Shown: piece after piece, positions 1-64,000 of the stretch
Layout of the letters: every line of letters starts with the position of its first letter
Position numbering within the stretch: the stretch's first letter is position 1
Source of the DNA: Vicinamibacterales bacterium
GTDB lineage: Bacteria; Acidobacteriota; Vicinamibacteria; Vicinamibacterales; UBA2999
NCBI GenBank assembly: GCA_050249615.1
Contig: JBFWQE010000013.1
Coordinates: 406 to 64,405, forward strand
Direction of reading: 5' to 3'
DNA: 64,000 nt
The notes under the pieces: generated by a model
The model's database searches: none
Told to the model about the DNA's origin: nothing
What the model saw: only the letters and a program-made list of their open reading frames with translations
Program-made: the position numbers and the translations under genes

Positions 1-113
1 AGCGCGCGGATCCTGCCGAGCGTGTCGCCCCGCCAGTCGCCGAGCTCGGCGATTCTCCGGCTGATCAGCTCGGACGCGGACTCGCCTTCCTGCCTGGCCC
101 CGGACCGTTTCAT
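1..113 (-). CDS. DUF1801-like protein, N-terminal fragment (gene runs off the left edge)
   Basis: ATG at 113-111 is preceded by GAGGAGG (revcomp of 114-125). It translates MKRSGARQEGESASELISRRIAELGDWRGDTLGRIRA, an N-terminus typical of YdhG/DUF1801-type proteins. Confidence 0.5.
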   Translation of the reverse strand, partial: MKRSGARQEGESASELISRRIAELGDWRGDTLGRIRA

Positions 114-151
114 CGTCGCCTCCTCAGAATGATTCGCCTGCATCGGTGCCG

Positions 152-649
152 CTACGGAAGCCAGCCGGGCAGCGCCGCCGCCTGCTTCACCCATGCCGCC
201 ATCTGCCCCTCGTCCAGTTCGCCTTCGCGGATGTCGACGTAGCGTGTCTGCTGGCTCTTGCTGGCACCGGGCGGGATCGGCATGAGCGATGTGCCGCGGA
301 AAAACGCCACCTTGACGTAGTGCGTGAACGTGTGGAACGAGAGGAACCAGCCCCGACCTTCGATGCCGTAGAACGGCGAGTTCCACTTCACGGCCTTGCG
401 GACGTCGGGAACGGCCCGGACGATGAGTGCATCCAGCCGGTGCCCGACGTCACGCTTCCAGCCCGGCATCGCCGCGATGTACGCCTGCACCGGGGCGTCG
501 CCGTCGGCCTTCGCGATCTGCGGATTGCCGCCGGACAGGAGTCTCGGTGACTTGGCCTGCCCCCCACTCGGCCATGGCCGAGTGACCGCCTTCGACGCGA
601 GCCTGGCCCCGGGCGGCGTGCGATGCCTGCCTGCGCGCGATGTCGTCAT
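152..649 (-). CDS. DUF1801 (YdhG-like) domain protein
   Basis: 165-aa ORF. The segment VQAYIAAMPGWKRDVGHRLDALIVRAVPDVRKAVKWNSPFYGIEGRGWFLSFHTFTHYVKVAFFRG is the recognisable DUF1801 core. Confidence 0.8.
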   Translation of the reverse strand: MTTSRAGRHRTPPGARLASKAVTRPWPSGGQAKSPRLLSGGNPQIAKADGDAPVQAYIAAMPGWKRDVGHRLDALIVRAVPDVRKAVKWNSPFYGIEGRGWFLSFHTFTHYVKVAFFRGTSLMPIPPGASKSQQTRYVDIREGELDEGQMAAWVKQAAALPGWLP

Positions 650-661
650 GGGTTGGCTCTC

Positions 662-883
662 TCAAGCGGTGCGTCGCTCGCTGCGGCGCCTCGCGGCATA
701 CGGCAGCACGAACAGGTACAGGCCGGTGAAGAGGAGCACGGCGAGCGGGAGCAGCGGTGAGTAGGTCACCCATGGCGGCGGTGCTTCGCCTCCCCCCTGC
801 GCCAGGGCGACGACGTTGGCGATGACGGTCACGGTGAAGGCCACCGACACCCAGCGGTGGGTCTGCCGAATCCAGTTGTTCAT
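662..883 (-). CDS. small two-helix membrane protein
   Basis: ATG at 883-881 overlaps the TGA of the upstream SRPBCC gene (ATGA). The 73-aa product MNNWIRQTHRWVSVAFTVTVIANVV...LLPLAVLLFTGLYLFVL has two hydrophobic helices. Confidence 0.55.
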   Translation of the reverse strand: MNNWIRQTHRWVSVAFTVTVIANVVALAQGGGEAPPPWVTYSPLLPLAVLLFTGLYLFVLPYAARRRSERRTA

Positions 884-1308
884 GAGCTCCTCGCGAGCAG
901 GTCGACGAGCTTGTCGCCCATCATCTTCCAGCCGTAGCGCGCGCCGCCGAACTCCCTCTTCTGGTCCGGCTTGAAGCCCGACTGCACGAGGGACAGGCGC
1001 GTGCCCGAGGCCGTGCGCGTGAGGGTGAACGTCACGACGGTGTCGATCAACCATCCGCCAGGCTCCCCGACGACCCAGGTGTAGCGGAGCTTCCGATGCG
1101 TTTCGATCTCGACGAACCGGCAATTCACGATGCCGTCCCAGCCGGGCTGCGGCTGGGTCTTGAACGTGAACGCCGCTCCCGGCTCGAGCGTGAGGTCGAC
1201 CACGGGCAGGAGCCACTCCGCGAGCAGCGCGGGGTCGGTGAGCGCACGCCACACCTTCTCCGGCGGATGAGGCAGATCGAACTCGAACGACAGGGCGTCG
1301 GTACTCAT
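880..1308 (-). CDS. SRPBCC / AHSA1 (Aha1-like) domain protein
   Basis: 142 aa. FDLPHPPEKVWRALTDPALLAEWL and the C-terminal GWKMMGDKL pattern are typical of the AHSA1/SRPBCC fold. It overlaps arsR by 4 nt, the classic ArsR-SRPBCC pairing. Confidence 0.85.
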   Translation of the reverse strand: MSTDALSFEFDLPHPPEKVWRALTDPALLAEWLLPVVDLTLEPGAAFTFKTQPQPGWDGIVNCRFVEIETHRKLRYTWVVGEPGGWLIDTVVTFTLTRTASGTRLSLVQSGFKPDQKREFGGARYGWKMMGDKLVDLLARSS

Positions 1309-1634
1309 TCGTCCATCTTCTCCAGCAGCCGCTCGAGGCGGCCGACGTGCGCGGGCCAGAAGGCCCGGTAGTGGGTAATCCAGTCGATGAGCGGCCTCAT
1401 CCCGCGCGGCTCCACGCGGTAGTAGACCGAGCGCCCCTCGCGCCGGGCGTTCACCAGCCCGGCGTCCTTCAACGTGCCGAGGTGCTGCGAGACTGCCGGC
1501 TGCGAGATGTCAAAGCGGGCCGTGAGGTCCTTCACCGCTGCTTCGCCACGCGTGAGCGACTCGAAGATCGCGCGGCGGCTGGGGTCCGCCAGCGCGTGGA
1601 AAATCCGGTCCTCGACGGCGGCCGCGCGCGGCAT
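1305..1634 (-). CDS. ArsR/SmtB family transcriptional regulator
   Basis: 109 aa. ALADPSRRAIFESLTRGEAAVKDLTARFDISQPAVSQHLGTLKDAGLV is the ArsR winged-HTH signature. Confidence 0.9.
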   Translation of the reverse strand: MPRAAAVEDRIFHALADPSRRAIFESLTRGEAAVKDLTARFDISQPAVSQHLGTLKDAGLVNARREGRSVYYRVEPRGMRPLIDWITHYRAFWPAHVGRLERLLEKMDE

Positions 1635-1640
1635 GCCGAA

Positions 1641-1669
1641 TATATAAGCAAATACTTATTGATTGTCAA
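1641..1669 (-). promoter_or_regulatory. sigma70-like promoter with embedded palindrome, driving a near-leaderless arsR
   Basis: The minus strand reads TTGACA (1669-1664), a 17-nt spacer, TATATA (1646-1641), 6 nt, then ATG (1634). The palindrome ATAAG-N6-CTTAT (1644-1659) lies in the spacer/-10 region. This is the only AT-rich patch in the area. Confidence 0.5.
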
Positions 1670-1772
1670 GCGGCGCGAGGCTCGCCGCTCCTTGCCGGGT
1701 GGGAGATAGACGAAGGACGAGGGCTCCGCCGCCGCGAGAGCGTGGCGGCGGCGGAACCCGTATTGCCGACGA

Positions 1773-4685
1773 TCAGGGCACGACGACCGTCTGCGCAGGC
1801 GTCGGCGCGCTCGACCCGCACGCGTTCTGCGCCGTGACCCGGACGTTGTAGGTGCCGGGTGCGGCCGTCCCGCTGATGAACCGGGCTGTCGTGCTGAAGC
1901 TGCCGGTATAGGCGCCGGTCACCTCCACGACATAGGTGGTGGGCGCCGGCCCGCTGGCGGCAAGATCCCAGACCGCCACGATCGTGTTTCCCAACCGGTA
2001 GGCGAGGAAGCGATCGGGAGTCAGCGGAACGCCGGTGCACGCCGCCGGGACCGACAGCGTGACCGGGCTCGAGCTCGCGCTGGTGCCGGTGGCGTTCGCC
2101 GCCCGGACACTGACCGTGTAGCTGCCCGCCGGCACGTTGTCGAAGGTGATGGACTCGGTCAGGCCGAGCGGGATCGATGTCGTGAGCGGGCCGGACACGT
2201 CCAGCAGGATCGAGCTGGGCTCGCCGCCCTCGAAGGTGTTCCGCCAGGCCAGGGCGACCGACGAGCCGTTGACCAGCCCGACGAGGTTCTGCGGCGCCGA
2301 CGGCGCCTCCGGCACGTTCACGAAGATCCGGATCTCGTTGGACGGCTCGGCGGGATCCTCACCGTGCACGCTGACGTAGAACGCGCCGCTCGGTGCGGTC
2401 AACGTGAAGATCGGATCCTGGCTGCCGGTCGGGATGAGGACCTGCGTATCGCCGGGGGTGAGACCGCCGCGGATGACGTAGCCGCCAGCCGGCGGCCCCG
2501 CCTCGGGCTCGGTCCATCGCAGCGTCACCTGGTTGCCGACGATGGAAGCGGCGTAGAGCCCCGTGGGCTGCGTGAGCACTTGCGTCACGACGCCCCGGGC
2601 GTATTCCGAGTAGGTGTCGCCGGTCACCGTGTTGCCCTGGTTCCAGACCCCGTAGAAATGCAGGCCGTCGGGGCGGGTCACGATCTGCGACTCGTACGCG
2701 TACTCCTCGTCCTGGAACACCGTCCCGGCAGCCGTCGAGTAGCGCACGGGCGTCGCGAACGTCTCGGCCGCGTCGGTGCTGACCGTGACGAAGATGCCGA
2801 GATCGGCACCGCCGTCCGGGTCATAGGGAGAGACGTTCTCCTGCGTGCCCCACGCGAGAATGATGACGTCGGGGTTCTGGCACTGCGTCGGATCGGTCGT
2901 CGTGGGATCCTGCGGGTTGCCGGTGGGGCACGTCGTCTGGCTGCTCTTGGGCGTGCCGATGATGCGAGGCTCGCGAACATTGATGGCCCGGTCCGTGATC
3001 CTGGAGATGTTGGCGGGCACGCCCCACCCCTGGCCGAGTGTGTACTTGCGCAGCCAGAAGTTGTAGTTGTCGAGCTGCGCCCAGAGCTTCACCAGGTCGC
3101 TGGTGTAGTTCCAGCCAACCCACAGGTCGCCACCGCGCAGCACGCCGCGGTGCGCGAGCGCGTTCTCGGTGTAGTTGAGCTCCGTGTCGTCAGACAGGTT
3201 CGCGCTCGTCGCGGTCGGCGTGTTGCTGCTCAGGTTCTCCGCGTGCGCGTTGGCCAGGGTGATCGCCGTCGGGTAGTCGGAGGTGGCGCAGGCCGGATCG
3301 ACCGCCGGCACCATCTGGGCCGGCTGCAGACCGCTCATGCCGCGGCGCAGCACGATGTCGGAGGGCCCCCCCCTGTCGTAGATGCCCTCCTTCCAGAAGA
3401 TGGCGATGTTGATCCCCCCGGGGCCGGCATCGGCCGGGCTCTGGGTGAGGAAGCGCACGCGGCGCCCGTTCTTCAGCGGGTCGCTGATGATGCACCCCGC
3501 CTTGCCCGCCGGATCGACCGGCGGCGTGGCATACGGGAACGCGTGGTAGCGGATGAACTTGCCCTCGTCGAGCCCTTCAGACGCCTTCGTTTCCTCGTAG
3601 GCGATGATCGACGTGCCGCCGACCATCCCGATGTTCGCGCGGGACGCGCCCGCCTGGCCCTTCTCGATCAGGCCCGGGTCGACATTGACGCCCTGGCTGT
3701 CGAAGATCGGGTTGACCTGTCCGGGCAGCCCGTACAGGCCCTGCCAGTTGTCGGTCAGCCGCGCCGGCGCGGCCAGGACGAAGTCGTCGTTGGGGGTGCC
3801 GGGGATAGAGAGGTCGATCGTCGCGAAGGTATACCAGACGTCGGTACCGCCACTGACCTTCGCGCCGGACGCGCCGTCACCGGGACCGTCGGCCTCGCCG
3901 AGCTGCAGCCCCATCGGATCCTCCTGCCAGGAGACGATGACCTGCCCCTTGCGGAAGCTCGGGCTGGCGGGGTCGGTGTTGACGTTGCCGCTGTGTGCGT
4001 CCTGTTTGGCGTCGCGCTCACCAGTGCTGAGCTGAACCGGCGTACTCCACGTGCTGCCATTGTTGGTCGTGTACGTCAACCACGTGCACGCGAACGGGAT
4101 GACGCGGTTGTCACGCTCGAGGTAGCGGACCGCGCGCTGCACCGGCGGCTGAATGCCGGCCGTCGCCAGGTCGCCGTCGGGACAGTAGTTGCCGATCCAC
4201 GAGGCGACCATCACGGGACCGCTGGTCTTGATGTTGACCTTGTCGATGTCGCCCGGATAGGGCAGGCGGTTGGCAGCCGGGTCGCCGCCCTGCCACGCCG
4301 TCGAGATGCTCGACTGGAGCGCCGAGTTCGAGAGGTTCTGTGCCGCCGACCAGTCCTCCGGCACGTCACACGTGCGCACGACCGAGTCGGGCCGGACCGT
4401 GCCGGGTTTGCACGTCTTGACGTAGACGTCGCGCGCCGACCGCTCGGCGTCGGCCTTGGTATCGTAGACGTTGCCGGCGCCCGGCGTGTTGTCACCGTAG
4501 ATGACGACGAGCGTGCCGTCGCCAGCGCGCTGGATCTTGGGCTTGTCGCCCGACTCGCCGTCGCTGACGGCAAACGGCGTGCTGATGGTCAATCGCGTGA
4601 CCGCGGCCAGCGTGACCGTCGTCCCCAACGCGACGGCAATCACCAGCGCGGTCTTGCGCCACGGATGAACGTTATTAGGACTCAT
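1773..4685 (-). CDS. secreted BNR/Asp-box (sialidase-like propeller) protein with three C-terminal Fn3-like domains
   Basis: The likely start is MSPNNVHPWRKTALVIAVALGTTVTLAAV (signal anchor) at 4685; the ORF maximum is 4751. Asp-box-like TNNGSTWSTP and VSTDAAETFATP are present. Three ~90-aa repeats with the Fn3 pattern (e.g. APQNLVGLVNGSSVALAWRN...YTVSVRAANATGTSASS) lie at the C-terminus. Confidence 0.75.
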   Translation of the reverse strand: MSPNNVHPWRKTALVIAVALGTTVTLAAVTRLTISTPFAVSDGESGDKPKIQRAGDGTLVVIYGDNTPGAGNVYDTKADAERSARDVYVKTCKPGTVRPDSVVRTCDVPEDWSAAQNLSNSALQSSISTAWQGGDPAANRLPYPGDIDKVNIKTSGPVMVASWIGNYCPDGDLATAGIQPPVQRAVRYLERDNRVIPFACTWLTYTTNNGSTWSTPVQLSTGERDAKQDAHSGNVNTDPASPSFRKGQVIVSWQEDPMGLQLGEADGPGDGASGAKVSGGTDVWYTFATIDLSIPGTPNDDFVLAAPARLTDNWQGLYGLPGQVNPIFDSQGVNVDPGLIEKGQAGASRANIGMVGGTSIIAYEETKASEGLDEGKFIRYHAFPYATPPVDPAGKAGCIISDPLKNGRRVRFLTQSPADAGPGGINIAIFWKEGIYDRGGPSDIVLRRGMSGLQPAQMVPAVDPACATSDYPTAITLANAHAENLSSNTPTATSANLSDDTELNYTENALAHRGVLRGGDLWVGWNYTSDLVKLWAQLDNYNFWLRKYTLGQGWGVPANISRITDRAINVREPRIIGTPKSSQTTCPTGNPQDPTTTDPTQCQNPDVIILAWGTQENVSPYDPDGGADLGIFVTVSTDAAETFATPVRYSTAAGTVFQDEEYAYESQIVTRPDGLHFYGVWNQGNTVTGDTYSEYARGVVTQVLTQPTGLYAASIVGNQVTLRWTEPEAGPPAGGYVIRGGLTPGDTQVLIPTGSQDPIFTLTAPSGAFYVSVHGEDPAEPSNEIRIFVNVPEAPSAPQNLVGLVNGSSVALAWRNTFEGGEPSSILLDVSGPLTTSIPLGLTESITFDNVPAGSYTVSVRAANATGTSASSSPVTLSVPAACTGVPLTPDRFLAYRLGNTIVAVWDLAASGPAPTTYVVEVTGAYTGSFSTTARFISGTAAPGTYNVRVTAQNACGSSAPTPAQTVVVP

Positions 4686-5060
4686 ACACCAACTCCATAT
4701 CCGACCGATGCGTGTGTGTGCGTACGTCCGCCGGCGCCGCGCGGTGCTCATGACCTCGATGACCGACCAGTGCGCAGTACCGGAGCCGTAGATTCATGCC
4801 CTGAGGCACGCGAGATCGACGCTAGCACACAGAAGGCATTCGAAGTCCGTTTGTTTTCGCTGGAGACATAAGATGACATACGTTACAGGACACAGGATGA
4901 CACCTCGATTCCTCGACAGATGATGGCGGGATGGCTTCAGTTCAGGGCGAGTCTCGGCCCAATCCGGCGGGATGCGACGAGGGACCAAAGCAGTGCACCG
5001 ATTGGTTGACAGATGCCCGACGCATGATGACCATCAATGCCGTTCACGAAAGGAGAAGAC

Positions 5061-5909
5061 GTGTCGACCGTCGTCGTGGCAGGTGCGACCGGATATCTGG
5101 GGCAGTTTGTGGTGGCGGAGCTGGCTCGCCGCGGACATCGGGTCCGTGCACTCGCGCGGCCGGGCAAATCGGTCGCGGGTGCAGCGGATGTGTTCGAGGC
5201 CGAGGCGACGCGGCCCGAGACCCTGCATGGCCTCTGCGATGGCGCGGAGCTGGTGTTCTCGAGCCTGGGCATCACGCGCCAGATCGATCGCGTGACGTTC
5301 GAGGACGTCGATCACCGCGCGAACGCGAACGTCCTGGCGCAGGCCGTCGCCGCCGGCGTGCGGCGCTTCGGTTTCGTCTCTGTCGTGTCGCCCGAGGTGT
5401 TCGCGCACTCGGCACTCGTGCAGGCGCGCGAGCGGTTCGTCGCCGAGCTCGCGCGCGCGCCGATCGAGGCGACGCTGATCCGTGCGACCGGCTTCTTCAA
5501 CGACATGGCGGAGCCATTCCAGATGGCTGCCAGGGGGCGCGTCTACCTGATCGGTCGCGGGACGACCCGGATCAACCCGATCCACGGTGCTGATCTCGCC
5601 ACGGCCTGCGCCGACGCCCTCGAGGTGGGTGATGCGGCACGCGCCGTCGGCGGCCCCGAGATCCTGACGTGGAACGAGGTCGCCGGGCTCGCGTTTCGCG
5701 TGCTCGAGAAGCCCGCGCGCGTCACCCACGTACCGAGCTGGATGGTTGGTGCGGCACTCCCCGCCATTCGGCTGTTCAGCCAACGCGCTCACGACATCGC
5801 GACATTCGTCCGGACGGTGATGACGCACGACATCACGGCACCGCAGAGCGGGAGCCACCGCTTGGAGGATCACTTTCGCGAGCTCGCGCGCGCCGGGGCA
5901 GACCGATGA
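5061..5909 (+). CDS. NAD(P)-binding SDR/NmrA-like oxidoreductase
   Basis: GTG at 5061 lies 6 nt after AAGGAG; the ORF track offers ATG at 5037. The N-terminus VVVAGATGYLGQFVVAELARRGHRVRALAR is a Rossmann GxxGxxG motif. Confidence 0.8.
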   Translation: MSTVVVAGATGYLGQFVVAELARRGHRVRALARPGKSVAGAADVFEAEATRPETLHGLCDGAELVFSSLGITRQIDRVTFEDVDHRANANVLAQAVAAGVRRFGFVSVVSPEVFAHSALVQARERFVAELARAPIEATLIRATGFFNDMAEPFQMAARGRVYLIGRGTTRINPIHGADLATACADALEVGDAARAVGGPEILTWNEVAGLAFRVLEKPARVTHVPSWMVGAALPAIRLFSQRAHDIATFVRTVMTHDITAPQSGSHRLEDHFRELARAGADR

Positions 5910-6075
5910 CAACCCCTCGGACCGGCCACGCCCGACAACGACCTCTTCACGTCGGGAAGGTCGGCGGAAACGAAGGGGGGACCTTCGGCACGCGCCCCGT
6001 GGCTCGGTCGATGCGCCGCGCCCAGACGCGGAGCGGCCCTTGCCGGCTGGAGACCTGATTATGTTGGATTCATTC

Positions 6076-6150
6076 TGGCTCCTCGGGCTGGATTCGAACC
6101 AGCAACCCTCCGGTTAACAGCCGGATGCTCTGCCGTTGAGCTACCGAGGA
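6076..6150 (-). tRNA. tRNA-Asn (GTT)
   Basis: The minus strand reads TCCTCGGTAGCTCAACGGCAGAGCATCCGGCTGTTAACCGGAGGGTTGCTGGTTCGAATCCAGCCCGAGGAGCCA. It has a 7-bp acceptor stem, anticodon loop CTGTTAA, a GGTTCGAATCC T-arm and an encoded CCA. Confidence 0.9.
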
Positions 6151-6201
6151 ACGCGGCAGGTGCGCGCCCGCGGACAGGACTCCCGCGGGCGAAAGGAACC
6201 C

Positions 6202-7629
6202 CTATCGTAAACCGACTTCGCCCTGCGCCGCAAATCCCTTCCGCACCATCCGGCCCCACCCCTGGCGGCCTCGGAGGAAGTCCACCGTCCCCTTCAATCG
6301 CCACCACGTCGTCAGCTGCCGGAACCCGAAGTTCTCGAGCACGCCCAGCGCCGCCAGCAGCAGTAGATCCCGCACGCGCGGGTAGCGCCGGAACGACACC
6401 TCCTCCAGCAGCACCGCCATCACCGAGATGAGGGCGCCGTAGGCGATGGCCGTCAGGAAGAACAGCTGCGCGAAGACCACGTCCACCAGCCCGAAGGCGA
6501 GCGCCGCGCCGTTGACCAGGTAGCCGAGCGACTCGACGACCGGGCCCGCCGCCTCGAAGATGGCGAAGTACGGCAGCGCGAAGAGTCCCACCACGCCGTG
6601 CCGCGCGCTCCCCATCATCGCAGCGTGCGCCGTCAGCACCTGCAGCGTCCCCCGCTGCCAGCGGTTCCGCTGGTTGGCGAGGATGGACGCCGACTCCGGC
6701 ACCTCGGTCCAGCACACCGGGTCCGGCTGGAAGACGATGCGGTAGGGGCGCCCACGCTGGCGCTGGAGGCGGTGCAGGCGCACGATCACCTCCATGTCCT
6801 CGCCGATGGTGTCGGTGCGGAACCCGCCCGCCTCGATCACGGCGTCGCGCCGGAACAACCCAAAGGCGCCCGACACGATGAGCAGCGCGTTGGCCGCGGA
6901 CATGGCGACCCGCCCGGCGAGGAACCCGCGGAGGTACTCCACCACCTGGAAGCGCGCCAGCCATCGGCGCGGCAGCCGCACCTCGGTCACGCGCCCCGCC
7001 TCCACCGTGCAGCCGTTCACGATGCGGACGATGCCGCCCATGGCGACGGTGTGGGGATCCTCGAGGAACGGCAGGACCGCGCGCGCGAGCGCGTGCTCCT
7101 CGAGCAGCGAGTCGGCGTCGATGACGCAGACCAGGTCGTGCTTGGCGGCATTGAGCCCCGCGTTGATGGCGTCGGCCTTGCCGCCGTTGGCCTTGTCGAT
7201 GACCACGAGGTTGGGATGGTCGAGCGATCGGTACAGCCCGCGGACCGGCGCCGTCTCGAGCGGCTGCCGGTACGCGACCGGCGCGCGCATCAGCCCGAAG
7301 GCCCCTTGCGCGGCGTCGATCGTGCCGTCTTCGGAGCCGTCGTTGACGACCACCACCTCGTACTGCGGGTAGTCCAGCAGCAGCAGCCCGCGCAGGCTCT
7401 CCGAGATGGTGGCCTCCTCGTTGTACGCCGGCACGATCACCGAGATGGGCGGCGTGGCCGGCGAGCGGAGCACCGTGTCGAGCTCGCGGGGAGTCCAACG
7501 CCGACGGTGCTGCATCAGGCGGACGAAGGCGACGACCGAGAACCCGAGGTACAGCGTATTGAGCGCCAGGAAATAGGAGAGGACCACGAGGTCGAAGCCC
7601 TGGACGAAGGTGACCAGCGACTCCCTCAT
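6202..7629 (-). CDS. processive family-2 glycosyltransferase (PgaC/IcaA/NfrB/YaiP-like polysaccharide synthase)
   Basis: The start MRESLVTF at 7629 overlaps the upstream stop (ATGA). Motifs: VIVPAYNEE, NDGSEDGT, VIDADS, GAFGLFRR, GEDMEV and QRNRW (QxxRW). TM helices are present at both ends. Confidence 0.85.
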   Translation of the reverse strand: MRESLVTFVQGFDLVVLSYFLALNTLYLGFSVVAFVRLMQHRRRWTPRELDTVLRSPATPPISVIVPAYNEEATISESLRGLLLLDYPQYEVVVVNDGSEDGTIDAAQGAFGLMRAPVAYRQPLETAPVRGLYRSLDHPNLVVIDKANGGKADAINAGLNAAKHDLVCVIDADSLLEEHALARAVLPFLEDPHTVAMGGIVRIVNGCTVEAGRVTEVRLPRRWLARFQVVEYLRGFLAGRVAMSAANALLIVSGAFGLFRRDAVIEAGGFRTDTIGEDMEVIVRLHRLQRQRGRPYRIVFQPDPVCWTEVPESASILANQRNRWQRGTLQVLTAHAAMMGSARHGVVGLFALPYFAIFEAAGPVVESLGYLVNGAALAFGLVDVVFAQLFFLTAIAYGALISVMAVLLEEVSFRRYPRVRDLLLLAALGVLENFGFRQLTTWWRLKGTVDFLRGRQGWGRMVRKGFAAQGEVGLR

Positions 7630-8696
7630 GGCCGCTCGTGCTCCCACAGGAAGTGGCGCGCCAGCTCGAGGCCGTGCCCGCCCAGGCCCGAGGCCTCGCG
7701 GGCGCGGAGCGCCAACACGCCCGGCCGGCCCAGCCACGCCAGCGCGCGCGCCCCCTGTGCCGCCACCTCCCACTCGTCGTCCAGGTGCGCGGCGAGATAG
7801 GGCACGACATCGGCGCGTCCCGTGCGGCCCAGTGCCTGCGCCGCGTGCGCGCGCACCCGCGGGTCGGCATCGCCCAGCGCGCGGAGTGCGTGATAGGCGG
7901 CGCGGTCGCCCACCCCGATGGCGCCGATGGCGCGCCAGGCGCCGGCGCGCACGCGCGCGTCCTCGTCCGAGGTCCACTCGAGCAGCGTGGCGCGGGCGCC
8001 GGGGCCGCCCACCATCGCCAGCACTTCGGCCAGCAGGATGCGCTCCTCGGCGTTGGCCGCGCCGCGCCCCACGATCGCCTTCGTGACCGGCGGGCCGATT
8101 CGCCGGAGCGCCTCGACGAGCCGCGCCTGCTGGTGGCGGGACTGCTGGCCGAGCCGCCCGAGCAGCGCCTCGATGGCGGCGGTGTCGCCGATCATCCCGA
8201 GCGCGTCGGCGGCGGCCGCCCGCACCTGGTCGCTGGCATCGTCGAGCAGGACCACCAGCGCGGGCACCGCCTCGGCGTCGCGAACAAGGCCGAGCGCGAG
8301 CGCGGCCCTCGAACGCACGGCCCAGGATCCGCGGGCCAGGCTCGTGCGCCAGCCGGCGAGCAGGCCGAGGTCCCGCGCCACCATCCGCGCGCGGTCCACG
8401 GTGTTGCCCCGGACCACGCGCAGCGGTTCGACGAGCGCGTCGGCCACGACGGCGCGATGGCGGCGGGCGGCGCGGCCGAGGGCCGTCATGGCTCGCGCCT
8501 GCGAGGCCTGGTCGCCCTCGAGCGCGTCACGGAGCAGCGGCGCGTACCGGGCGCGATCCCGCGCGTGGCGCGAGGCACGCCAGTCGCGGGCGACACGCTG
8601 TGCGATGACGACGACCAGCAGCAGGGCGACGGCTCCGCCCAGGAGGAGCAGGAGGGGTATCAGCCAGTCGCGCAACCGTTCGGCGAGGGCGAGCAC
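7626..8696 (-). CDS. membrane-anchored HEAT-repeat protein
   Basis: GTG start at 8696, 4 nt after the regulator stop. There is an N-terminal TM segment (WLIPLLLLLGGAVALLLVVVIA). HEAT/PBS-lyase-type units repeat: DQVRAAAADALGMIG, DARVRAGAWRAIGAIG, DPRVRAHAAQALGRTG. Confidence 0.75.
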   Translation of the reverse strand: MLALAERLRDWLIPLLLLLGGAVALLLVVVIAQRVARDWRASRHARDRARYAPLLRDALEGDQASQARAMTALGRAARRHRAVVADALVEPLRVVRGNTVDRARMVARDLGLLAGWRTSLARGSWAVRSRAALALGLVRDAEAVPALVVLLDDASDQVRAAAADALGMIGDTAAIEALLGRLGQQSRHQQARLVEALRRIGPPVTKAIVGRGAANAEERILLAEVLAMVGGPGARATLLEWTSDEDARVRAGAWRAIGAIGVGDRAAYHALRALGDADPRVRAHAAQALGRTGRADVVPYLAAHLDDEWEVAAQGARALAWLGRPGVLALRAREASGLGGHGLELARHFLWEHERP

Positions 8697-8700
8697 GGCG

Positions 8701-11118
8701 TTACCGGAGCAGGCGGGCGATGCGCGCCAGCAGCTCCTGTGGGCTGAAGGGCTTGGTCAGGTAGTCGTCCGCGCCGAGCTCGAAGGCGCGCATCACGTCC
8801 TCCTCGCGCGAGCGGGTGGACACCACGATGACGCGGGGGCGCGGTTCGGGCAGCTCGCGGAGGCGCGCCAGGACATCGAAGCCCGAGCGCTTGGGCAGCA
8901 TCAGCTCGAGCACCATGACGGAGGGCGCGCACGTGTCCACCTGGTGCAGCGCCGCCTGGCCGTCGAAGGCCACCACGGTCCGCAGGCCCGCGGCCTTGAG
9001 CCGCGCGTCGATGATGTGCACCACGTCGGGGTCATCGTCCACGACGAGGACGGTGGCCTGCTCGGCGGACACGCCGGCGCCGTGGAGCACGACGGGCCGC
9101 CCCACCACCTGCGCCTGTGCCAGCGCCGCCTCGGCCTGCGCGAGCAGGGGCTCGATGAACCGCTCCGCGGACAGGCCAGACGCCGCAATGCCCGCACAGG
9201 CCGCGTCGAGGCCCGCCGCGCGAGCGATGTCGAGCACGCCGCCGATGCGCCGGGCTGCCACGCCGGCCGAGGCGCCCGGCATGAGGACCACCAGCTGCGT
9301 CTCGCTGTAGCGCCCCAGCAGGTCCTTGCGCCGGAGATCGTCGGCGAAGAGCGCCGCCAGGTCGGCCATGGCGCGCGGCGGCACGCGCACGAGCCCGAGG
9401 GCGGCGGGCCCCTTGTGCAACACGTCGCGCGCCGCCGCCACGAAGGTGTCGGACGGCATCAACCCGCCGCCCGCGCGCGGCGCCGGCTGCTGCTCGGCCT
9501 TCGGCCGCGTCAGCATCCAGCGCACCCGCAGCAGCATCTCGACCGCGTGCACGGGCTTGGTCAGGTAGTCGTCCGCGCCCAGTGCGAAGCCCTCCATCCG
9601 GTCCACGGTAGAGCCATGCGAGGCGACCAGCACGACGGGGATGTCGGCCAGCGCGGGATCGCTCTTCAGCTTCCGGCAGACCGCGTGCCCATCCAGTTCG
9701 CCCGAGAGCTCCACGTCGAGCAGCACCACGGCGGGCCGGTCGGTCCTCGACACGGCCAGGGCGCGCAGCCCGTTGCCCGTGGACGTGACGCGATACGCCG
9801 CGCCGTGCAGGTCGTCGGTCATCTGCGACGCGAGCGCGCGATCGCCGATGACGAGCAGCACGTGCGCGCCCGCCAGCGGGCCGGGCGGGGCCGCCCAGAC
9901 CGGGGGCACGGCGGCGAGGTCCGTGGTGAACGCCTGCTGCAGCTCGTCGAAGGCCTGTCGCACGCGCGGGAGATGCTCGCCAGGCAACGACTCGAGCAGG
10001 CGGTCGAGTGCGATGGCGCGCTCGCTCACCGCGGGCATCCCCACGACCGCCGCGATGCCCGACAGCCTGTGCACGATCTGCCGCACGGCGAGGATGGGGC
10101 CCTGAGCGCCCTTCTGCTCGATCTCGGCGATCAGGGCGTCGATGCTGGCAGCACGCTTCGAGAACCCCGAGATGAAGCGGCTGCGCGCCTCACGGAGTGA
10201 GATCTCCGCATCGTCATTCTCGGGTGCAGGGTGCAGGGGTGCAGGGTGCACGGGTGCGGGGTGCAGGGGTGCAGAGTGCACGGGTGCGGGGGGCACGGGT
10301 GTGGGGTGCGGGGCATCGAGGCTGGCCTCGCCGACGCGGCCGGCGGCAGCAGCGGGCCGCGAAGGCGAGGGCTCGGCCACCGGAGCTCGTTCCGACAGAC
10401 TGCGAGAGAAGGCGGGCGTCAGGGCCGAGAGCAGCGGCGCCAGCTGGGAGGCCAGCAGCGTGGCCAGCGCCTCTGCATCGGGCGAGACGCGGGACCCGAA
10501 GGCCGGGTCGATCTCGGCAGTGAGCACCCCCACCGCGTGTTCGTTGCACAGCACCGGCACGGCGATCGCGGCCGGTCGGTTCGCGCCGCTGGCGCGCGTG
10601 CGGGTGCGCCGTTCCGTGAAGGCCGCTGTCGTGAGCGCCCGCGCCGCCAGTGGAAGCGGGCTGATCCGTGCGAGGAACGTTTCGCTATAGCCGTGCGAGG
10701 CCAGGACGTCAAGTTGCGTGCGATCGGGCGTGCAGGCCCAGACGGCCACGCCGGTCGCACCCAGCAGACGTGCCGCCGGCTCGAGGCGCCCGGCGGCCTC
10801 GGCGATCCCCGTCAAGCTGGCAGAGGCTGGCGCGACGATCGTGCGTGCCGCGCCGGCTTCCAGCGTCGGCTCCGGCGCCCGATCCGGGGAGCGTCGGGTA
10901 TCCAGGGGCGGGCCGGGCACGTCCTCGGGCGCCGCCTCGGTAACCGGGCGGGGCGAGCGTTCAGGTCCCGACGGCGACACCGATAGCCCGAGCGTCGATA
11001 CGCGGGACGCGTCCCCAGTCCCGCGTCCACGCCGCCGCAGCAACGTCACGGTGATTCCCACGCACACCAGGGCCGGCGTCGCCGCCGCGGCGGCGATCTG
11101 GGCCAGTGCCGATCTCAC
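8701..11118 (-). CDS. multidomain regulator: TM - GAF-like - Pro-rich repeat - Hpt - REC - degenerate GGDEF (I-site kept) - pseudo-REC
   Basis: GTG start at 11118. Hpt motif IVHRLSGIAAVVG. REC1 has VVLLDVELSG and GADDYLTKP. The GGDEF position reads RRKDLLGRYSETQLVVLMP: RxxD is kept and GGDEF is lost. REC2 reads VMVLELMLPK, with Glu where the acceptor Asp is expected, and GADDYLTKP. Confidence 0.8.
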   Translation of the reverse strand: MRSALAQIAAAAATPALVCVGITVTLLRRRGRGTGDASRVSTLGLSVSPSGPERSPRPVTEAAPEDVPGPPLDTRRSPDRAPEPTLEAGAARTIVAPASASLTGIAEAAGRLEPAARLLGATGVAVWACTPDRTQLDVLASHGYSETFLARISPLPLAARALTTAAFTERRTRTRASGANRPAAIAVPVLCNEHAVGVLTAEIDPAFGSRVSPDAEALATLLASQLAPLLSALTPAFSRSLSERAPVAEPSPSRPAAAAGRVGEASLDAPHPTPVPPAPVHSAPLHPAPVHPAPLHPAPENDDAEISLREARSRFISGFSKRAASIDALIAEIEQKGAQGPILAVRQIVHRLSGIAAVVGMPAVSERAIALDRLLESLPGEHLPRVRQAFDELQQAFTTDLAAVPPVWAAPPGPLAGAHVLLVIGDRALASQMTDDLHGAAYRVTSTGNGLRALAVSRTDRPAVVLLDVELSGELDGHAVCRKLKSDPALADIPVVLVASHGSTVDRMEGFALGADDYLTKPVHAVEMLLRVRWMLTRPKAEQQPAPRAGGGLMPSDTFVAAARDVLHKGPAALGLVRVPPRAMADLAALFADDLRRKDLLGRYSETQLVVLMPGASAGVAARRIGGVLDIARAAGLDAACAGIAASGLSAERFIEPLLAQAEAALAQAQVVGRPVVLHGAGVSAEQATVLVVDDDPDVVHIIDARLKAAGLRTVVAFDGQAALHQVDTCAPSVMVLELMLPKRSGFDVLARLRELPEPRPRVIVVSTRSREEDVMRAFELGADDYLTKPFSPQELLARIARLLR
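10222..10313. repeat. in-CDS tandem octamer repeat (GTGCRGGG)n encoding a PAPVHPAPLH linker
   Basis: The plus strand reads gggtgcagggtgcaggggtgcagggtgcacgggtgcggggtgcaggggtgcagagtgcacgggtgcgggg. The minus strand translates to PVPPAPVHSAPLHPAPVHPAPLHPAP. Confidence 0.8.
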
Positions 11119-11263
11119 GGCCGGGGTTATCGGCCGGAGATCACAGAAACGTCAGGCCGGGAATGGTTCAAGGGGTGCGCCAGGCCAGCCAACGCGTGTC
11201 GTACCGCGCCTTTCCGCGTAGCCGCCCTGCACCCCGCACCCTGCCCTTCCGATACCCCAATCG

Positions 11264-12496
11264 ATGAGTACCGTCCGCGCGTCCCTGCTCGCCTGTCTCC
11301 TCGCCCTGTTTCCGGGCGTCGTGCCGGGCGCCGCGCAGCCGCCGTCCGGCGAGGCCGTCCTGAAGGAGGCGCGAGCCGCCGCCACCAGCGGGCGCCGCGA
11401 CGCGGCGCTCGCGATGCTCGAGGCACGCCTGGCCACCGCGCCGCGCGACGTGGACGCACGCCTGCTCTACGGCCTGGTTCTTTCCTGGGCCGGTCGCTAC
11501 GAGGAGGCACGACGCGAGCTCGGACAGGTCCTCGCGCAGGCCCCAGCCTACACCGACGCGCGTGTCGCCCTGGCCAACGTCGAGTGGTGGTCGGGTCAAC
11601 CCGAACGCCTCGAGGCCGTGGCAGCCGAGGGGCTGCGCCTCCAGCCCGACGACCCGCGATGGCTGGTCTACCGGGCGAGAGCCCTCGACGGGATGGGTCA
11701 ACCGAGTCAGGCGCGCACCGCGATCGATCGTGTGCTCGCGCGCGACCCCGGCGACGTCGCGGCGCGCGCGCTCGGCGAGCGCATCGACGCGAAGCTCCAG
11801 CCCTGGTCGGCTCAGATCACCCACACGGCCGACTGGTTCGACGATGGGCGGGAGGCGTGGAAGGAGACGGCCGCCACCATCGGGCTGAAGACGGGCGTGG
11901 GTACCGTGCTGGCACGCGCGAGCTACTCCGAGCGCTTCGGCATGGCCGACACGCAACTGGAGCTCGAGGCGTATCCGCGCTTCCGTCCCGGCACCTACGG
12001 ATACGTCAACATCGGTGCCAGCGCGAACCAGACGCTGTACCCGGTCCGGCGCGTCGGGCTCGAGCTCTACCAGTCACTGGGCGGCGGCTTCGAGGCGTCG
12101 GGCGGGTGGCGCAGCCTGGACTTCGGCGAGACGACGAACATCTACGTCGGCGCCCTGACGAAGTACGCGGGCAACTGGATGCTGACCGGTCGCGTGTATC
12201 ACGTGCCGGGCGAGTCACGCGACTCGACGACCTACCAGGGGCAGGTCCGCCGCTATTTCGGATCCGACGGGACGAGCTTCTTCGGCCTCGGCTACAGCCA
12301 CGGATTTCAGCGCGAGGAGATCCGTAATGTCGCGGATTTGGCGTCGCTCGATTCCGACACCTATCGCGGCGAGCTGGACGCGCGCGTGGCGCGGCGCCTC
12401 CGCGCCGCCCTCTCAGGCAGCACCAGCCGTCAGCACCGCGCGTGGGGGCCGCTCCGCCAGAACACGTTCTCGGCCAGCCTGCGCGTGATCTTCTAG
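11264..12496 (+). CDS. TPR + YaiO-like outer-membrane beta-barrel protein (candidate EPS export porin)
   Basis: Signal peptide MSTVRASLLACLLALFPGVVPGAAQ, then ~170 aa of TPR-like helices. The C-terminal half has alternating beta-strand patterns and ends in aromatic ...FSASLRVIF. The YPRFRPGTYGYVNIGAS region resembles the YaiO family from memory. Confidence 0.65.
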   Translation: MSTVRASLLACLLALFPGVVPGAAQPPSGEAVLKEARAAATSGRRDAALAMLEARLATAPRDVDARLLYGLVLSWAGRYEEARRELGQVLAQAPAYTDARVALANVEWWSGQPERLEAVAAEGLRLQPDDPRWLVYRARALDGMGQPSQARTAIDRVLARDPGDVAARALGERIDAKLQPWSAQITHTADWFDDGREAWKETAATIGLKTGVGTVLARASYSERFGMADTQLELEAYPRFRPGTYGYVNIGASANQTLYPVRRVGLELYQSLGGGFEASGGWRSLDFGETTNIYVGALTKYAGNWMLTGRVYHVPGESRDSTTYQGQVRRYFGSDGTSFFGLGYSHGFQREEIRNVADLASLDSDTYRGELDARVARRLRAALSGSTSRQHRAWGPLRQNTFSASLRVIF

Positions 12497-12511
12497 CGCC
12501 GCCCGCCCGGC

Positions 12512-13381
12512 ATGTCTCCCCTTTCGCGGCTGATGGTGGCCCTGGTGATGCTGGCGACGTTCAGCTGGGCACTGCTGCCCTCCGCCGCAAGCACGGAGCG
12601 CGCCGGCGATCCCGAGGCCGAGGCCTGGATGGCGGAAAGCCGCGATGCCTTCGCCGACGGGCGGTGGCACGACGCGCTCGCCCCGACCCAGGCGCTGGTC
12701 GAACGCTTCCCGTCGCAACAGGTGTACTCGGACCGGCTGGCCCGCATCTATTTCGGGCTCGGACGTGCCGCAGACGAAGCCGCGGCGTGGGAACAGTTCG
12801 TCAAGGTGTCGCCGACGCCCGAGGACGCGTGCCCGGCAATCGGCCATGCCTACTATCGCGCAGGCGATCGCGCGCGGGCCCTCGAGGCCTTCAGGCGGTG
12901 CCGCGACTTCGACCCGATGAGCGCAGAGGGCGCGTACTTCCTCGGGCGGGCCTACCAGCGCGAGGGCCGCCACCAGGAGGCGCTGGAGACGTTCCGCGAC
13001 GCGGTGCGCGTGGATCCCGTGCACAGCGACAGCCGGGTCGGCCTGGCCAGTGCGCTCCTCCAACAGGGCGACGCCCGCGAGGCCCTTGACGTCATCGAGC
13101 CCAGCGTGTCGCGCGTGCCCGGCAATCCCGACGTGCACCTGATGCAGGGACTGGCCCTCCAGCGCCTGGGACGCCGGGCGGCGGCGCGCGCGGCGCTCGA
13201 GCGGGCAGCGGCACTCACGACCACTTACGTCGACGTGCACGTCGCCCTCGGCATCCTGGACTACAGCGAGGGCCGGATCGCGAGCGCGCGGGCGCGGTTC
13301 GAGCGCGCCCTCTCGCTCGGGCCGGACCGGCAGGCCGAACTGCAGGTGTGGCTCGAACGCACGGCGGAGGCGGGCCGGTGA
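12512..13381 (+). CDS. secreted TPR-repeat protein
   Basis: Signal-like MSPLSRLMVALVMLATFSWALLPSAAS. Multiple TPR units follow (AIGHAYYRAGDRARALEAFRRCRDFDP, YFLGRAYQREGRHQEALETFRDAVRVDP, etc.). Confidence 0.8.
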   Translation: MSPLSRLMVALVMLATFSWALLPSAASTERAGDPEAEAWMAESRDAFADGRWHDALAPTQALVERFPSQQVYSDRLARIYFGLGRAADEAAAWEQFVKVSPTPEDACPAIGHAYYRAGDRARALEAFRRCRDFDPMSAEGAYFLGRAYQREGRHQEALETFRDAVRVDPVHSDSRVGLASALLQQGDAREALDVIEPSVSRVPGNPDVHLMQGLALQRLGRRAAARAALERAAALTTTYVDVHVALGILDYSEGRIASARARFERALSLGPDRQAELQVWLERTAEAGR

Positions 13382-15840
13382 TCGCGCGCCTCGAGGGCCC
13401 GGCTCGTGTCGTCGCCGTCGGGTTCTGGTACTTCACGGCCGTCTTCACGTGGCTGGTGTCCATCCCGTTCGCGTACGCCAACTTCATCCAGCCGCGCCTG
13501 CTTCCAGACTTCATCCGGCTGGCGGAGAAGCACGCGTGGCTGACCGTCGTGCTGCTGCCCGTCGCGTGGATCAGCTTGTGTCGGCCGCTGGCGCATCCCA
13601 GGTCGAGACGGCTGGCCCAGGGCCTGCTGGGTGCGTGGGCCATTCTCGCGGTGGTGCTGCCGTTCACGCCGAGCCTGGCCGCCATCCAACCGGACGGCTG
13701 GGCGCTGGTGGCCTGCTTCACCGCGCTCGTCTTCCCTCTGGGCTGCGCCGTCGTGGACCTCCTGAGTGCGGATCCGCTTCCCGACCTGCCGGCCACCGAC
13801 CGCACCGCACGGGACTTCCTGGCCGTGGTCGGAGCAACCACGTTCGTCCTGATCTTCTACGCGTCCCAGGCCGTGGGATCGACCCCCTGGACGCCGATCG
13901 GCCTCGCGGCCAGCGTGCTGACGCACCTGGTCGCGGCTGCCGCGATGTTCCTCGTGCTCACCGCGCTTCGCGCGCTCGCGGCGCTGCGCGAGCGCCCCCT
14001 CTACGCGGAGTTCTGGCTGGCCACGATCCTGATCTTCGCCTGCCTCGCCGGCGTCATGGGCAGCATCGTCCTGCCCACGATCTCGGTGACGGGCGGCGCG
14101 CGCTGGTACGCCGGACAGGCCTTCGCGTTCACGCTGACCATCGGGCTCGTCGCGCGGGGCCGCTTGCAGGGCGCGGTGCACGGCGACGGGGTGCTCGTGG
14201 CGCTCGGCGGCCTGGTCCCCGCGACGCTGGCGGCACGGACGCTCTGGGTGTGGGCCCTCTGGCTGCCGGTCGTCGCCGGCGCAGGCCTCGGCATCGCCGC
14301 CATCGGGCGCATCGTCGACTGGAACTTCCTCGTCTCCACGCTCGGGGTGCTCATCGTGTGGGGGCTGTCCCTGGTGAGCGCGCTCGCCCTGCTCGCCACA
14401 CCCGGTCCGGGCCCGTCGCCGGCGCGGCTGCCCACGCGCGCCGCGCTGGCATGCTGCCCGGCGGCGCTCGTGATCTACCTGCTCGTCGTGCCGCCGCCGT
14501 CGCACGCGGACACCAGCACGCCCGTCGATGCCTGGACGGTGGCCGATCCCTCCTTCCGCACGCTGCGCGAAGTGCTGCGGCCGCCGGCCCCGGCCGACGC
14601 GGACTTCTACCCGTTCCTGCAGCGGCACACGAACCTCGGGCCCGAGGTGACGGTTCCCGTATTCGACGTGCGTCACGCGCCGCTCGGCGGCGTGCCCGCG
14701 GCCACGCGGCCGCACGTGTTCCTCTTCGTCATCGACAGCCTGCGGCGCGACTACGTGTCCGCCTACAACGCCGCCAACACCTTCACGCCCGCGCTGAAGG
14801 CCTTTGCCGCGGAGAACATCGTCTTCGAGCGCGCGTTCACGCGGTATGGCGCGACGGGACTGTCGGTCCCCTCGATCTGGGTGGGCGGGATGGTGCCGCA
14901 CAAGCAGTACCCGACGCCGTTCGGCCCATTCAATGCGCTGTACGCGCTGCTGATGGACCAGCAGTACACGCCGTGGCTCTCGTGGGACAACGTGGTGGAC
15001 GTCATCGTCCCGCGCGAGGGCACGGGGCCGCGGCTCAGCGCGAACCGGGCGGTGAAAGACTTCCGCTTCTGCGAGATGGTGGGCGACATCCGAAGCCGGC
15101 TGGACCAGCTGACGCCCGGCGGGCCTCCCGTGTTCACGTGGGGCCTCGCGCAGGACGTGCACATCTCGGCCATCACGCGGGAGGGCGGCGGCGTGGTGGA
15201 CCACGACCCATACCCGGGCTTCCACCCGCCCTACGCCTCGCGCGTGCGACGCGTGGACGCGTGCTTCGGCGCGTTCGTGGACGACCTGAAGGCGCGCGGC
15301 CTCTACGATCACAGCATCATCATCTTCACGGCGGACCACGGCGACTCGCTGGGCGAGGAGGGCCGATGGGGCCACGCGTACACGCTGTTCCCCGAGATCC
15401 TGCAGATTCCGCTCATCGTGCACCTGCCGCGTGCGATGCGCGAGGGGTTCGAGACCGACACGACGGCACCGGCCTTCACCGCGGACCTCACGCCGACGCT
15501 CCATGCGCTGCTCGGCTACGAGACGACGCCCCCGTCGCCGGCGTTCGGCGAGCCGCTGTTCTGGCCCCGCGGCCATGCGCGTCCCGTGCGCGCGAGCGAG
15601 GGCGCACTGGTGGCCTCGAGCTACGGCAGCGTGTACGGCTGGCTGGACGACAACGGGCGCCGGCTCTACGTGTCGGACGGCGTCTCGCTGCGCGACTATC
15701 GCTACGAACTGGACGGCACCCCGACGGGCCGCGCCCTGCCCGTCACCCCGGAGGAACGACGCGCCGGACAGAAGTCGATACGAGAGGCGATTGGGGAAGT
15801 GGCCACTTTCTATCGGTATGCGGCGGCGGTGACGAAGTGA
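13378..15840 (+). CDS. polytopic membrane protein with C-terminal sulfatase/alkaline-phosphatase-superfamily transferase domain (LtaS/EptA/BcsG-like)
   Basis: GTG at 13378 overlaps the upstream TGA (GTGA); the ORF track start is 13348. The first ~380 aa hold many TM helices, followed by FLFVIDSLRRDYVSAY, YGATGLSVPSIW and FTADHGDSLGEEGRWGH (DHG metal site). Confidence 0.75.
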   Translation: MIARLEGPARVVAVGFWYFTAVFTWLVSIPFAYANFIQPRLLPDFIRLAEKHAWLTVVLLPVAWISLCRPLAHPRSRRLAQGLLGAWAILAVVLPFTPSLAAIQPDGWALVACFTALVFPLGCAVVDLLSADPLPDLPATDRTARDFLAVVGATTFVLIFYASQAVGSTPWTPIGLAASVLTHLVAAAAMFLVLTALRALAALRERPLYAEFWLATILIFACLAGVMGSIVLPTISVTGGARWYAGQAFAFTLTIGLVARGRLQGAVHGDGVLVALGGLVPATLAARTLWVWALWLPVVAGAGLGIAAIGRIVDWNFLVSTLGVLIVWGLSLVSALALLATPGPGPSPARLPTRAALACCPAALVIYLLVVPPPSHADTSTPVDAWTVADPSFRTLREVLRPPAPADADFYPFLQRHTNLGPEVTVPVFDVRHAPLGGVPAATRPHVFLFVIDSLRRDYVSAYNAANTFTPALKAFAAENIVFERAFTRYGATGLSVPSIWVGGMVPHKQYPTPFGPFNALYALLMDQQYTPWLSWDNVVDVIVPREGTGPRLSANRAVKDFRFCEMVGDIRSRLDQLTPGGPPVFTWGLAQDVHISAITREGGGVVDHDPYPGFHPPYASRVRRVDACFGAFVDDLKARGLYDHSIIIFTADHGDSLGEEGRWGHAYTLFPEILQIPLIVHLPRAMREGFETDTTAPAFTADLTPTLHALLGYETTPPSPAFGEPLFWPRGHARPVRASEGALVASSYGSVYGWLDDNGRRLYVSDGVSLRDYRYELDGTPTGRALPVTPEERRAGQKSIREAIGEVATFYRYAAAVTK

Positions 15841-15923
15841 TGCCCTGCCCTCCTGGCTCCTGATCCCTGATCCCTGATCCCTGCCTTTCTGGACCCCCAC
15901 CCGTCCCCGCGGGGTCATACCAT

Positions 15924-16697
15924 ATGGGTATGCCCCTCCTGTCCGCCACGGACCTCACGAAGACCTACACCGGCGGCACGGCCACTGTCCGCGCGCTGGA
16001 CGGGGTGTCGTTCACCCTGGAGGCCGGGGACTTCGTCGCGCTCATGGGGCCGTCGGGCTGCGGCAAGTCCACGCTGCTGCACCTCTGCGGCGCGATGGAT
16101 CGGCCCACGTCCGGGCGGGTCGTCCTCGAGGGCCGCAACCTCGCGGAGCTGGCCGACGACGAGCTGACGAGGCTGAGGCGCGATCGCATCGGGTTCGTGT
16201 TCCAGTTCTTCAATCTGCTGCCGACGCTGACCCTCGGCGACAACATCGCGCTGCCCTGCCTGCTGGGCGGCATGGCAACGGCGGAGGCCGAGGCGCGCGC
16301 GGCGCGGCTCGCCGAGCGGGTCGGCATCGGCCATCGCCTGCGTCACTACCCGCAGGAGGTGTCCGGCGGCGAAATGCAGCGTGCTGCCATCGCGCGGGCG
16401 CTGGTGCACGAGCCGGCGCTGCTCGTGGCCGACGAGCCCACCGGCAACCTCGATTCCGAGAACGGCGCGCGGGTGCTGGCACTGCTGGCCGAACTGAACC
16501 GCGAAATGCACATCACCATCCTGCTGGCCACGCACGCGCAGGAAGTTGCGGCCGCCGCCGGCCGCGTGATGCGGATGAAGGATGGCCGCTTCGCCACTCC
16601 CGACTCCCGACCCTTCGACGGCGCTCAGGGTCGCCCTGAGCCTCTCGAAGGGCGACTCCCGACGCCCGGCCCCGTCGATGTTCTCCCGGCTGTTTAG
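15924..16697 (+). CDS. ABC transporter ATP-binding protein (LolD/MacB/AttE-like)
   Basis: Walker [10 protein letters not shown], signature SGGEMQR and Walker [13 protein letters not shown]. The conserved sequence ends near [10 protein letters not shown] (~16590). The last ~35 codons run through a repeat/palindrome element. Confidence 0.9.
16611..16652. repeat. REP-like nested palindromic element flanked by GACTCCC repeats
   Basis: CCCTTCGA-cggc-GCTCAGGG-tcg-CCCTGAGC-cctc-TCGAAGGG forms a 42-nt hairpin. It is flanked by actcccgactcccga (16596-16610) and cgactcccga (16653-16662). Confidence 0.7.
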
Positions 16698-19329
16698 CCA
16701 GTTCATCCTCCGCCGCATGGCGCAGGAACGCGCGCGGACGCTGACGACGGTCGTCGGCATCGCGCTCGGCATCGCCGTCGTCCTCGCCATCCAGCTGACC
16801 AACGCGAGCTCGGTGCGCGGGTTCGAGACCGCGCTCACGTCGGTGGCCGGCCGGACTTCCATCGAGATTCTGGGGACGGGCGGCATCGACGAGACCCTGC
16901 TGCCCGGGCTCGGCTGGCTCCGCGACTTCGGCGCCATGTCGCCGGTCATCGAGGGCGAGATGGCGATCGTCGGGAGCGGACCGGACACTCCGCAGCAAGG
17001 CTCGTCCACTCCCTCCACGCGAGCGGAGCGGGGGTTCCGGGCGCCTCGCAGCGAGGCCGTCAAGGTGCTCGGCGTCGACATTCTCCAGGACCTGTCCGTT
17101 CGCGACTACCTCGGCGTCGATGTGGAGACGCCGCAGCAGTTCCTCGAGCTGCTCACGAGCCCACGGGCGATCGTGATCACCGAGAAGCTGGCGCGGCGGC
17201 GGGGGTACGCGCCCGGCGACGAGCTGCAGCTGATGGCGGGCGACCGCGTGAACACGTTCGTGGTCCGCGGGCTGCTGAAGGACGAGGGGCCGGCGAAGGT
17301 GATGGACGGCAGCTTCGTGCTGATGGACATCGCGGCCGCGCAGCTGGCGTTCGATCGCCTCGGCCGCATCGATCGGCTGGACGTGCAGCTGCGTGGCGAC
17401 GGCGAGGCGGCGGCGAGCGCCCCGGGCTCCGCCGACATCGATGCCGCCCTGTCCGCCATCTCGGCGAGGCTGCCGGCGGGGCTCACCGCCCAACGGCCGG
17501 CGCGCCGCGGCGAGCAGGTGGAGCGCATGCTGGCCGCGTTCCACCTGAACCTCTCCGCGCTGTCGTGGGTGGCGCTGGTCGTCGGGCTCTTTCTCGTCTA
17601 CAACACCGTGACCATCTCGGTCATCGCGCGGCGTGAGGAGGTCGGCATGCTCCGCGCCCTGGGCGTGACGCGCCGGCAGGTGCTGGGGCTGTTCCTCGGC
17701 GAGGCCGCCGTGCTCGGCCTGGCAGGCACGCTCCTCGGCATCGGGCTCGGCCGGGTGCTGGCGGATGCGGCCGTCGGGCTCACGCGCTCCACGGTCAGCA
17801 CGCTCTACATCGCCACGGCGGCCTCGACGCCGGCGCTGGCCGGCTGGCACGTCGCGCTGGCCTTCGCCATCGGGCTGCCGCTGTCGCTCCTGGCCGCGTC
17901 GCTGCCGTCGCTCGAGGCGAGCCGCGTGCCGCCCACCGCGGCCATGCGCGGCAGCGATCGGCTGGAGTCGCGGGTGCGCCTCCGCGCGGTGTCGCTGATC
18001 GCACCCGCGCTGGTGCTCGCCGGCGCGCTCCTCCTGTCGCAGCTGGGCCCTGTCGGTGGACAGCCGCTCTTCGGCTACGCCGCCTCGTTTGCCACCATCA
18101 TCGGGGCCTCGCTGCTCGTCCCGGCCATCATCTACCTGCTGGCCCGGAGCCTCGCGGGCGTGCTCCGCCGCCTGCTGGGCGTCGAGGGCCTGCTGGCGCA
18201 CGCCAACCTGGCCGCGGCGATCCCGCGGCTGTCCATCTCGGTGGCGGCGCTCGCGGTGAGCCTGTCGATGATGGTGGCCGTGGCCGTGATGATCGGGAGC
18301 TTCCGCGACACGGTGGCCTACTGGGTGGGCCAGACGCTCCAGGCGGACCTCTTCATCGGCCCGGGCCTGCAGCCGACGGTGGGCTCGGAACAGACTCTCT
18401 CGGCGCCGGTCATCGAGGCCGTCGAGGCGCACCCGGGCGTGGAGGCCGTGGACTCGTTCCGCAACATCGACCTCGTCTACAACGGGAATCTCGTCGTGCT
18501 CGGCGCCGGGAACTTCGAGCTCGTGCTCTCGCACGGCTCGCTGCTCTTCAAGGCGCCCGCGGACGGGCGCGAGGCGCTCGGGCGCGCCATCGGCACCGAG
18601 TCGGTCGTGGTCTCCGAGGCCTTCGCCAACAAGTACGACACGAGGCCCGGCGACACGCTCACGCTGCAGACGCCGCAGGGCCCGCGACCCTTCGCGGTGG
18701 CGGCCGTCTACTACGACTACGCCGTGGACCGCGGCGTCATCGTCATGGATCGTGGCACGTTCCGGCGCTACTTCGGGGACCTCACCCCCAGCGGCCTCGC
18801 GGCCTACCTGAAGCCGGGCTTCGAGCCGGAGCGCGTGCGGGCCGAGATCCTGGCGGCGCTGGACGAGGGCCACCGCGCGTTCATCTACACCAACCGCGAC
18901 CTGCGCGCCGAGGTGCTCCGCGTCTTCGACAGTACGTTCGCCATCACCTACGCGCTCGAGATCATCGCCATCGTCGTGGCCATGCTCGGCGTGGGCGCGA
19001 CCCTGCTGACGCTGGTCCTCGAGCGGCAGCGCGATCTCTCGATGCTGCGGCTGATCGGCGCGGCCCGACGCCAGGTGCAGCGCGTCATCGTCATCGAGGC
19101 GGCGCTCATCGGGGCCGCCAGCCAGGCAATTGGCCTCGTCGTGGGCCTCGCGCTGTCGGTGCTGCTCGTCTACGTGATCAACGTGCAGAGCTTCGGCTGG
19201 ACGATCCAGTTCCGCGTGCCGGTCGCGTTCCTGGCGCAGGTGTCAATCGCCGTGATCGTCGCCACGGCCGTCGCCGGTATCTACCCGGCGCGCCGCGCGA
19301 CAAGGCTGGTGGTGGCGCGGGATGAGTAG
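16678..19329 (+). CDS. ABC transporter permease with duplicated FtsX/MacB-type domains (AttF/AttG-like fusion)
   Basis: The start [38 protein letters not shown] is at ATG 16678. Two FtsX-like 4-TM modules are separated by large periplasmic regions, ~884 aa in total. Confidence 0.85.
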
Positions 19330-20479
19330 CGGGCGAATGGGTGCGAACGGGTGCGGGCGGGTGCGGGCAGGTGCGGGCAGGTGCGGGGTTTCCCGGCACT
19401 CCGTACTGATGCTCCTCGTGCTGAGCCTCGCCGCCCTCTCCGCCGCAGGCTGGCGTGAGGCGGCGCCAGGGTATCGCTTCGAGTTCCCACGCGACCATGC
19501 GAGCCACCCTGAATACAAGATCGAGTGGTGGTACTACACGGGCAACGTCGAAACCTCGGCAGGCCGGAGGTTCGGTTACCAGGTGACGTTCTTCCGCGTC
19601 GGCGTGGTCCCGGTGCCGGAGAACCCGTCGCGGTGGGCGGTGCGGGATCTGTATATGGCCCACCTCGCGGTCAGCGACCCGGAGGGCCGGCGGTACCGCT
19701 TCGACGAGAAGCTCACGCGCGGCGGCCCGGGCCTCTCGGGCGCGGCGACGGATCGCTACCGCGTCTGGAACGAGGGCTGGACGGCCTCGCTGGACGACCA
19801 GGGTCGCCACGTGATCAAGGCTGCCGGCGAACGCGCCGGCGTGGACCTGGTGCTCTCCGAGGGCAAGGCGGCGGCCATCAACGGCATCGACGGCATCTCA
19901 CAGAAGGGCGCGCAGGCCGGCAACGCCTCGCACTACTACTCCCTGACGCGCATGCCCACGCGCGGCGTCATCGCCATCGATGGCGAGCGCTTCGAGGTCT
20001 CCGGCGAGAGCTGGATGGATCACGAGTTCGGCACGAGCTTCCTCGAGCGCGAGCAGCAGGGATGGGACTGGTTGTCCCTGCAGCTCTCGGACGGGCGCGA
20101 GCTGATGCTCTACCAGCTGCGTCGATCGGATGGCACGCGAGATCCGCGGTCGAGCGGGACGCTCGTCGACGCCGACGGCCGCACCACCCACCTGGCCGCC
20201 GCCGACTTCACGCTGGCGCCGACCGGACAGACCTTCAGCGCACCCTCGGGCGCGACCTATCCCATCGGCTGGACCATCGCGGTGCCCGGACTGGGCCTGG
20301 ACCTGCGCGTCTCGACGCCGATGGAGAACCAGGAACTGTTGACCCGCGGCGCCGGCATCGCATACTGGGAGGGCCTGGTGGACGTGGCCGGCACGTCCCG
20401 CGGCGCCCGCCTCACCGGCCGCGGCTATCTGGAGATGACGGGATACAAGGGCAGCCTCGGAAGGGTGATGAGTCAGTAG
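19322..20479 (+). CDS. AttH/CrtC-like (lipocalin-like) secreted protein
   Basis: FEFPRDHASHPEYKIEWWYYTGNV...GYQVTFFR is the AttH/hydroxyneurosporene-synthase-like signature. ATG 19322 overlaps the permease stop, but 19338-19388 is a (GGTGCGGGC)n repeat. ATG 19409 (MLLVLSLAALSAAG) may therefore be the real start. Confidence 0.8.
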   Translation: MSSGRMGANGCGRVRAGAGRCGVSRHSVLMLLVLSLAALSAAGWREAAPGYRFEFPRDHASHPEYKIEWWYYTGNVETSAGRRFGYQVTFFRVGVVPVPENPSRWAVRDLYMAHLAVSDPEGRRYRFDEKLTRGGPGLSGAATDRYRVWNEGWTASLDDQGRHVIKAAGERAGVDLVLSEGKAAAINGIDGISQKGAQAGNASHYYSLTRMPTRGVIAIDGERFEVSGESWMDHEFGTSFLEREQQGWDWLSLQLSDGRELMLYQLRRSDGTRDPRSSGTLVDADGRTTHLAAADFTLAPTGQTFSAPSGATYPIGWTIAVPGLGLDLRVSTPMENQELLTRGAGIAYWEGLVDVAGTSRGARLTGRGYLEMTGYKGSLGRVMSQ

Positions 20480-20512
20480 GCTTTCCCCCGACTCCCAACT
20501 CCCGAAACGATC

Positions 20513-21547
20513 ATGAACATACTCACGATCGGCGCCGGCATCGCCGGGCTCACCGCGGCCAGGCGGCTGCAGGCGAACGGGCACACCCTCACGGTGCTCG
20601 ACAAGGGCCGCGCGCCGGGCGGCCGCATGTCCACACGGCGCGTGCTGAACGGCGATGCGGACCGTCCCGAGCTGGCCGAGCTTGCGTTCGACCACGGCGC
20701 GCAGTACTTCACGGTGCGCGACCCGCGTTTTGCGGGAGAGGTAGAGGGCTGGCACAAGGCACGAGTGGCGCAGTTGTGGCACGGCAAGCTGGCGGCGTTC
20801 GACAGCGAGGGACGTGAGCCGGTGGACGACGGCCAGGCCCGCTGGGTGGGCGTCCCTGGAATGAGCGCCGTCGCGCGTCACCTGGCCCGTGGCCTGGACG
20901 TCCTGTGCAATGCACGCGTCACGAGCCTGGAGCGCGATGCCGTGTCGGGCGCCGTCGCCTGGCACGCCTCACTGGCCGACCAGCGAGCCCTCGGCCCCTT
21001 CGATGCCGTTGTCGTGGCGCTGCCCGCGCCGCAGGCCCTGCCACTGCTGGCGGCGTCGCCGTCCCTCGCGCGCGAAGTGGGCGCGGTTCGCATGCACCCG
21101 TGCTGGGCGGTGATGGTGGCCTTCGACGATCGCGTGGCCACGCCCTTCGATGCCGCCTTCGTCACCTCGAGCCCGCTCGGCTGGCTGGCGCGGGACCGCT
21201 CGAAGCCGCAGCGCGGCCTGGCCGAGACCTGGGTGCTCCAGGCCAGCGCCGACTGGAGCGCCGCGCACGTGGACGACGACGCGGACGTCGTCGGGCCGTT
21301 CCTGTTGAATGCCTTTGCGGACCTCGTGCGGGCTCGACTGCCGCGGCCGGTGCATCTCGCCGCGCACCGGTGGCGGTATGCGTGCGGCCATCCGCCGGCC
21401 CATCACGGCGCGCTCGTCGATGCCGACCTGCGGCTGGCGGCCTGCGGCGACTGGTGCGCCGGCAATCGCGTCGAGGGGGCGTTCCTGAGCGGCATGGCCG
21501 CGGCGGATGCGCTGCTGGCGCAGCGCGAAGTGAGAAGCGAGAAGTGA
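20513..21547 (+). CDS. NAD/FAD-dependent oxidoreductase (renalase/amine-oxidase-like, COG3380-type)
   Basis: The N-terminal dinucleotide motif is MNILTIGAGIAGLTAARRLQANGHTLTVLDKGRAPGGRMSTRR. The C-terminus has GDWCAGNRVEGAFLSG. Confidence 0.8.
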   Translation: MNILTIGAGIAGLTAARRLQANGHTLTVLDKGRAPGGRMSTRRVLNGDADRPELAELAFDHGAQYFTVRDPRFAGEVEGWHKARVAQLWHGKLAAFDSEGREPVDDGQARWVGVPGMSAVARHLARGLDVLCNARVTSLERDAVSGAVAWHASLADQRALGPFDAVVVALPAPQALPLLAASPSLAREVGAVRMHPCWAVMVAFDDRVATPFDAAFVTSSPLGWLARDRSKPQRGLAETWVLQASADWSAAHVDDDADVVGPFLLNAFADLVRARLPRPVHLAAHRWRYACGHPPAHHGALVDADLRLAACGDWCAGNRVEGAFLSGMAAADALLAQREVRSEK

Positions 21548-21559
21548 GAAGTGAGAGCC

Positions 21560-22201
21560 TCACTCGCCGGATTTCGGTTTCCGTTTCCGGCGGCCGACGC
21601 GCCCGCGGTCGCCCCCGGTCCAGTACATCTGCACCAACGTGCCCACGGCGCCGAGCGCCAGCCAGGTCCACGGCATCCACGCCTGTCCCGGCACGGGGTT
21701 CATCGGATAGGCCACCCAGATGTCGCCATTGGACGCGGCCTCGAGCGCGGTGGCGTCCCCCATCAGGGCGGTGAGCCCCACGAGGAACGTCCATGCCCCG
21801 CCAAACGCCGTCGTGAGGATGATGACGTAGCGCTGCAGCCACGTGGCCAGCAGCGCGCCCACGATGGAGAGCAGGATGATGGCGATGGGATGCGGATCGC
21901 CCTGGATGCGCGTCCAGAGAAGGTTGGCAGCGAAGGCGCCGATGCCTGCGCCGACGAGCGCCACGCCCACGAAATAGCCCGCGAGCAGCACGAACGCCCC
22001 GGCCAGGCCCCCGACGATGGCGGCGATGACCATGGGCGTGGTGTCCGACGCGCCGAACACCGAGCTGGCGAGTAGCGCGCCGAGGATGAAACCGAAGACC
22101 GCCAGCACCACCTTGAACAGGCGGTAGCCGAAGAGGCACGAGAGCAGCCCGCCCGCGACGAGCACGGCGGCGGCCGGAATCTGGTACGCGACAGGAAGCA
22201 T
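21560..22201 (-). CDS. multi-pass membrane protein (DUF4203/TM7S3-like)
   Basis: 213 aa with ~7 hydrophobic helices rich in small residues (FGFILGALLASSVFG, AIVGGLAGAFVLLAGYFVGVALVGAGIGAF) and a basic C-terminal tail. Confidence 0.6.
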   Translation of the reverse strand: MLPVAYQIPAAAVLVAGGLLSCLFGYRLFKVVLAVFGFILGALLASSVFGASDTTPMVIAAIVGGLAGAFVLLAGYFVGVALVGAGIGAFAANLLWTRIQGDPHPIAIILLSIVGALLATWLQRYVIILTTAFGGAWTFLVGLTALMGDATALEAASNGDIWVAYPMNPVPGQAWMPWTWLALGAVGTLVQMYWTGGDRGRVGRRKRKPKSGE

Positions 22202-22240
22202 GGGCCAGGGGGGTGGCTGGGAGAGATCTTAGCACTGGGC

Positions 22241-22437
22241 GTGGGCCTCGCTTCGCCCGGCTGGCGCTCCGCGTGGGCGGCGCTTCGCGCCGTGGGCGCT
22301 CCGCGTGGGGCGGGCCTTCGGCCCGTGGGCGGCGCTGACGCGCCGTCAGAACTCCCGCCGAGCGAAGCAGGGCCCCTACCGCGCCTCAGCGTGGCCTACC
22401 GCGCGTCAGCGCCCCTACCGCGCCTCAGCGCGGCCTA
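22241..22437. repeat. intergenic repeat block (GTGGGCGS-type units, then 3x ~19-nt unit CCTACCGCGCSTCAGCG)
   Basis: Units cccctaccgcgcctcagcgtgg / cctaccgcgcgtcagcg / cccctaccgcgcctcagcgcgg occupy 22373-22433. The next partial unit cctag supplies the recR stop codon. Confidence 0.75.
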
Positions 22438-23028
22438 GAGTTCCCGCCGCCCTTCCAGGGCGCGGGTCATCGTGAGGTCGTCGGCGTATTCGAGGTCGCT
22501 GCCCACGGGGATGCCCATGGCAATGCGCGTCACGCGCACGCCCAGCGGCTTGAGCAGCCGCGCCAGGTAGATGGCGGTGGCCTCGCCTTCGACCGTGGGG
22601 TTGGTCGCGAGGATGATCTCCTCGACGCCGCCGGCGCCGATGCGGCTCAGCAGGCCCTTGATCTTGAGATCGTCCGGCCCGATGCCCGCGAGCGGCGAGA
22701 TGGCGCCCATCAGCACGTGATAGGTGCCCCGGAAGCCGCCGGTCTTCTCCACCACGTTGACGGTCTGCGGCTCCTCCACCACGCAGATGCTCCGGCGGTC
22801 GCGCGACTCGTCCGCGCAGATGGGGCATGGATCCACGTCGGTGATGTTGCTGCAGATCGAGCAGTAGGTGACGCGATCCTTCACCTGGCGGATGGCATCG
22901 GACAGCCGCTCCGCCTCCTCGCGTGGCGTCCGCAGGATGTGGAACGCCAGCCGCTGCGCGCTCTTGCTGCCGATGCCGGGCAGGCGCTTGAACTGGTCGA
23001 TCAGGTGCTGGAGGGATTCGGGGAGCAC
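22435..23028 (-). CDS. recR: recombination protein RecR
   Basis: GTG start. It has [17 protein letters not shown] (HhH), the zinc finger [16 protein letters not shown] and a Toprim domain ([26 protein letters not shown]). Confidence 0.95.
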
Positions 23029-23035
23029 GGGGTCT

Positions 23036-23170
23036 GCGGTTCTCGGGTTCTCGGGTTCTCGGGTTCTCAGGTTCTCAAGTTCAGGGGTTCTCGGATTCTC
23101 AGGTTCTCAAGTTCAGGGGTTCTCGGGTTCTGAGGTTCTGAGGTTCTCGGGTTCGAGGTTCGCGGGTTCT
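23036..23170. repeat. tandem octamer array (GGTTCTCR)n, ~16 units
   Basis: ggttctcgggttctcgggttctcaggttctcaagttcaggggttctcggattctcaggttctcaagttcaggggttctcgggttctgaggttctgaggttctcgggttcgaggttcgcgggttct fills the whole ybaB-recR gap. Confidence 0.9.
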
Positions 23171-23467
23171 TCACAGGCCCGGGAGGCCGAGGCCGGTCAT
23201 CATGCCGCCCATCGTTCGCTTCAGCTCATCGTCCACTTTGCGGTGGGCGTCGTTCACGGCCGCGACGATCAGGTCCTGCAGCATGCCGACGTCGTCCTTC
23301 GACACCACCTCGGGGTCGAGACGGAGCGACAGCGGGTGCTTGTGGCCGTTGACCACCACGGTGACCATGCCGCCGCCGGATGTTGCCTCGACGCGCAGGT
23401 CGGTCATCTGCTGCTGCAGGCGCTGCTGCATCTCCTGCGCCTGCTTCATCATCGCCTGGATGTTCAT
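23171..23467 (-). CDS. ybaB: YbaB/EbfC nucleoid-associated protein
   Basis: ATG at 23467. The 98-aa product is MNIQAMMKQAQEMQQRLQQQMTDLRVEATSGGGMVTVVVNGHKHPLSLRLDPEVV...GLGLPGL, the textbook YbaB pattern. Confidence 0.9.
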   Translation of the reverse strand: MNIQAMMKQAQEMQQRLQQQMTDLRVEATSGGGMVTVVVNGHKHPLSLRLDPEVVSKDDVGMLQDLIVAAVNDAHRKVDDELKRTMGGMMTGLGLPGL

Positions 23468-23469
23468 CG

Positions 23470-23506
23470 CCCGACTCCCGGTTCCCGACTCCCGGTTCCC
23501 GACTCG
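23470..23506. repeat. tandem 14-mer (CGACTCCCGGTTCC)x2.5, GACTCCC family
   Basis: cccgactcccggttcccgactcccggttcccgactcgg fills the dnaX-ybaB gap. The gene strand reads (GGGAGTC) immediately upstream of the ybaB ATG. Confidence 0.85.
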
Positions 23507-23508
23507 GT

Positions 23509-25248
23509 CTACTCCCCCTGCACCGTTGTCTTCTCCACGGGGAAGACTTCGAGGAGGGTGCGCACGGTGTCGTGCTCGAGGGCGCTCTTCTGCCGATCGC
23601 CGGAGACCGGCGTGGCTCTGGGCGCCACCGGATCGGCCGGCGCGGGCGCCGGAGCATCCGAAGCATCGGTGAAGACGATCTGCACGGGCAGCCTGGCGCC
23701 GGCCACCTCGTCGACGATGCCCTGCAGCCACGCGCGGTTGTCCTCGCACTGGTTCTTCGGCACCTTCTGGTTCGGCTGGAACGCGAAGGTCACGCCCGCC
23801 GCATCCGCGTCGATGCGAAACGCCTGTGCCACGACTAGGTTGTAGAACGTGGGCTTGGCCGACTTGAGCCGGGCGAGCAGGGCATCGCGGTAGTCGCCCG
23901 CCGGGCGGGTGCCGGCACCTGTCGCGGGCGCCGCATCCTCTCGCGCCGGCACCGGGGCCGCTGGCCCGGGTGGCGGCACGCGTGACGGTCCCTGTGCTCC
24001 GGGAGCCCGGGAGGCCGGTGCCGCGGCGCGCGGGGCCGTGGGTCCCGATCTCGCCAAAGGCATCCGCGCCGATGGCGCGGCCGCTGGTGCCGGAGCGCTG
24101 AAGTTCCGTGCCGCGCCCGTCGCCCCCAGCAGCAGATCCGACAGCGGTGTGAGCTTGCGCAGGTGCATCAGCCTGAGCAGCGCCATCTCCATGTTGTAGC
24201 GCGGCTGATCCGATCCGCGGATCTCCTGCTCGGCCCGCGTCAGCAGATCGAAGCCGCGCAGCAGGTCCTCGCGCGACCAGCGGTCCACCAGCGCCAGGAG
24301 GCGATCGCGGTCACCGTCGCCGACGACATCGGGATCGGACGCGCGCGACTTGTCCACCGAGAGGACGAGCAGGTCGCGCATCGCGCGCGAGAGCTCGCGG
24401 CAGAGCAGCTTCAAGTCGTACCCGCGCTCGATGGCGCGCTCGGTGAGCGCGAAGGCCGCGGGCGCGTCCTCGGCCACCACCGCGTCGAGCATGTCGAGGA
24501 CGAGATCCCGGCCGACCAGGCCGAGCACGCTGACGACGTCCTCGGTGGTGATGGCGTCGCCGGCGAAGGCGCGCACCTGGTCGAAGGCGCTGAGCGAGTC
24601 GCGCATGCTGCCCTCGCCCGCCCGGGCCAGCAGCATCAGCGCCTCGTCCGGCGCCTGGATGTGCTCCTGGTCCGCGATGTAGCGCAGCCGCTCGGCCACC
24701 GTCTTCGCCGAGATCGTGCGGAACTCGTGCACCTGCGCGCGCGAGAGCACCGTGTCGGGGATCTTGTGCAGCTCGGTCGTCGCCATCATGAAGATGACGT
24801 GCGGCGGCGGCTCCTCGATGGACTTGAGCAGCGCATTGAACGACGAGGCCGACAGCATGTGGACCTCGTCGATGATGAAGACCTTGTAGCGGTTGCGGAC
24901 CGGGGCGATGGAGAGCCCCTCGATGATGACCTCGCGGACGTTGTCCACGCCGGTGTGGGTGGCGGCGTCAATCTCGAGGACGTCGATGTCGCGGCCCTCG
25001 GCAATCTCGATGCAGGGGTCGCATTCGCCGCACGGCTCGGCCGTGGGCCCCTTCACGCAGTTGAGGGCACGCGCCAGGATGCGCGCGCTGGTGGTCTTGC
25101 CGCACCCGCGCGGGCCCGCGAACACGAAGGCGTGGGCAATCCGCTTGCTCTTGAGCGCGTTCCGGAGCGTCTTCGTGACGGCCTGCTGGCCGAGCACGTC
25201 GTCGAACCGCTGGGGACGCCACTTGCGGGCGAGAACCTGGTAGGACAT
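23509..25248 (-). CDS. dnaX: DNA polymerase III subunits gamma/tau
   Basis: The start is MSYQVLARKWRPQRFDDVLGQQAV at ATG 25248. Walker A is GPRGCGKTT, followed by a zinc module CGECDPC and IIDEVHMLS. The ORF track extension to 25359 runs into a repeat array. Confidence 0.9.
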   Translation of the reverse strand: MSYQVLARKWRPQRFDDVLGQQAVTKTLRNALKSKRIAHAFVFAGPRGCGKTTSARILARALNCVKGPTAEPCGECDPCIEIAEGRDIDVLEIDAATHTGVDNVREVIIEGLSIAPVRNRYKVFIIDEVHMLSASSFNALLKSIEEPPPHVIFMMATTELHKIPDTVLSRAQVHEFRTISAKTVAERLRYIADQEHIQAPDEALMLLARAGEGSMRDSLSAFDQVRAFAGDAITTEDVVSVLGLVGRDLVLDMLDAVVAEDAPAAFALTERAIERGYDLKLLCRELSRAMRDLLVLSVDKSRASDPDVVGDGDRDRLLALVDRWSREDLLRGFDLLTRAEQEIRGSDQPRYNMEMALLRLMHLRKLTPLSDLLLGATGAARNFSAPAPAAAPSARMPLARSGPTAPRAAAPASRAPGAQGPSRVPPPGPAAPVPAREDAAPATGAGTRPAGDYRDALLARLKSAKPTFYNLVVAQAFRIDADAAGVTFAFQPNQKVPKNQCEDNRAWLQGIVDEVAGARLPVQIVFTDASDAPAPAPADPVAPRATPVSGDRQKSALEHDTVRTLLEVFPVEKTTVQGE

Positions 25249-25262
25249 GAACGGCGGGCTGA

Positions 25263-25313
25263 AGGTTCTGAGGTTCTGAGGTTCCGGGGTTCTGGAGTCC
25301 TGGGGTTCTCGGG
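25263..25313. repeat. tandem octamer array (GGTTCTGR/GGTTCTCG), same family as 23036-23170
   Basis: aggttctgaggttctgaggttccggggttctggagtcctggggttctcggg lies 15 nt upstream of the dnaX start. Confidence 0.85.
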
Positions 25314-25321
25314 CTGCCCTA

Positions 25322-25445
25322 CGGGCCGGACCGCGGTCCGGGATGGCTGCACACATCACGGAAACGACTTAGCGCTGCTGCCTTCCGGCCCTGACGCGGT
25401 TCGCCGCCCTGAGATTGCACAGGTCCCGGGCCGCGGTGCGGCCCG
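25322..25445 (-). ncRNA. ffs: signal recognition particle RNA (small 4.5S-type)
   Basis: The minus strand contains CCGCGUCAGGGCCGGAAGGCAGCAGCG, matching the conserved domain IV motif (E. coli 4.5S has GGUCAGGUCCGGAAGGAAGCAGCC). The terminal helix pairs CGGGCCGCACCGCGG (25445-25431) with CCGCGGUCCGGCCCG (25336-25322). Its position directly upstream of dnaX is the common ffs-dnaX-ybaB-recR synteny. Confidence 0.8.
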
Positions 25446-25627
25446 CCACCGGGACACAGACGTGGCCGCCCGGTGAAGGAACGTAACGCCAGTCTAGCAT
25501 CCCCGGGCGCTGGTTGCAGCCGCAGATGCCGCAGATGGCCCGGAAGCCACAGACAGCGGATTTCTGGGGTTCGCGGCAGCCAACTCGCGCAGGCGGCAGG
25601 GCGCGAGAGCCGCGTCACCAGCCGTGA

Positions 25628-25777
25628 TCTGCCTTGCCTGCCTTGCCTGCCTTCTCTACCTTGTCTGCCTTGTCTACCTTGTCTGCCTTGTCTGCGCCAT
25701 CTGCGCCATCTGCGTCATCTGCGTCATCTGCGTCCACCATCTGCGTTCATCTGCGTTCATCTGCGTCATCTGCGTCC
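25628..25777. repeat. compound tandem array: (CTGCCTTG/TCTACCTTG)n then (CATCTGCGY)n
   Basis: tctgccttgcctgccttgcctgcc...ttgtctgccttgtctgcgccatctgcgccatctgcgtcatctgcgtcatctgcgtcc...catctgcgtcatctgcgtcc. The last units encode the final Arg-Arg-stop of the M20 gene. Confidence 0.9.
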
Positions 25778-26770
25778 CATCAGCGTCGCCGCCAGGCGCT
25801 CGTACAGCGTGACGGCCTCCAGCAGCTCGTCCACCTTGATGTGCTCGTGGTCGGTGTGTGCGACGTGGATGGAGCCTGGACCGAGCAGGAACGGCGTGCC
25901 CCAGTTCGACAGCAGCGGGATGTCGGTGGTGTAGGCGAACACGGCCGTGTCGAATCCCTCGCGCGTCTCCAGGTGGACCGGGGGCACTTCGAGCACTTCC
26001 ACGATCTCCGCGCGATCCCCGACCGTTGCTGCCAGCACGGAGCGGATGTCGTCGTGCGGTCCCACGCTCCGGAAGATGATCTCCGCCTCGGCGTGCGCCG
26101 GCACCACGTTGGGCGCCACGCCCCCCGAGATGAGCCCCACCGTATAGCTGGTGCGCCCCAGCAGCGGGTCGTCCGGCCAGGGCGCCGCGCGCAGCGCGAC
26201 GAGGACGTCCACCAGCGCCTCGATGGCCGATCGGCCGAGCGCCGGGTAGCCCGAGTGCGCCGCGACGCCTGTCGTGACCAGCTTCACGCGGAACACGCCC
26301 CGCGTCGCGGAGCCCAGGCGATTGTCAGTGGGCTCGCCGTTGATCAGGAAGCCGGATCGCGACGCGATGCGGTTCGCTGCCAGCGCCCCTTCGCTCCCGC
26401 GCTCCTCTCCCGCGACGAACACGAGGCCGACGCGCGTCTCGCCCGCGGCGCGCAGCCGCTCGGCCGCCGCCACCTGTGCCGCGAGGATGCCCTTCGCGTC
26501 GCAGGCGCCGCGACCGTACAGCAGGCCGTCCTCGAGCCGGCTGGGGAAGAACGGCGGCACGCAGTCGATGTGGGTGGAGAACACCAGGCTCGGCTCGCCC
26601 ACGGCCGCGATGACGTTGATGCGGTCCTCGACGACGGGCTGCTCGAGGACGGAGTAGCCGCGGTCGCGCAGGTACGCGGCCAGCACCCGGGCAGCCTCGC
26701 CCTCACGCCCGGTGGTGGAGTCGATGTCGATGAGCCGTCGCGCCAGCGCGATCGGGTCTACCGGATCCAC
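25766..26770 (-). CDS. M20 family metallopeptidase, probable succinyl-diaminopimelate desuccinylase (DapE/ArgE family)
   Basis: The likely GTG start at 26770 (VDPVDPIALARRLIDIDS) overlaps the dapD end. Motifs: STHIDCVP, GRGACDAKG, VAGEERGSEG and AHSGYP. Context is the DAP operon. Confidence 0.75.
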   Translation of the reverse strand: MDPVDPIALARRLIDIDSTTGREGEAARVLAAYLRDRGYSVLEQPVVEDRINVIAAVGEPSLVFSTHIDCVPPFFPSRLEDGLLYGRGACDAKGILAAQVAAAERLRAAGETRVGLVFVAGEERGSEGALAANRIASRSGFLINGEPTDNRLGSATRGVFRVKLVTTGVAAHSGYPALGRSAIEALVDVLVALRAAPWPDDPLLGRTSYTVGLISGGVAPNVVPAHAEAEIIFRSVGPHDDIRSVLAATVGDRAEIVEVLEVPPVHLETREGFDTAVFAYTTDIPLLSNWGTPFLLGPGSIHVAHTDHEHIKVDELLEAVTLYERLAATLMGRR

Positions 26771-27585
26771 GTCTCGAGCTCCGTGCGCGTGTCGGTGCGA
26801 TCGTCCCGGTACTTGACGATGACGGGGGTCGCCAGCGACAGTCCCCAGTCCGCGCCGGCGCCCACCTTGACGGATCGCGCGCCCGGCACGACCACGGCGC
26901 CCTCGGGAATCACGAGCGGCTGCCCCGGCTCGGGGCGGATGATGCGGCCGTTGGGCAGGTCGTACACCGGGGTGGAGCCGGTGAGCACGGTGCCCGCCGC
27001 GATGACCGCTCGTCGCCTCACGACGGCGCCCTCGTAGATGCCCGTGTTGCCGCCCACCAGCACGTCGTCCTCGATGATGACGGGCATGGCGCCGACCGGC
27101 TCGATGACGCCGCCAATCTGCGCCGCGGCGCTCACGTGCACCCGCGCGCCGACCTGCGCGCACGACCCGACCAGGGCGTGCGAGTCGACGAGCGTGCCCT
27201 CGCCCACGTAGGCGCCGATGTTGACGTACATCGGAGGCATGCAGATGACCCCCTTCGCCAGGAATGCGCCCTCGCGCACGCTCGACCCGCCGGGCACGAT
27301 GCGGATGCCCGCCGCGGTTCCCGGCCGCTTGAGCGGCATCGTGTCCTTGTCGTAGAACGGCAGCCCCTCGCTCATGTCCACGAGGTCGCCGAACCTGAAG
27401 CCGAGCAGGATGCCCTGCTTCACCCAGGCGTTGACGCGCCACCCGGTCGGCTCGGCGGGGTCGGGCTCCGCGGCCCGCACTGCCCCGGCGCTCAGCGCCT
27501 GCCGCAACGCCGAGAACGCCTCGCGCGCCGCGCCCTTATCTGCCGCGGCGCCCGCCGCGAACAACTCTTCGATTCGCTCTCTCAC
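26758..27585 (-). CDS. dapD: 2,3,4,5-tetrahydropyridine-2,6-dicarboxylate N-succinyltransferase
   Basis: GTG start at 27585. Hexapeptide-repeat region IGAYVGEGTLVDSHALVGSCAQVGARVHVSAAAQIGGVIEP...IIEDDVLVGGNTGIYEGAVV, plus the N-terminal WRVNAWVKQGILLGFR. Confidence 0.9.
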   Translation of the reverse strand: MRERIEELFAAGAAADKGAAREAFSALRQALSAGAVRAAEPDPAEPTGWRVNAWVKQGILLGFRFGDLVDMSEGLPFYDKDTMPLKRPGTAAGIRIVPGGSSVREGAFLAKGVICMPPMYVNIGAYVGEGTLVDSHALVGSCAQVGARVHVSAAAQIGGVIEPVGAMPVIIEDDVLVGGNTGIYEGAVVRRRAVIAAGTVLTGSTPVYDLPNGRIIRPEPGQPLVIPEGAVVVPGARSVKVGAGADWGLSLATPVIVKYRDDRTDTRTELETWIR

Positions 27586-27610
27586 ACTGAATGCCCTTTC
27601 GACGCCGATG

Positions 27611-27666
27611 CGACGCAGATGACGCAGATAACGCAGATAACGCAGATGACGCAGATGACGCAGATT
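27611..27666. repeat. tandem nonamer array (CGCAGATRA)x6
   Basis: cgacgcagatgacgcagataacgcagataacgcagatgacgcagatgacgcagat lies 25 nt upstream of the dapD start. It is the reverse complement of the array at 27892-27917. Confidence 0.9.
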
Positions 27667-27891
27667 TCACGGGTTCCGGCGGTTTGCTGAACACAGTCGG
27701 GCAGACGGTGCCGGACGGCAGAGCCGCCGGCCGGGAGATGTCGAGGCCGGGATGAGCGCCGCCTGACGGGATTGCGCGCCCGCGCGAGCGTTCATCCCGA
27801 CCTCGACGTCTTCCGGCACGTGGCGCGAACGCGCGCCACGGCCGTCTGCCCGACGGTCAACCTGGGGCCCACACGCCAGCCAATCCTGCTT

Positions 27892-27917
27892 CATCTGCGC
27901 CATCTGCGCCATCTGCG
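27892..27917. repeat. tandem nonamer array (CATCTGCGC)x3
   Basis: catctgcgccatctgcgccatctgcgg abuts the dapA stop codon at 27920-27922. Confidence 0.85.
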
Positions 27918-27919
27918 GC

Positions 27920-28822
27920 TCAACTCCGCGTCATCCCCGCCGCGATCCCCGCCTCGGCCAGCGCCGCGAGGATCTTCTCCTTCGACGCCGGTCGCGGCGG
28001 CACCATCGGCAGGCGGTAGACCTCCTCGCACAGTCCCATCGCCGCCATCGCGAACTTCACGGGGCCGGGGTTCGACTCCACGAAGTTGACGAGCAGCAGC
28101 GGCAACAGCCTGTGGTGCATCTCACGCGCCGCGAGATAGTCCCCGCGCTCCGCGGCCTCGACCATCCGTGCCATCTCGGCGGGAATCTCGTTCGACGCCA
28201 CCGAAATGATCCCTCGTCCGCCAATGGCCATCAGCGGAATCGTGATCGCATCGTCTCCCGAGAGCACGCGAAAATCCGGCGGGACCGCACGGAGGATCTC
28301 GGCCATCTGCTGGATGTTGCCGGAAGCCTCCTTGACGCCGACGATGCGGGGAATCGTGGCGAGGCGGGCCACGGTGGACGCATCCATGTTGCAGCCGGTG
28401 CGGCCCGGCACGTTGTAGAGCACGATCGGCAGCGGCGTGGCCTCCGCCACCGCCGAGAAGTGCCGGAAGAGCCCTTCGGGCGTGGGCTTGTTGTAGTACG
28501 GCGTCACCGAGAGCAGCCCGTCGGCGCCGGCCTTCTCCATCTCCCGTGCCGCGTGGACCACCTCTTTCGTGTCGTAGCCGCCTGCACCGGCCATCACCGG
28601 CACGCGGCCGGCGGCTTCCTCCACGACCAGCTCCACGACGCGCCGCTTCTCCGCGTCCGACAGCGTGGGGGTCTCTCCAGTGGTGCCACACGGCACCAGG
28701 AAGTGCACGCCGGCCTCGATCTGCCGGCGCGCCAGGCGCCGGACACCGGCCTCGTCCAGCTCACCGCTCTTCGTGAAGGGCGTGATCAACGCCGTCCCGA
28801 CACCGGTCCACATCTCGCGCAT
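27920..28822 (-). CDS. dapA: 4-hydroxy-tetrahydrodipicolinate synthase
   Basis: The start is MREMWTGVGTALITPF at ATG 28822, with a GAGGAA RBS. Motifs: LVPCGTTGETPTLS, YNVPGRTG, and VGVKEASG containing the Schiff-base Lys. Confidence 0.9.
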   Translation of the reverse strand: MREMWTGVGTALITPFTKSGELDEAGVRRLARRQIEAGVHFLVPCGTTGETPTLSDAEKRRVVELVVEEAAGRVPVMAGAGGYDTKEVVHAAREMEKAGADGLLSVTPYYNKPTPEGLFRHFSAVAEATPLPIVLYNVPGRTGCNMDASTVARLATIPRIVGVKEASGNIQQMAEILRAVPPDFRVLSGDDAITIPLMAIGGRGIISVASNEIPAEMARMVEAAERGDYLAAREMHHRLLPLLLVNFVESNPGPVKFAMAAMGLCEEVYRLPMVPPRPASKEKILAALAEAGIAAGMTRS

Positions 28823-28837
28823 AGGGCAGTTCCTCGG

Positions 28838-28897
28838 TCTTGGGGCTTGGGGCTTGGGGCTTGGGGCTTGGGTCGTGAGGTCTTGAGGTCTTGAGGG
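28838..28897. repeat. (GGGGCTT)x5 heptad array followed by (GAGGTCTT)x2.5
   Basis: cttggggcttggggcttggggcttggggcttgggtcgtgaggtcttgaggtcttgaggg begins 16 nt upstream of the dapA ATG. Confidence 0.9.
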
Positions 28898-28904
28898 TGG
28901 GGGG

Positions 28905-29012
28905 CAATCGCTCAATCACCCAATCGCTCAATCCGCCAATCCTGAAATGCCCCAATCACTCAATCACAAATCACCCGATGAATCGTCAATCATCAATCCG
29001 CAATCACTCAAT
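28905..29012. repeat. degenerate tandem array of CAATCRCT/CAATCA units
   Basis: caatcgctcaatcacccaatcgctcaatccgccaatcctgaaatgccccaatcactcaatcacaaatcacccgatgaatcgtcaatcatcaatccgcaatcactcaatgg overlaps the dapB stop. Confidence 0.8.
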
Positions 29013-29699
29013 GGACGGCCGCAGCACGTCAACCATCCCGTACCACCCCCTCCGCCCCACCAGCCAGCGTGCGGCGACCAGCGCGCCGCGGGCGAAGACG
29101 GCGCGGTCCCGCACGGTGTGCGTGAGCTCGATGGTCTCCGAAGGACCGTCGAAGCCCACCGCGTGCGTCCCGGGAATGGACCCGGCCCGCGTGGACGACA
29201 CGTCGATGGCCCGATCGAAGCCCGCCTGCTCCATCCCGGCCTTCAGCGTGAGCGCGGTCCCCGACGGCGCGTCCTTCTTCCTGTCGTGATGCGCCTCGTG
29301 AATCCACGCGCCGAAGTCGTGCTGCGGGGCGAAGAGGCGCGCCGCCTCCGACACGACCAGCTGGAAGAGGTTCATCCCGAGGGAGAAGTTCGAGGCGGAG
29401 ACGACGCCGATGCCGGCGTCCGCCACGAGCCGGCGCAGGGCCGCTTCGTCGGCCTGCCATCCCGTCGTCCCGATGACCACGTTGATGCCGCGCGCCGCCA
29501 GCGCGGGCAGGGTCTTCGGAACGGCTTCGGCCAGCGTGAAGTCGATGGCCACGTCCACGTGGCCGAAGACGCCGTCGGCGATGGCCCGGTGTCCGTTCTG
29601 CGTGGTGACGACGCCCGCCACGTCGAAGCCGTAGGCGCCGGCGAGAGACGCGACGAGCGAACCCATGCGGCCGTGCCCGACGATCAGCAGCTGCGGCAT
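29004..29699 (-). CDS. dapB: 4-hydroxy-tetrahydrodipicolinate reductase
   Basis: 231 aa. MPQLLIVGHGRMGSLV (NAD site), VIGTTGW, and EAHHDRKKDAPSGTAL (the E-x-HHxxKxDAPSGTA signature). Confidence 0.9.
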   Translation of the reverse strand: MPQLLIVGHGRMGSLVASLAGAYGFDVAGVVTTQNGHRAIADGVFGHVDVAIDFTLAEAVPKTLPALAARGINVVIGTTGWQADEAALRRLVADAGIGVVSASNFSLGMNLFQLVVSEAARLFAPQHDFGAWIHEAHHDRKKDAPSGTALTLKAGMEQAGFDRAIDVSSTRAGSIPGTHAVGFDGPSETIELTHTVRDRAVFARGALVAARWLVGRRGWYGMVDVLRPSIE

Positions 29700-29705
29700 C
29701 GCGGG

Positions 29706-31124
29706 TCAGCCCCGGGTCCCGGCCACCGAGGCCGAGACCGGATACGGCGCGAAGAAGGTGTCGTGCAGGCGGCTGAGCGCCGTCGCCACGTCGCGCTCGC
29801 GGATCACGAAGGTGATGTTCCGCCGCCCGGCGGCCTGCGACACCATGCGCAGCGGCACGTCGCCCACCGCCGCCAGCACCCGTGCCGCCATCGCCGGATC
29901 CCGCTCCAGGCCGTCCCCCACGGCGCAGACGATGGCCATCTGGCCCTCGCACGACACCTCGGCGAAACTCGAGAGCTCCTCGACGACCGCGGGCAGGCGC
30001 CGCGCGTCGTCCACGGTCACCGACACGCTCACCTCCGAGGTCGTGACCACGTCCACCGGCGTCTTGTAGCGATCGAACACCGAGAACAGCCGGCTCAGGA
30101 ACCCGTGCGCCATCAGCATGCGCGTGGAGGTGATATCCACGACGGTGACGCCCTTCTTCGCCGCCACGGCCGTCAGCGGGCGCTCGCTCACCGGCCTCTC
30201 GGCCGTGATGAGCGTGCCGCGCGCGTTGGCGCGCCGCGAATTCAGGATGCGTACCGGGATGTTGCGCGCGACGGCCGGCTGGATGGTGGCGGGGTGCAGC
30301 ACCTTCGCGCCGAAGTACGCCAGCTCCGACGCTTCGGCAAACGAGATGTGCGGCACGACCTGCGGCTCGTCCACGATGCGGGGGTCCGAGGTGAGCATGC
30401 CGTCCACGTCGGTCCAGATCTGGATCTCGCCCACACCGAGGCACGAGCCCACGATGGCGGCCGAGTAGTCCGAGCCGCCGCGCCCCAGCGTCGTCGTGAC
30501 GCCCTCGCGCGTGGCGCCCACGAACCCGCCGAGCACGGGAATGCGGTGCGCAGCCAGCACTGGATCCACGTGGATCATCAACGCCGCGGTGGTCTCGGGG
30601 AACTGCGGCGCCGCGGCCTGGTGCTCGCCGTCGGTGACCACGGCCAGGCGCGAGTCCACCCACGCGGCAGGCAGTCCCCGTGCGTTCAGCGCCGCGGCCA
30701 CGATCCGGCTACTGAGGATCTCACCCGCGGCGGCAATCGTGTCCATCCACCGCGGCGACACCTCCCGCAGCACGCCAAGGGCCGCGACCACGCGCTCCAG
30801 CTCCGCGAACTCGGCCGCGAGCTCGCCGCGCAGCACGGTCTCGAGCGCATCGTCGGTCACCACTTCCGACACCATGACGTGCCGCTGGTGCAGATCCCGC
30901 AGGCTGGCGATCGCGCCATCGATGTCCCCGGCGCCGGCCTGCGCAGCCACGCCCAGCAACCGATCGGTCACGCCCGACAGCGCCGACACCACCACGATGG
31001 GCCCGCGCGCGTCGCCGCCTTCCTGCTGCGCGTCGGCCTGCCGCTGCGCCCGCACGATGGCCATCAACCGCTCGATGGCCGCGCTGTCTGCCACCGAGGT
31101 TCCGCCGAACTTCATTACGACCAT
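29706..31124 (-). CDS. lysC: aspartate kinase
   Basis: MVVMKFGGTSVADSAAIERL, GRGGSDYSAA, and two C-terminal ACT-like regions (MAIVCAVGDGL...). Confidence 0.9.
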   Translation of the reverse strand: MVVMKFGGTSVADSAAIERLMAIVRAQRQADAQQEGGDARGPIVVVSALSGVTDRLLGVAAQAGAGDIDGAIASLRDLHQRHVMVSEVVTDDALETVLRGELAAEFAELERVVAALGVLREVSPRWMDTIAAAGEILSSRIVAAALNARGLPAAWVDSRLAVVTDGEHQAAAPQFPETTAALMIHVDPVLAAHRIPVLGGFVGATREGVTTTLGRGGSDYSAAIVGSCLGVGEIQIWTDVDGMLTSDPRIVDEPQVVPHISFAEASELAYFGAKVLHPATIQPAVARNIPVRILNSRRANARGTLITAERPVSERPLTAVAAKKGVTVVDITSTRMLMAHGFLSRLFSVFDRYKTPVDVVTTSEVSVSVTVDDARRLPAVVEELSSFAEVSCEGQMAIVCAVGDGLERDPAMAARVLAAVGDVPLRMVSQAAGRRNITFVIRERDVATALSRLHDTFFAPYPVSASVAGTRG

Positions 31125-31142
31125 GACAACTCCGATGGATCC

Positions 31143-31210
31143 TGGGGCTTGGGGCTTGGGGCTTGGGGCGTGCGCCGAATCCCTTCACTCCGACTCCCGG
31201 CTCCCGACTC
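31143..31210. repeat. (GGGGCTT)x4 heptad array plus GACTCCC-family repeat
   Basis: tggggcttggggcttggggcttggggcg (31143-31170) starts 19 nt upstream of the lysC ATG. cactccgactcccggctcccgactc follows at 31186-31210. Confidence 0.9.
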
Positions 31211-31224
31211 AATTCACTCCCGTC

Positions 31225-32265
31225 TCAACTCAGCAACCCTTGCGCGTGCATCAGCTCCGCGTTGAGGATGGCCGCCCCGGCGGCGCCCCGCACGGTGTTG
31301 TGGCCCAGGGCCACGAAGCGCGTGTGCAGCACGGGACACGGTCGAACGCGGCCGACGCTCACCGCCATGCCGCCGCCGAGGTCGGCATCGAGCCGCGGCT
31401 GCGGGCGGTTCGGCTCGTCCATCACCACGATGGCCGGCTGCGGCGCGCTGGGCAGGCCAAGCTCCTGCGGCCGCCCCTTGAAGGCACGCATGGCTGCCAG
31501 CACAAGTTCGGGTGAGGGCTTCTCGCCAAGGTCCACCGACACCGTCATGGTATGGCCGTCGATGACGGGCACGCGATTGGTATGCGCGCTCACGACCGCG
31601 GCCAGCGGAACGCGCCCGCCGTCGCTGCCGAGAATCTTCAGGGTCTCGGTCTCCATCTTCTCCTCTTCACCGCCGATGTACGGGACGACGTTGCCGAGGA
31701 TATCCAGCGATGGCACGCCCGGGTACCCGGCCCCGGACACCGCCTGCATCGTCGAGACGACCACGCTCCGGATGTCGAAGAGTCGGAGCGGCGCCAGGGC
31801 CATGGCCAGCACGATGGTCGAGCAGTTCGGGTTGGTGACGATCGCGCCCGTCCAGGCCTTCGCGGCACGCTGCTCGGGCAGCACCTGCAGGTGCTCCGCG
31901 TTCACCTCGGGGATGAGCAGCGGCACCAGCGGGTCCATCCGGTAGTTGCGCGCATTGCTGACGACGATGTGTCCCGCGGCGGCAAAGGCGCCTTCGATCT
32001 CACCCGCCACCCCGGCGTCCAGTCCGGAGAAGACGACCCTCGGCCCCCGGCCCGGCGTGCAGGACTCGACCAGGCGGCTCGCCGAGGCCTCGGGAATCGG
32101 CGTGGAGAGACGCCATGGCGCCACGGCTTTGTACGACTTGCCCTCGGAGCGCTCGCTGGCGGCCAGCCAGGTGAGGTTGAACCACGGATGCCGCGCGAGG
32201 CGGGACACGAACTGCTGCCCGACCATCCCCGTAGCCCCGAGCACGCCGACGTCGATCCTCTCCAC
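31225..32265 (-). CDS. asd: aspartate-semialdehyde dehydrogenase
   Basis: GTG at 32265 lies 5 nt after GGGAGG; the ORF track maximum is 32301. Motifs: VGVLGATGMVGQQFV, VTNPNCSTIVLAMAL (active-site Cys) and VDGHTMTVSV. Confidence 0.9.
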   Translation of the reverse strand: MERIDVGVLGATGMVGQQFVSRLARHPWFNLTWLAASERSEGKSYKAVAPWRLSTPIPEASASRLVESCTPGRGPRVVFSGLDAGVAGEIEGAFAAAGHIVVSNARNYRMDPLVPLLIPEVNAEHLQVLPEQRAAKAWTGAIVTNPNCSTIVLAMALAPLRLFDIRSVVVSTMQAVSGAGYPGVPSLDILGNVVPYIGGEEEKMETETLKILGSDGGRVPLAAVVSAHTNRVPVIDGHTMTVSVDLGEKPSPELVLAAMRAFKGRPQELGLPSAPQPAIVVMDEPNRPQPRLDADLGGGMAVSVGRVRPCPVLHTRFVALGHNTVRGAAGAAILNAELMHAQGLLS

Positions 32266-32276
32266 GTGTTCCTCCC

Positions 32277-32315
32277 GAAAACAAAAAACCCGCCTGGGCA
32301 TCTGCCGCGGCGGGT
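32277..32315 (-). terminator. intrinsic terminator-like hairpin + U-tract inside the asd 5' leader (attenuator / expression platform)
   Basis: The minus strand reads ACCCGCC-GCGGCAGAUGCCCA-GGCGGGU UUUUUUGUUUU, directly followed by GGGAGG AACAC GUG (asd). No upstream minus-strand gene exists that it could terminate. Confidence 0.6.
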
Positions 32316-32464
32316 AGCTGTGGCCCAGACAAGGGGCCGAATCGATGTTCCTACTCTATGGAGTAGACCACTGATCCACGCATCCCGGCGCATGGCACGC
32401 CCGCTTTCGCGTGCTGCACTTTCGGGTGTGGATGGCGGTGGTCACGGATGGGAGTATAGCACGG

Positions 32465-32578
32465 GGTCCTGGGGTTCTCGGGTTCTCGGGTTCTCGGGTT
32501 CTCGGGTTCTCGGGTTCTCGGGTTCTCGAGTTCTCGGGTTCTCGGGTTCTCGGGTTCGGGGGTTCGGGGGGTTGGGGC
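32465..32578. repeat. tandem octamer array (GGTTCTCG)x~13, decaying into GGTTCGGGG units
   Basis: ggtcctggggttctcgggttctcgggttctcgggttctcgggttctcgggttctcgagttctcgggttctcgggttctcgggttcgggggttcggggggttggggc sits in the divergent asd / 32634 gap. Confidence 0.9.
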
Positions 32579-32633
32579 GGTCGCGGGATGAGCGTGGGAT
32601 ACTGAGGTCGGTCCTCGCTGTCCGCCGGAACCC

Positions 32634-33320
32634 ATGCAGACGACACTGATCAACCCGGCGGAGCTGTTCCGCCTCGTCTATTTCTTCGACATCCTGGCGG
32701 CCGTCGTCTTCGCGGTATCTGGCGCGCTCGTCGCGTCTCGCAAGGGGATGGACGTGATGGGCTTCATGTGGCTCTCGGTCATCACGGGCGTCGGAGGCGG
32801 GACGGTGCGCGATCTGATCCTGGACGTGCCCGTGTTCTGGGTGCAGAACCCCGTCCACGTGTCGGCCTGCCTGATGACGGCGGTGGTGATGCACTTCGTC
32901 GCGCCGCTGGTCGAGTCCCGCTATCGAACGCTCCTGTGGTTCGACGCCTTCGGCCTCGCCCTGGTCACCGTTGCCGGGACGGTCAAGGCCATGGATGTCG
33001 GCGCGCCGGCGCTGGTGGCCATCGCGATGGGCGCGGTCACCGGGACGGTCGGCGGCATGATCCGGGACACGCTCGGGCACGTGCCGTCGGTGCTCCTCCG
33101 CCACGAGATCTACGTGACGGCGTCGGTGCTCGGCGCCTGCACGTACGTCGGGCTCGACCAGGCGGGCGTAGAGCGCCTGCCGGCGATGATCGGCGCGTTC
33201 CTCACGACCTTCACCGTTCGGGGTTTGGCGATCAGGTACGGGTGGTCGTTGCCCGTGTTCCGCGCATCGGAGACGCGGGAGCGCTGGAGAAACGACCGGA
33301 AGGACTCGGGGCAGGGATGA
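32634..33320 (+). CDS. TRIC-type cation channel / UPF0126 (YadS/YicG-like) membrane protein
   Basis: Duplicated UPF0126 pattern: FDILAAVVFAVSGALVASRKGMDVMGFMWLSVITGVGGGTVRDLIL, and a second copy FDAFGLALVTVAGTVKA...GAVTGTVGGMIRDTL. Confidence 0.8.
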   Translation: MQTTLINPAELFRLVYFFDILAAVVFAVSGALVASRKGMDVMGFMWLSVITGVGGGTVRDLILDVPVFWVQNPVHVSACLMTAVVMHFVAPLVESRYRTLLWFDAFGLALVTVAGTVKAMDVGAPALVAIAMGAVTGTVGGMIRDTLGHVPSVLLRHEIYVTASVLGACTYVGLDQAGVERLPAMIGAFLTTFTVRGLAIRYGWSLPVFRASETRERWRNDRKDSGQG

Positions 33321-33592
33321 CGAGCGATCACTCCGTCCCTGGGCCGCGATCATCACGGCGCTCGCGGAGCTCGCCGTGTTGACGTCATCACCCCTCCTGC
33401 CGTTGTCGCCGACCTGACCCGCTACGCCGAATGGACTGGCGAAACGCGCCAAGTCAGGCGTCCACATGGCGCGTGCTGGAGGCGCATGAGCGGCTCCTTC
33501 GTTGGTGTCGACGGCATGTCAACGAAGCGGAGTGTCGCACCAGGCGGGCCGGCAGGACCGGATCGAGCAGCTGATCTTCTTGAACGAATCGG

Positions 33593-34411
33593 CTATCCGG
33601 GTTGCCGGAGCGGGCGCCTGTCAGTCTCCGGCGCGGGCGTGTTGAACGGCGAGGTGATCTCGATGAGATCGCCCTGCATCAACGCCGACGGGGCCATGCC
33701 CACCATCTGGTAGAACGTGCGGGTGAGGTGTGCGGCGTCGGCGAAGTCTGCCGCGTGGGCGGCTGCTGCAATCGTTCGCTCCGACGCGACGGCCACCATC
33801 GCCCGCGTGAGCTTCCGCCAGAGCATGTACCTGCTGAACGGCAAGCCGACCTGTTCCTTGAACAGGTGCGCGAACCGGGTCGGCGACAGGCACGCCTTGT
33901 CCGATGCTGTGTCGAGCGACATCCGCAGGTCGTCAGATGCACGAATCGCGTCGAGTATCGCGGTCACGCGGGAGTCGAGCCGGCGCGTCGGTGCCTGGCC
34001 GGGACTCAGGCCGTGTACGAAGCGGCGAACGAGCGCCGACACGTCCACGATGTCATCCGGCCGATCGGCCAACCCGCGGAGCTCGGGCACGATCGCATCG
34101 AGCCGCGAGTCGGGAACGGTCGTGATGTCTTGTCGCAGGGAGCCAGCCAGCCAGGCCCCCTCGATGGACTCCGGATCGACGAAGAGCATCACGCCGAGCG
34201 CCCCATTGCAGTCGAACGAGTGCTCGGCATCGGGTCGCACGACGAGGCCTCGGCACTCGCGCCACCCGTGGCCGCTCCCCCGGATCGCCACACAGCCCTC
34301 GATCGCAACCACGGCCTGAATGGCATGGTGCGCGTGGGGCGGCACGAGGCCCCGGGCTTTGGCCGTCAGGAGGAAGCCGCCCTCCCACAGGTACCAGCGC
34401 GGGACGCTCAA
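33593..34411 (-). CDS. AraC family transcriptional regulator (cupin-like N-domain)
   Basis: C-terminal dual HTH: CLSPTRFAHLFKEQVGLPFSRYMLWRKLTRAM...IAAAAHAADFADAAHLTRTFYQMVGMAPS. The apparent start is TTG at 34411. Confidence 0.85.
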   Translation of the reverse strand: MSVPRWYLWEGGFLLTAKARGLVPPHAHHAIQAVVAIEGCVAIRGSGHGWRECRGLVVRPDAEHSFDCNGALGVMLFVDPESIEGAWLAGSLRQDITTVPDSRLDAIVPELRGLADRPDDIVDVSALVRRFVHGLSPGQAPTRRLDSRVTAILDAIRASDDLRMSLDTASDKACLSPTRFAHLFKEQVGLPFSRYMLWRKLTRAMVAVASERTIAAAAHAADFADAAHLTRTFYQMVGMAPSALMQGDLIEITSPFNTPAPETDRRPLRQPG

Positions 34412-34600
34412 CCAGCGATACGGATCGTCGTTCGGCGTATACGGCAGGGCCCGATTCTAGCGCAGCCTCGCCGAGAGAAGGCGGGGCACAACCCCTCGGC
34501 AAGAGCATCGACCGATTCGTTCAATCATGAGCCACGGTGCGGTCGCTACTCTTCGAATGACGCCACCGGCGACACCGCCGTCCTGGTGCTCGGAGGAGCC

Positions 34601-34990
34601 ATGACCAAAGCGGTCGATCTCGTCGTGGTCGGTCAGACCCGCGCCGCCCACGCGGCCGCAGCAGATGCACTGCGACGTGGCCAGCGTGTGCTCATGGTGC
34701 TGGCGTCTGGCGACGAGCGCGCCGGGCGACGGGTGCGGAGACGGCTGCGCCTGGTCTTGGGCGCCAGCGGCAGTCAGATCGCCGTGATGACAGGGGCTCA
34801 GATCGCGTGCGTGGACGGGATCGACGGCGTTGAGGCCGTCGTCGTTCGGTACGTGAAGACCGGACGCCTGCGCGGCGTGAACGCATCAGCGATCTGGCAG
34901 ACTCGACGGAGAACAGCCGATTCGTTCAAGGACATCAGCCGGTTCGTCCAATCCTGGCGTCCTGACGGAGTGCGACACTCCGATCGTTGA
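34601..34990 (+). CDS. hypothetical protein (degenerate Rossmann-like N-terminus)
   Basis: ATG at 34601 follows GGAGGAG. MTKAVDLVVVGQTRAAHAAAADALRRGQRVLMV resembles an FAD/NAD fold beginning but lacks GxGxxG. 129 aa. Confidence 0.4.
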   Translation: MTKAVDLVVVGQTRAAHAAAADALRRGQRVLMVLASGDERAGRRVRRRLRLVLGASGSQIAVMTGAQIACVDGIDGVEAVVVRYVKTGRLRGVNASAIWQTRRRTADSFKDISRFVQSWRPDGVRHSDR

Positions 34991-35024
34991 CATGGCGTCA
35001 ACCCAGGACCCTGAAGGAGCTGTC

Positions 35025-35594
35025 ATGCATACCAGGACCTACGTCTGTTCGTGTGAATCGTGCCAGGGCACCGGCTGCACGTGCGGCTGCCAGGCCGCTA
35101 CAGCGCTCGCGAGGACGACGCGACCCACGGCACCCGCTGGCCCCGCAACCACCGCGACAGCCGTCTTGCTGGCGGTGTCAACGGCACTGGTGGCGCTCGC
35201 GCCAACGCCAGCAGCCGCACAAGCGTCCGTCTGCGGAACGGCCACCCTGCTGGACGTCGAGGTCGTGATGTCCCGGATCCCTCAGCCGACTATCACCTTC
35301 GTTCAGACACGGCGCAAGGGACACGGCAAGTCCGGTGATCGCGCCGTACAGGTCTACACGACGCCCAGCGAGCGGCAGAACAAGACCTACGTGGTGACGG
35401 TGCGGCTGAACGATTTCACCTATGTCGCTCAGTCGCCTGGTAGCGATTTCTGGAACTTCAATCCGACCCGACTCGTGGTCAACGACGCGATTGACGCGTG
35501 CGTCTCGAATGGTCACCTGCGCCTGCGTCGACCCGACGGTAAGGACTACAAGACGACGATCGTGCGGGTCGAACGATCTGCCGCCCTGCCCTGA
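35025..35594 (+). CDS. hypothetical membrane-anchored protein with N-terminal Cys cluster
   Basis: ATG at 35025 follows GAAGGAG. MHTRTYVCSCESCQGTGCTCGC is followed by a TM/signal-like AVLLAVSTALVALAPTPAAAQA and a ~110-aa beta-rich domain. Confidence 0.5.
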   Translation: MHTRTYVCSCESCQGTGCTCGCQAATALARTTRPTAPAGPATTATAVLLAVSTALVALAPTPAAAQASVCGTATLLDVEVVMSRIPQPTITFVQTRRKGHGKSGDRAVQVYTTPSERQNKTYVVTVRLNDFTYVAQSPGSDFWNFNPTRLVVNDAIDACVSNGHLRLRRPDGKDYKTTIVRVERSAALP

Positions 35595-35914
35595 GTGGCA
35601 TGCGGCGCAAGACGAAGGTATTCAGGCGCACGGAGACGTTCAATGGCCGTTCGGCGATTTCGTCGCATCAGCGGCTTCCGCCGCTCGCTCGATTCGGCGT
35701 CGGACGGCTGGTCTTCCACAATGGCTTTGACCGTCTCCCCGCAGAGGCTCGCGAGATGCAGCGTCTCCACTACTCGTCGGCGCGTCACTGGAGCAGCCCG
35801 CGCGGCCTCGTTCGCCGCAAGTCACTGAAACCCTGCGGCTTCGAGTTCAAGGGGCGATGGCACGCGACGTGTGCGATAATTGTTGGTCGACCGCTCGCAA
35901 GTTGCTGATCCTGA

Positions 35915-35955
35915 ACGGAGAGATGTCCGAGTGGTTGAAGGAGCACGCTTGGAAA
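35915..35955 (+). repeat. attL: 41-bp direct repeat = orphan 5' half of tRNA-Ser(GGA)
   Basis: ACGGAGAGATGTCCGAGTGGTTGAAGGAGCACGCTTGGAAA is identical to 50907-50947. Identity ends at the last base of the anticodon loop. Confidence 0.85.
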
Positions 35956-36235
35956 TCCACCTGGCCGTGCGCGATGGCGTGCTCTCGATTGCGATAAGCG
36001 TTACAGATTCAGGCGCTTAGCGCGAATCGCCTCACGAGCGTCGATCCCCATAAACCACTGTATTTCTCTCGAAATTGATCGGGTCACGTCACGGTTGCGT
36101 CACGATCGGGCGCTGTGACGTCGGGCACGTTCGCGGCATCGTGAACATGGCGCGGGCGTGGACATCGACCGCCAACCTATGCGCCCGGCCTGGGCGAAGG
36201 AGACGGAGTTCGAAGGCACTTGGCGTCGGACCTCC

Positions 36236-37066
36236 TCACCTCTCCCCGGCCACGCTGGCCAGTGCGGCCTTCAGCACGTGAACGCAGAGCGTGGCGGTGT
36301 GGTGGTCGGGTGTGAAGCCTGACACCATCTGCTCGTACGGGTGAATGTAGTTGCGGAACTCTCGAAGGCCGTGGCCGAACTTCTTGACGTCCGGCTTGAG
36401 GATGCCGATTTCGCAGGCCACATCGATGAACTGCGCGAGCGTCCACTCGTGGAACTTCCTGACGCTGGCGTCCTGGTTTCTTGGGCTGGCGGATGCTTTG
36501 TTGAAGCGCGCCGGTTCCTTCTGGGCGGCACCGAGAAGGACCGCTTCGAGCACGCTCCCGCACAGGAAGATCACTGACAGGTGGGCCCCGGCGGCCAGTG
36601 CCTTGTCGGCTTCCGCCAAGCGGCTTTCAATGATGGGCACGACCTGCTGCTCGATGGGGAGTTTCTGAACGTTTGGAGCGGCGAAATGACGGCTCAGGAA
36701 CTCCGCGGCAGACTGCTCCGGAGGCGGTGGTGCCGCTCTTCCTTGAAGGCGCGCGACGATGGCGCGCGTCTTGGTCAGAGCGGCGGAATCGATCTCGCGC
36801 TTGTTGAGATCGCAATCCGCCTCGTAGGCGTCGAGCAGTTCGGACAAGACCGAACCGACGACGGCGTCCGGCTCGACCTCCCAGAAGGCGCGAAGCTTCT
36901 TGGCCTTGGATGTACCGTACTTCTGATATGGGCCGTGGTGGATGTCGCGCTTGTGGCGCTTGAAGAACGTGTCGAAGGTCGCGTCCGTGAAGTCGAGGAC
37001 GTAGCCGCCACCCATGCCAAGCACCTTCTCGACGTAGCGCTTCTCAATATCGGTGAGACTGCTCAT
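36236..37066 (-). CDS. hypothetical protein with HEPN-like C-terminal domain (AbiJ-like architecture?)
   Basis: The start MSSLTDIEKRYVEKVLGMGGGYVLDF is at ATG 37066. The helical C-terminus has HLSVIFLCGSVLEAVLLGAA and GHGLREFRNYIHPYEQ (an R-x6-H / RNxxH-type motif). It lies 105 nt downstream of gajB on the same strand. Confidence 0.5.
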   Translation of the reverse strand: MSSLTDIEKRYVEKVLGMGGGYVLDFTDATFDTFFKRHKRDIHHGPYQKYGTSKAKKLRAFWEVEPDAVVGSVLSELLDAYEADCDLNKREIDSAALTKTRAIVARLQGRAAPPPPEQSAAEFLSRHFAAPNVQKLPIEQQVVPIIESRLAEADKALAAGAHLSVIFLCGSVLEAVLLGAAQKEPARFNKASASPRNQDASVRKFHEWTLAQFIDVACEIGILKPDVKKFGHGLREFRNYIHPYEQMVSGFTPDHHTATLCVHVLKAALASVAGER

Positions 37067-37171
37067 GAGCGGGTTCCGGGCGTGTCGTTGGGAGGGTGAG
37101 CGGTCTTCCGCGCTACCGCCAGATCCTTGTGAAACGCCTTGGACGGCGGATTGACGACCAACGGCGGCCAA

Positions 37172-39088
37172 CTACGCACTGGCCTCAACGAGCCCCATCT
37201 CCACTAGGAACCGCGACGGCGCCTTCTTCCAACCTCGATAGCTCTTGGCTCGGCTGAGCACGAGGCATTCTTTCGTACGGGTGATGGCGACGAAGCAGTT
37301 GCGACGCTCTTCCTCCATCTCCGGGCTCCCGTCGCCCTTCTGGCGACTCTGGAAGGAGGGCATGATGTCTTCCGCCAGTCCGATCACGTACACGCGCTCA
37401 AACTCCCGCCCCTTCGCCCCGTGTATGGTCATAAGCGTAACAGAGTGCGGTCTCGGCGCTGGCTCCTTTGAGCGCAGCTGCAACTCCTGCAGGAACTGTT
37501 CGAGCGGTGCGCCCGTTCCAATGTGGCTCGCGATGTCTCGGCTAAGGCCGCGCCACGCAGCCATGTCTTCAGCCACATCCGATTCGTCCGACGCGGCGTT
37601 CTGTCGGTCCGACAACTCCTGAAGTATGCCGCTCATGTCAATCTGGATCGTCGACGCAGTGCTTGTCGTTTGCACGTACTGAAGCAGTGCATCCGATGGC
37701 GACGACGCGCCACTCAGACGCGCAGACTCCAACCACGTTGCAAGGTAGCTGAATCCCGTTGATTCGGCATCCGCGACCACCTGCGCGCCGTCGACGGATG
37801 TCCCCGCCATTCGATTGAACGAATCGACGAGCACCGACAGGTTCCGCCTGTCCAATGGTCTGACCGTCTGCCGCAAGACGGCAACAAGCCACCTGAACTC
37901 CGGCGACAGAAAATCGTCGCGACGTTGCGCGACTCCTGCGGCTACACCTGCGTCATGCAATGCTCTGTTCATCCGGTCTAGGAGGGCCTTCGTTCGCGCA
38001 AGGACCGTCGTCTGGTCCCAGGAGCCTCGGCCGGTGCTCGCGATCTCCGTGGCAATTCCGACGGCCTCGTCATCCTCCGTCTCGAACACGCGCAGCTGAA
38101 TCTGCTCAGAGTCCGGGTACAGGCCGCTCGTCTTTCCCGCGACTAGTGGCCCCTTGGTTGCCGTACGTTGAACGTTATAGACAACGAGCCGATTGGCCGC
38201 CTCTACGATCGCTGCGGGGCACCGATAGTTCGTCGGCAGCTGGATGACCTGAGCACCGAAGTCGGCGATAAATGCTTGAATCTGCTGGTAGCTGGCTCCA
38301 TTCCATCCGTAGATGATTTGGTCATCATCTGCAACAGCGAACACGTTCTGAAAGGAGTTGGCGGCAAGACTACGGAGGAGAGAGTACTGGGCACGATTCG
38401 TGTCCTGGAACTCATCTATCAGCCAGTACGGATACGACCGCCGATAGCGCGTCGCGATTGCCGGAAACGCCACCAGAAGACGATGGGCCTGAAGGATGAG
38501 GGAGTTGAAGTCCAATGCGTTCAGCCGGCGCAACTCCTCTTCGTAGACCCGGTACGTGACTGCAATCCGCTTGGCTTCGGGTGCCCTCCCCAGCGCGCTC
38601 TCTGCTTCCTCCGGCTCAATGAGGCTCGCCTTGAGTCGGTCGATGACTGGCAGGTGCCTGACGTCGTCCGGGTCACTCTGTCCTTCGGCCCTTGCCAAGG
38701 CATCCTCCAGGACAGCTTTTCGATCTGCATCTGTCGAGTAGATTGCAAAGTCGGACTGAATCCCGATATGGACGCCGTGCTGTCGCAGTACCTGACCGCA
38801 GAAACCGTGAAATGTCGCGATGTTGGCGCGCTCTTCCAGGCCCGGCACGAACGTAGCGACGCGGCTCTTCATCTCGTCGGCCGCCTTGTTCGTGAACGTG
38901 AGAGCGAGAATCCGGAACTGCTGATCACGCGAACGGTCGAGCAGGTCGGCAATGCGACACGTCAAGACCTGCGTCTTGCCCGAACCGGGGCCCGCAAGCA
39001 CGAGCAGTGGTCCCTGGTCCCACTGTACCGCTTGACGCTGAATGTCGGTGAGTTGCGCAAGAGCGGCGTTGAACGGCGACTCGGTCAT
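37172..39088 (-). CDS. gajB: UvrD/PcrA/Rep-family helicase, Gabija GajB
   Basis: Walker A LAGPGSGKTQVL, motif II LIDEFQDTNRAQY, a VLARTK-type motif and C-terminal TIHGAKGREFERVYV. The start overlaps the gajA stop (ATGA at 39085-39088). Confidence 0.8.
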   Translation of the reverse strand: MTESPFNAALAQLTDIQRQAVQWDQGPLLVLAGPGSGKTQVLTCRIADLLDRSRDQQFRILALTFTNKAADEMKSRVATFVPGLEERANIATFHGFCGQVLRQHGVHIGIQSDFAIYSTDADRKAVLEDALARAEGQSDPDDVRHLPVIDRLKASLIEPEEAESALGRAPEAKRIAVTYRVYEEELRRLNALDFNSLILQAHRLLVAFPAIATRYRRSYPYWLIDEFQDTNRAQYSLLRSLAANSFQNVFAVADDDQIIYGWNGASYQQIQAFIADFGAQVIQLPTNYRCPAAIVEAANRLVVYNVQRTATKGPLVAGKTSGLYPDSEQIQLRVFETEDDEAVGIATEIASTGRGSWDQTTVLARTKALLDRMNRALHDAGVAAGVAQRRDDFLSPEFRWLVAVLRQTVRPLDRRNLSVLVDSFNRMAGTSVDGAQVVADAESTGFSYLATWLESARLSGASSPSDALLQYVQTTSTASTIQIDMSGILQELSDRQNAASDESDVAEDMAAWRGLSRDIASHIGTGAPLEQFLQELQLRSKEPAPRPHSVTLMTIHGAKGREFERVYVIGLAEDIMPSFQSRQKGDGSPEMEEERRNCFVAITRTKECLVLSRAKSYRGWKKAPSRFLVEMGLVEASA

Positions 39089-40998
39089 GCCAGCCCTCTC
39101 AGTTCTCCGATCGCGTCGCGAAACTGCTGAAGAGTGCGTGTCGCCAGCGCGGGGTCAGTGGCCAGGCGCTCGGCGAGTTTGGCAGCGACATCGATCTTGC
39201 ACTTCTCGAGTCGTGTCTGGAGAATCGGCAGACCGATCGTGCCGGCGTCGGCGTGCCCGAGTTCCTGCAGGATGGCGCGAAGCTCAGGTTCCAGGCCGTC
39301 CGCCAAGAGTTGCTGCTCCAGATGGCCCCCAGCCAGAGTACGGCACCGCTGAGCCACAAACCCAGGGTCAAACTGACGATCGGTGATCTTCTGGACGTAC
39401 CCATGGCCAGCGTTGTCGCCATCGAAGACGGCCAGCCACGGGATTGACAGCGCTCGGGCCAGAGCCGCGAACGTGGATGGATGGCCGTTGTTCATGGCAT
39501 CGATAACAGCCACGCCATGTTCATCCAAGTCGTATCCGATCGCCTTGGCAAGCGCGTGAACGATCAGGTACTCCGCTTGTCCTTCCACGAGCATCCAGCG
39601 TCGAGCGAAGAAGATCTCACCTCGGATGCGTCGTGCGAAGGTCTCGAGTGACGCCAGTTCGTCGTCCGACATGAACAGCATTGAGCGGTCCTTCAGCTCT
39701 CTCAGGACCCCGTGGATCACTGCCCTGTCAGGGTGCTGTCCATAGACGGTCAGAGTGTCGCGGTATAGAGCCTCGGGAAAGGCGCCGTTGACCGTAAGCG
39801 TCTCCGTCAGTCGGTCGTAGACGAGGAGGCCACCCGACCCCGCCACGACGCCATCGAGGGACGGAACGTGCGGAACGGTGGCTGAGAAGTTCGGGGGCAG
39901 CCAGCTAATCTCGGTGCCGCGCTCAGTCAAACGGACGAGGCGAAGGTCACGAAAGGGGACGTGCGGGACGAAATACGGCGAGTGCGTCGTGATGATCTTC
40001 TGCCCGGGGAGCGCATTCACGTGCGCCCACAATGTCCGGGCAGCCTGTGGATGCAAGTGCGTCTCAGGCTCCTCCAGAGCGAGGGCTGGAACGCTGTCGG
40101 GCTGATACAGCTCGGCCAGCAGGTGCTGGACGAACGCTTGAAAGAGAAAAATGACGGAAAGACTCTGGAGGCCTTGGCCGTGACGCTGCAATGGCAACCA
40201 TGGCCAGTCCGGTTCGTTGCGCAGAATGATCTCTGCCTTCGAGAGCAGATCCCATGCCTTGAGTGGAACAAGGCGGAGGTTGACTCCACCGTCACGGTCG
40301 CGCGCGGCCACCTTCGTGGCTCCGGACAGGGTCGTCGCGACTTGCGCCAGCCTTGGGTCCGCGTCTAGCAGCCTGGTGTTGAGTCGATCAAGTATCTTCT
40401 GGACCCGAGCTTCCAGCGTTGCGGGGATCTTCATCGCCTTTAGAAGACGGCCCCAGAACTGTGATCGCGAGGAGAACTCGTCCTCGGCGTCTCGAAGGGC
40501 ACCGAGGTAGAAGACGGGCAAGTACTCCCAGAAGCGTTCGAGGTTCAGCCGCCGCGTGGCCCCACCGAAGAGCGGAGCTCGAGCCGCGTTCAGGAAGGCC
40601 CAGTCCGCCACGAACTGCTCTTCGCCGGCATTCCACCCCCAGCCCGCCCGCAACGTGATCGAGTTCTGTCCGGTCGCTGGATCGGTCTGGACAATCTGAT
40701 CCAGAGCCTGTTGGACGGCATCTGGCCATTCGCCCGCCGCGCCCTCCTCGGTTCGGAGTTCGATAGCAACTGGAGTCGAGGTTTTCGGGTCGTCAGTCTG
40801 GGTGGCGAGGTGAATGTCGTATTCGGTGAAGCCCGTTCCGCGCTGTCCCCAGCGTCGCGTGAGCACAATTCGGACGGCATCGAGAATTGCCGTTTTCCCC
40901 GCGTTGTTTGGCCCGATGAAGACCGTCGTTTCGCCGAGCTGAACATCGAGCGCCTTTATGGAGCGAAAGTTCTCAATGCGCAGGGATGTGATTCTCAT
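39085..40998 (-). CDS. gajA: OLD-family ATPase-Toprim nuclease, Gabija GajA
   Basis: MRITSLRIENFRSIKALDVQLGETTVFIGPNNAGKTAILDA (ABC/AAA_15 N-terminus), LALEEPETHLHP (Walker B/D-loop) and C-terminal Toprim MLVEGQAEY ... VFDGDNAG. A class-2 OLD nuclease next to UvrD is the Gabija arrangement. Confidence 0.8.
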   Translation of the reverse strand: MRITSLRIENFRSIKALDVQLGETTVFIGPNNAGKTAILDAVRIVLTRRWGQRGTGFTEYDIHLATQTDDPKTSTPVAIELRTEEGAAGEWPDAVQQALDQIVQTDPATGQNSITLRAGWGWNAGEEQFVADWAFLNAARAPLFGGATRRLNLERFWEYLPVFYLGALRDAEDEFSSRSQFWGRLLKAMKIPATLEARVQKILDRLNTRLLDADPRLAQVATTLSGATKVAARDRDGGVNLRLVPLKAWDLLSKAEIILRNEPDWPWLPLQRHGQGLQSLSVIFLFQAFVQHLLAELYQPDSVPALALEEPETHLHPQAARTLWAHVNALPGQKIITTHSPYFVPHVPFRDLRLVRLTERGTEISWLPPNFSATVPHVPSLDGVVAGSGGLLVYDRLTETLTVNGAFPEALYRDTLTVYGQHPDRAVIHGVLRELKDRSMLFMSDDELASLETFARRIRGEIFFARRWMLVEGQAEYLIVHALAKAIGYDLDEHGVAVIDAMNNGHPSTFAALARALSIPWLAVFDGDNAGHGYVQKITDRQFDPGFVAQRCRTLAGGHLEQQLLADGLEPELRAILQELGHADAGTIGLPILQTRLEKCKIDVAAKLAERLATDPALATRTLQQFRDAIGELRGLA

Positions 40999-41489
40999 GA
41001 TGTGCTGTCCAACGGCCCTACGCTAGTGAAACAACAGCACGGGCGAGTGCGAGTGGCGTCGACCTCGAACGTCAGCCATGGACTTTTGCCCTCGCCGAGT
41101 TGCCCTGACAATCCGGCGGCGATCTCGGGTGCCAGCGCGTCACGGACGACAGCCGTGCACTTCGCTTCGGCTCGTTCCATCCACTTGCCCGCCTGGCCCT
41201 TGCTCAAGGCAGCCATCGCGTCGGGTTCGTCGAGGCCGAGGAACGCCGGCGCCAGCGAGAGGTCGATGTCCTCCGGAAACCGATTGATGACGTCGAGGGC
41301 TTTCGAGAGCGACGTACCGCCCTTGAAGGCGATGGCATCTCGAAAGGACGACTGGAACAAGATGCTGAGGAGCCAGCACACCCAGAAGCCCTTCTCGACG
41401 ATTACGGGAGCCAGTCCTCGACGGGCTGCGGCTTCGTCGATGTAGACGTTGCGCTCGGCAGCCGGCAGCTCGAGGAACGCCAGCGTCAT
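40995..41489 (-). CDS. AbiEii/AbiGii-family nucleotidyltransferase toxin, C-terminally truncated (probable remnant)
   Basis: EKGFWVCWLLSILF...FKGGTSLSKALDVINRFPEDIDLS are the NTase motifs I/II. It is only 164 aa against ~250-300 expected. The tail TRTRPCCCFTSVGPLDSTS looks like read-through into the gajA leader. ATGA overlaps occur at both ends. Confidence 0.6.
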   Translation of the reverse strand: MTLAFLELPAAERNVYIDEAAARRGLAPVIVEKGFWVCWLLSILFQSSFRDAIAFKGGTSLSKALDVINRFPEDIDLSLAPAFLGLDEPDAMAALSKGQAGKWMERAEAKCTAVVRDALAPEIAAGLSGQLGEGKSPWLTFEVDATRTRPCCCFTSVGPLDSTS

Positions 41490-42094
41490 GACGCCAGATC
41501 CTTCAGCGGACGGTGCATCCATTCTGGCGCCAGCGTCAGGTCCTTGAGCAGCGAGCGCCGATCGTCGGCTGGCAGCGTGCGCCGGAGTCTGGCGATTCGT
41601 TCCGGCGTGATGCACTCCGGGCCGAGGTGACGGAACGCCTGAATAACGAGCCCAGACGGACGTCCGGCAGCCGCCATATTGCGCGGCGTGGTGCGTCGAA
41701 GCTGCAGCGTGATTGGGCCGACCCGGACCACTCGGCTCGGGCCATCGGTGAGGAAAACCACCTTCGCGGGCACATGCTCCGAAAGGCCCAGCAGATTCGC
41801 GGCATAGGCTCCGGACGGCTGAAGTCTGACGCGATCACGCCCGGCCATCGCCTTCGCGAGGGCCTCTGGCGTCGGAGAGAGCTGGCCCAAGCTCGGGTGC
41901 AGCTTCGGAAAGTCGTACAGGCCTCGGCCGAGCTGACGGATCGTCCCTGCCTCCGTCTGGCGCCGTAACGCCGAGGTAATGGCCGGACGGCTGGCCAGGT
42001 CCAGGAAGTGGCGCGGGGTGAACACCCACCCCCTCCCGTGCCCCCTGATGCGGTCAAGTATCGACTTTTCAGCCGATTGTGGGCGCTTCGCCAT
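41486..42094 (-). CDS. AbiEi-family (type IV TA) antitoxin / transcriptional regulator
   Basis: The start MAKRPQSAEKSILDRIRGHGRGWVFTPRHFLDLASRPAITSALRRQTEAGTIRQLGRGLYDFPK is the AbiEi_4/DUF6088-type N-terminal wHTH. The stop overlaps the abiEii start. Confidence 0.8.
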   Translation of the reverse strand: MAKRPQSAEKSILDRIRGHGRGWVFTPRHFLDLASRPAITSALRRQTEAGTIRQLGRGLYDFPKLHPSLGQLSPTPEALAKAMAGRDRVRLQPSGAYAANLLGLSEHVPAKVVFLTDGPSRVVRVGPITLQLRRTTPRNMAAAGRPSGLVIQAFRHLGPECITPERIARLRRTLPADDRRSLLKDLTLAPEWMHRPLKDLAS

Positions 42095-42174
42095 GAAGAT
42101 TCGAAGCAAAAGATGCCATAAATTTGCTGCACAAGGAAGCTCGATGGACCGCCGCAAGGTCAGCGGGGCCCGTT

Positions 42175-42213
42175 CCGCGGTTATCCGCGGTTATATAACC
42201 GCGGTGCGGTTAT
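42175..42213. promoter_or_regulatory. candidate AbiEi operator: CCGCGGTTAT half-sites (direct, direct, inverted, direct)
   Basis: ccgcggttat ccgcggttat ataaccgcgg tgcggttat includes the perfect 20-bp palindrome CCGCGGTTATATAACCGCGG (42185-42204), ~90 nt upstream of abiEi. Confidence 0.5.
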
Positions 42214-42224
42214 TTTCGCCCGCC

Positions 42225-43931
42225 TCACGAAGGGCCGGACCGTTCGTACCACGCCCCCTTCTTGCTGCCGCGCTGGACCAGACGGCCATCCTCGGTCAGG
42301 CGCGTGAGGAGCCGGTACGCCTGGTCTGCCGACAGCCTACAGAGCTCCGCCACCTCGGCTCTGGTGATCCGTCCGTGTCGTTCGACGTACTGCAGCACCA
42401 TCTGTTCCTGCTGCAGCGGTTCGAATCCCCGCTGGCGCACGTACGCGGCCTTGTCGCCAAGGGCTCGATACGTCGCAGCCGAAAGGTGCCAGGTGCGTCC
42501 CTTCTTCTGGCCACGCTCTTCGACGAAGCCAGCCTCCACCAGGCGGTGTAGCACGGCGCGCGCGTCACCGTCCGGCTTCTGAATGAGCCGGCCGACATCG
42601 GGTGTAGTCAGGCTGCGCTCCTGCCACAACGCATTCAGCACGAGCAGCTCGTCGAGGCTCAGGTCGCGCTCGTGCTGCGCCTCGGTGACGAGCAGCCTCA
42701 CGAAGTCCAGATTCGCCTCGCCACCTGGAATGACCACCACCACGCCGGTCGCGTCGCTGCGTGCGTAGGATGGCGCTGGCCGGCCGTTTCGCAACTGCTC
42801 GAAAAAGATCGTGTCGATCCCGCGCGCGGTCCGTTCGACGATGCCGGCCCGTTTGAACGCGTCAGCAAGAAGCGGATTGCGCGGGCGAGGGGCCGTGACC
42901 AGCAAGTTGTCAAGGCGAACGCCTTCCGGAAAACCGCCGGGGCTGCTGATCTCGATACGGTCCAAGTGCCACTGAAAGTGCACCGCACCGAGGCGCTGAT
43001 AGTCACGGTGGATCAGCGCGTTGGCCAGCGCCTCACGCAGGGCCCGCTCCGGGTAGTCCGGCACGCCCACGCGCAGCAGGCCCACCATCAGCTCCTCTTC
43101 GCGATTGCGCGCACGAATCCGCGCTTCGATCTCTTCCATCACCCGGAGCAGGGGCCAGCGGAAGAAATCGTTGACCTCGACATCGAGGCCACGCAGCACC
43201 TGGAACGCGACCTCATTGCCGGGTACGAATCGACGAAGAGCATCGTCCTTCCCGAAGAGGAGCACGGCAGCCAGGCGCAATGCTCGTGGGCTCCCGTTGG
43301 CATCAACCACGCCGAGGGCCTTCGCCAATTCCAAGTCAGGCAGGTTGAGAAGGGATTCGTCGCTGCGTCCCCGACGTTCGCGGACACTTCGTCGGAAGCG
43401 CTCGAACTCAAGCGGGTCCAAATCCTCCCACCGCGCGCCGCCCACCACCTGCCCTGAAGGGTCTAGCTGACCCCGGTCCGCCTGCTGCGACTGGATGGCA
43501 AGAGCGTCCATTGGAGCGCACGCCGGGCGTCCGTCACCGCCCAACGTACGGCGCAGGAACTGTCCGTCACTCGTGCAGACGACGTGCTGTTGTGGCGGCA
43601 CCTCGACCACCAGAACGGACATACCGTCCAGCAAGTGCTCTTCGACTTGCACGGCCAGCGCCGGCCGCGTTCGACCCGCGACGAGGGCGGCGACTCTGTC
43701 GAGATCCGTCGTCGCGTCGTGCCGGGGACGAGCGCCGGTGACTGTGCCGTCGTCCTCCACACCCACGAGCAGCCAACCTGGTGCGACGGCGGTCCGATTG
43801 GCAAGACAGACGACGGCCTCGACGAGCTCGCGGTCGTTGAGGATCGATCGCTTCTCTCCCTTGAACTCGACATCCAGTGTTTCGCCGCCAGCGATGATGC
43901 GGCGCAGTTGCTTCACGGTCATGGGTATCAC
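42225..43931 (-). CDS. AlbA_2 (Schlafen-like) + HATPase_c_4 + C-terminal wHTH protein (COG2865-type)
   Basis: N-terminal GGETLDVEFKGE...LVEAVVCLANRTA (AlbA_2), mid ALREALANALIHRDY (HATPase_c_4), and C-terminal wHTH repeats (LHRLVEAGFVEERGQKKGRTWHL; LLTRLTEDGRLVQRGSKKGAWY). Confidence 0.75.
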   Translation of the reverse strand: MIPMTVKQLRRIIAGGETLDVEFKGEKRSILNDRELVEAVVCLANRTAVAPGWLLVGVEDDGTVTGARPRHDATTDLDRVAALVAGRTRPALAVQVEEHLLDGMSVLVVEVPPQQHVVCTSDGQFLRRTLGGDGRPACAPMDALAIQSQQADRGQLDPSGQVVGGARWEDLDPLEFERFRRSVRERRGRSDESLLNLPDLELAKALGVVDANGSPRALRLAAVLLFGKDDALRRFVPGNEVAFQVLRGLDVEVNDFFRWPLLRVMEEIEARIRARNREEELMVGLLRVGVPDYPERALREALANALIHRDYQRLGAVHFQWHLDRIEISSPGGFPEGVRLDNLLVTAPRPRNPLLADAFKRAGIVERTARGIDTIFFEQLRNGRPAPSYARSDATGVVVVIPGGEANLDFVRLLVTEAQHERDLSLDELLVLNALWQERSLTTPDVGRLIQKPDGDARAVLHRLVEAGFVEERGQKKGRTWHLSAATYRALGDKAAYVRQRGFEPLQQEQMVLQYVERHGRITRAEVAELCRLSADQAYRLLTRLTEDGRLVQRGSKKGAWYERSGPS

Positions 43932-44085
43932 GCTAGGGGGCCTCTGCCGACCTCACCTTGCCAGTTCCTTAATGATTCTGCTCCAAGTCGCATGCACCCA
44001 CCACGGCCCGAAGCGGCCCGAGAACGGCAGAGGATGAATTGCACCCCGCTCGCGAACCGATCATATTCGCAGCGTAGGTGGCCGT

Positions 44086-45024
44086 ATGTTCGACCGTTAC
44101 GACCCGCGCGACGACGACCGTCAGTACCGAGATCGAGGCCGCGATCTCGATCGCGGTGGCCGCGGCAGCGGCCAAACGTCCGACCGCCGCGAGCGGGACC
44201 CGCGCGACGTCTTCACGCGCGACCTCGACCTGCCACGCGGGCGCGAGCGGGAACGCACCCGAGACCGCGATCGCGTCTACGACATCGACGGCTCCGAAAG
44301 CCGGATGCTAGCGACGGTCGGCTCGTTTCGCGTGGTCGCCGAGCGCGACCTGGCGGCGCTGCGCGACGACGCCCGGAAGCCGCACCAGAGCATCCGTCAC
44401 CTGGAAGACGAGAGTCTGATTCGGCGGTCGCCACTCGATGCCAACGACCGCGCCGTCGTCCTCACCGAGCGCGGCCGGGACCTGCTCGAAGCCAATCGAT
44501 CGCTTCCGCGCGACGAGCGAACACACGAGCCCCGCCAGGAGTTCTACGCCGGCCTCAGGAAGCCGCGCGAGTTGACCCACGATGTGAAGGTCTACCGCGC
44601 CTACGAGCGCTCCGAGGAACGCATCCGTGACTGCGGCGGGCGCGTCCAGCGCGTCGTCCTCGACTACGAGATGAAGCGCGACTACCAGCGTTTCCTGCAC
44701 GAGCGGAATCGCGGCAGGAAGGATTGCGACGGCCGTCCCGATCGCGAGGCCGACGAGATCGTCCACTGGGCGAAGGAGCACGACCTGCCCTACGAGGAGG
44801 ACGGGCACGTGCACTTCCCGGACGCTCGCATCGAGTACGAGGACCGTGATGGCCGTTCACGCTTCGAGGACCTCGAGATCGTGACGCCGCACTATCGCGG
44901 TGCCCACGCCGCCGGCGCGGCGAAGTCCGGCTTCACCTGCTACGTCTCGATGGGGTCCGGCGTTGGCGGACGTGGCGGCGGCAGGGGCGGACGAAGCCCG
45001 CGGATCATGGAGGAGTTCCTGTGA
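44086..45024 (+). CDS. hypothetical wHTH protein with RD/RE-rich N-terminus and RGG C-terminus (replication-relaxation-like?)
   Basis: N-terminus DPRDDDRQYRDRGRDLDRGGRGSGQTSDRRERDPRD...RGRERERTRDRDR, core LATVGSFRVVAERDLAAL...LIRRSPLDANDRAVVLTERGRDLL, and C-terminus GVGGRGGGRGGRS. Confidence 0.45.
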   Translation: MFDRYDPRDDDRQYRDRGRDLDRGGRGSGQTSDRRERDPRDVFTRDLDLPRGRERERTRDRDRVYDIDGSESRMLATVGSFRVVAERDLAALRDDARKPHQSIRHLEDESLIRRSPLDANDRAVVLTERGRDLLEANRSLPRDERTHEPRQEFYAGLRKPRELTHDVKVYRAYERSEERIRDCGGRVQRVVLDYEMKRDYQRFLHERNRGRKDCDGRPDREADEIVHWAKEHDLPYEEDGHVHFPDARIEYEDRDGRSRFEDLEIVTPHYRGAHAAGAAKSGFTCYVSMGSGVGGRGGGRGGRSPRIMEEFL

Positions 45025-46085
45025 GTACGCTGCCGTTGGAGCCGACGCCGCTTCCACCGGAGCCCCAGTTCTGGTTCATCAAGGAGACGAGCGCAGAACG
45101 GCTGCACGCGATATCGGCGTTCGGGTTCACGGACCGGCAGTCGCGCTTTCTCCTGGAGGTCCTCCTGCATTCAGGCGTCTTCCTCGAACGCCAGTACTGC
45201 CAGTTCGCCGGCATCGTCCACGGCCAGAAGAGCACCGACTTCATCAGGAGCCTCGTTGACCGCCAGTTCGCCACGCCCATCGCGCCAGGCAAGCTGCATC
45301 GCGGGCGGATGTTCCACCTGCACTACAAGCCGTTCTGGACCGCCATTCGCGAGCCCGACAGCCGGTTCCGCAAGCGGGCGGCGCTCGGCCGCCTGATCGA
45401 GCGCGTGATGCTGCTCGACGCCGTCCTGGACGATCGCTCGATGGTCTGGCTTGGGCCGTCCACCGACAAGCGTCGGCACTTCACCAGCCACCTGGGTGAC
45501 CGCTTCGATCTCGCTGATCTACCCCGCCTGCAATTCGGCCACGGCCCGCGCCCGACATATCGCCACTTCCCGGACAAGCTCCCGATCGGCGACGACCCGG
45601 AGCGCACCGACCACCACGTCTTCGTCTATCTCGTGACGACGCCGGTGCCGTGGGACTTCAGGCTGTTCCTGCTGCGGCACGTGCCGCTGCTGTGGAAGCT
45701 CAGTCGGTGGACCATCCGGCTGCTGTTTCCGAAGCCCCTGATGAAAGCCGAACGAGTCTACCTGCACGCCGCCCGCGAGCATCTGATGGGAACGACGGGC
45801 GGGCGCAACGTGAGCATGATCGAGCGGATGTTCAAGGAGCGCCTGCGGCAGACCCACCCCAATCCCGGGCCTTCGTACACCGGGTACCAAGAGGACGGGC
45901 GAGTGTTCTCCGGGCCGCGCTTCCAGGCCCTCTATCGCCAGTGGTTGGTCGACCCCGAACGCACCCTCTGGATGGCCGATTCCCATGTCCTCGCGGACGC
46001 GATCGAGCGCGGGTTGGGCCGTGTCGAGTGCGTCGAGCTGACGCGCCAGTATCTGCATCTCTCACCCCTGGTCGACATCGCCTGA
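45021..46085 (+). CDS. hypothetical protein (second wHTH-like, replication-relaxation-like?)
   Basis: GTG at 45021 overlaps the upstream TGA (GTGA). FTDRQSRFLLEVLLHSGVFLERQYCQFAGI resembles the Replic_Relax-type wHTH opening. 354 aa with no other recognisable motif. Confidence 0.45.
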   Translation: MSTLPLEPTPLPPEPQFWFIKETSAERLHAISAFGFTDRQSRFLLEVLLHSGVFLERQYCQFAGIVHGQKSTDFIRSLVDRQFATPIAPGKLHRGRMFHLHYKPFWTAIREPDSRFRKRAALGRLIERVMLLDAVLDDRSMVWLGPSTDKRRHFTSHLGDRFDLADLPRLQFGHGPRPTYRHFPDKLPIGDDPERTDHHVFVYLVTTPVPWDFRLFLLRHVPLLWKLSRWTIRLLFPKPLMKAERVYLHAAREHLMGTTGGRNVSMIERMFKERLRQTHPNPGPSYTGYQEDGRVFSGPRFQALYRQWLVDPERTLWMADSHVLADAIERGLGRVECVELTRQYLHLSPLVDIA

Positions 46086-46128
46086 GCGGCCTCAAGGACC
46101 GAGCGGGCACCGAGTCAGCGAGTGCGTT

Positions 46129-47160
46129 TCAGCCCCGCATTGCCTGACCGTCCGGTCGCGGATATGCCTTCTCCGCCATCGCGAAGATCGGTGCCAAGGG
46201 CCAGACTGAGCCCTCGGCCTTGAACTCGAACGAGGCTCGCTCCTCCTTCAGTTCCGCCAACCGACCGTAGAGCTCACCCGAGTCGCGGATGGGCAAGAAC
46301 ACGAGGACCGGGCCCATCTGAACGCCCCAGCAAACAGGCAGTTCGGGTCTGGAAATACGAAAGACGCGTCGCTCCGAGAAGGGCAGCGGCATCGGCAACC
46401 GGAACGAGAATGCGTCGATCCATTCGTGGGTTGGCTCTTGAATCTGCCGTCGGACTGGCCCCAGAAACGGATGCATGGCGTACCGGTAACCCAAGAGCGC
46501 GAAGACGGCCAAATACGCCGACTTCAACCAGCTGACCTTCGCTCGTCTGTCGTTGGGATCTGTCAGTTGAAACGACAGCCGAAAAGGGGCAGCCAAGGCC
46601 GGTGCCCGCGTGACGCCGTCGAAGTACTCCGCGACACGACTCAGAGTCGCCGGAGCCCCGCCCAGCATGGTGATGCGATTCTCTCCCGCCGCGCTCGTCT
46701 CAAACTTGGCTGGCAGTTCGTGGTCTCCGACGTGCAGCCGGCCGTGCACCGGCTCCTGACCGGCAAGGGCTCTGATGCTGCGCTCGACGCGATGAGCCAT
46801 GGCATCGATGCCGTGTCCGGCAGTGCTGTTACATGGCTTGCAGGTGAGCACCAACGGACGCCCGTCTGAGTGCCTGGGAGGGACGTCCTCGATGGTCAGG
46901 AGGGTTCCCAACATCGCCGCGGTGAACAGCTTCATCCGCGCTCGGCCGTCAGCCTCGGTGACGGCGCACAGGGGGCACGCGTAGGCTGGCGGAATCGGAT
47001 CGCCGGTGGCTGTTGTCAGTTGTCCAAACGTGAGCCCGAGGTCGCGTACGCCCGCCTCGAACCAGACTTGCCGCCGCTTGTCTCTCGAAGCTCTCCCCAC
47101 TGACCGATGATAGTCTGCAACAGCGTCACACGGACCCTTCGTTCGGTAAGGCCGGGACAA
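46129..47160 (-). CDS. HNH_5-like zinc-ribbon protein with His-to-Asp change at the catalytic position
   Basis: CPLCAVTE...LTIEDVPPRHSDGRPLVLTCKPCNSTAGHGID parallels the CxxC...EH(V/I)xP...CxxCN layout of HNH_5 endonucleases, but reads ED instead of EH. 343 aa. Confidence 0.5.
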   Translation of the reverse strand: MSRPYRTKGPCDAVADYHRSVGRASRDKRRQVWFEAGVRDLGLTFGQLTTATGDPIPPAYACPLCAVTEADGRARMKLFTAAMLGTLLTIEDVPPRHSDGRPLVLTCKPCNSTAGHGIDAMAHRVERSIRALAGQEPVHGRLHVGDHELPAKFETSAAGENRITMLGGAPATLSRVAEYFDGVTRAPALAAPFRLSFQLTDPNDRRAKVSWLKSAYLAVFALLGYRYAMHPFLGPVRRQIQEPTHEWIDAFSFRLPMPLPFSERRVFRISRPELPVCWGVQMGPVLVFLPIRDSGELYGRLAELKEERASFEFKAEGSVWPLAPIFAMAEKAYPRPDGQAMRG

Positions 47161-47289
47161 CCCCGGGGGACAACCTCGATTTCGGAGGTCGTCCCCCTGA
47201 GCGCTTGCTCAACGACCTGGCCGCGTGCGCAGCCGGCGTTGGCAGCCACCCGCCCTGGAGCGCGACAATCGCCTGTTCGCGCGCCACTT

Positions 47290-47459
47290 CGCGGCACAGC
47301 AGCCAGCCGCCGCTCTCGACGGGCGGCGCTCTGTGCCGCCCCTGTAGGCGCAAGAGTAGACGCCAACACAGGACACCATGGCGTGAGCGACCCCGGTTGG
47401 CGCGCTCGATTCCGTCCCGCGCGTGTCCGGAAGGGTCGCTCACGCCATGGCTGTCAGTG
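47290..47459. other. structured non-coding segment: two long hairpins in a 637-bp gene-free gap
   Basis: GCGGCACAG...CTGTGCCGC (47290-47339, with inner CCGCC/GGCGG). A perfect 18-bp inverted repeat CCATGGCGTGAGCGACCC / GGGTCGCTCACGCCATGG (47376-47393 / 47442-47459) encloses a 48-nt loop. Confidence 0.6.
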
Positions 47460-47797
47460 TCGCTCTCGGTGTCGGTACGGGCCTGGATGTGGCTGGTGCG
47501 CGCCGCTATCGTGCGGGAGATACTGGTCCCGAACGTGGCCAGGTTGTGCGGTAGGTTTCGCGACGGATAGCGCCGAATTGCCAGTGCGGAGAACAGGCTG
47601 ATTCCGGACCGGTTTCCGAGCCGCTGCCATCACGCATTCGATGCTCGATCTGTGCTCGGCGCCATCAAGGCGCGTCGCTTCGCTCGGCCCGCGTGACTGT
47701 GAGCGGCTCCGGCCTTGACCGCGCCTGCGCGCAGTCGGTGATGGGCAACTGCGTGATGGCTTGGCGTGCGCGCCGGAATCGGCCAGCGGACTCTGCT

Positions 47798-48673
47798 CTA
47801 CTTGCGCAGTTCGCGTTGGCAGACCGTATCGATGCGCTCGGCAAGGAAGGCGGCCAGCTTCCGGCTCTCGTCGAAGGCTGACGCGCGCAACAGTTCGATC
47901 ATGTCTTCGTACGTCGCGACAGCCAGCCGATCGCCGTACTCCGGCAGGAGAACCTGTTCCCTGAACGCACTCACCTGTGCGCGCAGAACAGCACCCACAC
48001 GGTCCGGCACAATCGCCAGCGTAGCCCACGCTGCGCGTCCCGACGATGCAGCGAACAGGACGTTGCGCATCAACTGGAAGTTCGGCCCCCGGAACGGACA
48101 CACCTGGCCGCTGGCCTGTGTTGCGAACACACGCTCCCGAAACAGGGACCGCCCCTTGCGCCAGTACGAACGGGCTCCCCGAGCGCCGTCGGCCACTTCG
48201 AGGCGACAGTTCGACGCTGTGCCGGTCTTCAGGTCCGAGCCGGGGCCGTAATGGCCGCCACAGTGTTTTGGAAATTGACTGCAGGGGCCGAATCCTTCGC
48301 GCGCATCCATGATGAACTTGGACTCGATGCACACGGCGCTGGATTCCGAACGGCAGAACACGTCCAGCGAAGTCGCCGTCACTCGACCCGACTCGTCCAG
48401 AATGCGACGATCGGAATGCTCCAGCAACAGTTCCCACGGGCCGGTGAGGCCGCGTTTCGGGAAGTGGCGGGTCAGAAGGGCCTGCAGAATCACCTGGCCG
48501 TCGGCCGCGTGGCGCAAGGAGCCAAACGCGGACACGCAGAACACCTGTGACGACTGCTCGCTCAGCGGAGAGTGCCACCGAATGCTCAGGCCTTCTGACT
48601 CCGTCAACGCGCCAGCCAGGTATGTGGCGTTCGTCTGGACTTGGTGCCAGCGCTCAGCGGGATGGGTGCGCAT
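47798..48673 (-). CDS. PD-(D/E)xK nuclease-like protein
   Basis: The start MRTHPAERWHQV is at ATG 48673. TSLDVFCRSESSAVCIESKF fits D-x(n)-E-x-K. 291 aa, no methyltransferase partner nearby. Confidence 0.5.
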   Translation of the reverse strand: MRTHPAERWHQVQTNATYLAGALTESEGLSIRWHSPLSEQSSQVFCVSAFGSLRHAADGQVILQALLTRHFPKRGLTGPWELLLEHSDRRILDESGRVTATSLDVFCRSESSAVCIESKFIMDAREGFGPCSQFPKHCGGHYGPGSDLKTGTASNCRLEVADGARGARSYWRKGRSLFRERVFATQASGQVCPFRGPNFQLMRNVLFAASSGRAAWATLAIVPDRVGAVLRAQVSAFREQVLLPEYGDRLAVATYEDMIELLRASAFDESRKLAAFLAERIDTVCQRELRK

Positions 48674-49199
48674 TGCGCACGGTTGTAGCACATCAGTTGG
48701 GAGGAGCAGTGCTCCTCGTGTCGATCTTGCCCATTGACCTCGACCCGGAGCAGCGGTAGCCTGTCCTCTCGTCCGTGCCCCACTGCACACCTGCCGCGCG
48801 AGCGACACTCGGCGCGGGTTGCTGACGGCCGGCGCCTTCAGGGCTCCCGCCAGCAACACACTTCCTGACTAGCACGGCTTCGAACTCCAGCGCGCGTACC
48901 GAGTGCGGCGTCTCGGAGTTCCACCATCGCTCGCGGCGTGCCACAACGGCCTGCCGCGGCGGTGTTCGGGAGCCCGGTTGTCCCACTGACGATTCAAGAA
49001 GGCAGCACGTCAGCGCACCGAGGGCTTCGGAAAGCATCGGCCTCAGGCCGTGCATGAACGCGGCGCCCATCGCCCCGCGTTCTCGGTGTTCGGCGTTACG
49101 CCGGCATCTCGCGCAACTGCCTGCGGCGCGTTGACCCAGGTCACCGCGTCCGAGCGCGCCATTCGTGGACGTTCGGCAACAAGCATTGCGAGGTGCACC

Positions 49200-49424
49200 A
49201 TGAGGCCTTGGTTGACGGTCGGCGAAGGCGCTGACTACGCGAACGTGAGTCGGGACACGATCTACACCGCGTGCGAAGGAAAGGAACTCCGGCACGTGCG
49301 GATCAGCGGACGACGGACGATCCGGTTGCGGCCGATCTGGATCGACGCCTGGCTCGAAGAGCACGCACGGGAACCGCGAAGCGCGCGCGGCACGATGCAC
49401 CTGCAGAACGGAGCGGCATCATGA
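49200..49424 (+). CDS. excisionase-family HTH DNA-binding protein
   Basis: MRPWLTVGEGADYANVSRDTIYTACEGKELRHVRISGRRTIRLRPIWIDAWLEE is the Xis/AlpA/MerR-type pattern. Confidence 0.7.
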   Translation: MRPWLTVGEGADYANVSRDTIYTACEGKELRHVRISGRRTIRLRPIWIDAWLEEHAREPRSARGTMHLQNGAAS

Positions 49425-49672
49425 ACGCGCAGGTCATTCACCACGGCACCCGCGCGCTCACCGAGCGCGAGGTCTCCGACCTGCTCGGCCTGTCGGTGGC
49501 TACGCTGCGCGCGTGGCGGCATCGAGGCCAGGGGCCGCGGTTCCTACGCCTCGGACGGGCCGTACGCTACCTCCCGGCAGACCTTGAGAAGTTCGTCCGT
49601 GCCAGCACCGTTGACGCCAGTGCGGAACCGTCGCCTGATCGGCAGACCGGCATCGAGGAGTTGCGGTCATGA
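49421..49672 (+). CDS. AlpA/HTH_17-like DNA-binding protein
   Basis: ATGA overlaps occur with both neighbours. LTEREVSDLLGLSVATLRAWRHRGQGPRFLRLGRAVRYLPADLEKFV. Confidence 0.7.
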   Translation: MNAQVIHHGTRALTEREVSDLLGLSVATLRAWRHRGQGPRFLRLGRAVRYLPADLEKFVRASTVDASAEPSPDRQTGIEELRS

Positions 49673-51690
49673 GCCTCTGGAAGCGCGGACGCCAGTACTG
49701 GGCAGACTTCACGGTGGACGGTCGGCGCTACCGCAAGCGCCTCGGCACGACGAACCTCCAGGTCGCGAAGCAGAAGGAACGGCAGCTCATCGAGGATGCC
49801 GGCCTCGGAGGCGTGGCCACGCACGCGCAGGGGCCGAAGCGCCTCTTCGAGGCCGTGGACGCCTACATCGAGGGGAAGCGCCTGCACTGCTCGCCGCGCA
49901 CCATCGAGTTCGAGGAGGAGCGCCTGATTACTCTGAAGCGCTGCTTCGGTGACGTGCCGCTAACCGCGATCACGGCCAAGGCGATTGCCGACTACCAGCG
50001 CCAGCGCCACGAGGCCGGCAAGGCCAACCGCACCATCAACATGGACGTCGGCGTGCTGTCGCGCGTGCTCAAGTCGTGCGGCCGGTGGCGCGCGCTGGCC
50101 GACCATGTGCGCAACCTGCCCGAGCGTCAGCGACCGGTCGGGCGGGCGCTGACGCCCGAGGAGCGCAAACGGCTCTTCGACGCAGCGGCGTCGAATCCGG
50201 AGTGGGAGCACGTCTACTGCGCGGCTGTCGCTGCTGCCAACACGTCGATGCGCCCGGTGGAGGTCAAGCACCTCCGCCGGCGCGACGTCGATCTCGAGAA
50301 GAAGCTCCTGTACGTCCGCCGGAGCAAGAACGAGACGAGCCACCGCGTCATCCCGCTCAACGCGTCGGCGCTGCAGGCCATCACCAGGATGGTCGAACGC
50401 GCCGATCTGCTCGGCCACACCGAGCCCAATCACTACCTCTGGCCTGCCTGCCAGTGGGGCCGCTACGACCCGACGCAGCCGATGCTGAAGTGGGACACAG
50501 CTTGGCGGGCCCTGCGTGACGCCGCTGGGCTGCCGCGGTTCCGGTTCCACGACCTCCGGCACACGGTGATCACCGAACTCGCGGAACTCGGCGTGGCTGA
50601 TCACGTGCTGGAGTCGATCAGCGGACACCTATCGAGGCGCATGTTGGAGCACTACTCGCACATCCGCATCGACGCCAAACGGCAGGCCCTCGACGCACTG
50701 GACGAATCACGGCGAGACGGCCACAATGGCGACGGCACGAGTGGAGACGCGCACGCGGACAGGAGCGGCGACAGCACTGAAAGACCCAAGAACGGCGAGG
50801 AAGTCCCGCTGCTCGTGGCACTCGCCGAGGGGCTTACGTCACAGTTACGTCACAGTTTGCGTTTGGCGGGATCGCCGCCCTCCGCTAAACTATTGATTCC
50901 ACTTGCACGGAGAGATGTCCGAGTGGTTGAAGGAGCACGCTTGGAAAGCGTGTGTAGGGGAAACTCTACCGTGGGTTCGAATCCCACTCTCTCCGCCATC
51001 CTTCGCGCCACCAAGCCCATTCGCGGCACGCCGCCGCGGGATCTCATGCGAATCTCATGGCTCGCTCACGATTCGGTGAGGACTTCGCGGCCGGCCTTCC
51101 GTCACAGTGGCGCATATGACACCCACTGTGACGCCCTCCGTGAAGGCTCTCGCCCTCATCGCCCTCGGACTGGCCATTGCCGGGATGGGCCTTTACGTCG
51201 CCAACGCCGACGACGCGCCCGGCGCGGCGGTCATCGGATTCGTGCTGATGCTGGCCGCGGTCCTGTTCGCCGTCAGAACGGCACGGAACCGGCTGCCCAC
51301 CTGGGCTGGGCGCACTGCCCTGGCGGTCGGCGTTCTCACTGCGGCGTTCGCGGCATTCCTCACCCATGTGGTCACCGCGGCAGCGCCGCTCTTCCCGCAA
51401 GCGCGCGACGTGCCATCGGTCGGCGATTCGGCACCGTCGCCGCAATATGCGGGGGCCGTCGAGCGCGCGCGGGAGTTCGTGCGTGCAGCCGTCCTCCAGC
51501 AGAACCTGCCAGGGGTGTCGGTGGCGGTCGGTGCCGGCGGCACGGTCGCCTGGTCGGAAGGGTTCGGCTGGCGGGACATCGACACGCGGACGCCGGTGAC
51601 ACCGGATACCCGATTCAACATCGGCACGGCGGCGTCCGCGGTCACAGCCGCCGCCGTGTCGCCGCTCCGGCTGACCAACACCGGCGTTGA
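49669..51690 (+). CDS. tyrosine recombinase / phage-type integrase (catalytic core ~49669-50720; the ORF has no stop until 51690)
   Basis: N-terminal SAM-like domain with AIADYQRQR. Catalytic residues RPVEV (Arg), HDLRHTVITELAE (HxxR), GHLSRRMLEHYSH (His...Tyr). The ORF then reads through attR and the tRNA-Ser gene and overlaps the next gene out of frame. Confidence 0.85.
   Translation: MSLWKRGRQYWADFTVDGRRYRKRLGTTNLQVAKQKERQLIEDAGLGGVATHAQGPKRLFEAVDAYIEGKRLHCSPRTIEFEEERLITLKRCFGDVPLTAITAKAIADYQRQRHEAGKANRTINMDVGVLSRVLKSCGRWRALADHVRNLPERQRPVGRALTPEERKRLFDAAASNPEWEHVYCAAVAAANTSMRPVEVKHLRRRDVDLEKKLLYVRRSKNETSHRVIPLNASALQAITRMVERADLLGHTEPNHYLWPACQWGRYDPTQPMLKWDTAWRALRDAAGLPRFRFHDLRHTVITELAELGVADHVLESISGHLSRRMLEHYSHIRIDAKRQALDALDESRRDGHNGDGTSGDAHADRSGDSTERPKNGEEVPLLVALAEGLTSQLRHSLRLAGSPPSAKLLIPLARRDVRVVEGARLESVCRGNSTVGSNPTLSAILRATKPIRGTPPRDLMRISWLAHDSVRTSRPAFRHSGAYDTHCDALREGSRPHRPRTGHCRDGPLRRQRRRRARRGGHRIRADAGRGPVRRQNGTEPAAHLGWAHCPGGRRSHCGVRGIPHPCGHRGSAALPASARRAIGRRFGTVAAICGGRRARAGVRACSRPPAEPARGVGGGRCRRHGRLVGRVRLAGHRHADAGDTGYPIQHRHGGVRGHSRRRVAAPADQHRR
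50907..50947 (+). repeat. attR: 41-bp direct repeat (5' half of the intact tRNA-Ser)
   Basis: Identical to 35915-35955. Two direct TTACGTCACAG arm-type repeats lie at 50834-50855. Confidence 0.85.
50909..50998 (+). tRNA. tRNA-Ser (GGA)
   Basis: GGAGAGATGTCCGAGTGGTTGAAGGAGCACGCTTGGAAAGCGTGTGTAGGGGAAACTCTACCGTGGGTTCGAATCCCACTCTCTCCGCCA has anticodon loop TTGGAAA, a long variable arm, a GGTTCGAATCC T-arm and an encoded CCA. Confidence 0.9.
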
Positions 51691-52126
51691 CTCGGCGGCG
51701 GAGTGGAGTCCGGAACATATCGGCGAGCCGGAAGAGGACTTCCCGCTGTTCACGATCGTGCGCCACGTCATCTTCAGGCCGATCGGCCTGGCCCCTGCGC
51801 ATCCATTGCCGGGTGATCGGGCGACGTTCTATGTCCCGAGATCCGATGACAACAATCCCCGCCGCGGACGACGACTGATGTACATGCGGGACCTGGCGTG
51901 CTGCGCGGGTGGGATGGCGTTCTACTCCACGCCGTCCGATCTGGTCCGCTTCGCCCTGGGGACGACAGCAGGCAGCGTCACCGGCGAGCTCGCCGGCGGA
52001 AGCGTGATGTCGCTGATCACGCGCCGCGACGACGGGATCGTCGTGGCCGTGGCGTCGAACATCGCCCACGCCAACACGGCCGCTCTCGCATTGACGGTGG
52101 CTGACGTGTTCGCCGGGCAGAAATAG
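51107..52126 (+). CDS. membrane-anchored beta-lactamase/serine-hydrolase-fold protein with degenerate SxxK
   Basis: Three N-terminal TM helices are followed by a transpeptidase-fold-like region (VLQQNLPGVSVAVGAGGTVAWSEGFGWRD...TRFNIGTAASAVTA). GTAAS sits where GSxSK is expected. GTG 51107 or ATG 51116 is the start. Confidence 0.6.
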   Translation: MAHMTPTVTPSVKALALIALGLAIAGMGLYVANADDAPGAAVIGFVLMLAAVLFAVRTARNRLPTWAGRTALAVGVLTAAFAAFLTHVVTAAAPLFPQARDVPSVGDSAPSPQYAGAVERAREFVRAAVLQQNLPGVSVAVGAGGTVAWSEGFGWRDIDTRTPVTPDTRFNIGTAASAVTAAAVSPLRLTNTGVDSAAEWSPEHIGEPEEDFPLFTIVRHVIFRPIGLAPAHPLPGDRATFYVPRSDDNNPRRGRRLMYMRDLACCAGGMAFYSTPSDLVRFALGTTAGSVTGELAGGSVMSLITRRDDGIVVAVASNIAHANTAALALTVADVFAGQK

Positions 52127-52459
52127 ACAGCTGCCGCGCCACCGACGTTCAAGACGGCTTCCGGCAGGGCAGGGCCGCTATCATCGCCGGCTCATGCGAA
52201 AACGGGATCTCCTCGCGCGCATCTCTGCCGGCGGCGCGGCCCGAGCATCACGGCCGTGCTGATGCGAAGCATCGAGTTCGGGGGAATCTCCCACAGGCAG
52301 CCCGACCGCATCGGCCGCGGCTGCCCCCATCACCACCGCCGGGTTGTTGCCTGCCCGCGAGGTGAGGTGTATGATGCCCGCCCCCCCCGCTGGAAAGGAG
52401 ACCGCACGCCTCGCTCTGCATCGTCTCCGAGTCGATCCGGAACATAGCTGGAGGTGCAT

Positions 52460-64000: not shown

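Follow-up and report, generated by a model that had tools for sequence, protein, structure and literature searches.

The locus at positions 6202-15840 of the window (the whole 64,000-nt stretch of DNA that was analysed) appears fairly likely, from sequence and structure prediction, to encode a synthase-dependent exopolysaccharide secretion system of an uncharacterised kind, controlled by c-di-GMP and a phosphorelay and including phospho-decoration. It matches no curated Pga, Bcs or Nfr model. The initial annotation had already read it as an exopolysaccharide locus, and this reading was supported when the family of the barrel protein, the co-conservation of the genes and the processive character of the GT2 were checked, with none of the results speaking against it. 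The core pair, a GT2 synthase and a HEAT-repeat protein, spans many bacterial phyla, yet we found no name for this system and no study of it in the literature.

The carrier of the locus is a soil acidobacterium. Six genes were found, arranged in two divergent operons as follows.

6202-7629, minus strand: GT2 synthase, 475 aa (Glyco_tranf_2_3, motifs)
7626-8696, minus strand: HEAT-repeat partner of the synthase, 356 aa (HEAT_2)
8701-11118, minus strand: regulator, 805 aa (Response_reg, Hpt, GAF_3)
11119-11263, no strand: divergent intergenic region, 145 bp (position between the two operons)
11264-12496, plus strand: outer-membrane exporter candidate, 410 aa (PF19413, TIGR04390, TPR repeats)
12512-13381, plus strand: periplasmic TPR protein, 289 aa (TPR_2, hydrophobic N-terminus)
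13378-15840, plus strand: polytopic alkaline-phosphatase-superfamily (AP) enzyme, 820 aa (PF00884)

The GC content of the window is about 72%, and the six open reading frames showed a GC3 of the coding type (0.875-0.92), while GC3 was low in the alternative frames overlapping them. Together with profile searches and a reading of the junctions, this bore out the genes, junctions and domain assignments proposed earlier, and the bounds of the locus were correct. The 4-nt gap (regulator stop 8701-8703, end of the HEAT start codon 8696), the ATGA overlap (HEAT stop TGA 7626-7628, GT2 ATG 7627-7629) and the GTGA overlap (TPR stop TGA 13379-13381, sulfatase-family GTG 13378-13380) are all present in the sequence. 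Both divergent promoters presumably lie within 11119-11263, where our scan found no sigma-70 consensus site. The locus has no glycoside hydrolase or deacetylase, in contrast to most synthase-dependent systems.

The GT2 has one N-terminal transmembrane (TM) helix, a cytoplasmic GT-A domain and C-terminal TM helices at about residues 346-413, as seen in a hydropathy scan. It matched Pfam Glyco_tranf_2_3 (E=5.5e-31) and carries a QRNRW motif. Among 25 homologues with 66-91% identity, D97, K151/D153, D171xD173, G276-E-D278 and Q320-R-x-R-W324 are invariant, and there are two family-specific insertions (residues 119-138 and 207-220). Its best NCBIfam and PDB matches are processive synthases; the best NCBIfam model was PgaC_IcaA at 149 bits, far from the cut-off of 422. 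One alternative is that the GT2 is non-processive and has a lipid or a polyprenyl-phosphate carrier as its sugar acceptor, in which case the locus makes no polymer. The best sequence match in the PDB, the GT2 6yv7 (E=2e-14), a mannosyltransferase of archaeal N-glycan synthesis whose fold is a minimal version of that of cellulose synthase, would fit this idea. However, the ArnC/DPM/AglJ-type models reached only about 20 bits against 149 for PgaC/IcaA, the QRxRW, GED and DxD motifs are all invariant, and the catalytic domain is followed by TM helices. These results favour a place in the processive rather than the dolichol-phosphate-type clade and leave the alternative hardly credible.

The HEAT protein (HEAT_2, E=7.7e-31) has a TM helix at residues 8-37 in a hydropathy scan. 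The family averages 0.5 Lys plus Arg in the 15 residues before this helix and 5.5 in the 20 residues after it, and, because this content is higher after the helix than before, the HEAT solenoid is predicted to be cytoplasmic. Judging from the ATGA overlap, the protein is translationally coupled to the GT2. A HEAT gene lies directly upstream of the GT2 gene in 79 of 81 assessable loci from about 15 or more phyla, monoderms included. The carriers are Acidobacteriota, Gemmatimonadota, Bacteroidota, Ignavibacteria, Myxococcota, Bdellovibrio, Burkholderiales, Xanthomonadales, Nitrospirota, Thermus, Rubrobacter, Clostridium and others, and Pfam confirmed HEAT repeats in the GT2 partners from Bdellovibrio, Burkholderiales and Clostridium. 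HEAT and GT2 form a module of deep conservation, in which the HEAT gene is an obligate partner of the synthase gene. Within 5 kb of the GT2, a REC protein was found in 73 of 83 GT2-anchored loci, and one homologue (P0098) is a GT2 with a REC domain fused at its C-terminus. A YaiO barrel was seen within 10 kb in 38 of the 83 loci, usually adjoining HEAT-GT2, and none was seen in the other 45; an AP enzyme was present in only nine. Because of these absences, the barrel and the AP enzyme are not core components. An accessory protein family, weakly YbcH-like, occurs in 13 related loci and is not in the window.

The regulator starts with a TM helix, and a Pro-rich linker separates its GAF and Hpt domains. 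The remaining domains follow in the order given here.

10438-10782, minus strand: GAF (GAF_3, E=1.4e-6)
9934-10146, minus strand: Hpt (E=1e-6)
9499-9864, minus strand: REC1 (Response_reg, E=7e-44, in two stretches, REC1 and REC2)
9064-9471, minus strand: degenerate GGDEF with RxxD I-site (GGDEF, E=0.006)
8719-9051, minus strand: REC2 (Response_reg)

The Hpt and REC domains described in the initial annotation are present, but a further domain had been overlooked, a degenerate GGDEF whose I-site is intact. Its Pfam match is sub-threshold (E=0.006, 16.7 bits against a cut-off of 23.8). The GGDEF motif is lost and the RxxD I-site is retained; the motif RRKD-LLGRY-SETQL is kept in orthologues, and other phyla have an intact GGEEF or GGDEF at that position. 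A GGDEF-like domain was found in 26 of the 83 loci, mostly in the gene immediately upstream of HEAT, being intact in several phyla and degenerate with RxxD kept in Acidobacteriota and Myxococcota. From the motif, we infer that the regulator binds c-di-GMP.

On the plus strand, the first protein consists of a signal peptide, five TPR pairs (11348-11797) and a 14-stranded YaiO beta-barrel (11804-12490). It exceeds both curated cut-offs for the YaiO family (PF19413, E=1e-43; TIGR04390, 122.5 bits against 32), and its AlphaFold2 model (pLDDT 89.7) has 10 helices and 14 strands. With the whole model, Foldseek gave the exopolysaccharide exporters BcsC (E=3e-10) and PelB (E=1e-8) as top PDB matches, so that the barrel can be regarded as a genuine YaiO-family member resembling such exporters; the barrel alone resembles OmpG (TM-score 0.63). 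The barrels of BcsC, PgaA, PelB and AlgE have 16-18 strands; the 14-strand barrel is narrower, which speaks to some extent against its putative role in export. The second protein (TPR_2, E=1.2e-26) has a signal peptide and a hydrophobic N-terminus. In homologous loci of Bacteroidota and Rhodothermota it is fused to the AP enzyme, and the fusion gene overlaps the adjoining TPR-YaiO gene by a few nucleotides.

The AP enzyme passes Pfam Sulfatase PF00884 (76 bits, cut-off 25) and is made up of about 11 TM helices (13378-14577), the number given earlier and in agreement with both a hydropathy scan and the AlphaFold2 model (pLDDT 87.6), and a periplasmic catalytic domain (14695-15837). It fell far short of all curated models for membrane-anchored AP proteins of the EptA/MCR, LtaS, OpgB and PbgA kinds, at 15-27 bits against cut-offs of 500-970. 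Its invariant residues are D453, T493, D653, H654 and H666, and S496 is not conserved. T493-GLSVP matches T282-AVSVP of E. coli EptA (the TxxSVP motif), DHGDSLGEEG matches DHGESLGENG of EptA, and we predict phosphotransferase activity with Thr as the nucleophile. The initial annotation had called its position BcsG-like, which held for the position only; its sequence has no similarity to BcsG, its catalytic motifs are EptA-type and its fold is nearest to PbgA/LtaS.

We consider it unlikely that this protein leaves the polymer undecorated and acts in one of three other ways: as a hydrolase, either a phosphodiesterase or a sulfatase, which cuts the polymer back or sets it free; as a sensor like PbgA, with no catalysis; or as a polymerase like LtaS, extending the glycan with a chain of polyol phosphate. 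In favour of such roles, besides the Sulfatase hit, good matches in both sequence and fold include many sulfatases and phosphonate monoester hydrolases, and Foldseek matched the model to LtaS/LtaP, to sulfatases and, with a TM-score of 0.70-0.76, to the periplasmic domain of PbgA/YejM. PbgA/YejM, the closest structural relative of the domain, is not known as a transferase, and the TM domain, with its conserved polar D127, H183, E211 and D314, far exceeds the 5-TM anchors of EptA, LtaS and PbgA. The catalytic residues argue for a transferase. The formylglycine motif C/SxPxR is absent from the sequence, the nucleophile candidate T493 is invariant and S496 is not, and the DH metal ligands are present and invariant but missing from E. 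coli YejM at the aligned position. Also, the TxxSVP and DHG[DE]SLGE motifs are those of EptA.

The genes of the plus strand form a second module, tight and separable. YaiO accompanied the sulfatase-family gene in 37 of 41 loci, and the TPR gene did so in 39 of 41. Another possible explanation of the locus is that two unrelated neighbours meet here, the regulator, HEAT protein and GT2 making a polymer and the YaiO-TPR-sulfatase trio being an independent envelope module (for example, one that senses or phospho-modifies LPS, lipids or periplasmic glucans and has a separate porin) that neither exports nor modifies the GT2 product. In L091-L094 and L096, and in 10 of 23 well-flanked metagenome loci, the compact trio operon stands alone with no GT2 or HEAT gene within 9-10 kb, and for this reason the trio may have a function of its own. 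The AP enzyme is also missing from most HEAT-GT2 loci, and its closest fold, PbgA/YejM, belongs to an LPS-homeostasis protein. On the other hand, the trio adjoins HEAT-GT2 in the other 13 of the 23 sulfatase-anchored loci (GT2 and HEAT within 10 kb), which is far above chance for single-copy genes. This adjacency is kept across three gene orders; the layout of L003 and L095 is identical to that of this locus, and in Geothrix and Bdellovibrio sp. qaytius (AZZ36849-54) all six genes are one same-strand operon with overlapping stop and start codons. Lone YaiO barrels recur directly beside HEAT-GT2 in many phyla, and genomes with a stand-alone trio may hold HEAT-GT2 elsewhere. The co-conservation expected of the genes was thus seen within each half and, in 13 of the 23 loci, between the halves, and we judge the two-neighbour explanation distinctly unlikely.

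For a secretion system, the following mechanism can be proposed. The GT2 would polymerise a nucleotide sugar and thread the chain through the inner membrane; the lack of linked genes for a dedicated precursor makes UDP-GlcNAc or UDP-Glc the probable substrate. The HEAT protein may be a cytoplasmic scaffold or co-activator that joins the synthase to the regulator, in the functional place of PgaD, PilZ or Alg44, and the regulator would combine a phosphorelay (Hpt, REC) with c-di-GMP that, like PelD, it would bind through the retained I-site. On the periplasmic side, the nascent chain would receive a phospholipid-derived phospho-head-group from the Thr-nucleophile enzyme, with phosphoethanolamine and phosphoglycerol as candidates by analogy to EptA, BcsG and OpgB. 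The porin's own TPR domain and the separate TPR protein might then lead the chain to the YaiO barrel, through which it would be exported. It is also conceivable, but quite improbable, that GT2-HEAT makes a glycan retained by the cell, either an OPG-type periplasmic glucan or a wall- or membrane-anchored polymer, which the AP enzyme decorates as OpgB and OpgE do OPGs. In OPG systems, the membrane GT2 OpgH goes together with membrane-bound transferases of the AP superfamily for phosphoglycerol and phosphoethanolamine, and HEAT-GT2 is also present in monoderms as well as in many diderm loci where no porin could be detected. This GT2 is, however, PgaC/BcsA-like and not OpgH-like, the TPR-plus-barrel protein has BcsC and PelB as its best structural matches, and polymers of the biofilm matrix are typically regulated in the way predicted here, through c-di-GMP and REC-GGDEF, all of which favours secretion.

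Among known systems, PgaABCD/IcaADBC holds the closest characterised relative of the GT2, PgaC (31% identity over 275 aa for the E. coli protein), and likewise has a TPR-plus-beta-barrel exporter, a small or medium-sized membrane partner beside the synthase and c-di-GMP control, the last being predicted for the locus. The locus nevertheless falls far below the equivalog models of PgaC (149 against 422 bits) and PgaA (31.6 against 367 bits), lacks a PgaB-type deacetylase/hydrolase, has the 356-aa HEAT protein in place of PgaD, and differs in its two GT2 insertions and its 14-strand YaiO-type barrel (16 strands in PgaA). Bcs systems with BcsG share the logic of a GT2, a membrane-bound periplasmic AP-superfamily enzyme and a TPR-porin, and BcsC was the top PDB match of the YaiO-TPR model. 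The AP enzyme of the locus differs from BcsG in having no detectable sequence similarity, about 11 TM helices and a Thr nucleophile in an EptA-type motif, the nucleophile of BcsG being Ser. The locus also lacks a PilZ domain and BcsB, and its GT2 scored 72 bits with the CelA model against a cut-off of 699.

In the Pel system, the membrane protein PelD combines a GAF domain with a degenerate GGDEF that binds c-di-GMP at an RxxD I-site. The regulator resembles it in its TM helix, GAF and degenerate GGDEF with RxxD but has Hpt and two REC domains in addition. The exporter's second-best structural match is PelB, also made of TPR plus barrel, whereas sugar polymerisation in Pel falls to the GT4 PelF, accompanied by PelG and PelE, instead of a GT2 with a HEAT partner. 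NfrB-NfrA-YbcH of E. coli combines a c-di-GMP-activated GT2 with a TPR-containing outer-membrane protein, an arrangement similar to the one predicted here. NfrB is reported to have a C-terminal c-di-GMP-binding MshEN domain, for which the 475-aa GT2 is too short, and NfrA gave matches at the TPR level only.

The uncharacterised E. coli yaiS-yaiP-yaiX-yaiO cluster also sets a YaiO-family outer-membrane protein beside a GT2 and polymer-modifying enzymes (acyltransferase, deacetylase). The parallel drawn to it earlier stands as analogy and not as homology, since the GT2 is not orthologous to YaiP (28% identity over 235 aa, E=3e-11, against 31% to PgaC) and the barrel has no BLASTP match to E. coli YaiO, which lacks TPR repeats; the yai cluster encodes neither a HEAT partner nor a REC regulator nor an AP enzyme. 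Finally, EptA/MCR, LtaS, OpgB and PbgA (YejM/LapC) likewise carry a periplasmic AP-fold domain on a TM domain. The AP enzyme shares its motifs with EptA and its fold with PbgA, but it has about 11 TM helices against five in EptA, LtaS and PbgA, and its first metal ligand, Asp453, corresponds to the Glu of the GET motif in E. coli EptA.

The window has a GC content of ~70-75% and, therefore, contains abundant long spurious ORFs. The six genes named in the initial annotation are nonetheless borne out, with a third-position GC (GC3) of 0.875-0.92 and coding-type codon bias, compared to the low GC3 of the alternative ORFs that overlap them:

6202..7629, minus strand, GT2 synthase
7626..8696, minus strand, HEAT protein
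8701..11118, minus strand, regulator
11264..12496, plus strand, TPR-YaiO barrel protein
12512..13381, plus strand, TPR protein
13378..15840, plus strand, alkaline-phosphatase-superfamily (AP) enzyme

The junctions described in that annotation were exact: 4 nt separate the regulator stop (8701-8703) from the HEAT start codon ending at 8696, the HEAT stop and GT2 start overlap as ATGA at 7626-7629, and the TPR stop and sulfatase-family start overlap as GTGA at 13378-13381. Every domain call was backed by Pfam and NCBIfam. In Pfam, the GT2 domain was matched at E=5.5e-31 and HEAT_2 at E=7.7e-31, and the 805-aa regulator showed Response_reg in two stretches (E=7e-44) plus Hpt and GAF. The YaiO domain (PF19413, E=1e-43) is preceded by TPR repeats, the separate TPR protein is 289 aa long, and the ~11 hydrophobic helices ahead of the Sulfatase domain were recovered by both a hydropathy scan and AlphaFold2. 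A scan of 5800-16800 for sigma-70 promoters and terminators gave nothing above shuffle expectation. Judging by how its close homologues are named, the window comes from the Vicinamibacterales (Acidobacteriota).

In the GT2 (475 aa), a single TM segment at the N-terminus precedes the cytoplasmic catalytic domain, and further TM helices lie C-terminal to it. The protein's hydrophobic segments (residues 4-39 and 346-413) flank the catalytic domain, making a translocation channel possible. Invariant among 25 homologues (66-91% identity) were D97, K151/D153, D171-A-D173, G276-E-D278 and Q320-R-N-R-W324 (QRxRW), which together supply the D, DxD, (T/G)ED and Q(R/Q)xRW signature of processive synthases. 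The best curated NCBIfam matches were all processive synthases, namely PgaC/IcaA (149 bits), the XrtG-associated GT2 (113), CelA (72) and NodC (47), compared to ~20 bits for the ArnC, DPM and AglJ-type models. These scores argue against a non-processive clade, the placement that would have undermined an exopolysaccharide (EPS) synthase. The protein comes near no NCBIfam equivalog cut-off. With E. coli PgaC it shares 31% identity over 275 aa, and residues 119-138 and 207-220 form two conserved insertions specific to the family. Searching one genome per GTDB species yielded more than 593 relatives, of which the top 80 (45-72% identical) came from Acidobacteriota, Gemmatimonadota, Bacteroidota, Ignavibacteria, Neomarinimicrobiota, Elusimicrobia, Lentisphaeria, Myxococcota, Bdellovibrio, Burkholderiales, Xanthomonadales and other Gammaproteobacteria, Nitrospirota, Nitrospinales, Sericytochromatia, Aquificota, Thermus, Rubrobacter, Thermoleophilia and Clostridium.

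The HEAT protein is the constant partner of this synthase. A HEAT homologue ends at the GT2 start in 79 of the 81 loci with enough upstream DNA and, since this arrangement spans many phyla, HEAT-GT2 is an ancient, obligate two-gene module. Pfam confirmed HEAT repeats in the partner proteins of Bdellovibrio, Burkholderiales and Clostridium. The family has an N-terminal TM helix with a mean of 0.5 K+R in the 15 residues before it and 5.5 in the 20 after it; this skew places the solenoid in the cytoplasm. Conservation is limited to a few positions, as would fit a scaffold better than an enzyme. None of the curated family models was matched by HEAT-GT2 at its threshold, and literature searches on HEAT repeats in connection with glycosyltransferases, EPS, or PgaC and c-di-GMP found no functional work on the HEAT-GT2 system. 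When the HEAT protein was run exhaustively by phmmer against 1.84 billion representatives, giant HEAT-repeat proteins of a generic kind dominated the results; the ~25 full-length orthologues (~355 aa) among the best 150 matches therefore give no estimate of family size. Where no YaiO barrel was found, a large protein of 700-940 aa adjoins HEAT-GT2 in nine GT2-anchored loci (L033:1602-4277 and eight others) from Gemmatimonadota, Rubrobacteraceae, Clostridium and Sericytochromatia. It has an N-terminal signal or TM segment, a few TPR repeats and then ~700 residues without a Pfam match, and may be an alternative periplasmic or extracellular component.

The claim of a YaiO-like barrel held, as the protein passed both curated cut-offs (PF19413, 149.8 bits against 23.9; TIGR04390, 122.5 against 32). 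Its barrel domain gave no BLASTP alignment with E. coli YaiO, the sole hit (E=2.4) being to the GT2; thus, membership of the YaiO family is at the profile level only. In the AlphaFold2 model (pLDDT 89.7, pTM 0.80), ten TPR helices precede an unbroken series of 14 antiparallel strands (residues 181-409). With the hydrophobic N-terminus seen by hydropathy, the model predicts a secreted protein with a closed barrel, as expected of the YaiO family. Porins were the top fold matches: a Foldseek search of the PDB placed E. coli BcsC at the head of the list (E=3e-10), with the PelBC exporter's PelB in third place (E=1e-8). For the barrel alone, the 14-strand OmpG gave the best superposition (TM-score 0.63). 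With an iterated barrel profile, 38 of the 83 GT2-anchored loci showed a YaiO-like barrel no more than 10 kb away, nearly always adjoining HEAT-GT2. The gene order is REC(125 aa)-YaiO(250)-HEAT(360)-GT2(470) in Proteobacteria and REC-TPR/YaiO-HEAT-GT2 in Bacteroidota and Ignavibacteria, while TPR/YaiO follows GT2 in Neomarinimicrobiota and Balneolales. We found no functional work in the literature on YaiO/yaiP or the YaiO family, in which YaiO appears mainly as a PCR marker for E. coli. Separately, in two independent Gemmatimonadales MAGs (L054:9992-12127 and L078, ~9923-12124), a single unbroken 711-aa ORF encodes both the GT2 and a YaiO barrel, with a hydrophobic, signal-peptide-like stretch (VAALLVLCLATPC) between the two parts. 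An inner-membrane synthase fused to an outer-membrane barrel is topologically odd; the fusion could be real, with internal cleavage, or could reflect a lost stop codon.

The AP enzyme matched the Pfam Sulfatase domain (PF00884) at 76.2 bits against a cut-off of 25. Despite this match, the C/S-x-P-x-R formylglycine motif of type I sulfatases is absent from the nucleophile position: the site reads A-T493-G-L-S-V-P-S-I, without Arg, and S496 is not conserved. Among 41 sequences of this small family (140 matches, all ~800-840 aa), D453, T493, D653, H654 and H666 were invariant, as were the polar TM-domain residues D127, H183, E211 and D314. T493-G-L-S-V-P matches T282-A-V-S-V-P of E. coli EptA, and DHGDSLGEEG matches DHGESLGENG. 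Judged by sequence, the invariant residues would provide the Thr nucleophile and Asp/His metal ligands of EptA/LtaS-type phosphotransferases. E. coli YejM/LapC is missing the DH pair at the aligned position. Given the EptA-type motifs, the invariant residues and the missing formylglycine motif, we read the enzyme as a predicted catalytically competent, periplasm-facing phosphotransferase with a Thr nucleophile, for which we infer a donor and an acceptor. The curated EptA, MCR, LtaS and YejM models scored 15-27 bits against cut-offs of 500-970, and ~11 TM helices stand in place of the five-TM N-terminal domain of the EptA/LtaS type. The AlphaFold2 model (pLDDT 87.6) shows these helices and an alkaline-phosphatase-fold domain, whose nearest PDB folds are PbgA/YejM (TM-score 0.70-0.76), then LtaS/LtaP and sulfatases. 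The BcsG-like position of this membrane AP-superfamily enzyme had been taken to suggest polymer decoration; likeness to BcsG itself was not found by BLASTP or by the family profile (1.0 bit).

Loci from Bacteroidota, Balneolales and Rhodothermales have a different AP enzyme (819-845 aa) with 4-5 TM helices, an AP domain and a fused C-terminal TPR region. Its gene and the neighbouring TPR-YaiO gene share a few nucleotides, and the fusion connects the TPR and AP genes that are separate in the window. Three examples adjoin both TPR-YaiO and HEAT-GT2:

L020, 11060-13519, AP-TPR fusion enzyme
L053, 12897-15371, minus strand, AP-TPR fusion enzyme
L074, 9634-12171, minus strand, AP-TPR fusion enzyme

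Linkage of the two halves of the locus was examined from both ends. The divergent layout of the window recurs in L003 (GT2 82% identical), in L095 (a 4.6-Mb contig) and in a Bryobacteraceae MAG. All six genes share a strand and a single operon, TPR-AP-YaiO-REC-HEAT-GT2, in Bdellovibrio sp. qaytius (complete genome) and in Geothrix, where they are separated by short gaps or overlap slightly; in Bdellovibrio they encode AZZ36849-54, of which four are annotated as hypothetical. In AP-anchored metagenome loci with 2.2 kb or more of DNA upstream, YaiO was present in 37/41 and TPR in 39/41. GT2 and HEAT lay within 10 kb of the AP gene, in three distinct gene orders, in 13 of the 23 adequately flanked metagenome loci. 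This larger sample overturned the impression, from six trio-anchored loci of which one was linked, that the YaiO-TPR-AP trio is mostly unlinked to GT2. The trio stood alone in the other 10 of the 23 and in L091-L094 and L096, and any AP enzyme was found in only 9 of the 83 GT2-anchored loci. We conclude that two modules, (regulator+)HEAT-GT2 and YaiO-TPR-AP, are repeatedly and non-randomly joined. YaiO-TPR-AP is an accessory to HEAT-GT2 and may at times act alone. The genes are co-conserved within each module, and the overall interpretation of the locus in the initial annotation is supported.

In 73 of the 83 GT2-anchored loci, a gene with a REC domain is found no more than 5 kb away. Between the REC domains of the window's regulator is a GGDEF-like stretch that matches PF00990 below threshold (E=0.006, 16.7 bits, cut-off 23.8). 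Its sequence, RRKD-LLGRY-SETQL, consists of an intact RxxD I-site, five residues and a destroyed GGDEF motif; it is kept in orthologues and aligns with the RxxD-x5-GGEEF of intact neighbours in other phyla. An iterated profile found such a domain in 26/83 GT2-anchored loci; it mostly belongs to the gene immediately preceding HEAT. GGEEF/GGDEF is intact in Neomarinimicrobiota, Lentisphaeria and Nitrospirota and near-intact in Gemmatimonadota; the domain is degenerate, with RxxD retained, in Acidobacteriota and Myxococcota. These findings therefore tie the system to c-di-GMP signalling plus a phosphorelay. The window's regulator is most simply read, by analogy with PelD, as a putative I-site c-di-GMP receptor.

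Several further features of the regulators were observed. The 592-aa GT2 homologue P0098 (Vicinamibacterales) has a REC domain fused to its cytoplasmic C-terminus, and the equivalent REC in L001 (11410-11772) is a separate gene overlapping the GT2 stop, which points to direct control of the synthase by a receiver domain. L001 also has a CHASE3 hybrid kinase and an Hpt protein. The phospho-acceptor position of REC2 (window 8719-9051, minus strand) reads VLELMLP, with Glu instead of Asp, as it does in L003 and a Myxococcales homologue; REC2 of L001 and L004 has Asp. The window's REC2 may be phosphomimetic or a pseudo-receiver. Residues 275-300 (window ~10219-10296, minus strand) form a proline-rich repeat linker, PAPVHSAPLHPAPVHPAPLHPAP, between GAF and Hpt, and its length varies among orthologues.

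Neighbouring genes were also considered. Directly 3' of the AP gene (15924-20479, plus strand) are an ABC ATPase, an FtsX permease and a CrtC/AttH-type double-lipocalin protein. The permease is a 915-aa ORF with two MacB periplasmic core domains, and its called start overlaps the ATPase gene. The triad also follows the locus in L095 and, in part, in L003, both close relatives, and is not syntenic in Bdellovibrio, Geothrix or Bryobacteraceae. It was left out of the system and is probably a separate YbbA/YbbP-like transporter. On the other side (1773-4751, minus strand) is a secreted protein of 992 aa that bears fn3/PKD-like repeats at its C-terminus and a BNR-like SxxxGxTW motif; its adjacency to the locus is not conserved in relatives. 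An accessory family that is absent from the window occurs in 13 related loci (L056:2880-3821, L001:14396-15766 and 11 others). Its members (313-669 aa) have a signal peptide and no Pfam hit, apart from a weak CBM30 hit in one, and resemble E. coli YbcH, an auxiliary protein of the NfrAB system, weakly (17.7 bits, with a database of 11 sequences); the match was given no weight.

Overall, the evidence best supports a synthase-dependent EPS pathway gated by c-di-GMP and a phosphorelay, of which the sugar polymer, the group transferred to it, the binding of c-di-GMP and the function of HEAT are inferred. In this model, the GT2 with HEAT would polymerise and translocate the chain, the AP enzyme would add a phospholipid-derived phospho-group in the periplasm, and the TPR proteins would pass the chain to the YaiO barrel. 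A broader reading is tentative, and as a whole we hold it to be somewhat on the doubtful side. The REC/GGDEF regulator, anchored HEAT and GT2 would form the core of a distinct and very widespread family of polysaccharide machines (~15+ phyla, monoderms included) beside those for cellulose, PNAG, alginate, Pel and Nfr. HEAT would be a new type of co-synthase or signal receiver, 14-strand YaiO barrels would be the outer-membrane exporters, and the polymer of Acidobacteriota and Bdellovibrio would be phospho-decorated by a new ~11-TM EptA-like transferase. If true, this would give the orphan YaiO family, E. coli YaiO included, its first function, reveal a HEAT-repeat co-synthase, link phosphorelay, c-di-GMP and synthase, and add a new class of phospho-modifying enzymes for secreted glycans. 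The carriers include dominant, poorly studied soil and sediment phyla (Acidobacteriota, Gemmatimonadota, Nitrospirota, Myxococcota and Bacteroidota), and the system would be relevant to the soil aggregation and matrix chemistry of uncultured Acidobacteriota. Since Massilia, Luteimonas, Thermus, Salinibacter, Gracilimonas and Bdellovibrio are culturable carriers, it is directly testable.

Synthase-dependent EPS systems are central to biofilm biology, and a handful of types are defined. The window locus can be likened to Pga, Bcs-BcsG, Pel and Nfr in its working logic, but it falls outside Pga, Bcs and Nfr by membership. The PgaABCD equivalogs were not reached (PgaC/IcaA, TIGR03937, 149 against 422.3 bits; PgaA, TIGR03939, 31.6 against 366.65), and no PgaB-type deacetylase/hydrolase or PgaD domain was found in the six genes or flanks; the position beside the synthase is filled by the HEAT protein. 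For Bcs, CelA scored 72.5 against 699 bits, and Pfam and NCBIfam gave no PilZ hit. The c-di-GMP-binding C-terminal domain of NfrB-type GT2 is MshEN. The window's GT2 ends ~60 residues past its last TM helix, where Pfam finds no such domain, and the window proteins hit NfrA only at the TPR level. BLASTP against the E. coli counterparts (YaiO, YaiP, PgaA/C/D, NfrA, YbcH and BcsA/E/G) matched only the GT2 to PgaC, BcsA and YaiP, besides TPR-level hits. The E. coli K-12 region (L084, NC_000913.3, 380069-384616) has yaiS (deacetylase), yaiP (GT2), yaiX (acyltransferase, split by IS2) and yaiO (outer-membrane protein) in one co-directional cluster, which looks like a decayed, uncharacterised EPS locus. 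The yaiO-yaiP parallel drawn initially stands as one of analogous clusters, each with a YaiO-family barrel beside a GT2, but it does not extend to orthology of the GT2 or to a barrel detectable by BLASTP from the window protein. What sets the window locus apart is its HEAT co-synthase, REC/GGDEF regulator family, 14-strand YaiO exporter and ~11-TM AP enzyme.

Follow-up and report, generated by a model that had tools for sequence, protein, structure and literature searches.

To our knowledge, sensing of c-di-GMP through the I-site of a degenerate GGDEF domain has so far been described in a handful of model systems: PelD, BcsE, PopA, and SgmT. PopA of Caulobacter (REC-REC-GGDEF*) is a paralogue of PleD that has lost catalysis, binds c-di-GMP at its I-site, and has protein-protein interaction as its output. 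The operon of BcsE also includes BcsG, a sulfatase-family transferase. BcsE and PelD are receptors whose degenerate GGDEF domains keep only the I-site, and both activate synthase-dependent polysaccharide secretion (PMC7439463). The enterobacterial BcsE, with a GIL module of the form REC*-GGDEF*, is a dead cyclase that binds dimeric c-di-GMP through RxxD; it is encoded by an operon leader gene, is recruited to the membrane, and acts together with a GT2 synthase (PMC7439463). PelD of Pseudomonas aeruginosa senses c-di-GMP through its RxxD I-site and activates an exopolysaccharide machine of the synthase-dependent type.

The regulator described here, encoded in a window of 64,000 nucleotides (the whole stretch of DNA that was analyzed), resembles each of these proteins in part. 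Like PelD, it combines a probable membrane anchor with GAF and degenerate GGDEF domains, but it adds an Hpt domain and two receivers, and its partners are a GT2 synthase and a HEAT-repeat protein rather than the GT4 PelF. PelD was absent from PDB matches of the domain profile (E ≤ 10), so no kinship was detected at the level of sequence, and because the clade of the regulator descends from Hpt-REC-GGDEF-REC cyclases, its degeneration is independent of that of PelD. Like BcsE, the regulator pairs a receiver in tandem with a catalytically dead GGDEF module and leads a GT2 operon, and a sulfatase-family gene in the locus parallels BcsG. In contrast to the degenerate receiver of BcsE, receiver domain 1 (REC1) keeps its acceptor Asp and Lys and is therefore expected to be phosphorylated. 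A BcsE-like N-terminal domain and the partners BcsQ, BcsR, and BcsF are lacking, and BcsE was found neither among PDB matches of the domain profile (E ≤ 10) nor among the top 50 fold matches. As with PopA, the regulator is a dead cyclase derived from an active response-regulator cyclase, but its order is Hpt-REC-dGGDEF-REC, and the output of PopA is proteolysis targeting, not polysaccharide synthesis. PleD, WspR, and DgcR are the best structural matches, whether the whole protein or the domain alone is modeled; they share the REC-GGDEF arrangement and an RxxD five residues ahead of the GGDEF hairpin and differ in having an A-site. The regulator thus adds a new architecture, a putative c-di-GMP sensor inside a His-Asp phosphorelay, tied to an uncharacterized polysaccharide export cassette (HEAT, PgaC-like GT2, and YaiO porin) in a little-studied soil phylum.

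Domain organization of the regulator and its operon

The regulator gene occupies positions 8701-11118 of the reverse strand (805 aa, GTG start at 11118), and the order of its parts is TM-GAF-Hpt-REC1-dGGDEF-REC2, with a Pro-rich linker between GAF and Hpt. Domain search of the whole protein returned no DNA-binding or enzymatic output domain. A hydrophobic segment at about residues 4-27 (11038-11109, reverse strand; Kyte-Doolittle maximum of 2.0 at residue 8) is followed by RRRGRG. Homologues P0003-P0023 have in common a hydrophobic stretch followed by WRRRR, and the segment is kept in the close clade. It is probably a single membrane anchor, with the remainder of the protein cytoplasmic. The GAF-like domain (residues 113-227; 10438-10782, reverse strand; GAF_3 match of 1.4e-6) is restricted to the window's clade of the regulator family and is missing from distant homologues of ∼510 aa. 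The Hpt domain (residues 325-395; 9934-10146, reverse strand) has its phosphorylatable His350 conserved in 97% of homologues, and in REC1 (residues 419-540; 9499-9864, reverse strand) acceptor D468 and K521 are each 100% conserved. The degenerate GGDEF domain, delimited by the family profile and a fold model at about residues 553-680 (9079-9462, reverse strand), lies between REC1 and receiver domain 2 (REC2; residues 690-800; 8719-9051, reverse strand), as an earlier note had claimed. The acceptor position of REC2 is Glu738 (codon 8905-8907); it is Glu in the window's clade and Asp in 78% of the regulator family.

The claim that the regulator is the first gene of a GT2 operon agrees with the gene layout. 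A 356-aa protein with HEAT repeats and a single N-terminal TM helix (7626-8696, reverse strand) starts 4 nt past the regulator stop, and its own stop overlaps, as ATGA, the start of a processive, PgaC/IcaA-like GT2 synthase of 475 aa (6202-7629, reverse strand) with the motif QRNRWQRG. The synthase matches PgaC_IcaA at 1.9e-43, below the equivalog cut-off of that model, and its PDB matches include BcsA and hyaluronan synthase. Its C-terminus has a conserved GWGxMxRKGF, which we take to resemble a motif of WGT(S)R type in related synthases. A divergent operon on the forward strand encodes a TPR and YaiO-type outer-membrane beta-barrel protein, a probable export porin (11264-12496; match of 2.5e-35), and a TPR protein (12512-13381). 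A gene on the same strand encodes a membrane sulfatase-family protein that is a candidate polymer modifier (13348-15840; syntenic in loci L005 and L007-L010). The cassette thus holds both the GT2 with QxxRW and the TPR/beta-barrel porin that mark synthase-dependent exopolysaccharide systems, and is predicted to encode one. A c-di-GMP module hidden in the GT2 was considered and rejected, as PilZ had no match in the regulator-HEAT-GT2-porin cassette, and a promoter and terminator scan over 5900-11400 yielded nothing informative.

The degenerate GGDEF domain

The reverse complement of 9292-9333 encodes RRKDLLGRYSETQL, so that residues 596-609 read RRKD-LLGRY-SETQL as the earlier note had it, and the translation continues directly into the VVLMP strand that it described. 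The I-site motif R596-R-K-D599 (9322-9333, reverse strand) was placed by translation and family profile alignment, and the hairpin of the former active site, S605-E-T-Q-L609, which occupies the GG(D/E)EF position, maps to 9292-9306 of the same strand. The regulator has three RxxD motifs versus about four expected by chance; its occurrence is by itself unremarkable, and its position is what counts.

Taken alone, the regulator matches Pfam GGDEF (PF00990) weakly: the E-value is 0.2 with the whole protein and 0.0071 with the excised domain, and the scores of 11.8-16.6 bits lie under the 23.8-bit gathering cut-off. A search by phmmer with the full-length protein against PDB sequences matched receiver domains alone. 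Across the family, Pfam GGDEF matches 31 of 32 members (E < 1; best 4.9e-9). A domain profile built from 32 diverse homologues (27-58% identical to the query) found solved GGDEF domains in the PDB (3ezu, 4.8e-10; WspR; PleD, 1.7e-6) and aligned "RrrDlvGrY-dethl" with "RRsDvvGRY-DGDEF" and "RY-GGEEF". The same register is seen in the alignments to 3ezu, 5euh, 3ign, and 7e6g, which upholds the placement of RxxD five residues ahead of the GGDEF position. That the region has a GGDEF fold was likewise borne out, as the domain, modeled with AlphaFold (pLDDT 90, pTM 0.85), has GGDEF domains as all of its top 50 Foldseek matches in the PDB (TM 0.65-0.78). The fold is beta-alpha-beta-beta-alpha-beta-alpha-beta, with canonical helix alpha1 deleted.

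The profile alignment also confirmed that SETQL replaces the catalytic GGDEF. No member of the regulator family carries GG(D/E)EF, and the former hairpin columns vary (D/S/G, R/E/P, T/S/A, H/Q/R, and L). The DxD that is 99-100% conserved in the active sister family has become R578-V-P580, with the loss of both metal-binding Asp; a 14-residue deletion takes out helix alpha1 and the substrate-binding FKxxNDxxGH segment; and the lysine of ADxxLYxAK is lost as well. The former active site is occupied by R578, which is family-specific and 93% conserved, and by H/Q/R608. Loss of all catalytic residues together with the deletion ruled out a still-active cyclase, and the regulator, judged from its sequence, is unable to make c-di-GMP.

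We compared 120 degenerate and 120 active homologues column by column. RxxD is the best-conserved motif of the degenerate domain, with R596 at 99% and D599 at 100% even though some homologues are only ∼30% identical in the GGDEF domain, against free drift in the former active site. The corresponding values for the active sister family are 100% and 99%. Among 32 diverse members, only two of 143 columns of the domain are invariant, and D599 is one of them. RxxD is also present in 11 of 12 canonical GGDEF domains of the host genome, so the presence of the motif alone is inherited and carries weight only where it has outlasted catalysis. These patterns show strong purifying selection on the I-site motif throughout a deep clade with a single origin. 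A candidate third I-site residue is R624 on helix alpha3 (9247-9249, reverse strand), which is family-specific and 79% conserved; at this column, 91% of active sister family members have Ala. It sits one helical turn before the column equivalent to PleD R390 and PelD R402; the column that matches PleD R390, counted from the conserved Pro, is G/A/E in the degenerate family and Lys in 78% of the active sister family. The nearby R624 alone could substitute for PleD R390 as the third I-site arginine.

Active homologues in other phyla

Loci in Planctomycetota, Gemmatimonadota, and Fidelibacterota (L011, L036, and L037) encode a homologue of the regulator with an intact GGEEF cyclase. These homologues are 26-32% identical to the regulator over their full length, have the same four domains (Hpt-REC-GGDEF-REC), and lie directly upstream of HEAT and GT2 in L011 and L037 and two genes upstream in L036. 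Their GT2 synthases are 48-52% identical to that of the window. A YaiO porin is present in L011 and L037; none was seen in the Gemmatimonadota locus, which has the HEAT-GT2 part of the cassette. In the active family, GGEEF or GGDEF is found in 113 of 120 members and all catalytic residues are kept. A second regulator in L036 (9925-11454) was rejected as a tandem degenerate cyclase paralogue, as it reads REC-Hpt-pseudo-REC-REC with no GGDEF-like region.

In the tree, degenerate regulators form a single clade (support of 1.0) separate from the active homologues. Because a similar gene set elsewhere carries an intact GGEEF cyclase, the acidobacterial regulator is most likely a former dedicated cyclase that lost catalysis and retained nothing but the site that binds its product. 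The degenerate and active cassettes make a clean comparative pair for asking how a local source of c-di-GMP becomes a receptor and at which point such machines read the signal.

A putative c-di-GMP switch and its alternatives

We consider it probable that the regulator is a membrane-anchored phosphorelay protein in which a dead cyclase domain has kept its I-site as a c-di-GMP receptor for the synthase. Such a receptor is the best explanation of the regulator, one in which we infer both the binding and the link to the synthase. The genome encodes at least 12 GGDEF, 5 EAL, and 5 PilZ proteins, none within the cassette, a gene content that indicates a working c-di-GMP network. In the proposed switch, c-di-GMP from roughly 12 other cyclases of the genome would bind the I-site, probably as an intercalated dimer, and would cross-link the GGDEF domain to a neighboring receiver, switching the conformation of the regulator as in PleD and WspR. 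Since the regulator lacks any output domain for DNA binding or enzymatic activity, it would either contact proteins of the HEAT/GT2 membrane complex, with which it is co-translated, or gate phosphotransfer between Hpt and REC. Both routes would amount to on-off control of polysaccharide synthesis and export. An interaction with HEAT/GT2 is inferred from gene order only.

The chief competitor, which we regard as unlikely though it deserves weight, is that the dead GGDEF domain is a structural relic, a spacer or dimerization module between receivers whose RxxD forms a salt bridge, within the molecule or between domains, and binds no nucleotide, with regulation left to GAF and His-Asp phosphotransfer. 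The conserved Hpt His and REC1 Asp and Lys mark the phosphorelay as clearly functional, the third I-site Arg is absent from its canonical column, and histidine kinases adjoin the cassette in L001, L003, L011, L036, and L037, all of which are consistent with a relic. However, many GGDEF domains lack RxxD and the motif is dispensable for the fold in general, yet R596 and D599 are the best-conserved residues of a domain in which most other columns vary. The proven receptors PelD and BcsE are defined by this same pattern (PMC7439463). It is also conceivable, but improbable, that the I-site binds c-di-GMP and the regulator is a c-di-GMP-gated phosphorelay hub that hands phosphate through Hpt to a response regulator elsewhere, such as a transcription factor, with the operon reflecting co-expression only. 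Hpt and two receivers supply all but one of the four modules that make up a phosphorelay, and extra single-domain REC and Hpt genes lie beside the cassette in L003, L036, and L037. Against a remote output stand the order regulator-HEAT-GT2, which at least four phyla keep with genes that abut or overlap, and the N-terminal anchor, which in the window's clade would place the regulator at the membrane next to the synthase.

We give very little credence to the binding of another nucleotide, such as (p)ppGpp, GTP, or a different cyclic dinucleotide, at the I-site or the remnant active site. PleD structures 9g85 and 9g86 do hold ppGpp or pppGpp beside c-di-GMP, and the former active site is filled by the family-specific R578 and H/Q/R608, but the A-site segment that binds guanine and phosphate has been deleted, and RxxD is the classic c-di-GMP motif.

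A qualification of the receptor reading is that the ancestral cassette carried its own cyclase; as the regulator descends from a local producer of c-di-GMP, the synthase complex may hold a c-di-GMP site of its own. The receptor that activates the synthase may then be part of the HEAT/GT2 complex, an arrangement like that of PgaC-PgaD, and the regulator could have another role.

Returning to the regulator as receptor, we offer as a tentative and rather doubtful extension that regulator-HEAT-GT2-YaiO is an undescribed synthase-dependent exopolysaccharide machine whose on-switch is the c-di-GMP-loaded I-site of the regulator, instead of PilZ or MshEN; active homologues would both make and sense the signal, each a self-contained local source and effector, and acidobacteria would have given up the source and kept the effector half. 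If so, the family would be a natural experiment showing that a cyclase can use its "inhibitory" site for output. A literature search found no account of the regulator-HEAT-GT2-YaiO cassette or of the regulator architecture. The cassette points to a candidate matrix or biofilm polymer in Vicinamibacterales, an order abundant in soil for which there is almost no genetics, and its gene set recurs across Acidobacteriota: the operon with its YaiO porin is conserved in L001, L003, and L005-L010, and the regulator gene is linked to HEAT and GT2 in all acidobacterial loci examined.

Domain architecture and fold of the regulator

The regulator P0001 (805 aa) is encoded by ORF 8701-11118 on the minus strand. 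Pfam assigns to it a GAF_3 domain (residues 113-227), an Hpt domain (residues 325-395), and two receiver domains, REC1 and REC2 (residues about 419-540 and 690-800, respectively), which flank the central domain as the earlier note had described. The only match between the receivers is a weak one to GGDEF (E = 0.2; residues 585-670 against profile positions 60-155). Domain searches of the whole protein found neither a DNA-binding nor an enzymatic output domain. At the N-terminus, a hydrophobic stretch that precedes RRRGRG and is kept in close homologues is probably a single membrane anchor. The GAF-Hpt linker has a proline-rich imperfect repeat, PAPVHSAPLHPAPVHPAPLHPAP (residues about 277-306; about 10200-10290, minus strand).

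The earlier note had read an RxxD motif and SETQL at 9292-9333, and minus-strand translation agrees: the reverse complement, RRKDLLGRYSETQL, corresponds to residues 596-609 and is directly followed by VVLMP. RxxD occurs three times in P0001 (∼4 expected by chance); the motif alone is therefore uninformative, and the test lies in register, fold, and conservation. The 120 best-scoring of many database matches to P0001 share a core of ∼510 aa arranged as Hpt-REC-X-REC, where X is the central domain. A profile of X built from 32 diverse members (27-58% identity to the query) matched solved GGDEF domains (3ezu, 4.8e-10; WspR, ∼1e-6; PleD, 1.7e-6), with "RrrDlvGrY-dethl" aligned on "RRsDvvGRY-DGDEF", "RY-GGEEF", and similar strings. 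These alignments give the register originally proposed, with RxxD five residues before the GGDEF position. Individually, 31 of the 32 profile members match Pfam GGDEF.

Structure prediction yields the same fold. AlphaFold2 with the family alignment gave a pLDDT of 91 for residues 300-805, and of 90 (pTM 0.85) for the central domain alone, whose topology is beta-alpha-beta-beta-alpha-beta-alpha-beta. RxxD is in the loop preceding the beta2-beta3 hairpin and SETQL is at the hairpin tip. In a Foldseek search of the PDB, the top 50 matches to the domain model are all GGDEF domains (TM 0.65-0.78), and the best structural matches of the whole model are PleD, WspR, and DgcR. The central domain is almost certainly a degenerate GGDEF domain with an intact I-site motif, I-site denoting the allosteric product-binding site.

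Phosphorelay residues are conserved across the degenerate family, the P0001 homologues with a dead GGDEF domain: Hpt His350 in 97%, and D468 and K521 of REC1 each in 100%. The acceptor position of REC2 is a glutamate in the clade of the window (E738; 8905-8907, minus strand); across the family, 19% of members have Glu there and 78% have Asp. In P0001, REC2 cannot be phosphorylated and may mimic the on-state. The acidic pocket of REC1 (residues 424-426; 9841-9849, minus strand) reads I-G-D versus a family consensus of E-D-D, with D468 and K521 intact, which may alter metal binding and phosphorylation efficiency.

Loss of catalysis and retention of the I-site

A search with the regulator of a related Planctomycetota locus (L011, 5023-10597) uncovered a large sister family of Hpt-REC-GGDEF-REC proteins. 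The L011 regulator has this architecture, with a full-length, intact GGDEF domain containing RKSDIVARWGGEEF. Among 120 sister-family members retrieved, 113 have GGEEF/GGDEF and 112 of these 113 have RxxD; source annotations assign family members to Fibrobacterota, Fidelibacterota, Gemmatimonadota, Planctomycetota, Lentisphaerota, Verrucomicrobiota, and Acidobacteriota.

Alignment of 120 members of each family allowed columns to be compared. The beta1 DxD is present in 99-100% of the active family and is R578-x-P in the degenerate family. G-G-E/D-E-F, conserved at 97-99% per position in active members, drifts to D/S/G, R/E/P, T/S/A, H/Q/R, and L; the Lys of ADxxLYxAK (100%) becomes Arg or Gln; and the FKxxNDxxGH segment is gone through a 14-residue deletion. 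The I-site Arg is in 100% of active and 99% of degenerate members, and the Asp in 99% and 100%, respectively. Only two columns of the central domain are invariant in the 32-member alignment, one being D599. In the window's genome, 11 of 12 canonical GGDEF domains also have RxxD, five residues before the active site. The motif was therefore inherited, and what counts as evidence is that it was kept once catalysis was lost. The uniform reliance on product inhibition that RxxD implies for these domains is unusual.

The column matching PleD R390, counted from a conserved Pro, is Lys in 78% of active members and varies among degenerate ones. One helical turn before it, R624 is specific to the degenerate family (79%; Ala in 91% of active members) and, judged from the alignment, is a candidate residue that possibly completes the I-site pocket. 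In place of the first metal-binding Asp of beta1, 93% of the degenerate family have an Arg, R578 (9385-9387, minus strand), and most members have His, Gln, or Arg at position 608. The former active site seems to have been refilled with conserved polar residues, not merely to be decaying.

In a FastTree phylogeny the degenerate family is one clade on a long separating branch (support 1.0). L011 has kinase, regulator, HEAT, GT2 (52% identical), and YaiO genes in the order of the window. An active cyclase is immediately upstream of HEAT-GT2-YaiO in a Fidelibacterota locus (L037, 4319-12381) and two genes upstream of HEAT-GT2, the only part of that set seen, in a Gemmatimonadota MAG (L036, 5096-14089). 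No link of an active cyclase to HEAT, GT2, or YaiO-type genes was present in L035, L038, and L039. The simplest reading is a single loss of catalysis, in an acidobacterial lineage, by a cyclase that was dedicated to the cassette and kept its I-site. Hpt, REC, or kinase genes precede the active cyclase in the L011 and L037 cassettes, both from MAGs. L036 has, between cyclase and HEAT gene, a single-domain REC and an additional protein, REC-Hpt-(pseudo-receiver-like region)-REC (9925-11454).

A candidate c-di-GMP reader in a synthase cassette

The HEAT-repeat protein (356 aa, one N-terminal TM helix) is encoded from 4 nt past the regulator stop codon, and the start of the GT2 gene (475 aa) overlaps the HEAT stop (ATGA). 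GT2 carries QRNRWQRG and matches PgaC/IcaA at 1.9e-43, under the equivalog cut-off, as well as BcsA and hyaluronan synthase. Divergent genes encode a TPR and YaiO-type beta-barrel protein, a TPR protein, and a membrane sulfatase-family protein. The genome encodes at least 12 GGDEF, 5 EAL, and 5 PilZ proteins; in the genome-wide listing none is within the cassette.

If the ancestral regulator was a local supply of c-di-GMP, the cassette must hold a reader. By analogy to PgaC-PgaD this could be the HEAT/GT2 complex, in which case the dead domain might have a secondary sensing role or be a relic. Alternatively, it could be the regulator's own I-site. We know of no function of RxxD in a GGDEF fold besides c-di-GMP binding, and for this reason, together with the precedent of PelD and BcsE, we propose binding at R596/D599. 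In those proteins a dead GGDEF domain with an intact I-site can sense c-di-GMP on behalf of a synthase-dependent secretion system (PMC7439463). The receptor role suggested in the earlier note is supported in silico by register, fold, and retention of RxxD after catalysis was lost, and we consider it probable that the central domain binds c-di-GMP. In the proposed mechanism, c-di-GMP from other cyclases would bind R596/D599, possibly helped by R624, and tie the GGDEF domain to an adjoining receiver as in PleD product inhibition. The co-translated HEAT and GT2 proteins would sense this conformational switch as a complex at the membrane, or else the switch would control phosphotransfer between Hpt and REC; the GAF domain and REC1 phosphorylation would be further inputs. 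The chances that the HEAT/GT2 synthase is the direct target are about even.

The closest systems by function are PelD (TM-GAF-dGGDEF), BcsE (REC*-GGDEF*, an operon leader with a GT2 partner), and PopA (a response-regulator cyclase paralogue that is catalytically dead). Neither the domain profile nor Foldseek against the PDB linked the central domain to PelD or BcsE in sequence; P0001 is truly related to the Hpt-REC-GGDEF-REC cyclases. In silico evidence supports P0001 as a variant of this known kind of sensor.

Distribution in Acidobacteriota and flanking genes

The window's own genome is that of a Vicinamibacterales-type acidobacterium. Regulator-HEAT-GT2 and a YaiO porin recur in acidobacterial loci L001, L003, and L005-L010, with regulators 40-94% and GT2 67-95% identical to those of the window. 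The central domain is present in 5 of 301 sampled genomes of the phylum, all from the same order, and the cassette is therefore patchy. L006 (CAZLBU010000233.1), a 4.6-kb contig with 91-96% protein identity to the window's regulator-HEAT-GT2, is labelled "uncultured Bifidobacteriaceae", probably a binning error. In the L009 MAG, tblastn matches to the genes for the sulfatase-family protein, the regulator, and GT2 are split (650-2250, 6580-6600, and 8859-8861), which suggests frameshifts; these may be assembly errors or pseudogenes.

The sulfatase-family membrane protein (830 aa; 13348-15840, plus strand) is encoded by a gene that overlaps the TPR gene at its end and is syntenic in L005 and L007-L010. 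We take it to resemble polymer-modifying transferases such as BcsG, and by this analogy the polymer of the cassette may carry a substituent. The GT2 C-terminus (6202-6300, minus strand) has a conserved W(W)R-x-(K/R)GT ... R-x-GWG-x-M-x-RKGF, common to the Planctomycetota GT2 of L011.

Follow-up and report, generated by a model that had tools for sequence, protein, structure and literature searches.

Short tandem repeats with units of about 7 nt arranged head to tail are known from cyanobacteria, both as STRR arrays (canonical units CCCCAGT, TTGGTCA and CAACAGT) and as the GGGGAYT, TTTTGAA and GACYAAT arrays of Nostoc. These heptamers are mostly intergenic and lie near start codons or gene ends, and what has been learned of their function amounts to hints that they may influence expression (PMC4692102; bioRxiv 10.1101/2022.06.06.494920). 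The arrays described here, found in a 64-kb stretch of DNA from a soil bacterium of the Vicinamibacterales (hereafter the window), are a new example of this known, poorly understood kind of bacterial repeat and not a new system. As in the cyanobacteria, few families per genome occur at many loci, some arrays form inverted pairs, and plasmids or foreign DNA lack them. However, our host belongs to the Acidobacteriota, with 70% GC and no canonical STRR sequence among its units. In addition, heptamers are no more common in it than units of 8, 9 and 10 nt, and local density is extreme, with arrays making up half of the gap bases.

Two other heptamer systems are similar in part. The (GGGAATC)n/(GGGANTN)n repeats of Xanthomonas are about 90% intergenic and lie nearer the end of the upstream ORF (Rehm et al. 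2015, PMC4692102). Family C of the window (GGGAGTC) fits the GGGANTN pattern, and neither set is linked to particular gene functions. Yet one dominant family forms G-quadruplexes in vitro in Xanthomonas, whereas at least six families coexist here, most of which (A, D and the CAATCRCT array) cannot form them. In marine Beggiatoaceae, the unit TAACTGA carries stop codons in all forward frames and is also present in some Cyanobacteria and Bacteroidetes; horizontal spread of this unit and a putative role in translation have been proposed (MacGregor 2015, PMC4679880). Abundant intergenic heptamers upstream of unrelated genes, and occasional arrays at protein termini, are features of both Beggiatoaceae and our genome, but there a single unit is involved, while here each lineage has units of its own, which change between close relatives.

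The arrays also resemble LSSR and VNTR loci in having units of at least 5 nt, a heptamer excess in non-coding DNA and whole-unit copy-number polymorphism between strains. Phase-variable contingency loci differ: from within a reading frame or promoter spacer, they turn surface or virulence genes on and off. The arrays described here occupy intercistronic spacers of housekeeping operons, with no switch evident. Finally, tandem direct repeats that evolve fast and have independent origins are similarly pervasive in archaeal Borgs (PMC9879509). Borg in-gene repeats make disordered segments, comparable to the proline-rich (10221–10309) and Gly/Ser/Glu-rich (61492–61546) linkers of the window. Borg repeats, though, are a mark of an extrachromosomal element whose host has virtually none, while ours characterize the host chromosome and are missing from an acquired island.

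Array content and placement in the window

TRF recovered 27 merged arrays totaling 1,547 bp, whereas 20 dinucleotide-preserving shuffles yielded 1.35 arrays (47 bp) on average. Nearly all arrays claimed in the earlier note are among them. Two of its family C arrays were only partly upheld: the one at 16.6 kb has only 2.3 tandem units plus one beyond a palindromic insert, and the 2.7 units at 20.5 kb fall under the TRF threshold. Units are mostly 7–10 nt long and head to tail, and families A (GGTTCTCG), B (GGGGCTT), C (GACTCCC) and D (CGCAGATGA or its complement) recur at three, three, five and four non-homologous loci, respectively (Table 1). Similarly, AAGGCAG recurs four times in a more distant relative (L214). 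Regular-expression matches to families A–D number 0, 0, 0 and 1 in 1.33 Mb of bacterial loci from outside the Vicinamibacterales and 40 arrays in 115 kb of Vicinamibacterales loci.

The gaps that host arrays belong to housekeeping operons (dnaX-ybaB-recR, asd-lysC-dapBA and dapD-M20). In the core at 13.4–33.3 kb, only one of the 12 gaps that measure 20 nt or more is free of arrays; the other 11 have one. Arrays make up 1,053 of 2,018 gap bases (52%) and 629 of 17,940 genic bases (3.5%). The claim that nearly every core gap is filled therefore stands for 13.4–32.6 kb; it fails for 1–13 kb, where TRF found no array in the gaps of host DNA, and for 33.4–50.7 kb, where it found none either. The low-GC island at 36–51 kb has zero arrays by TRF, as the earlier note had said in arguing for a host trait. 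This absence is weak evidence alone, because the host stretch at 1–13 kb is also array-free in its gaps, but orthologous gaps in five independent assemblies of relatives carry arrays, which bears out a trait of the host lineage.

Table 1. Positions of short-unit arrays in the window. Singleton, outside families A–D.
Positions	Strand	Array	Context	Basis
10221..10309	-	GCACCC family, in-frame coding; units alternate 7/8 nt (15-nt period)	GAF-Hpt-receiver protein gene; encodes proline-rich linker (APVHPAPLHP...)	
15859..15883	+	Singleton, (CCTGATC)x3.6	Sulfatase->ABC ATPase gap	TRF, gap census
16596..16662	+	Family C, ACTCCCG x2.3, 40-nt palindromic insert, one unit	Encodes variable ABC ATPase C-terminal tail (protein 245-260 aa among relatives)	
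19333..19387	+	Singleton, (GGGTGCGGGC)x4.9, GCACCC family	FtsX->AttH gap; relatives have (CGCACCCCTC)n or (TGCACCCT)n instead	TRF
20485..20503	+	Family C, 2.7 units (GACTCCC / AACTCCC)	33-nt AttH->amine oxidase gap	Direct reading
21522..21556	+	(GAAGTGA)x4.3	Spans amine oxidase gene 3' end and stop codon	
22239..22346	-	GC-rich, 16/32-nt units of small GAA-loop hairpins	Upstream of TM198 promoter-like TGCTAAGAT motif; gap only 77 nt in relatives with DnaX 85% identical	
22368..22437	-	Singleton, three copies of 19-20-nt hairpin unit (TAGG-CCGCGC-TGAG-GCGCGG)	recR stop in first copy; single copy in L084	TRF
23036..23170	-	Family A, (GAGAACCC/CAGAACCY)x17 in mRNA sense	Fills ybaB->recR gap, from ybaB stop to 8 nt short of recR start; TRF bounds 23038-23170	TRF
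23470..23505	-	Family C, (GGGAGTCGGGAACC)x2.6 in mRNA sense	Fills dnaX->ybaB gap; supplies GGGAG Shine-Dalgarno-like motif upstream of ybaB	TRF
25263..25313	-	Family A	Between SRP RNA gene (ffs) and dnaX start	TRF
25519..25537	-	Two inverse family D units (CATCTGCGG in mRNA sense)	Just upstream of ffs promoter-like TGCTAGACT motif; distal partner of D array 25691-25787	
25623..25695	-	(CAAGGCAGA)x7.6 nonamers in mRNA sense	Unit core AAGGCAG is dominant heptamer of L214	TRF
25691..25787	-	Family D nonamers, (ACGCAGATG)n in mRNA sense	Starts at M20 peptidase stop	TRF
27586..27919	-	Two inverted family D arrays (27600-27665, 27892-27917)	dapA->dapD gap	TRF, fold, relatives
28839..28872	-	Family B, (AAGCCCC)x5 in mRNA sense	Ends 14 nt before dapA start	TRF
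28905..29012	-	Singleton, CAATCRCT-type units (AGYGATTG in mRNA sense)	Begins within dapB stop codon	TRF
31143..31169	-	Family B, (AAGCCCC)x4	Upstream of lysC	TRF
31175..31232	-	Family C-type units (GGGAGTC / GACGGGAGTGAAT)	Immediately 3' of asd stop codon	TRF
32464..32581	-	Family A, (CGAGAACC)x13 in asd sense	Between divergent asd and Gly_transporter genes; ends ~8 nt before conserved asd-leader GTGCTATACT motif	TRF
54723..54749	+	Singleton, (ACACGAAGG)x3	Encodes ATP-grasp protein C-terminal tail	TRF
57190..57300	+	Family D, (GCCGCAGATGG / ACGCAGATG)n, 111 nt	Fills gap from unannotated ORF to ATP-dependent DNA ligase gene	TRF
61492..61546	-	Family C units	Within ABC-F ATPase gene; encodes linker part (..GSRESGV..GESGVGSR..) between second ABC domain and C-terminal domain	TRF, direct reading
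63204..63228	-	Family B, (AAGCCCC)x3.6	17 nt upstream of ABC-F ATPase start	TRF

As proposed earlier, arrays start where a gene ends: nine of ten begin 0–6 nt after the stop codon. Arrays often hold the stop codon itself (recR TAG, M20 TGA, dapB TGA) or extend into C-terminal tails (ABC ATPase, ATP-grasp protein), as also claimed. They end 3–22 nt before the next start or right before conserved TGCTA(T/G/A)... motifs (asd, ffs, TM198). In the array-bearing part of this genome, arrays have expanded to cover almost all the sequence from a stop codon to the functional signal that follows. Such a signal can be the SRP RNA gene, a leader, a TGCTAnnnT promoter-like motif or a ribosome-binding region of 10–20 nt. 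Coding arrays lie in linkers and keep the reading frame in all cases found.

All six A and B arrays adjoin minus-strand genes. In family C the absolute strand is constant and the orientation relative to genes varies, so that mRNAs of plus-strand genes (16.6 and 20.5 kb) read GACTCCC and those of minus-strand genes GGGAGTC. In the dapA->dapD gap, the two D arrays pair and close a hairpin of about 290 nt around a palindromic core (27666–27891), with a predicted fold of −209.2 kcal/mol (z −10.4).

Positional conservation, turnover and dispensability among relatives

Relatives with DnaX 85–93% identical carry the same family at the same gap in different copy number, and in a relative with DnaX 75% identical the same gaps hold arrays of other units. 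Across relatives, the ybaB->recR gap measures 145, 56, 32, 106, 67 and 54 nt, and its units change from GAGAACCC to CAGAACCC to AAGGCAG to a decayed remnant. Judged from this gap, length and sequence appear to be without constraint. A further relative, L215 (DnaX 74% identical, GC 0.70), has the same gene order and compact gaps of 1–54 nt, and it retains both the promoter-like motif and the asd leader. Its syntenic gaps contain no short-unit arrays, and it has almost none overall. The trait is therefore not universal in Vicinamibacterales, even at the same GC content, and the arrays are dispensable.

Comparing array lengths between strains, as the earlier note had suggested, bears out differences in copy number: in near-identical strain pairs, all five indels lie inside arrays and four of them are whole units. 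The window and a contig of the same species (L081) differ by 23 substitutions and 3 indels over 19,153 bp, all three being whole units within arrays (7, 7 and 8 nt). Compared to this sister strain, the window is one octamer longer in the ffs-dnaX family A array, one unit shorter in the dapA family B array, and has four units instead of five in the lysC family B array. L084 and L085 have 0 substitutions over 21,345 bp and a single indel, a 7-nt unit. Between L084 and L086, the ffs->dnaX array holds 7 of 10 substitutions and the sole indel, whose 4 nt do not amount to a full unit. An array-free relative shows 2 substitutions and 0 indels over 61 kb of pairwise alignment. What the strain comparison shows is copy-number polymorphism, and not phase variation in the sense of expression switching.

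Arrays are distributed phylum-wide. Acidobacteriota loci contain 99 arrays in 628 kb and loci from other phyla 17 in 700 kb, a density about 6.5 times higher, and 87% of the census arrays have a period of 7 or 14. The ffs->dnaX gap bears arrays in ten species spanning three classes, with units that are mostly species-specific and a few common to 2–3 loci.

Possible explanations for the arrays

We favor, with moderate confidence, the view that these are slippage-driven, lineage-specific long-unit simple sequence repeats of 7–10-nt units, of the VNTR/LSSR type, the first description of which was the STRR of cyanobacteria. Such arrays would lengthen, shorten and give way to others through changes in the DNA itself, wherever the sequence is free of selection. 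The likely processes would be replication slippage and, for the inverted pairs, template switching. In E. coli, loops from units of at least 7 nt are too large for MutS-type mismatch repair; because unit loops would escape this repair, arrays could be mutational hot spots, and escape may let them persist. The position of an array may last long while copy number, unit variant and finally unit family turn over. From the sequence patterns, we read effects on expression as mostly incidental and the arrays as probably near-neutral: they donate stop codons and GGGAG ribosome-binding motifs, add junk C-terminal tails or in-frame disordered linkers, and give rise to C-rich unstructured leaders (A, B) and long hairpins (D).

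Some observations speak against slippage as the full account. Arrays persist at the same gap over deep divergence, and selection could maintain the one between ffs and dnaX. Unconstrained DNA is not uniformly filled, given the array-free host gaps at 1–13 kb. Moreover, family B is significantly biased in orientation, and A/B RNA is unstructured in the sense orientation only. At 95 independent metagenomic loci, B occurs 48 times in sense and 20 times in antisense (p = 0.0009); the single fixed A/B orientation proposed earlier thus survives for B as a bias and not as a strict rule. B is the only family with a tested transcription-linked orientation bias. Sense A/B RNA folds far less than background (z +3.9 for 23036–23170, +5.0 for 32464–32581 and +2.8 for 28839–28872), while antisense RNA folds like it.

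It is tempting to see in families A and B functional RNA spacers that serve as ribosome standby or landing sites, or as Rho loading (rut) sites setting operon polarity, although we consider this unlikely. Sense A/B RNA would stay single-stranded in a 70% GC transcript because it is C/A-rich and G-poor (C 36–55%, G 15–22%). Arrays end 8–19 nt before starts, and recR and dnaX have no recognizable Shine-Dalgarno motif; genes where this motif is weak or absent (recR, dnaX, ABC-F) would be the targets, which we likewise doubt. Nostoc heptamer arrays near start codons changed reporter expression (bioRxiv 10.1101/2022.06.06.494920). However, L215 manages without arrays, length is free at the ybaB->recR gap (32–145 nt), and the more distant relative has purine-rich AAGGCAG units there. 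In sense, families C and D and the 28905–29012 array have a G-rich or balanced composition. Forty co-directional arrays from other Acidobacteriota show no sense-strand bias of C over G, and one A array, situated 5' of a promoter-like motif, might go untranscribed in the A sense.

The recurrence of few families at non-homologous loci is not explained by independent local slippage by itself, and hints that units spread from one locus to another or that certain motifs are selected. Dispersal by MITE- or REP-like elements or by inter-locus gene conversion would account for few families per genome, and one unit does occur at 3–5 unrelated loci per genome, with a family set that varies between genomes. 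Inverted pairs, not expected from simple slippage, point the same way: there are 16 in other Acidobacteriota, where about one third of arrays form perfect hairpins. A 227-nt palindromic core is present in the window, L082 and L083 and missing from the same gap in L084 and L085; the inverted D arrays that flank it could then be terminal inverted repeats of a palindromic element, an idea in which we put little faith. We hold dispersal itself to be quite improbable, since the D-flanked core is single-copy in all sequence compared, the three B loci have no flanking homology, no transposase or RAYT-like gene was seen beside the arrays and no target-site duplications are evident. Units are also often like the unique sequence beside them: the AGACCCC that precedes the recR start is similar to AGAACCCC, and in L083 a 16-mer upstream of asd is GAACCC fused with the promoter-proximal CCGTGCT. 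This likeness suggests that arrays originate in situ.

Action at the DNA level, whether a regulator or nucleoid protein binds the tandem units or G-quadruplex tracts modulate transcription or replication, strikes us as very unlikely. The repeats that family C matches form G-quadruplexes in vitro in Xanthomonas (PMC4692102), the complement of family B has 4–5 G4 tracts, its orientation bias puts the G-rich strand on the template, and arrays abut promoter-like motifs. The candidate G-quadruplex tracts would be, in B, the (GGGGCTT)n of the template strand and, in C, (GGGAGTC)n; A and D have no G-tract. Presence, unit sequence and copy number are all unconserved, no candidate binding protein was found, and tandem sites would not share one helix face because periods of 7–9 nt mismatch the DNA helical repeat. 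Lastly, the arrays are almost certainly not assembly or polishing artefacts of metagenome-assembled genomes: single-unit differences could reflect collapsed or expanded repeats, and the long-read assembly of one relative (L213) is rich in frameshifts, but a short read is long enough to span most arrays, independent assemblies of different samples from NCBI, JGI and ENA (contigs of 1.36 and 4.6 Mb included) have the same arrays in the same gaps, and ordered internal variants are reproduced exactly between assemblies.

Tandem arrays in the core spacers

The gene map was drawn from Pfam, Rfam and public gene calls, with coding limits taken from the calls mapped from L081, a contig of a sister strain of the same species. 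Six-frame tblastn against close relatives left coding boundaries undefined, all frames matching at 85–95% identity. TRF run over the whole window placed arrays at essentially all coordinates where the earlier note had listed them, singletons included, with periods of 7–10 nt (plus composites of 14–20 nt) and 3–17 copies. After merging, 27 arrays cover 1,547 bp, whereas 20 dinucleotide-preserving shuffles of the window averaged 1.35 arrays spanning 47 bp. The arrays are therefore real, and far beyond chance.

Four unit families recur. Only B and C are heptameric; the unit of A has eight nucleotides and that of D nine. The unit sequences named for this genome are GAGAACCC, AAGCCCC, GGGAGTC and ACGCAGATG. 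A regular-expression count gave 40 arrays of families A–D in 115 kb of close relatives; among other bacteria, 1.33 Mb of loci yielded 0, 0, 0 and 1 arrays of A, B, C and D. Genome-wide dispersal was sampled over the 64-kb window and loci of about 20 kb. Rfam returned no family matching any array, even at E ≤ 1.

Coordinates of arrays, genes and other features (positions in the window unless another locus is named).
Feature	Positions	Strand	Remark
Family A, GGTTCTCG	23038-23170, 25263-25313, 32464-32581	plus (unit as written)	TRF
Family B, GGGGCTT	28839-28872, 31143-31169, 63204-63228		TRF
Family C, GACTCCC	23470-23505, 31175-31232, 61492-61546		TRF
Family C, weaker runs	16596-16662, 20485-20503
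Family D, CGCAGATGA or complement	25691-25787, 27600-27665, 27892-27917, 57190-57300		TRF
In-gene array, GAF-Hpt-receiver protein	10221-10309	minus
In-gene array, ABC-F ATPase	61492-61546	minus	GGGAGTC units
Window/L081 indel, AAGCCCC unit	31142
Window/L081 indel, AAGCCCC unit	28838
Window/L081 indel, octamer	25263-25270
Sulfatase, ABC ATPase, FtsX permease, AttH lipocalin, amine oxidase	13.4-21.5 kb	plus
TM198, recR, ybaB, dnaX, SRP RNA gene ffs, M20 peptidase, dapD, dapA, dapB, lysC, asd	21.6-32.3 kb	minus
Gly_transporter gene	past 32.3 kb	plus
TGC-TAnnnT motif before asd	32453-32462	minus
TGC-TAnnnT motif before ffs	about 25455-25465	minus
TGC-TAnnnT motif before TM198	about 22225-22235	minus
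asd leader (about 190 nt)	32266-32462	minus
dapA-to-dapD gap, predicted hairpin	27586-27919	minus
Further hairpin units	22368-22437
Array of 16-nt unit, upstream of asd	L083, about 2700-2890
tRNA-spacer arrays, examples	L009, 7981-8374; L027, 7415-7852
Low-GC island	about 35900-50900
tRNA-Ser at island end	50909-50998
UvrD-like helicase	37172-39088		in island
OLD-family ATPase/TOPRIM nuclease	39085-40998		in island
AbiEii-type nucleotidyltransferase	40995-41615		in island
Schlafen/AlbA_2 protein with winged-helix domains	42225-43931		in island
ATP-dependent DNA ligase	57316-58401	plus
LigD primase-polymerase	58346-59746	minus

Within the core (13.4–33.3 kb), TRF found an array in 11 of the 12 gaps that are 20 nt or longer, and the remaining gap holds 2.7 family C units. 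Arrays occupy 52% of gap bases there (1,053 of 2,018) versus 3.5% of genic bases (629 of 17,940). The description in the earlier note of nearly every gap being filled thus stands for the core but was too broad for the window, since TRF found no arrays in the gaps at 1–13 kb or anywhere in the stretch 33.4–50.7 kb, the low-GC defence island included. Its account of placement was largely right: arrays begin 0–6 nt past the stop codon in nine of ten cases, and those after recR (TAG), M20 (TGA) and dapB (TGA) supply the stop codon within their first unit. At the other end, arrays stop 3–22 nt short of the next start or directly before three short motifs kept in all relatives, upstream of asd, ffs and TM198. 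In each gap, the part free of repeats roughly matches the needs of a stop codon, ribosome-binding site, promoter, leader or RNA gene.

Two arrays within genes belong to the intergenic repeat families, in frame-preserving form. One has a period of 15 nt (7+8) and codes for a proline-rich APVHPAPLHP-type linker of a GAF-Hpt-receiver protein; the other encodes a Gly/Ser/Glu-rich linker of an ABC-F ATPase.

In public gene calls, starts and ends differ among the window and three of its relatives (L082, L083 and L085) where arrays adjoin genes, and annotated lengths vary (asd 346 or 389 aa; dapD 275, 283, 298 or 302 aa; ABC ATPase 245–260 aa). Because stop codons are absent from some frames of the arrays, automatic gene callers are misled, which leaves ORFs that are too long and spurious N- or C-terminal extensions in public annotations of asd, dapD and the ABC ATPase.

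Copy-number change and family turnover among relatives

The DnaX of the window is 100% identical to that of the Vicinamibacterales (Acidobacteriota) metagenome-assembled genome GCA_050184095.1. We compared orthologous 20-kb loci from other assemblies, ranked by DnaX identity: L082 (93%), L083 (88%), L084, L085 and L086 (85%, three different samples), L213 and L214 (75%), and L215–L219 (74%, five samples).

Between the window and L081 there are 23 substitutions and three indels in 19,153 bp, and all three indels are whole units in arrays. One CAAGCCC unit is the sole difference between L084 and L085 over 21,345 bp. Ten substitutions separate L084 from L086, and seven fall in the array between ffs and dnaX; the single indel between the two, of 4 nt and so not a whole unit, is in the same array. 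In these near-identical pairs, then, four of five indels are whole units (7, 7, 8 and 7 nt) and the fifth also lies within an array. The array-free species shows two substitutions and no indels over 61 kb of pairwise alignment among five samples. Any single unit change between assemblies could still be an assembly error; the arrays, including the internal order of their variants, are reproduced across independent NCBI, JGI and ENA assemblies. Arrays are the fastest-changing sites between strains, largely as expected from the proposal that their copy number varies, and they are usable as VNTR markers for typing strains of uncultured Vicinamibacterales.

At 85–93% DnaX identity, a gap keeps its family while its length and unit variant change. 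The ybaB-to-recR gap measures 145, 56, 32 and 106 nt, with units GAGAACCC or CAGAACCC, and the dapB-to-dapA gap 181, 299, 102 and 95 nt, with units AAGCCCC or CAAGACCC; the dapA-to-dapD and M20-to-ffs gaps have a variable core between inverted D arrays. In L214, arrays persist in the ybaB-to-recR, dnaX-to-ybaB and FtsX-to-AttH gaps, and the dominant unit is AAGGCAG, at four loci in 21 kb. L215 shares with the window its gene order, a GC content of 0.70, and the promoter-like motif and leader of asd. Its gaps are compact (42, 5, 34, 15, 1, 54 and 59 nt). They lack short-unit arrays, and between ybaB and recR a decayed A-like remnant, GAACCCGAGAACGCCCAAACCCGACAACCCC, is all that is left. This gap-by-gap comparison indicates that the arrays are old at their positions, free to vary in both length and sequence, and dispensable: position is retained while the unit family turns over. 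The recurrence of the same families at the same gaps also largely upholds the view that they are a trait of the host genome. The presence in a single order of relatives with and without arrays, at equal GC, offers a natural experiment on the drivers of long-unit repeat blooms, one that could reveal polymerase or repair differences and any effect of arrays on operon expression.

Upstream of asd in L083 lies an array of a 16-nt unit, CCGTGCTTTGAACCCT, in which the family A core GAACCC is fused to CCGTGCT, the unique sequence ahead of the −10-like motif. The array seems to capture a unit boundary in the course of being shifted through duplication of flanking sequence. In L213 (ENA ERZ25039597 contig_399, 1.36 Mb) the orthologous dap and lysC genes are split into many short ORFs, most likely by uncorrected long-read indel errors, and its array lengths are therefore not trustworthy.

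Across phyla, we compared the first 80 dnaX loci fetched. The 37 from Acidobacteriota (Blastocatellia, Pyrinomonadaceae, Terriglobia and others; 628 kb) contain 99 arrays, 87% of them with a period of 7 or 14, and the 43 from other phyla (700 kb) contain 17. The short ffs-to-dnaX gap has one or two arrays in ten of the species compared, with units that are mostly species-distinct and a few common to two or three loci. Mutually reverse-complementary neighbours form 16 adjacent pairs, or 32 of 104 arrays, with loops of 5–49 nt; no adjacent pair among the 104 is in the same sense. In four loci from Blastocatellia and Pyrinomonadaceae (L005, L009, L027 and L053), heptamer arrays fill tRNA–tRNA and tRNA–SRP RNA spacers, so that arrays are not confined to gaps between protein genes. 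We found no description of arrays of this type in Acidobacteria or Vicinamibacteria, in a literature search whose coverage mostly excluded subscription journals. Our observations extend intergenic arrays of the STRR type (short tandemly repeated repetitive heptamers, from cyanobacteria) and LSSR type (long simple sequence repeats) to Acidobacteriota, a soil phylum that ranks among the most abundant and the least studied.

Orientation, predicted folds and upstream motifs

In the sense of their flanking genes, A and B arrays are C/A-rich and G-poor. Their sense RNA folds far less than background (z +3.9, +5.0 and +2.8), and their complements fold at background level. Set against a Rho utilisation (rut) site, a C-rich, G-poor and unstructured RNA of about 70 nt or more, A arrays fit, spanning 121–142 nt with 36–45% C, 21–22% G and z of +3.9 to +5.0; B arrays reach only 25–35 nt, and the other families do not fit.

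Searching public metagenomes for (AAGCCCC)3 gave at least 120 stretches. We scored orientation in contigs with a GC content of at least 0.60, where 99 arrays among the matches listed form 95 independent flank clusters. Called by codon periodicity, AAGCCCC is in the mRNA sense at 48 loci and antisense at 20 (p = 0.0009, among the matches listed). This bias held after de-duplication; with a crude ORF caller it was not significant. B orientation is thus biased about 2.4:1, and the claim that it is fixed relative to the downstream gene was overstated as a rule. Independent A, C and D arrays, expected at the metagenomic B loci, were not found; (AAGCCCC)n is widespread, and the other three families are particular to this lineage. 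Scanning viral contigs for family A gave six matches of mixed GC content.

A general rule that arrays are G-poor on the sense strand is rejected by C, D and the array at 28905-29012, which are G-rich or balanced in sense, and by 40 co-directional arrays of other Acidobacteriota, which show no sense-strand G/C bias. We consider it improbable that the arrays are a lineage-wide system for punctuating polycistronic RNA in Acidobacteriota. In such a system, C-rich sense A and B arrays would be docking spacers for ribosomal protein S1, Rho or another RNA-binding protein. The inverted pairs, represented here by family D and in Blastocatellia by a third of the arrays, would act as programmable hairpins that direct termination or RNase processing between cistrons, tRNAs and SRP RNA. 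A trans-acting factor would co-evolve with the unit families, and this would explain why each genome has few families at many loci.

For the dapA-to-dapD gap the predicted fold is one long hairpin, roughly 290 nt in length (−209 kcal/mol, z −10.4), whose base stem is the two inverted D arrays, a larger-scale version of the inverted-pair design seen in other Acidobacteriota. The design is kept with a different core in L082 and L083 and is absent in L084 and L085. The hairpin may serve as a terminator or an RNase III site, or it may be the relic of a palindromic insertion.

The motifs at which arrays end before asd (GTGCTATACT), ffs (ATGCTAGACT) and TM198 (GTGCTAAGAT) share a TGC-TAnnnT pattern, are kept in every relative and have no recognisable −35 element. 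These three hand-read motifs look like extended −10 promoters. A sigma-70 consensus scan of 21.5–33 kb returned no sites, and the exact pattern GTGCTANANT matches the asd site alone.

The leader upstream of asd-lysC-dapB-dapA starts at the asd motif and closes, shortly before the ribosome-binding site of asd, with a strong hairpin and then TTTTTTGTTTT. Relatives down to 74% DnaX identity keep this leader, the array-free one included. No Rfam family matched it even at E ≤ 1, the lysine riboswitch included, and RNAalifold found only three compensatory pairs among five sequences. We regard it as a candidate for a new riboswitch or attenuator of the lysine/aspartate pathway.

Repeat class and origin

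The arrays belong to the LSSR/VNTR class (long simple sequence repeats of variable copy number), and every defining feature that we tested is present: units of about 5–11 nt repeated head to tail in at least three copies, far in excess of what composition would give, a preference for non-coding DNA (52% versus 3.5%), and whole-unit copy polymorphism among close strains (four of five indels). The closest described systems are cyanobacterial STRR, the Nostoc heptamers, the Xanthomonas GGGAATC/GGGANTN repeats, the Beggiatoaceae TAACTGA heptamers (PMC4679880) and LSSR generally. The Xanthomonas repeats are about 90% intergenic, lie near the upstream ORF and occupy the same gaps across related species at varying lengths (PMC4692102). 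Family C, as GGGAGTC, fits GGGANTN in sequence pattern, the B complement GGGGCTT mismatches the Nostoc GGGGAYT at position 5, and A, D and the other arrays fit neither. What stands out here is how dense the arrays are, how cleanly their hypermutability shows, and that a single order contrasts relatives rich in arrays with relatives free of them.

Other known systems fit less well. Canonical cyanobacterial STRR is excluded by the differing units and the Vicinamibacterales host. CRISPR arrays are ruled out by contiguous, spacer-free units of 7–20 nt, and no cas genes occur among the annotated neighbours. Phase-variable contingency loci are ruled out as well: the arrays lie after stops or upstream of ribosome-binding or promoter-like signals and offer no frame or promoter-spacer switch, the coding arrays preserving frame with their 15-nt period and the flanking genes being housekeeping genes.

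The best-supported account, and one that we think reasonably probable, is mutational: slippage-driven repeats in unconstrained spacer. Long-unit tandem repeats would start from local sequence, since units resemble adjoining unique bases, as in the L083 16-mer. They would then grow and shrink through replication slippage; loops of at least 7 nt lie outside the range of MutS repair in E. coli. Arrays would be limited wherever purifying selection protects a stop codon, ribosome-binding site, promoter or RNA gene, only frame-compatible versions would survive in genes, and inverted pairs may arise by template switching in quasi-palindromes. Apart from the array-free host gaps at 1–13 kb, arrays fill all unconstrained spacer DNA.

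The mutational account leaves unexplained the reuse of a few families at unrelated loci, the recurrence of ffs-to-dnaX arrays in three classes, the B orientation bias and the array-free host gaps, and we therefore keep three rivals. One is a DNA-level model. Another is dispersal of the repeats, which in its MITE form is opposed by the D-flanked hairpin core: no second copy occurs in the window or in any locus searched, and on present data this also argues against a REP/BIME/MITE-type element. The remaining one, functional RNA spacers, is contradicted as a general rule by family C, which holds its absolute strand across the gene-strand switch at 21.5 kb, by the C, D and 28905-29012 arrays, which are G-rich or balanced in sense, and by the purine-rich AAGGCAG of L214 in the gap where the window carries A.

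The array-free island has a GC content of 61–65%, ends at a tRNA-Ser gene and carries defence genes; several neighbouring ORFs have no Pfam matches. Its OLD-family nuclease and the adjoining UvrD-like helicase make up a Gabija-like pair. Further along, an ATP-dependent DNA ligase gene converges on one for a LigD primase-polymerase, and the pair amounts to a split LigD-type end-joining module. A 111-nt family D array precedes the ligase gene.

Follow-up and report, generated by a model that had tools for sequence, protein, structure and literature searches.

As listed in Table 1, the 15-kb island is best explained as an integrative element of a Vicinamibacterales family that has entered the 5′ half of a tRNA-Ser(GGA) gene and whose int gene spans attP. 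I assign this whole explanation a probability of about 0.85. The window is the entire 64,000-nucleotide stretch of DNA analysed here. Comparative sequence statistics showed that the int ORF spans attP. This is a new finding; the crossing of the attachment site by int is absent from the initial annotation of this DNA. Since int spans attP, integration swaps the C-terminus of the integrase: in the integrated island, the last 21 residues are replaced by the read-through of the tRNA 3′ half and the flank. It also follows from the course of int across the attachment site that the likely tRNA promoter and the tRNA half sit inside protein-coding sequence.

Table 1. Features of the element, its two junctions and the tRNA gene (positions in the window)
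Feature	Position	Strand	Basis
Native promoter of extended -10-like type, TGCGATAAT, staying beside the orphan tRNA half	35872..35880	+	direct reading
attL core, orphan copy of tRNA-Ser(GGA) -2 to 39	35915..35955	+	exact 41-nt repeat
Detached int 3′ end: 21 codons IHLAVRDGVLSIAISVTDSGA + TAG, in the int frame across the core when excised	35955..36020	+	
P′ arm: conserved motifs GTCAC..GTCGATC..GTAAACC	36021..36120	+	
ORF downstream of gajB, cargo	36236..37171	-	no match in Pfam, PADLOC, NCBIfam, PHROGs
gajB, UvrD-type helicase of Gabija	37172..39088	-	PADLOC GajB E ~3e-241; PF00580, PF13361
gajA, OLD-family ATPase-TOPRIM nuclease of Gabija	39085..40998	-	PADLOC GajA E ~4e-246; AAA_15, OLD-like TOPRIM
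Truncated abiEii, N-terminal third only	40995..41615	-	profile positions 4-118 of 309; 2-76 of 238
abiEi / DUF6088 antitoxin-type regulator	41486..42157	-	PADLOC AbiEi E 5e-63; PF19570
Schlafen AlbA_2 + HATPase_c_4 + wHTH protein	42225..43931	-	Pfam; phrog_12156
Backbone ORF pair, translationally coupled (312 and 354 aa)	44086..46085	+	
ORF	46129..47160	-	family searches: no match
REase-ARP type restriction-endonuclease-fold protein	47798..48859	-	PF22558 E 2e-12
Excisionase-family HTH gene 1	49200..49424	+	HTH_17; TIGR01764 E 4e-9; phrog_66
Excisionase-family HTH gene 2	49421..49672	+	HTH_17; TIGR01764; phrog_66 E 1e-9
int, tyrosine recombinase, to the core end, no stop codon	49669..50947	+	PF00589 E 5e-24; phrog_1 E 5e-57
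P arm: 11-bp direct repeat ACGTCACAGTT, two copies within the int tail, candidate arm-type sites for the integrase	50836..50857	+	
Element-borne promoter candidate TTGGCG-17 nt-TAAACT, in the int tail, ends 18 nt before the tRNA	50863..50891	+	
attR core: 5′ half of the working tRNA, supplied by the element	50907..50947	+	exact 41-nt repeat
Functional tRNA-Ser(GGA), the genome's only copy	50909..50998	+	ARAGORN, intact, 90 nt

The island is bordered by an exact 41-nt direct repeat on the plus strand. Both copies lie where the initial annotation had placed them; they are the only ones in the window and in the 5.98-Mb genome, and no copy occurred by chance across 100 shuffles. The repeat corresponds to positions -2 to 39 of tRNA-Ser(GGA), and the right copy is the 5′ half of the intact tRNA gene called by ARAGORN, as had been proposed. 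The 7-nt anticodon loop TTGGAAA ends at position 39, beyond which the copies diverge (TCCACC... versus GCGTGT...), in agreement with the described end of identity. Two origins unrelated to integration were considered for the left copy, namely a chance repeat and a leftover of another tRNA gene. Both are refuted: the identity is 41/41 with zero copies expected, the sequence beyond the left copy has homologues in the left arms of related elements from many genomes, and the repeat boundary always lies after position 39. The segment from 35956 to 50906 has a G+C content of 64.4%, compared with 70.3% and 70.4% for the two flanks, and only 0.33% of the 15-kb windows of the genome have a G+C content as low as that of the island. 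Thus, the GC profile bears out the visibly lower G+C content. The host is a soil acidobacterium.

Two contigs of G018, the closest relative, align colinearly with the left flank (window positions 28247-33328) and with the right flank (50850-57060); in G018 a different element occupies the same tRNA locus. Thus, the 15-kb segment is an insertion, as the annotators had thought. The comparison with an empty attB, which they had proposed, succeeded in part: element-free genomes have the tRNA gene with a native promoter, but none of the relatives yielded a strictly empty site between two syntenic flanks, G011 sharing the right flank only. An integrase of the same clade (clade A) lies directly upstream of the tRNA in the same orientation in 45 related loci from many Vicinamibacterales metagenome-assembled genomes (MAGs), and paired orphan halves were found 8-22 kb upstream in nine genomes. 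These loci confirm that the element supplies the 5′ half. A total of 74 integrase relatives were collected, their MAGs being mostly labelled Acidobacteriota or Vicinamibacterales; the element family is widespread in Vicinamibacterales (Acidobacteriota). The type-1 left arm is paired with 8/9 clade-A elements, the pairing of arms being ambiguous where tandem arrays occur, and the clade-A element of G049 has a different left arm.

The family has a conserved backbone, consisting of xis-xis-int and two ORFs, and a variable cargo. The integrase and the two Xis-like genes reported just inside the right end were recovered by the Pfam, NCBIfam and PHROG profiles given in Table 1. The two excisionase genes overlap each other and are best read with the borders listed there; the stop codon of the second overlaps with the start of int. 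The two coupled backbone ORFs share 77-88% amino-acid identity with their counterparts in 5/5 related elements compared, while family and plasmid searches gave no match for them. The reported defence and nuclease cargo was likewise found with Pfam and PADLOC: Gabija, AbiE remnants, a Schlafen-like regulator, and a REase-ARP protein. Gabija has adjacent gajA and gajB genes with full-length PADLOC matches and overlapping stop and start codons. The AbiE pair is not a complete toxin-antitoxin system; AbiEii is cut down to the profile segment shown in Table 1 and its gene abuts gajA. The abiEi gene is common to the elements of G048 and G047, and the Schlafen AlbA_2-HATPase_c_4-wHTH gene to the element of G052.

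How does int cross the attachment site? In the integrated form, int is open to position 51690 (673 aa), and in the excised form it is predicted to encode 447 aa ending with ...DGVLSIAISVTDSGA. The split falls about 85 residues past the catalytic Tyr, and the detached part comprises 21 codons only. The int frame is read through the tRNA half, giving RRDVRVVEGARLE, in 33/48 loci; among the 15 loci with no read-through, eight are integrase fragments and five look full length. The linker has thirteen different lengths (157-211 nt), every one of which is congruent modulo 3. In 13 independent left arms, the codon differences in the int frame are 303 synonymous and 256 non-synonymous, versus 50/482 and 43/444 in the two remaining frames. 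The stop codon keeps its position in 13/13 left arms from genomes and in most of those from metagenomes, and more than 80 metagenome contigs encode the same left-arm peptide. In the right arm, the synonymous fraction is 47% in the int frame versus 12% and 11% off-frame.

The same data bear on the idea that the read-through of int is an inconsequential by-product of a high-GC sequence with few stop codons, the enzyme being complete at about residue 345 and the tail riding on DNA-level att and promoter signals. The linker is indeed of low complexity and predicted to be disordered, no known domain is recognised in the tail, int stops at -15 or -23 in a minority of loci, and the integrated form here continues for 246 meaningless residues. 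However, a by-product is not expected to maintain the frame with all thirteen linker lengths, to show, left as well as right of the core, a 4-fold synonymous excess in the int frame, or to keep the stop position so widely; I consider this explanation quite unlikely.

It is very unlikely, too, that the 21 left-end codons belong to an independent small protein rather than to the integrase C-terminus. For example, a 29-aa ORF might start in the integrated state from an in-frame GTG in the orphan half, preceded by GGAG and served by the native tRNA promoter. The core does contain GGAGAG-N8-GTG, the left arm sits behind many different upstream contexts, and the coding signature of the left arm alone leaves the upstream start undecided. 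On the other hand, the conserved frame is the int frame, held through the variable linker in the loci with read-through, and the coding signature extends to the right-arm codons. A start codon within the tRNA half is constrained by the tRNA and not by selection for a start. Moreover, AlphaFold packs the arm-encoded strand against two left-arm strands. In that model, a disordered linker is followed by a three-stranded sheet (pLDDT 84.7) whose strands are encoded by the arm, the core, and the left arm. No relative of the tail was found in Pfam, PDB-sequence, and Foldseek searches. The tail is better regarded as a C-terminal module of the integrase. The module, of about 60 aa, is encoded in the order of the right arm, the tRNA 5′ half, and the first 21 codons of the left arm, and the excised circle would therefore encode a 447-aa integrase in which this module is complete. 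The right arm also holds the arm-type repeats and the promoter candidate. The P-arm repeats ACGTCACAGTT are invariant across clade A, third codon positions included, and the P′ arm has three GTCAC arm-type repeats and one inverted copy at 36083-36120.

The orphan half was said to have taken the original promoter with it, and this agrees with the relatives. Upstream of position 35917 there is TGCGATAAT, and the uninterrupted tRNA-Ser(GGA) genes of element-free relatives are preceded by an extended -10 type motif, TGCGATAAT or TGCTACACT (TGnTAnAnT-type). The same motif class precedes orphan halves elsewhere. A formal sigma-70 scan called no promoter at the native site. For the rebuilt tRNA, the initial annotation had left a choice between read-through from int and an element-borne promoter. 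The latter is likely, as predicted from the TTGnnn-17 nt-TAAACT motif, which is kept 18 nt before the tRNA in 45/45 clade-A right-arm loci, synonymous sites included. The scan made no call at this candidate, which matches the consensus at 8/12 positions with a threshold of 9.

This absence from the consensus scan would suit a rebuilt tRNA without its own promoter, made solely by xis-xis-int read-through as proposed for the archaeal pTN3-like elements; TTG...TAAACT would then be conserved by a coding or integrase-binding constraint. There is no terminator between int and the tRNA, and for pTN3-type elements the integrase promoter is described as driving tRNA expression (PMC8371274). However, an essential single-copy tRNA would hang on an integrase operon whose expression is usually low. 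Furthermore, the -35 TTG is invariant whereas the neighbouring Leu codon alternates between TTG and CTG, and TAAACT with the 17-nt spacing also persists where no int ORF covers it, in another arm family (CACAAT type) unrelated to the first. Transcription by read-through alone is thus unlikely.

The most probable mechanism is as follows. A lambda-type tyrosine integrase, aided by the two excisionase-family proteins, would recombine attP with the tRNA-Ser(GGA) 5′ half, from position -2 to the end of the anticodon loop. The crossover probably occurs within the 7-bp anticodon loop, with the anticodon-stem inverted repeat on both sides. The rebuilt tRNA would be transcribed from the TTG-17-TAAACT promoter inside the int 3′ end, and xis-int read-through possibly reinforces this transcription. 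The swap of the C-terminus may change the activity or stability of the integrase and may bias the element towards staying integrated.

Among known systems, Zhao and Williams reportedly described in 2002 a reverse-orientation integrator of tRNA genes, an element of Mesorhizobium loti; their paper is cited in PMC1635311 and PMC6563490. The present element behaves like such integrators: it uses the 5′ part of a tRNA gene as attB and brings this portion together with the upstream region, so that the rebuilt gene lies downstream of element DNA and the native promoter is orphaned. Unlike the Mesorhizobium loti element as reported, it belongs to a large family with a defined tRNA-Ser(GGA) target, a conserved promoter motif, and an int gene spanning attP.

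The classical anticodon-loop class of tRNA-targeting integrases is said to have been defined by Williams in 2002. As in that class, a tyrosine integrase lies beside the tRNA, and direct repeats of a tRNA segment border the island, one of its junctions holding an intact tRNA. The identity block likewise ends on one side within the anticodon loop, and the catalytic R...HxxR...H...Y can be read in the int translation (MRPVE, HDLRH, SGHLS, LEHYSH). Unlike that class, the identity block extends from the loop to the 5′ end and not to the 3′ end, a mirror image; the element does not supply the 3′ portion, and the tRNA does not keep its own promoter. In the anticodon-loop class, the 7-nt loop and the stem mimic the overlap region with its core sites (PMC8371274). 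As the initial annotation had stated, regeneration of the 3′ part is the rule among tRNA integrators and that of the 5′ part is rare (PMC6563490, PMC8371274), so the arrangement found here is rare but not unprecedented.

The pTN3-like 'suicidal' integrases of Thermococcales (Cossu et al. 2017) use a tRNA 5′ half as attB with att inside int, and suicidal integrases are stated to be known only in archaea (PMC8371274). The frame and the coding signatures across the core place att inside the int ORF here too, as in the SSV/pTN3 type. As in pTN3, int and the tRNA are co-oriented; the 5′ part of int precedes the rebuilt tRNA, and the severed 3′ part of int follows the promoter native to the tRNA. 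However, in pTN3 the split parts the N-terminal moiety from the catalytic one and leaves the enzyme inactive, whereas here int is not divided into two non-functional moieties, the split coming after the catalytic Tyr. Unlike pTN3, the enzyme is bacterial, carries the canonical R-HxxR-Y residues and is accompanied by excisionases.

The Myxococcus phages Mx8 and Mx9 have attP within the int 3′ part, so that intP becomes intX (PMC6070905; Tojo 1996, Magrini 1999). On integration of Mx8, recombination gives int a different 3′ end while its catalytic domain stays intact, which was proposed to modulate recombination (PMC6070905). In the present element, attP likewise lies in the int 3′ part and the C-terminus is replaced, and the end of the excised form, derived from the sequence, is conserved. 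All matches of the integrase in a phage collection were below 60% identity, Pseudomonas phages being the best at 28%, and Mx8 was not among the matches listed. Mx8 targets the 3′ end of a tRNA-Asp gene, and its int is not known to contain a tRNA promoter; here the target is a tRNA 5′ half, and a tRNA promoter candidate lies within int. Integration-dependent immunity of the cluster G/N mycobacteriophages, with attP inside a coding sequence, was reportedly described by Broussard et al. in 2013. There, as may be the case here, integration alters the C-terminus of a protein and thereby its stability or activity, but the split gene of these phages encodes a repressor, while that of the present element encodes the integrase itself.

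It was found that the 41-nt repeat described in the initial annotation occurs exactly twice in the window (35915-35955 and 50907-50947, plus strand), where none is expected by chance, and the 5.98-Mb assembly has no further copy. ARAGORN places an intact 90-nt tRNA-Ser(GGA) at 50909-50998; the genome has 54 tRNAs, and no other carries the anticodon GGA. The repeat begins 2 nt ahead of the tRNA and reaches position 39, where the anticodon loop TTGGAAA ends; beyond it, the left copy continues into TCCACCTGG and the right copy into GCGTGTGTAGG. As had been claimed, the right copy is the 5′ half of the intact tRNA and identity ends at the last base of the anticodon loop. The lower G+C content of the island was also borne out: the enclosed 14,951 bp have 64.4% vs. 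70.3% and 70.4% in the flanks, and only 0.33% of the 15-kb windows of the genome are as low. The repeat and the island are confirmed.

Are both flanks of the 15 kb chromosomal? In G018, the closest relative, one contig is colinear with window 28247-33328 and continues into an orphan 5′ half and then a different element. Another G018 contig combines the complete tRNA with a right arm of a different kind and is colinear in its genes with window 50850-57060. Thus, both flanks belong to the chromosome, and this tRNA is a hot spot. The initial annotation had suggested looking for an empty attB in related genomes. No fully empty site was found there (the relative G011 has only the right-flank gene in common, and G018 is occupied by another element). 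In seven element-free relatives, including G011, the uninterrupted tRNA-Ser(GGA) is preceded by an extended -10-like motif (TGCTACACT or TGCGATAAT) that ends about 20-37 nt ahead of it. The orphan half in the window has TGCGATAAT at 35872-35880, and the orphans of G018, G022, and G026 have upstream sequences of the same class; directly upstream of the right copy lies element DNA. This agrees with the claim that the element provides the 5′ half and leaves the native promoter-proximal half orphaned. The reading of the island as an insertion with an element-supplied 5′ tRNA half is supported.

Some irregularities were seen around the site. The 2.5 kb between the G018-syntenic block and the orphan half (window 33400-35914) are not common to G018, have a lower GC (66%), and contain ORFs without family matches. 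The ~110 nt just upstream of the orphan are closer to G022, a different genus (81%), than to the closest relative. The otherwise uninterrupted tRNA-Ser(GGA) of G011 (L027, G011:C33, 7919-8007) lacks one T in the anticodon loop (CGCTGGAAAGCG), which could reflect an error of the assembly or damage to the gene. A contig of another relative (L005, G003:C87, 1-7097) begins within the tRNA and has ~5.9 kb between the tRNA 3′ end and the beta-lactamase-fold gene, which adjoins the tRNA in the window; this gap may be a conventional 3′-side insertion at the same tRNA.

Features of the window element
Feature	Position	Strand	Remarks
ORF without family assignment	36236-37171	minus	
gajB	left of gajA		full-length PADLOC match, E 3e-241
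gajA	right of gajB		full-length PADLOC match, E 4e-246
abiEii remnant	40995-41615		N-terminal third only, profile positions 4-118 of 309; overlaps gajA start
abiEi (DUF6088)	right of abiEii remnant		
Schlafen AlbA_2 / HATPase_c_4 / wHTH protein	right of abiEi		
Two coupled ORFs	44086-45024 and 45021-46085		
ORF without family assignment	46129-47160		
REase-ARP nuclease-fold protein	47798-48859		
Two small excisionase-family HTH genes (xis)	49200-49424 and 49421-49672		best reading
Tyrosine integrase (int)	start 49669		R...HxxR...H...Y seen in MRPVE, HDLRH, SGHLS, LEHYSH
Two direct repeats ACGTCACAGT-CACGTCACAGT	50836-50857		right arm
TTGGCG and TAAACT	50863-50868 and 50886-50891		right arm

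The cargo had been described as defence and nuclease genes, with an integrase and two Xis-like genes just inside the right end, and both descriptions hold (Gabija, abiE genes, a Schlafen AlbA_2-type protein, and REase-ARP; a tyrosine integrase preceded by two excisionase-family HTH genes). It looks as if Gabija has displaced the remainder of the abiEii toxin gene, with abiEi surviving. An abiEi gene without its partner was found in two related elements too. Across five complete relatives, the conserved backbone consists of the left arm, the coupled ORFs at 44086-46085, and xis-xis-int. Variation lies in the left part of the element, and Gabija is present in the element of the window only. The coupled ORFs had no match in Pfam, PADLOC, NCBIfam, PHROGs, or the plasmid collection. 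They are the most conserved non-recombination genes of the family (77-88% amino-acid identity, five of five related elements) and probably serve the backbone, for example in replication, regulation, or transfer.

A scan of species-representative genomes revealed 74 integrase relatives. In 45 loci, a right arm of clade A, the group to which the window element belongs, lies directly before the tRNA-Ser(GGA) 5′ half on the same strand; the tRNA is complete in 29 of them, and in 16 the half is followed by the left arm of another element. Towards the tRNA, the arm consensus reads ACGTCACAGT-CACGTCACAGT direct repeats, TTGnnn, 17 nt, TAAACT, gTTGATTCCACT, 5-6 nt, and the tRNA. Nine genomes with long contigs have orphan halves 8-22 kb upstream of the rebuilt tRNA, several of them as tandem arrays. 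Both ends could be paired for nine clade-A elements, and eight of these carry the left-arm type of the window element. A second arm family has CACAAT repeats and an oppositely oriented integrase (55% identical), and retains TTGCCG-17-TAAACT at the same distance. The integrases of this second clade are found 1-4 kb away from the tRNA. Two or three elements stand in tandem at tRNA-Ser(GGA) in L031 (G026:C10), L029 (G012:C19), G041:C1, G043:C2, and G044:C2; the right arms fall into at least three families (GTCAC repeats, CACAAT repeats, and others), and the left arms also form at least three.

The GTCAC repeats are present in both arms of the window element (50836-50857 and 36083-36120), and these repeats are candidate arm-type integrase sites. 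The motif CGTCACRG is not enriched across the window (16 sites vs. 12 expected), and only its clustering at the ends is meaningful. Outside the island, ~100 nt beyond the tRNA, the motif occurs as an inverted pair (CGTCACAGTGG...CCACTGTGACG, 51100-51133) that extends over the start of the beta-lactamase-fold gene; the pair may have arisen by chance, serve a regulator, or be left over from an older arm.

How is the rebuilt tRNA expressed? Since tRNA-Ser(GGA) is encoded by a single copy with element DNA upstream, it must be transcribed from island DNA, as the initial annotation had stated. Scans for sigma-70 consensus and terminators at both junctions called no promoter, and TTGGCG/TAAACT reached 8 of 12 in the consensus scan, under the threshold of 9. 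The argument for an element-borne promoter is comparative. In clade-A arms, the TTG of the -35 element is invariant while the neighbouring Leu codon switches between TTG and CTG, and TAAACT and the 17-nt spacing are kept. The pair recurs in the unrelated CACAAT family, where no ORF lies over it. Because of this conservation, TTG-17-TAAACT is a candidate element promoter for the tRNA. The rebuilt tRNA may instead be made by read-through from xis-int, alone or alongside the motif; conservation of the pair, also where no ORF overlies it, argues against read-through alone.

In the integrated form, the int frame meets no stop codon ahead of the tRNA, and its translation stays open to 51690 (673 aa). 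When the ends are joined as in an excised circle, 21 further codons (IHLAVRDGVLSIAISVTDSGA) follow the core before a TAG at 36018-36020, and the predicted excised-form integrase has 447 aa. Is this an accident of high GC? In 33 of 48 loci, the frame of the catalytic domain stays open across the whole tRNA half; eight of the other 15 are integrase fragments. The distance from the catalytic domain to the tRNA takes 13 different values (157-211 nt), all congruent modulo 3. In the 26 codons before the tRNA, the synonymous share of pairwise codon differences is 47% in the int frame (vs. 12% and 11%). For 13 independent left arms, the 16 codons that follow the core give 303 synonymous and 256 non-synonymous differences when read in the int frame, as against 50:482 and 43:444 in the other two frames, and the stop is at an identical position in all 13. 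Thus, the kept frame, the modulo-3 distances, the synonymous excess, and the conserved stop argue that the read-through is not an accident of high GC. A metagenome scan gave at least 120 contigs, and the left-arm peptide IAL(A/T)VCDGVLQISITVAKPTT is nearly constant among the 80 inspected. The left-arm coding signature has a rival reading: GGAGAG in the orphan half, with an in-frame GTG 8 nt on (35917-36020), may be the start of a 29-aa ORF that has the conserved TAG as its stop. Only two of the metagenome contigs listed join a clade-A right arm, the core, and a type-1 left arm; int is broken in both, and they are no evidence for an excised circle. At the sequence level, the site, the architecture, the split of the int ORF, and a coding constraint to the left and right of the core are clear, and a predicted integrase C-terminus that depends on the integration state is supported.

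In an AlphaFold model of the C-terminal fragment of a natural excised-form integrase (L080), the linker is disordered and the end is rich in beta structure. Taken alone, the last 59 residues are modelled as a three-stranded sheet (pLDDT 84.7), whose strands are encoded by the right arm (KLLIPL), the core/left-arm junction (RLEIALTV), and the left arm (VLRISITV). The tail had no Pfam match even at E ≤ 10, the PDB profile search gave just a chance match (E 0.55), and Foldseek on the model returned nothing below E 0.4. A likeness of the tail (LLIPLxRRDVRVVEGARLEIxLAVxDGVLxI) to the swapped-hairpin domains of AbrB/SpoVT/MazE was not supported by these searches.

Strand exchange probably takes place within the 7 bp of the anticodon loop, which the stem arms flank; section 18 of PMC8371274 argues generally for exchange at such a position in anticodon-loop sites. 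The identity block extends 5′-ward, and thus the tRNA would be restored. The two HTH proteins may act as directionality factors, and loss of the last 21 residues upon integration may change the activity or stability of the integrase. It is tentatively proposed, with a probability of roughly 0.3, that the family is a bacterial counterpart of the archaeal 'suicidal' integrases, in which integration is a switch: the island would silence its own integrase while taking over the expression of an essential tRNA. One stretch of ~180 bp would hold the codons of the integrase C-terminal module, the arm-site array, the tRNA promoter, and half a tRNA gene. The complete 447-aa integrase would be encoded by the excised circle only, and integration would put the last beta-hairpin 15 kb away. 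The int mRNA would then enter the complete tRNA, and, speculatively, RNase P processing would cut it before any stop codon, leaving a non-stop mRNA and a tmRNA-tagged integrase.

Integration with a tRNA 5′ half has so far been treated as a rare curiosity in bacteria, and an att site inside int as an archaeal speciality plus Mx8. In the present family, the two features coincide in an abundant soil lineage, with at least 45 genomic loci, at least 120 metagenome contigs, and tandem arrays of at least three arm families at one tRNA. The family offers a tractable case of an element taking over the transcription of an essential single-copy tRNA, a natural extreme of sequence multitasking (codons, arm sites, a putative promoter, and a tRNA in one stretch), and a testable mechanism that may write the integration state into the integrase protein. 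Its backbone is a vehicle for variable defence cargo, here Gabija, in Acidobacteriota, a phylum with little-studied mobile elements.

In PMC6563490, recombination with the 5′ part of a tRNA gene is called 'considerably less frequent' than with the 3′ part, and Zhao and Williams 2002 is cited for a bacterial example. The statement in the initial annotation that 3′ regeneration is usual agrees with this paper and with PMC8371274. The present family is not of the classical 3′-regenerating class, because supply of the 3′ portion by the element was tested and not found. The review PMC8371274 describes archaeal pTN3-like integrases, which target the tRNA 5′ half with att inside int, and attributes the expression of their tRNA to the promoter of the integrase; there, the arrangement is found 'seldom' in bacteria and suicidal integrases are called exclusive to archaea. 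This topology is common to the present family, which is not a suicidal integrase in that sense because its catalytic domain remains whole. In Mx8, as described in PMC6070905, attP lies within int and integration gives int a new 3′ end, a non-suicidal split point like the one seen here. To the pTN3 topology and the Mx8-like split, the present family adds a candidate promoter within the coding tail.
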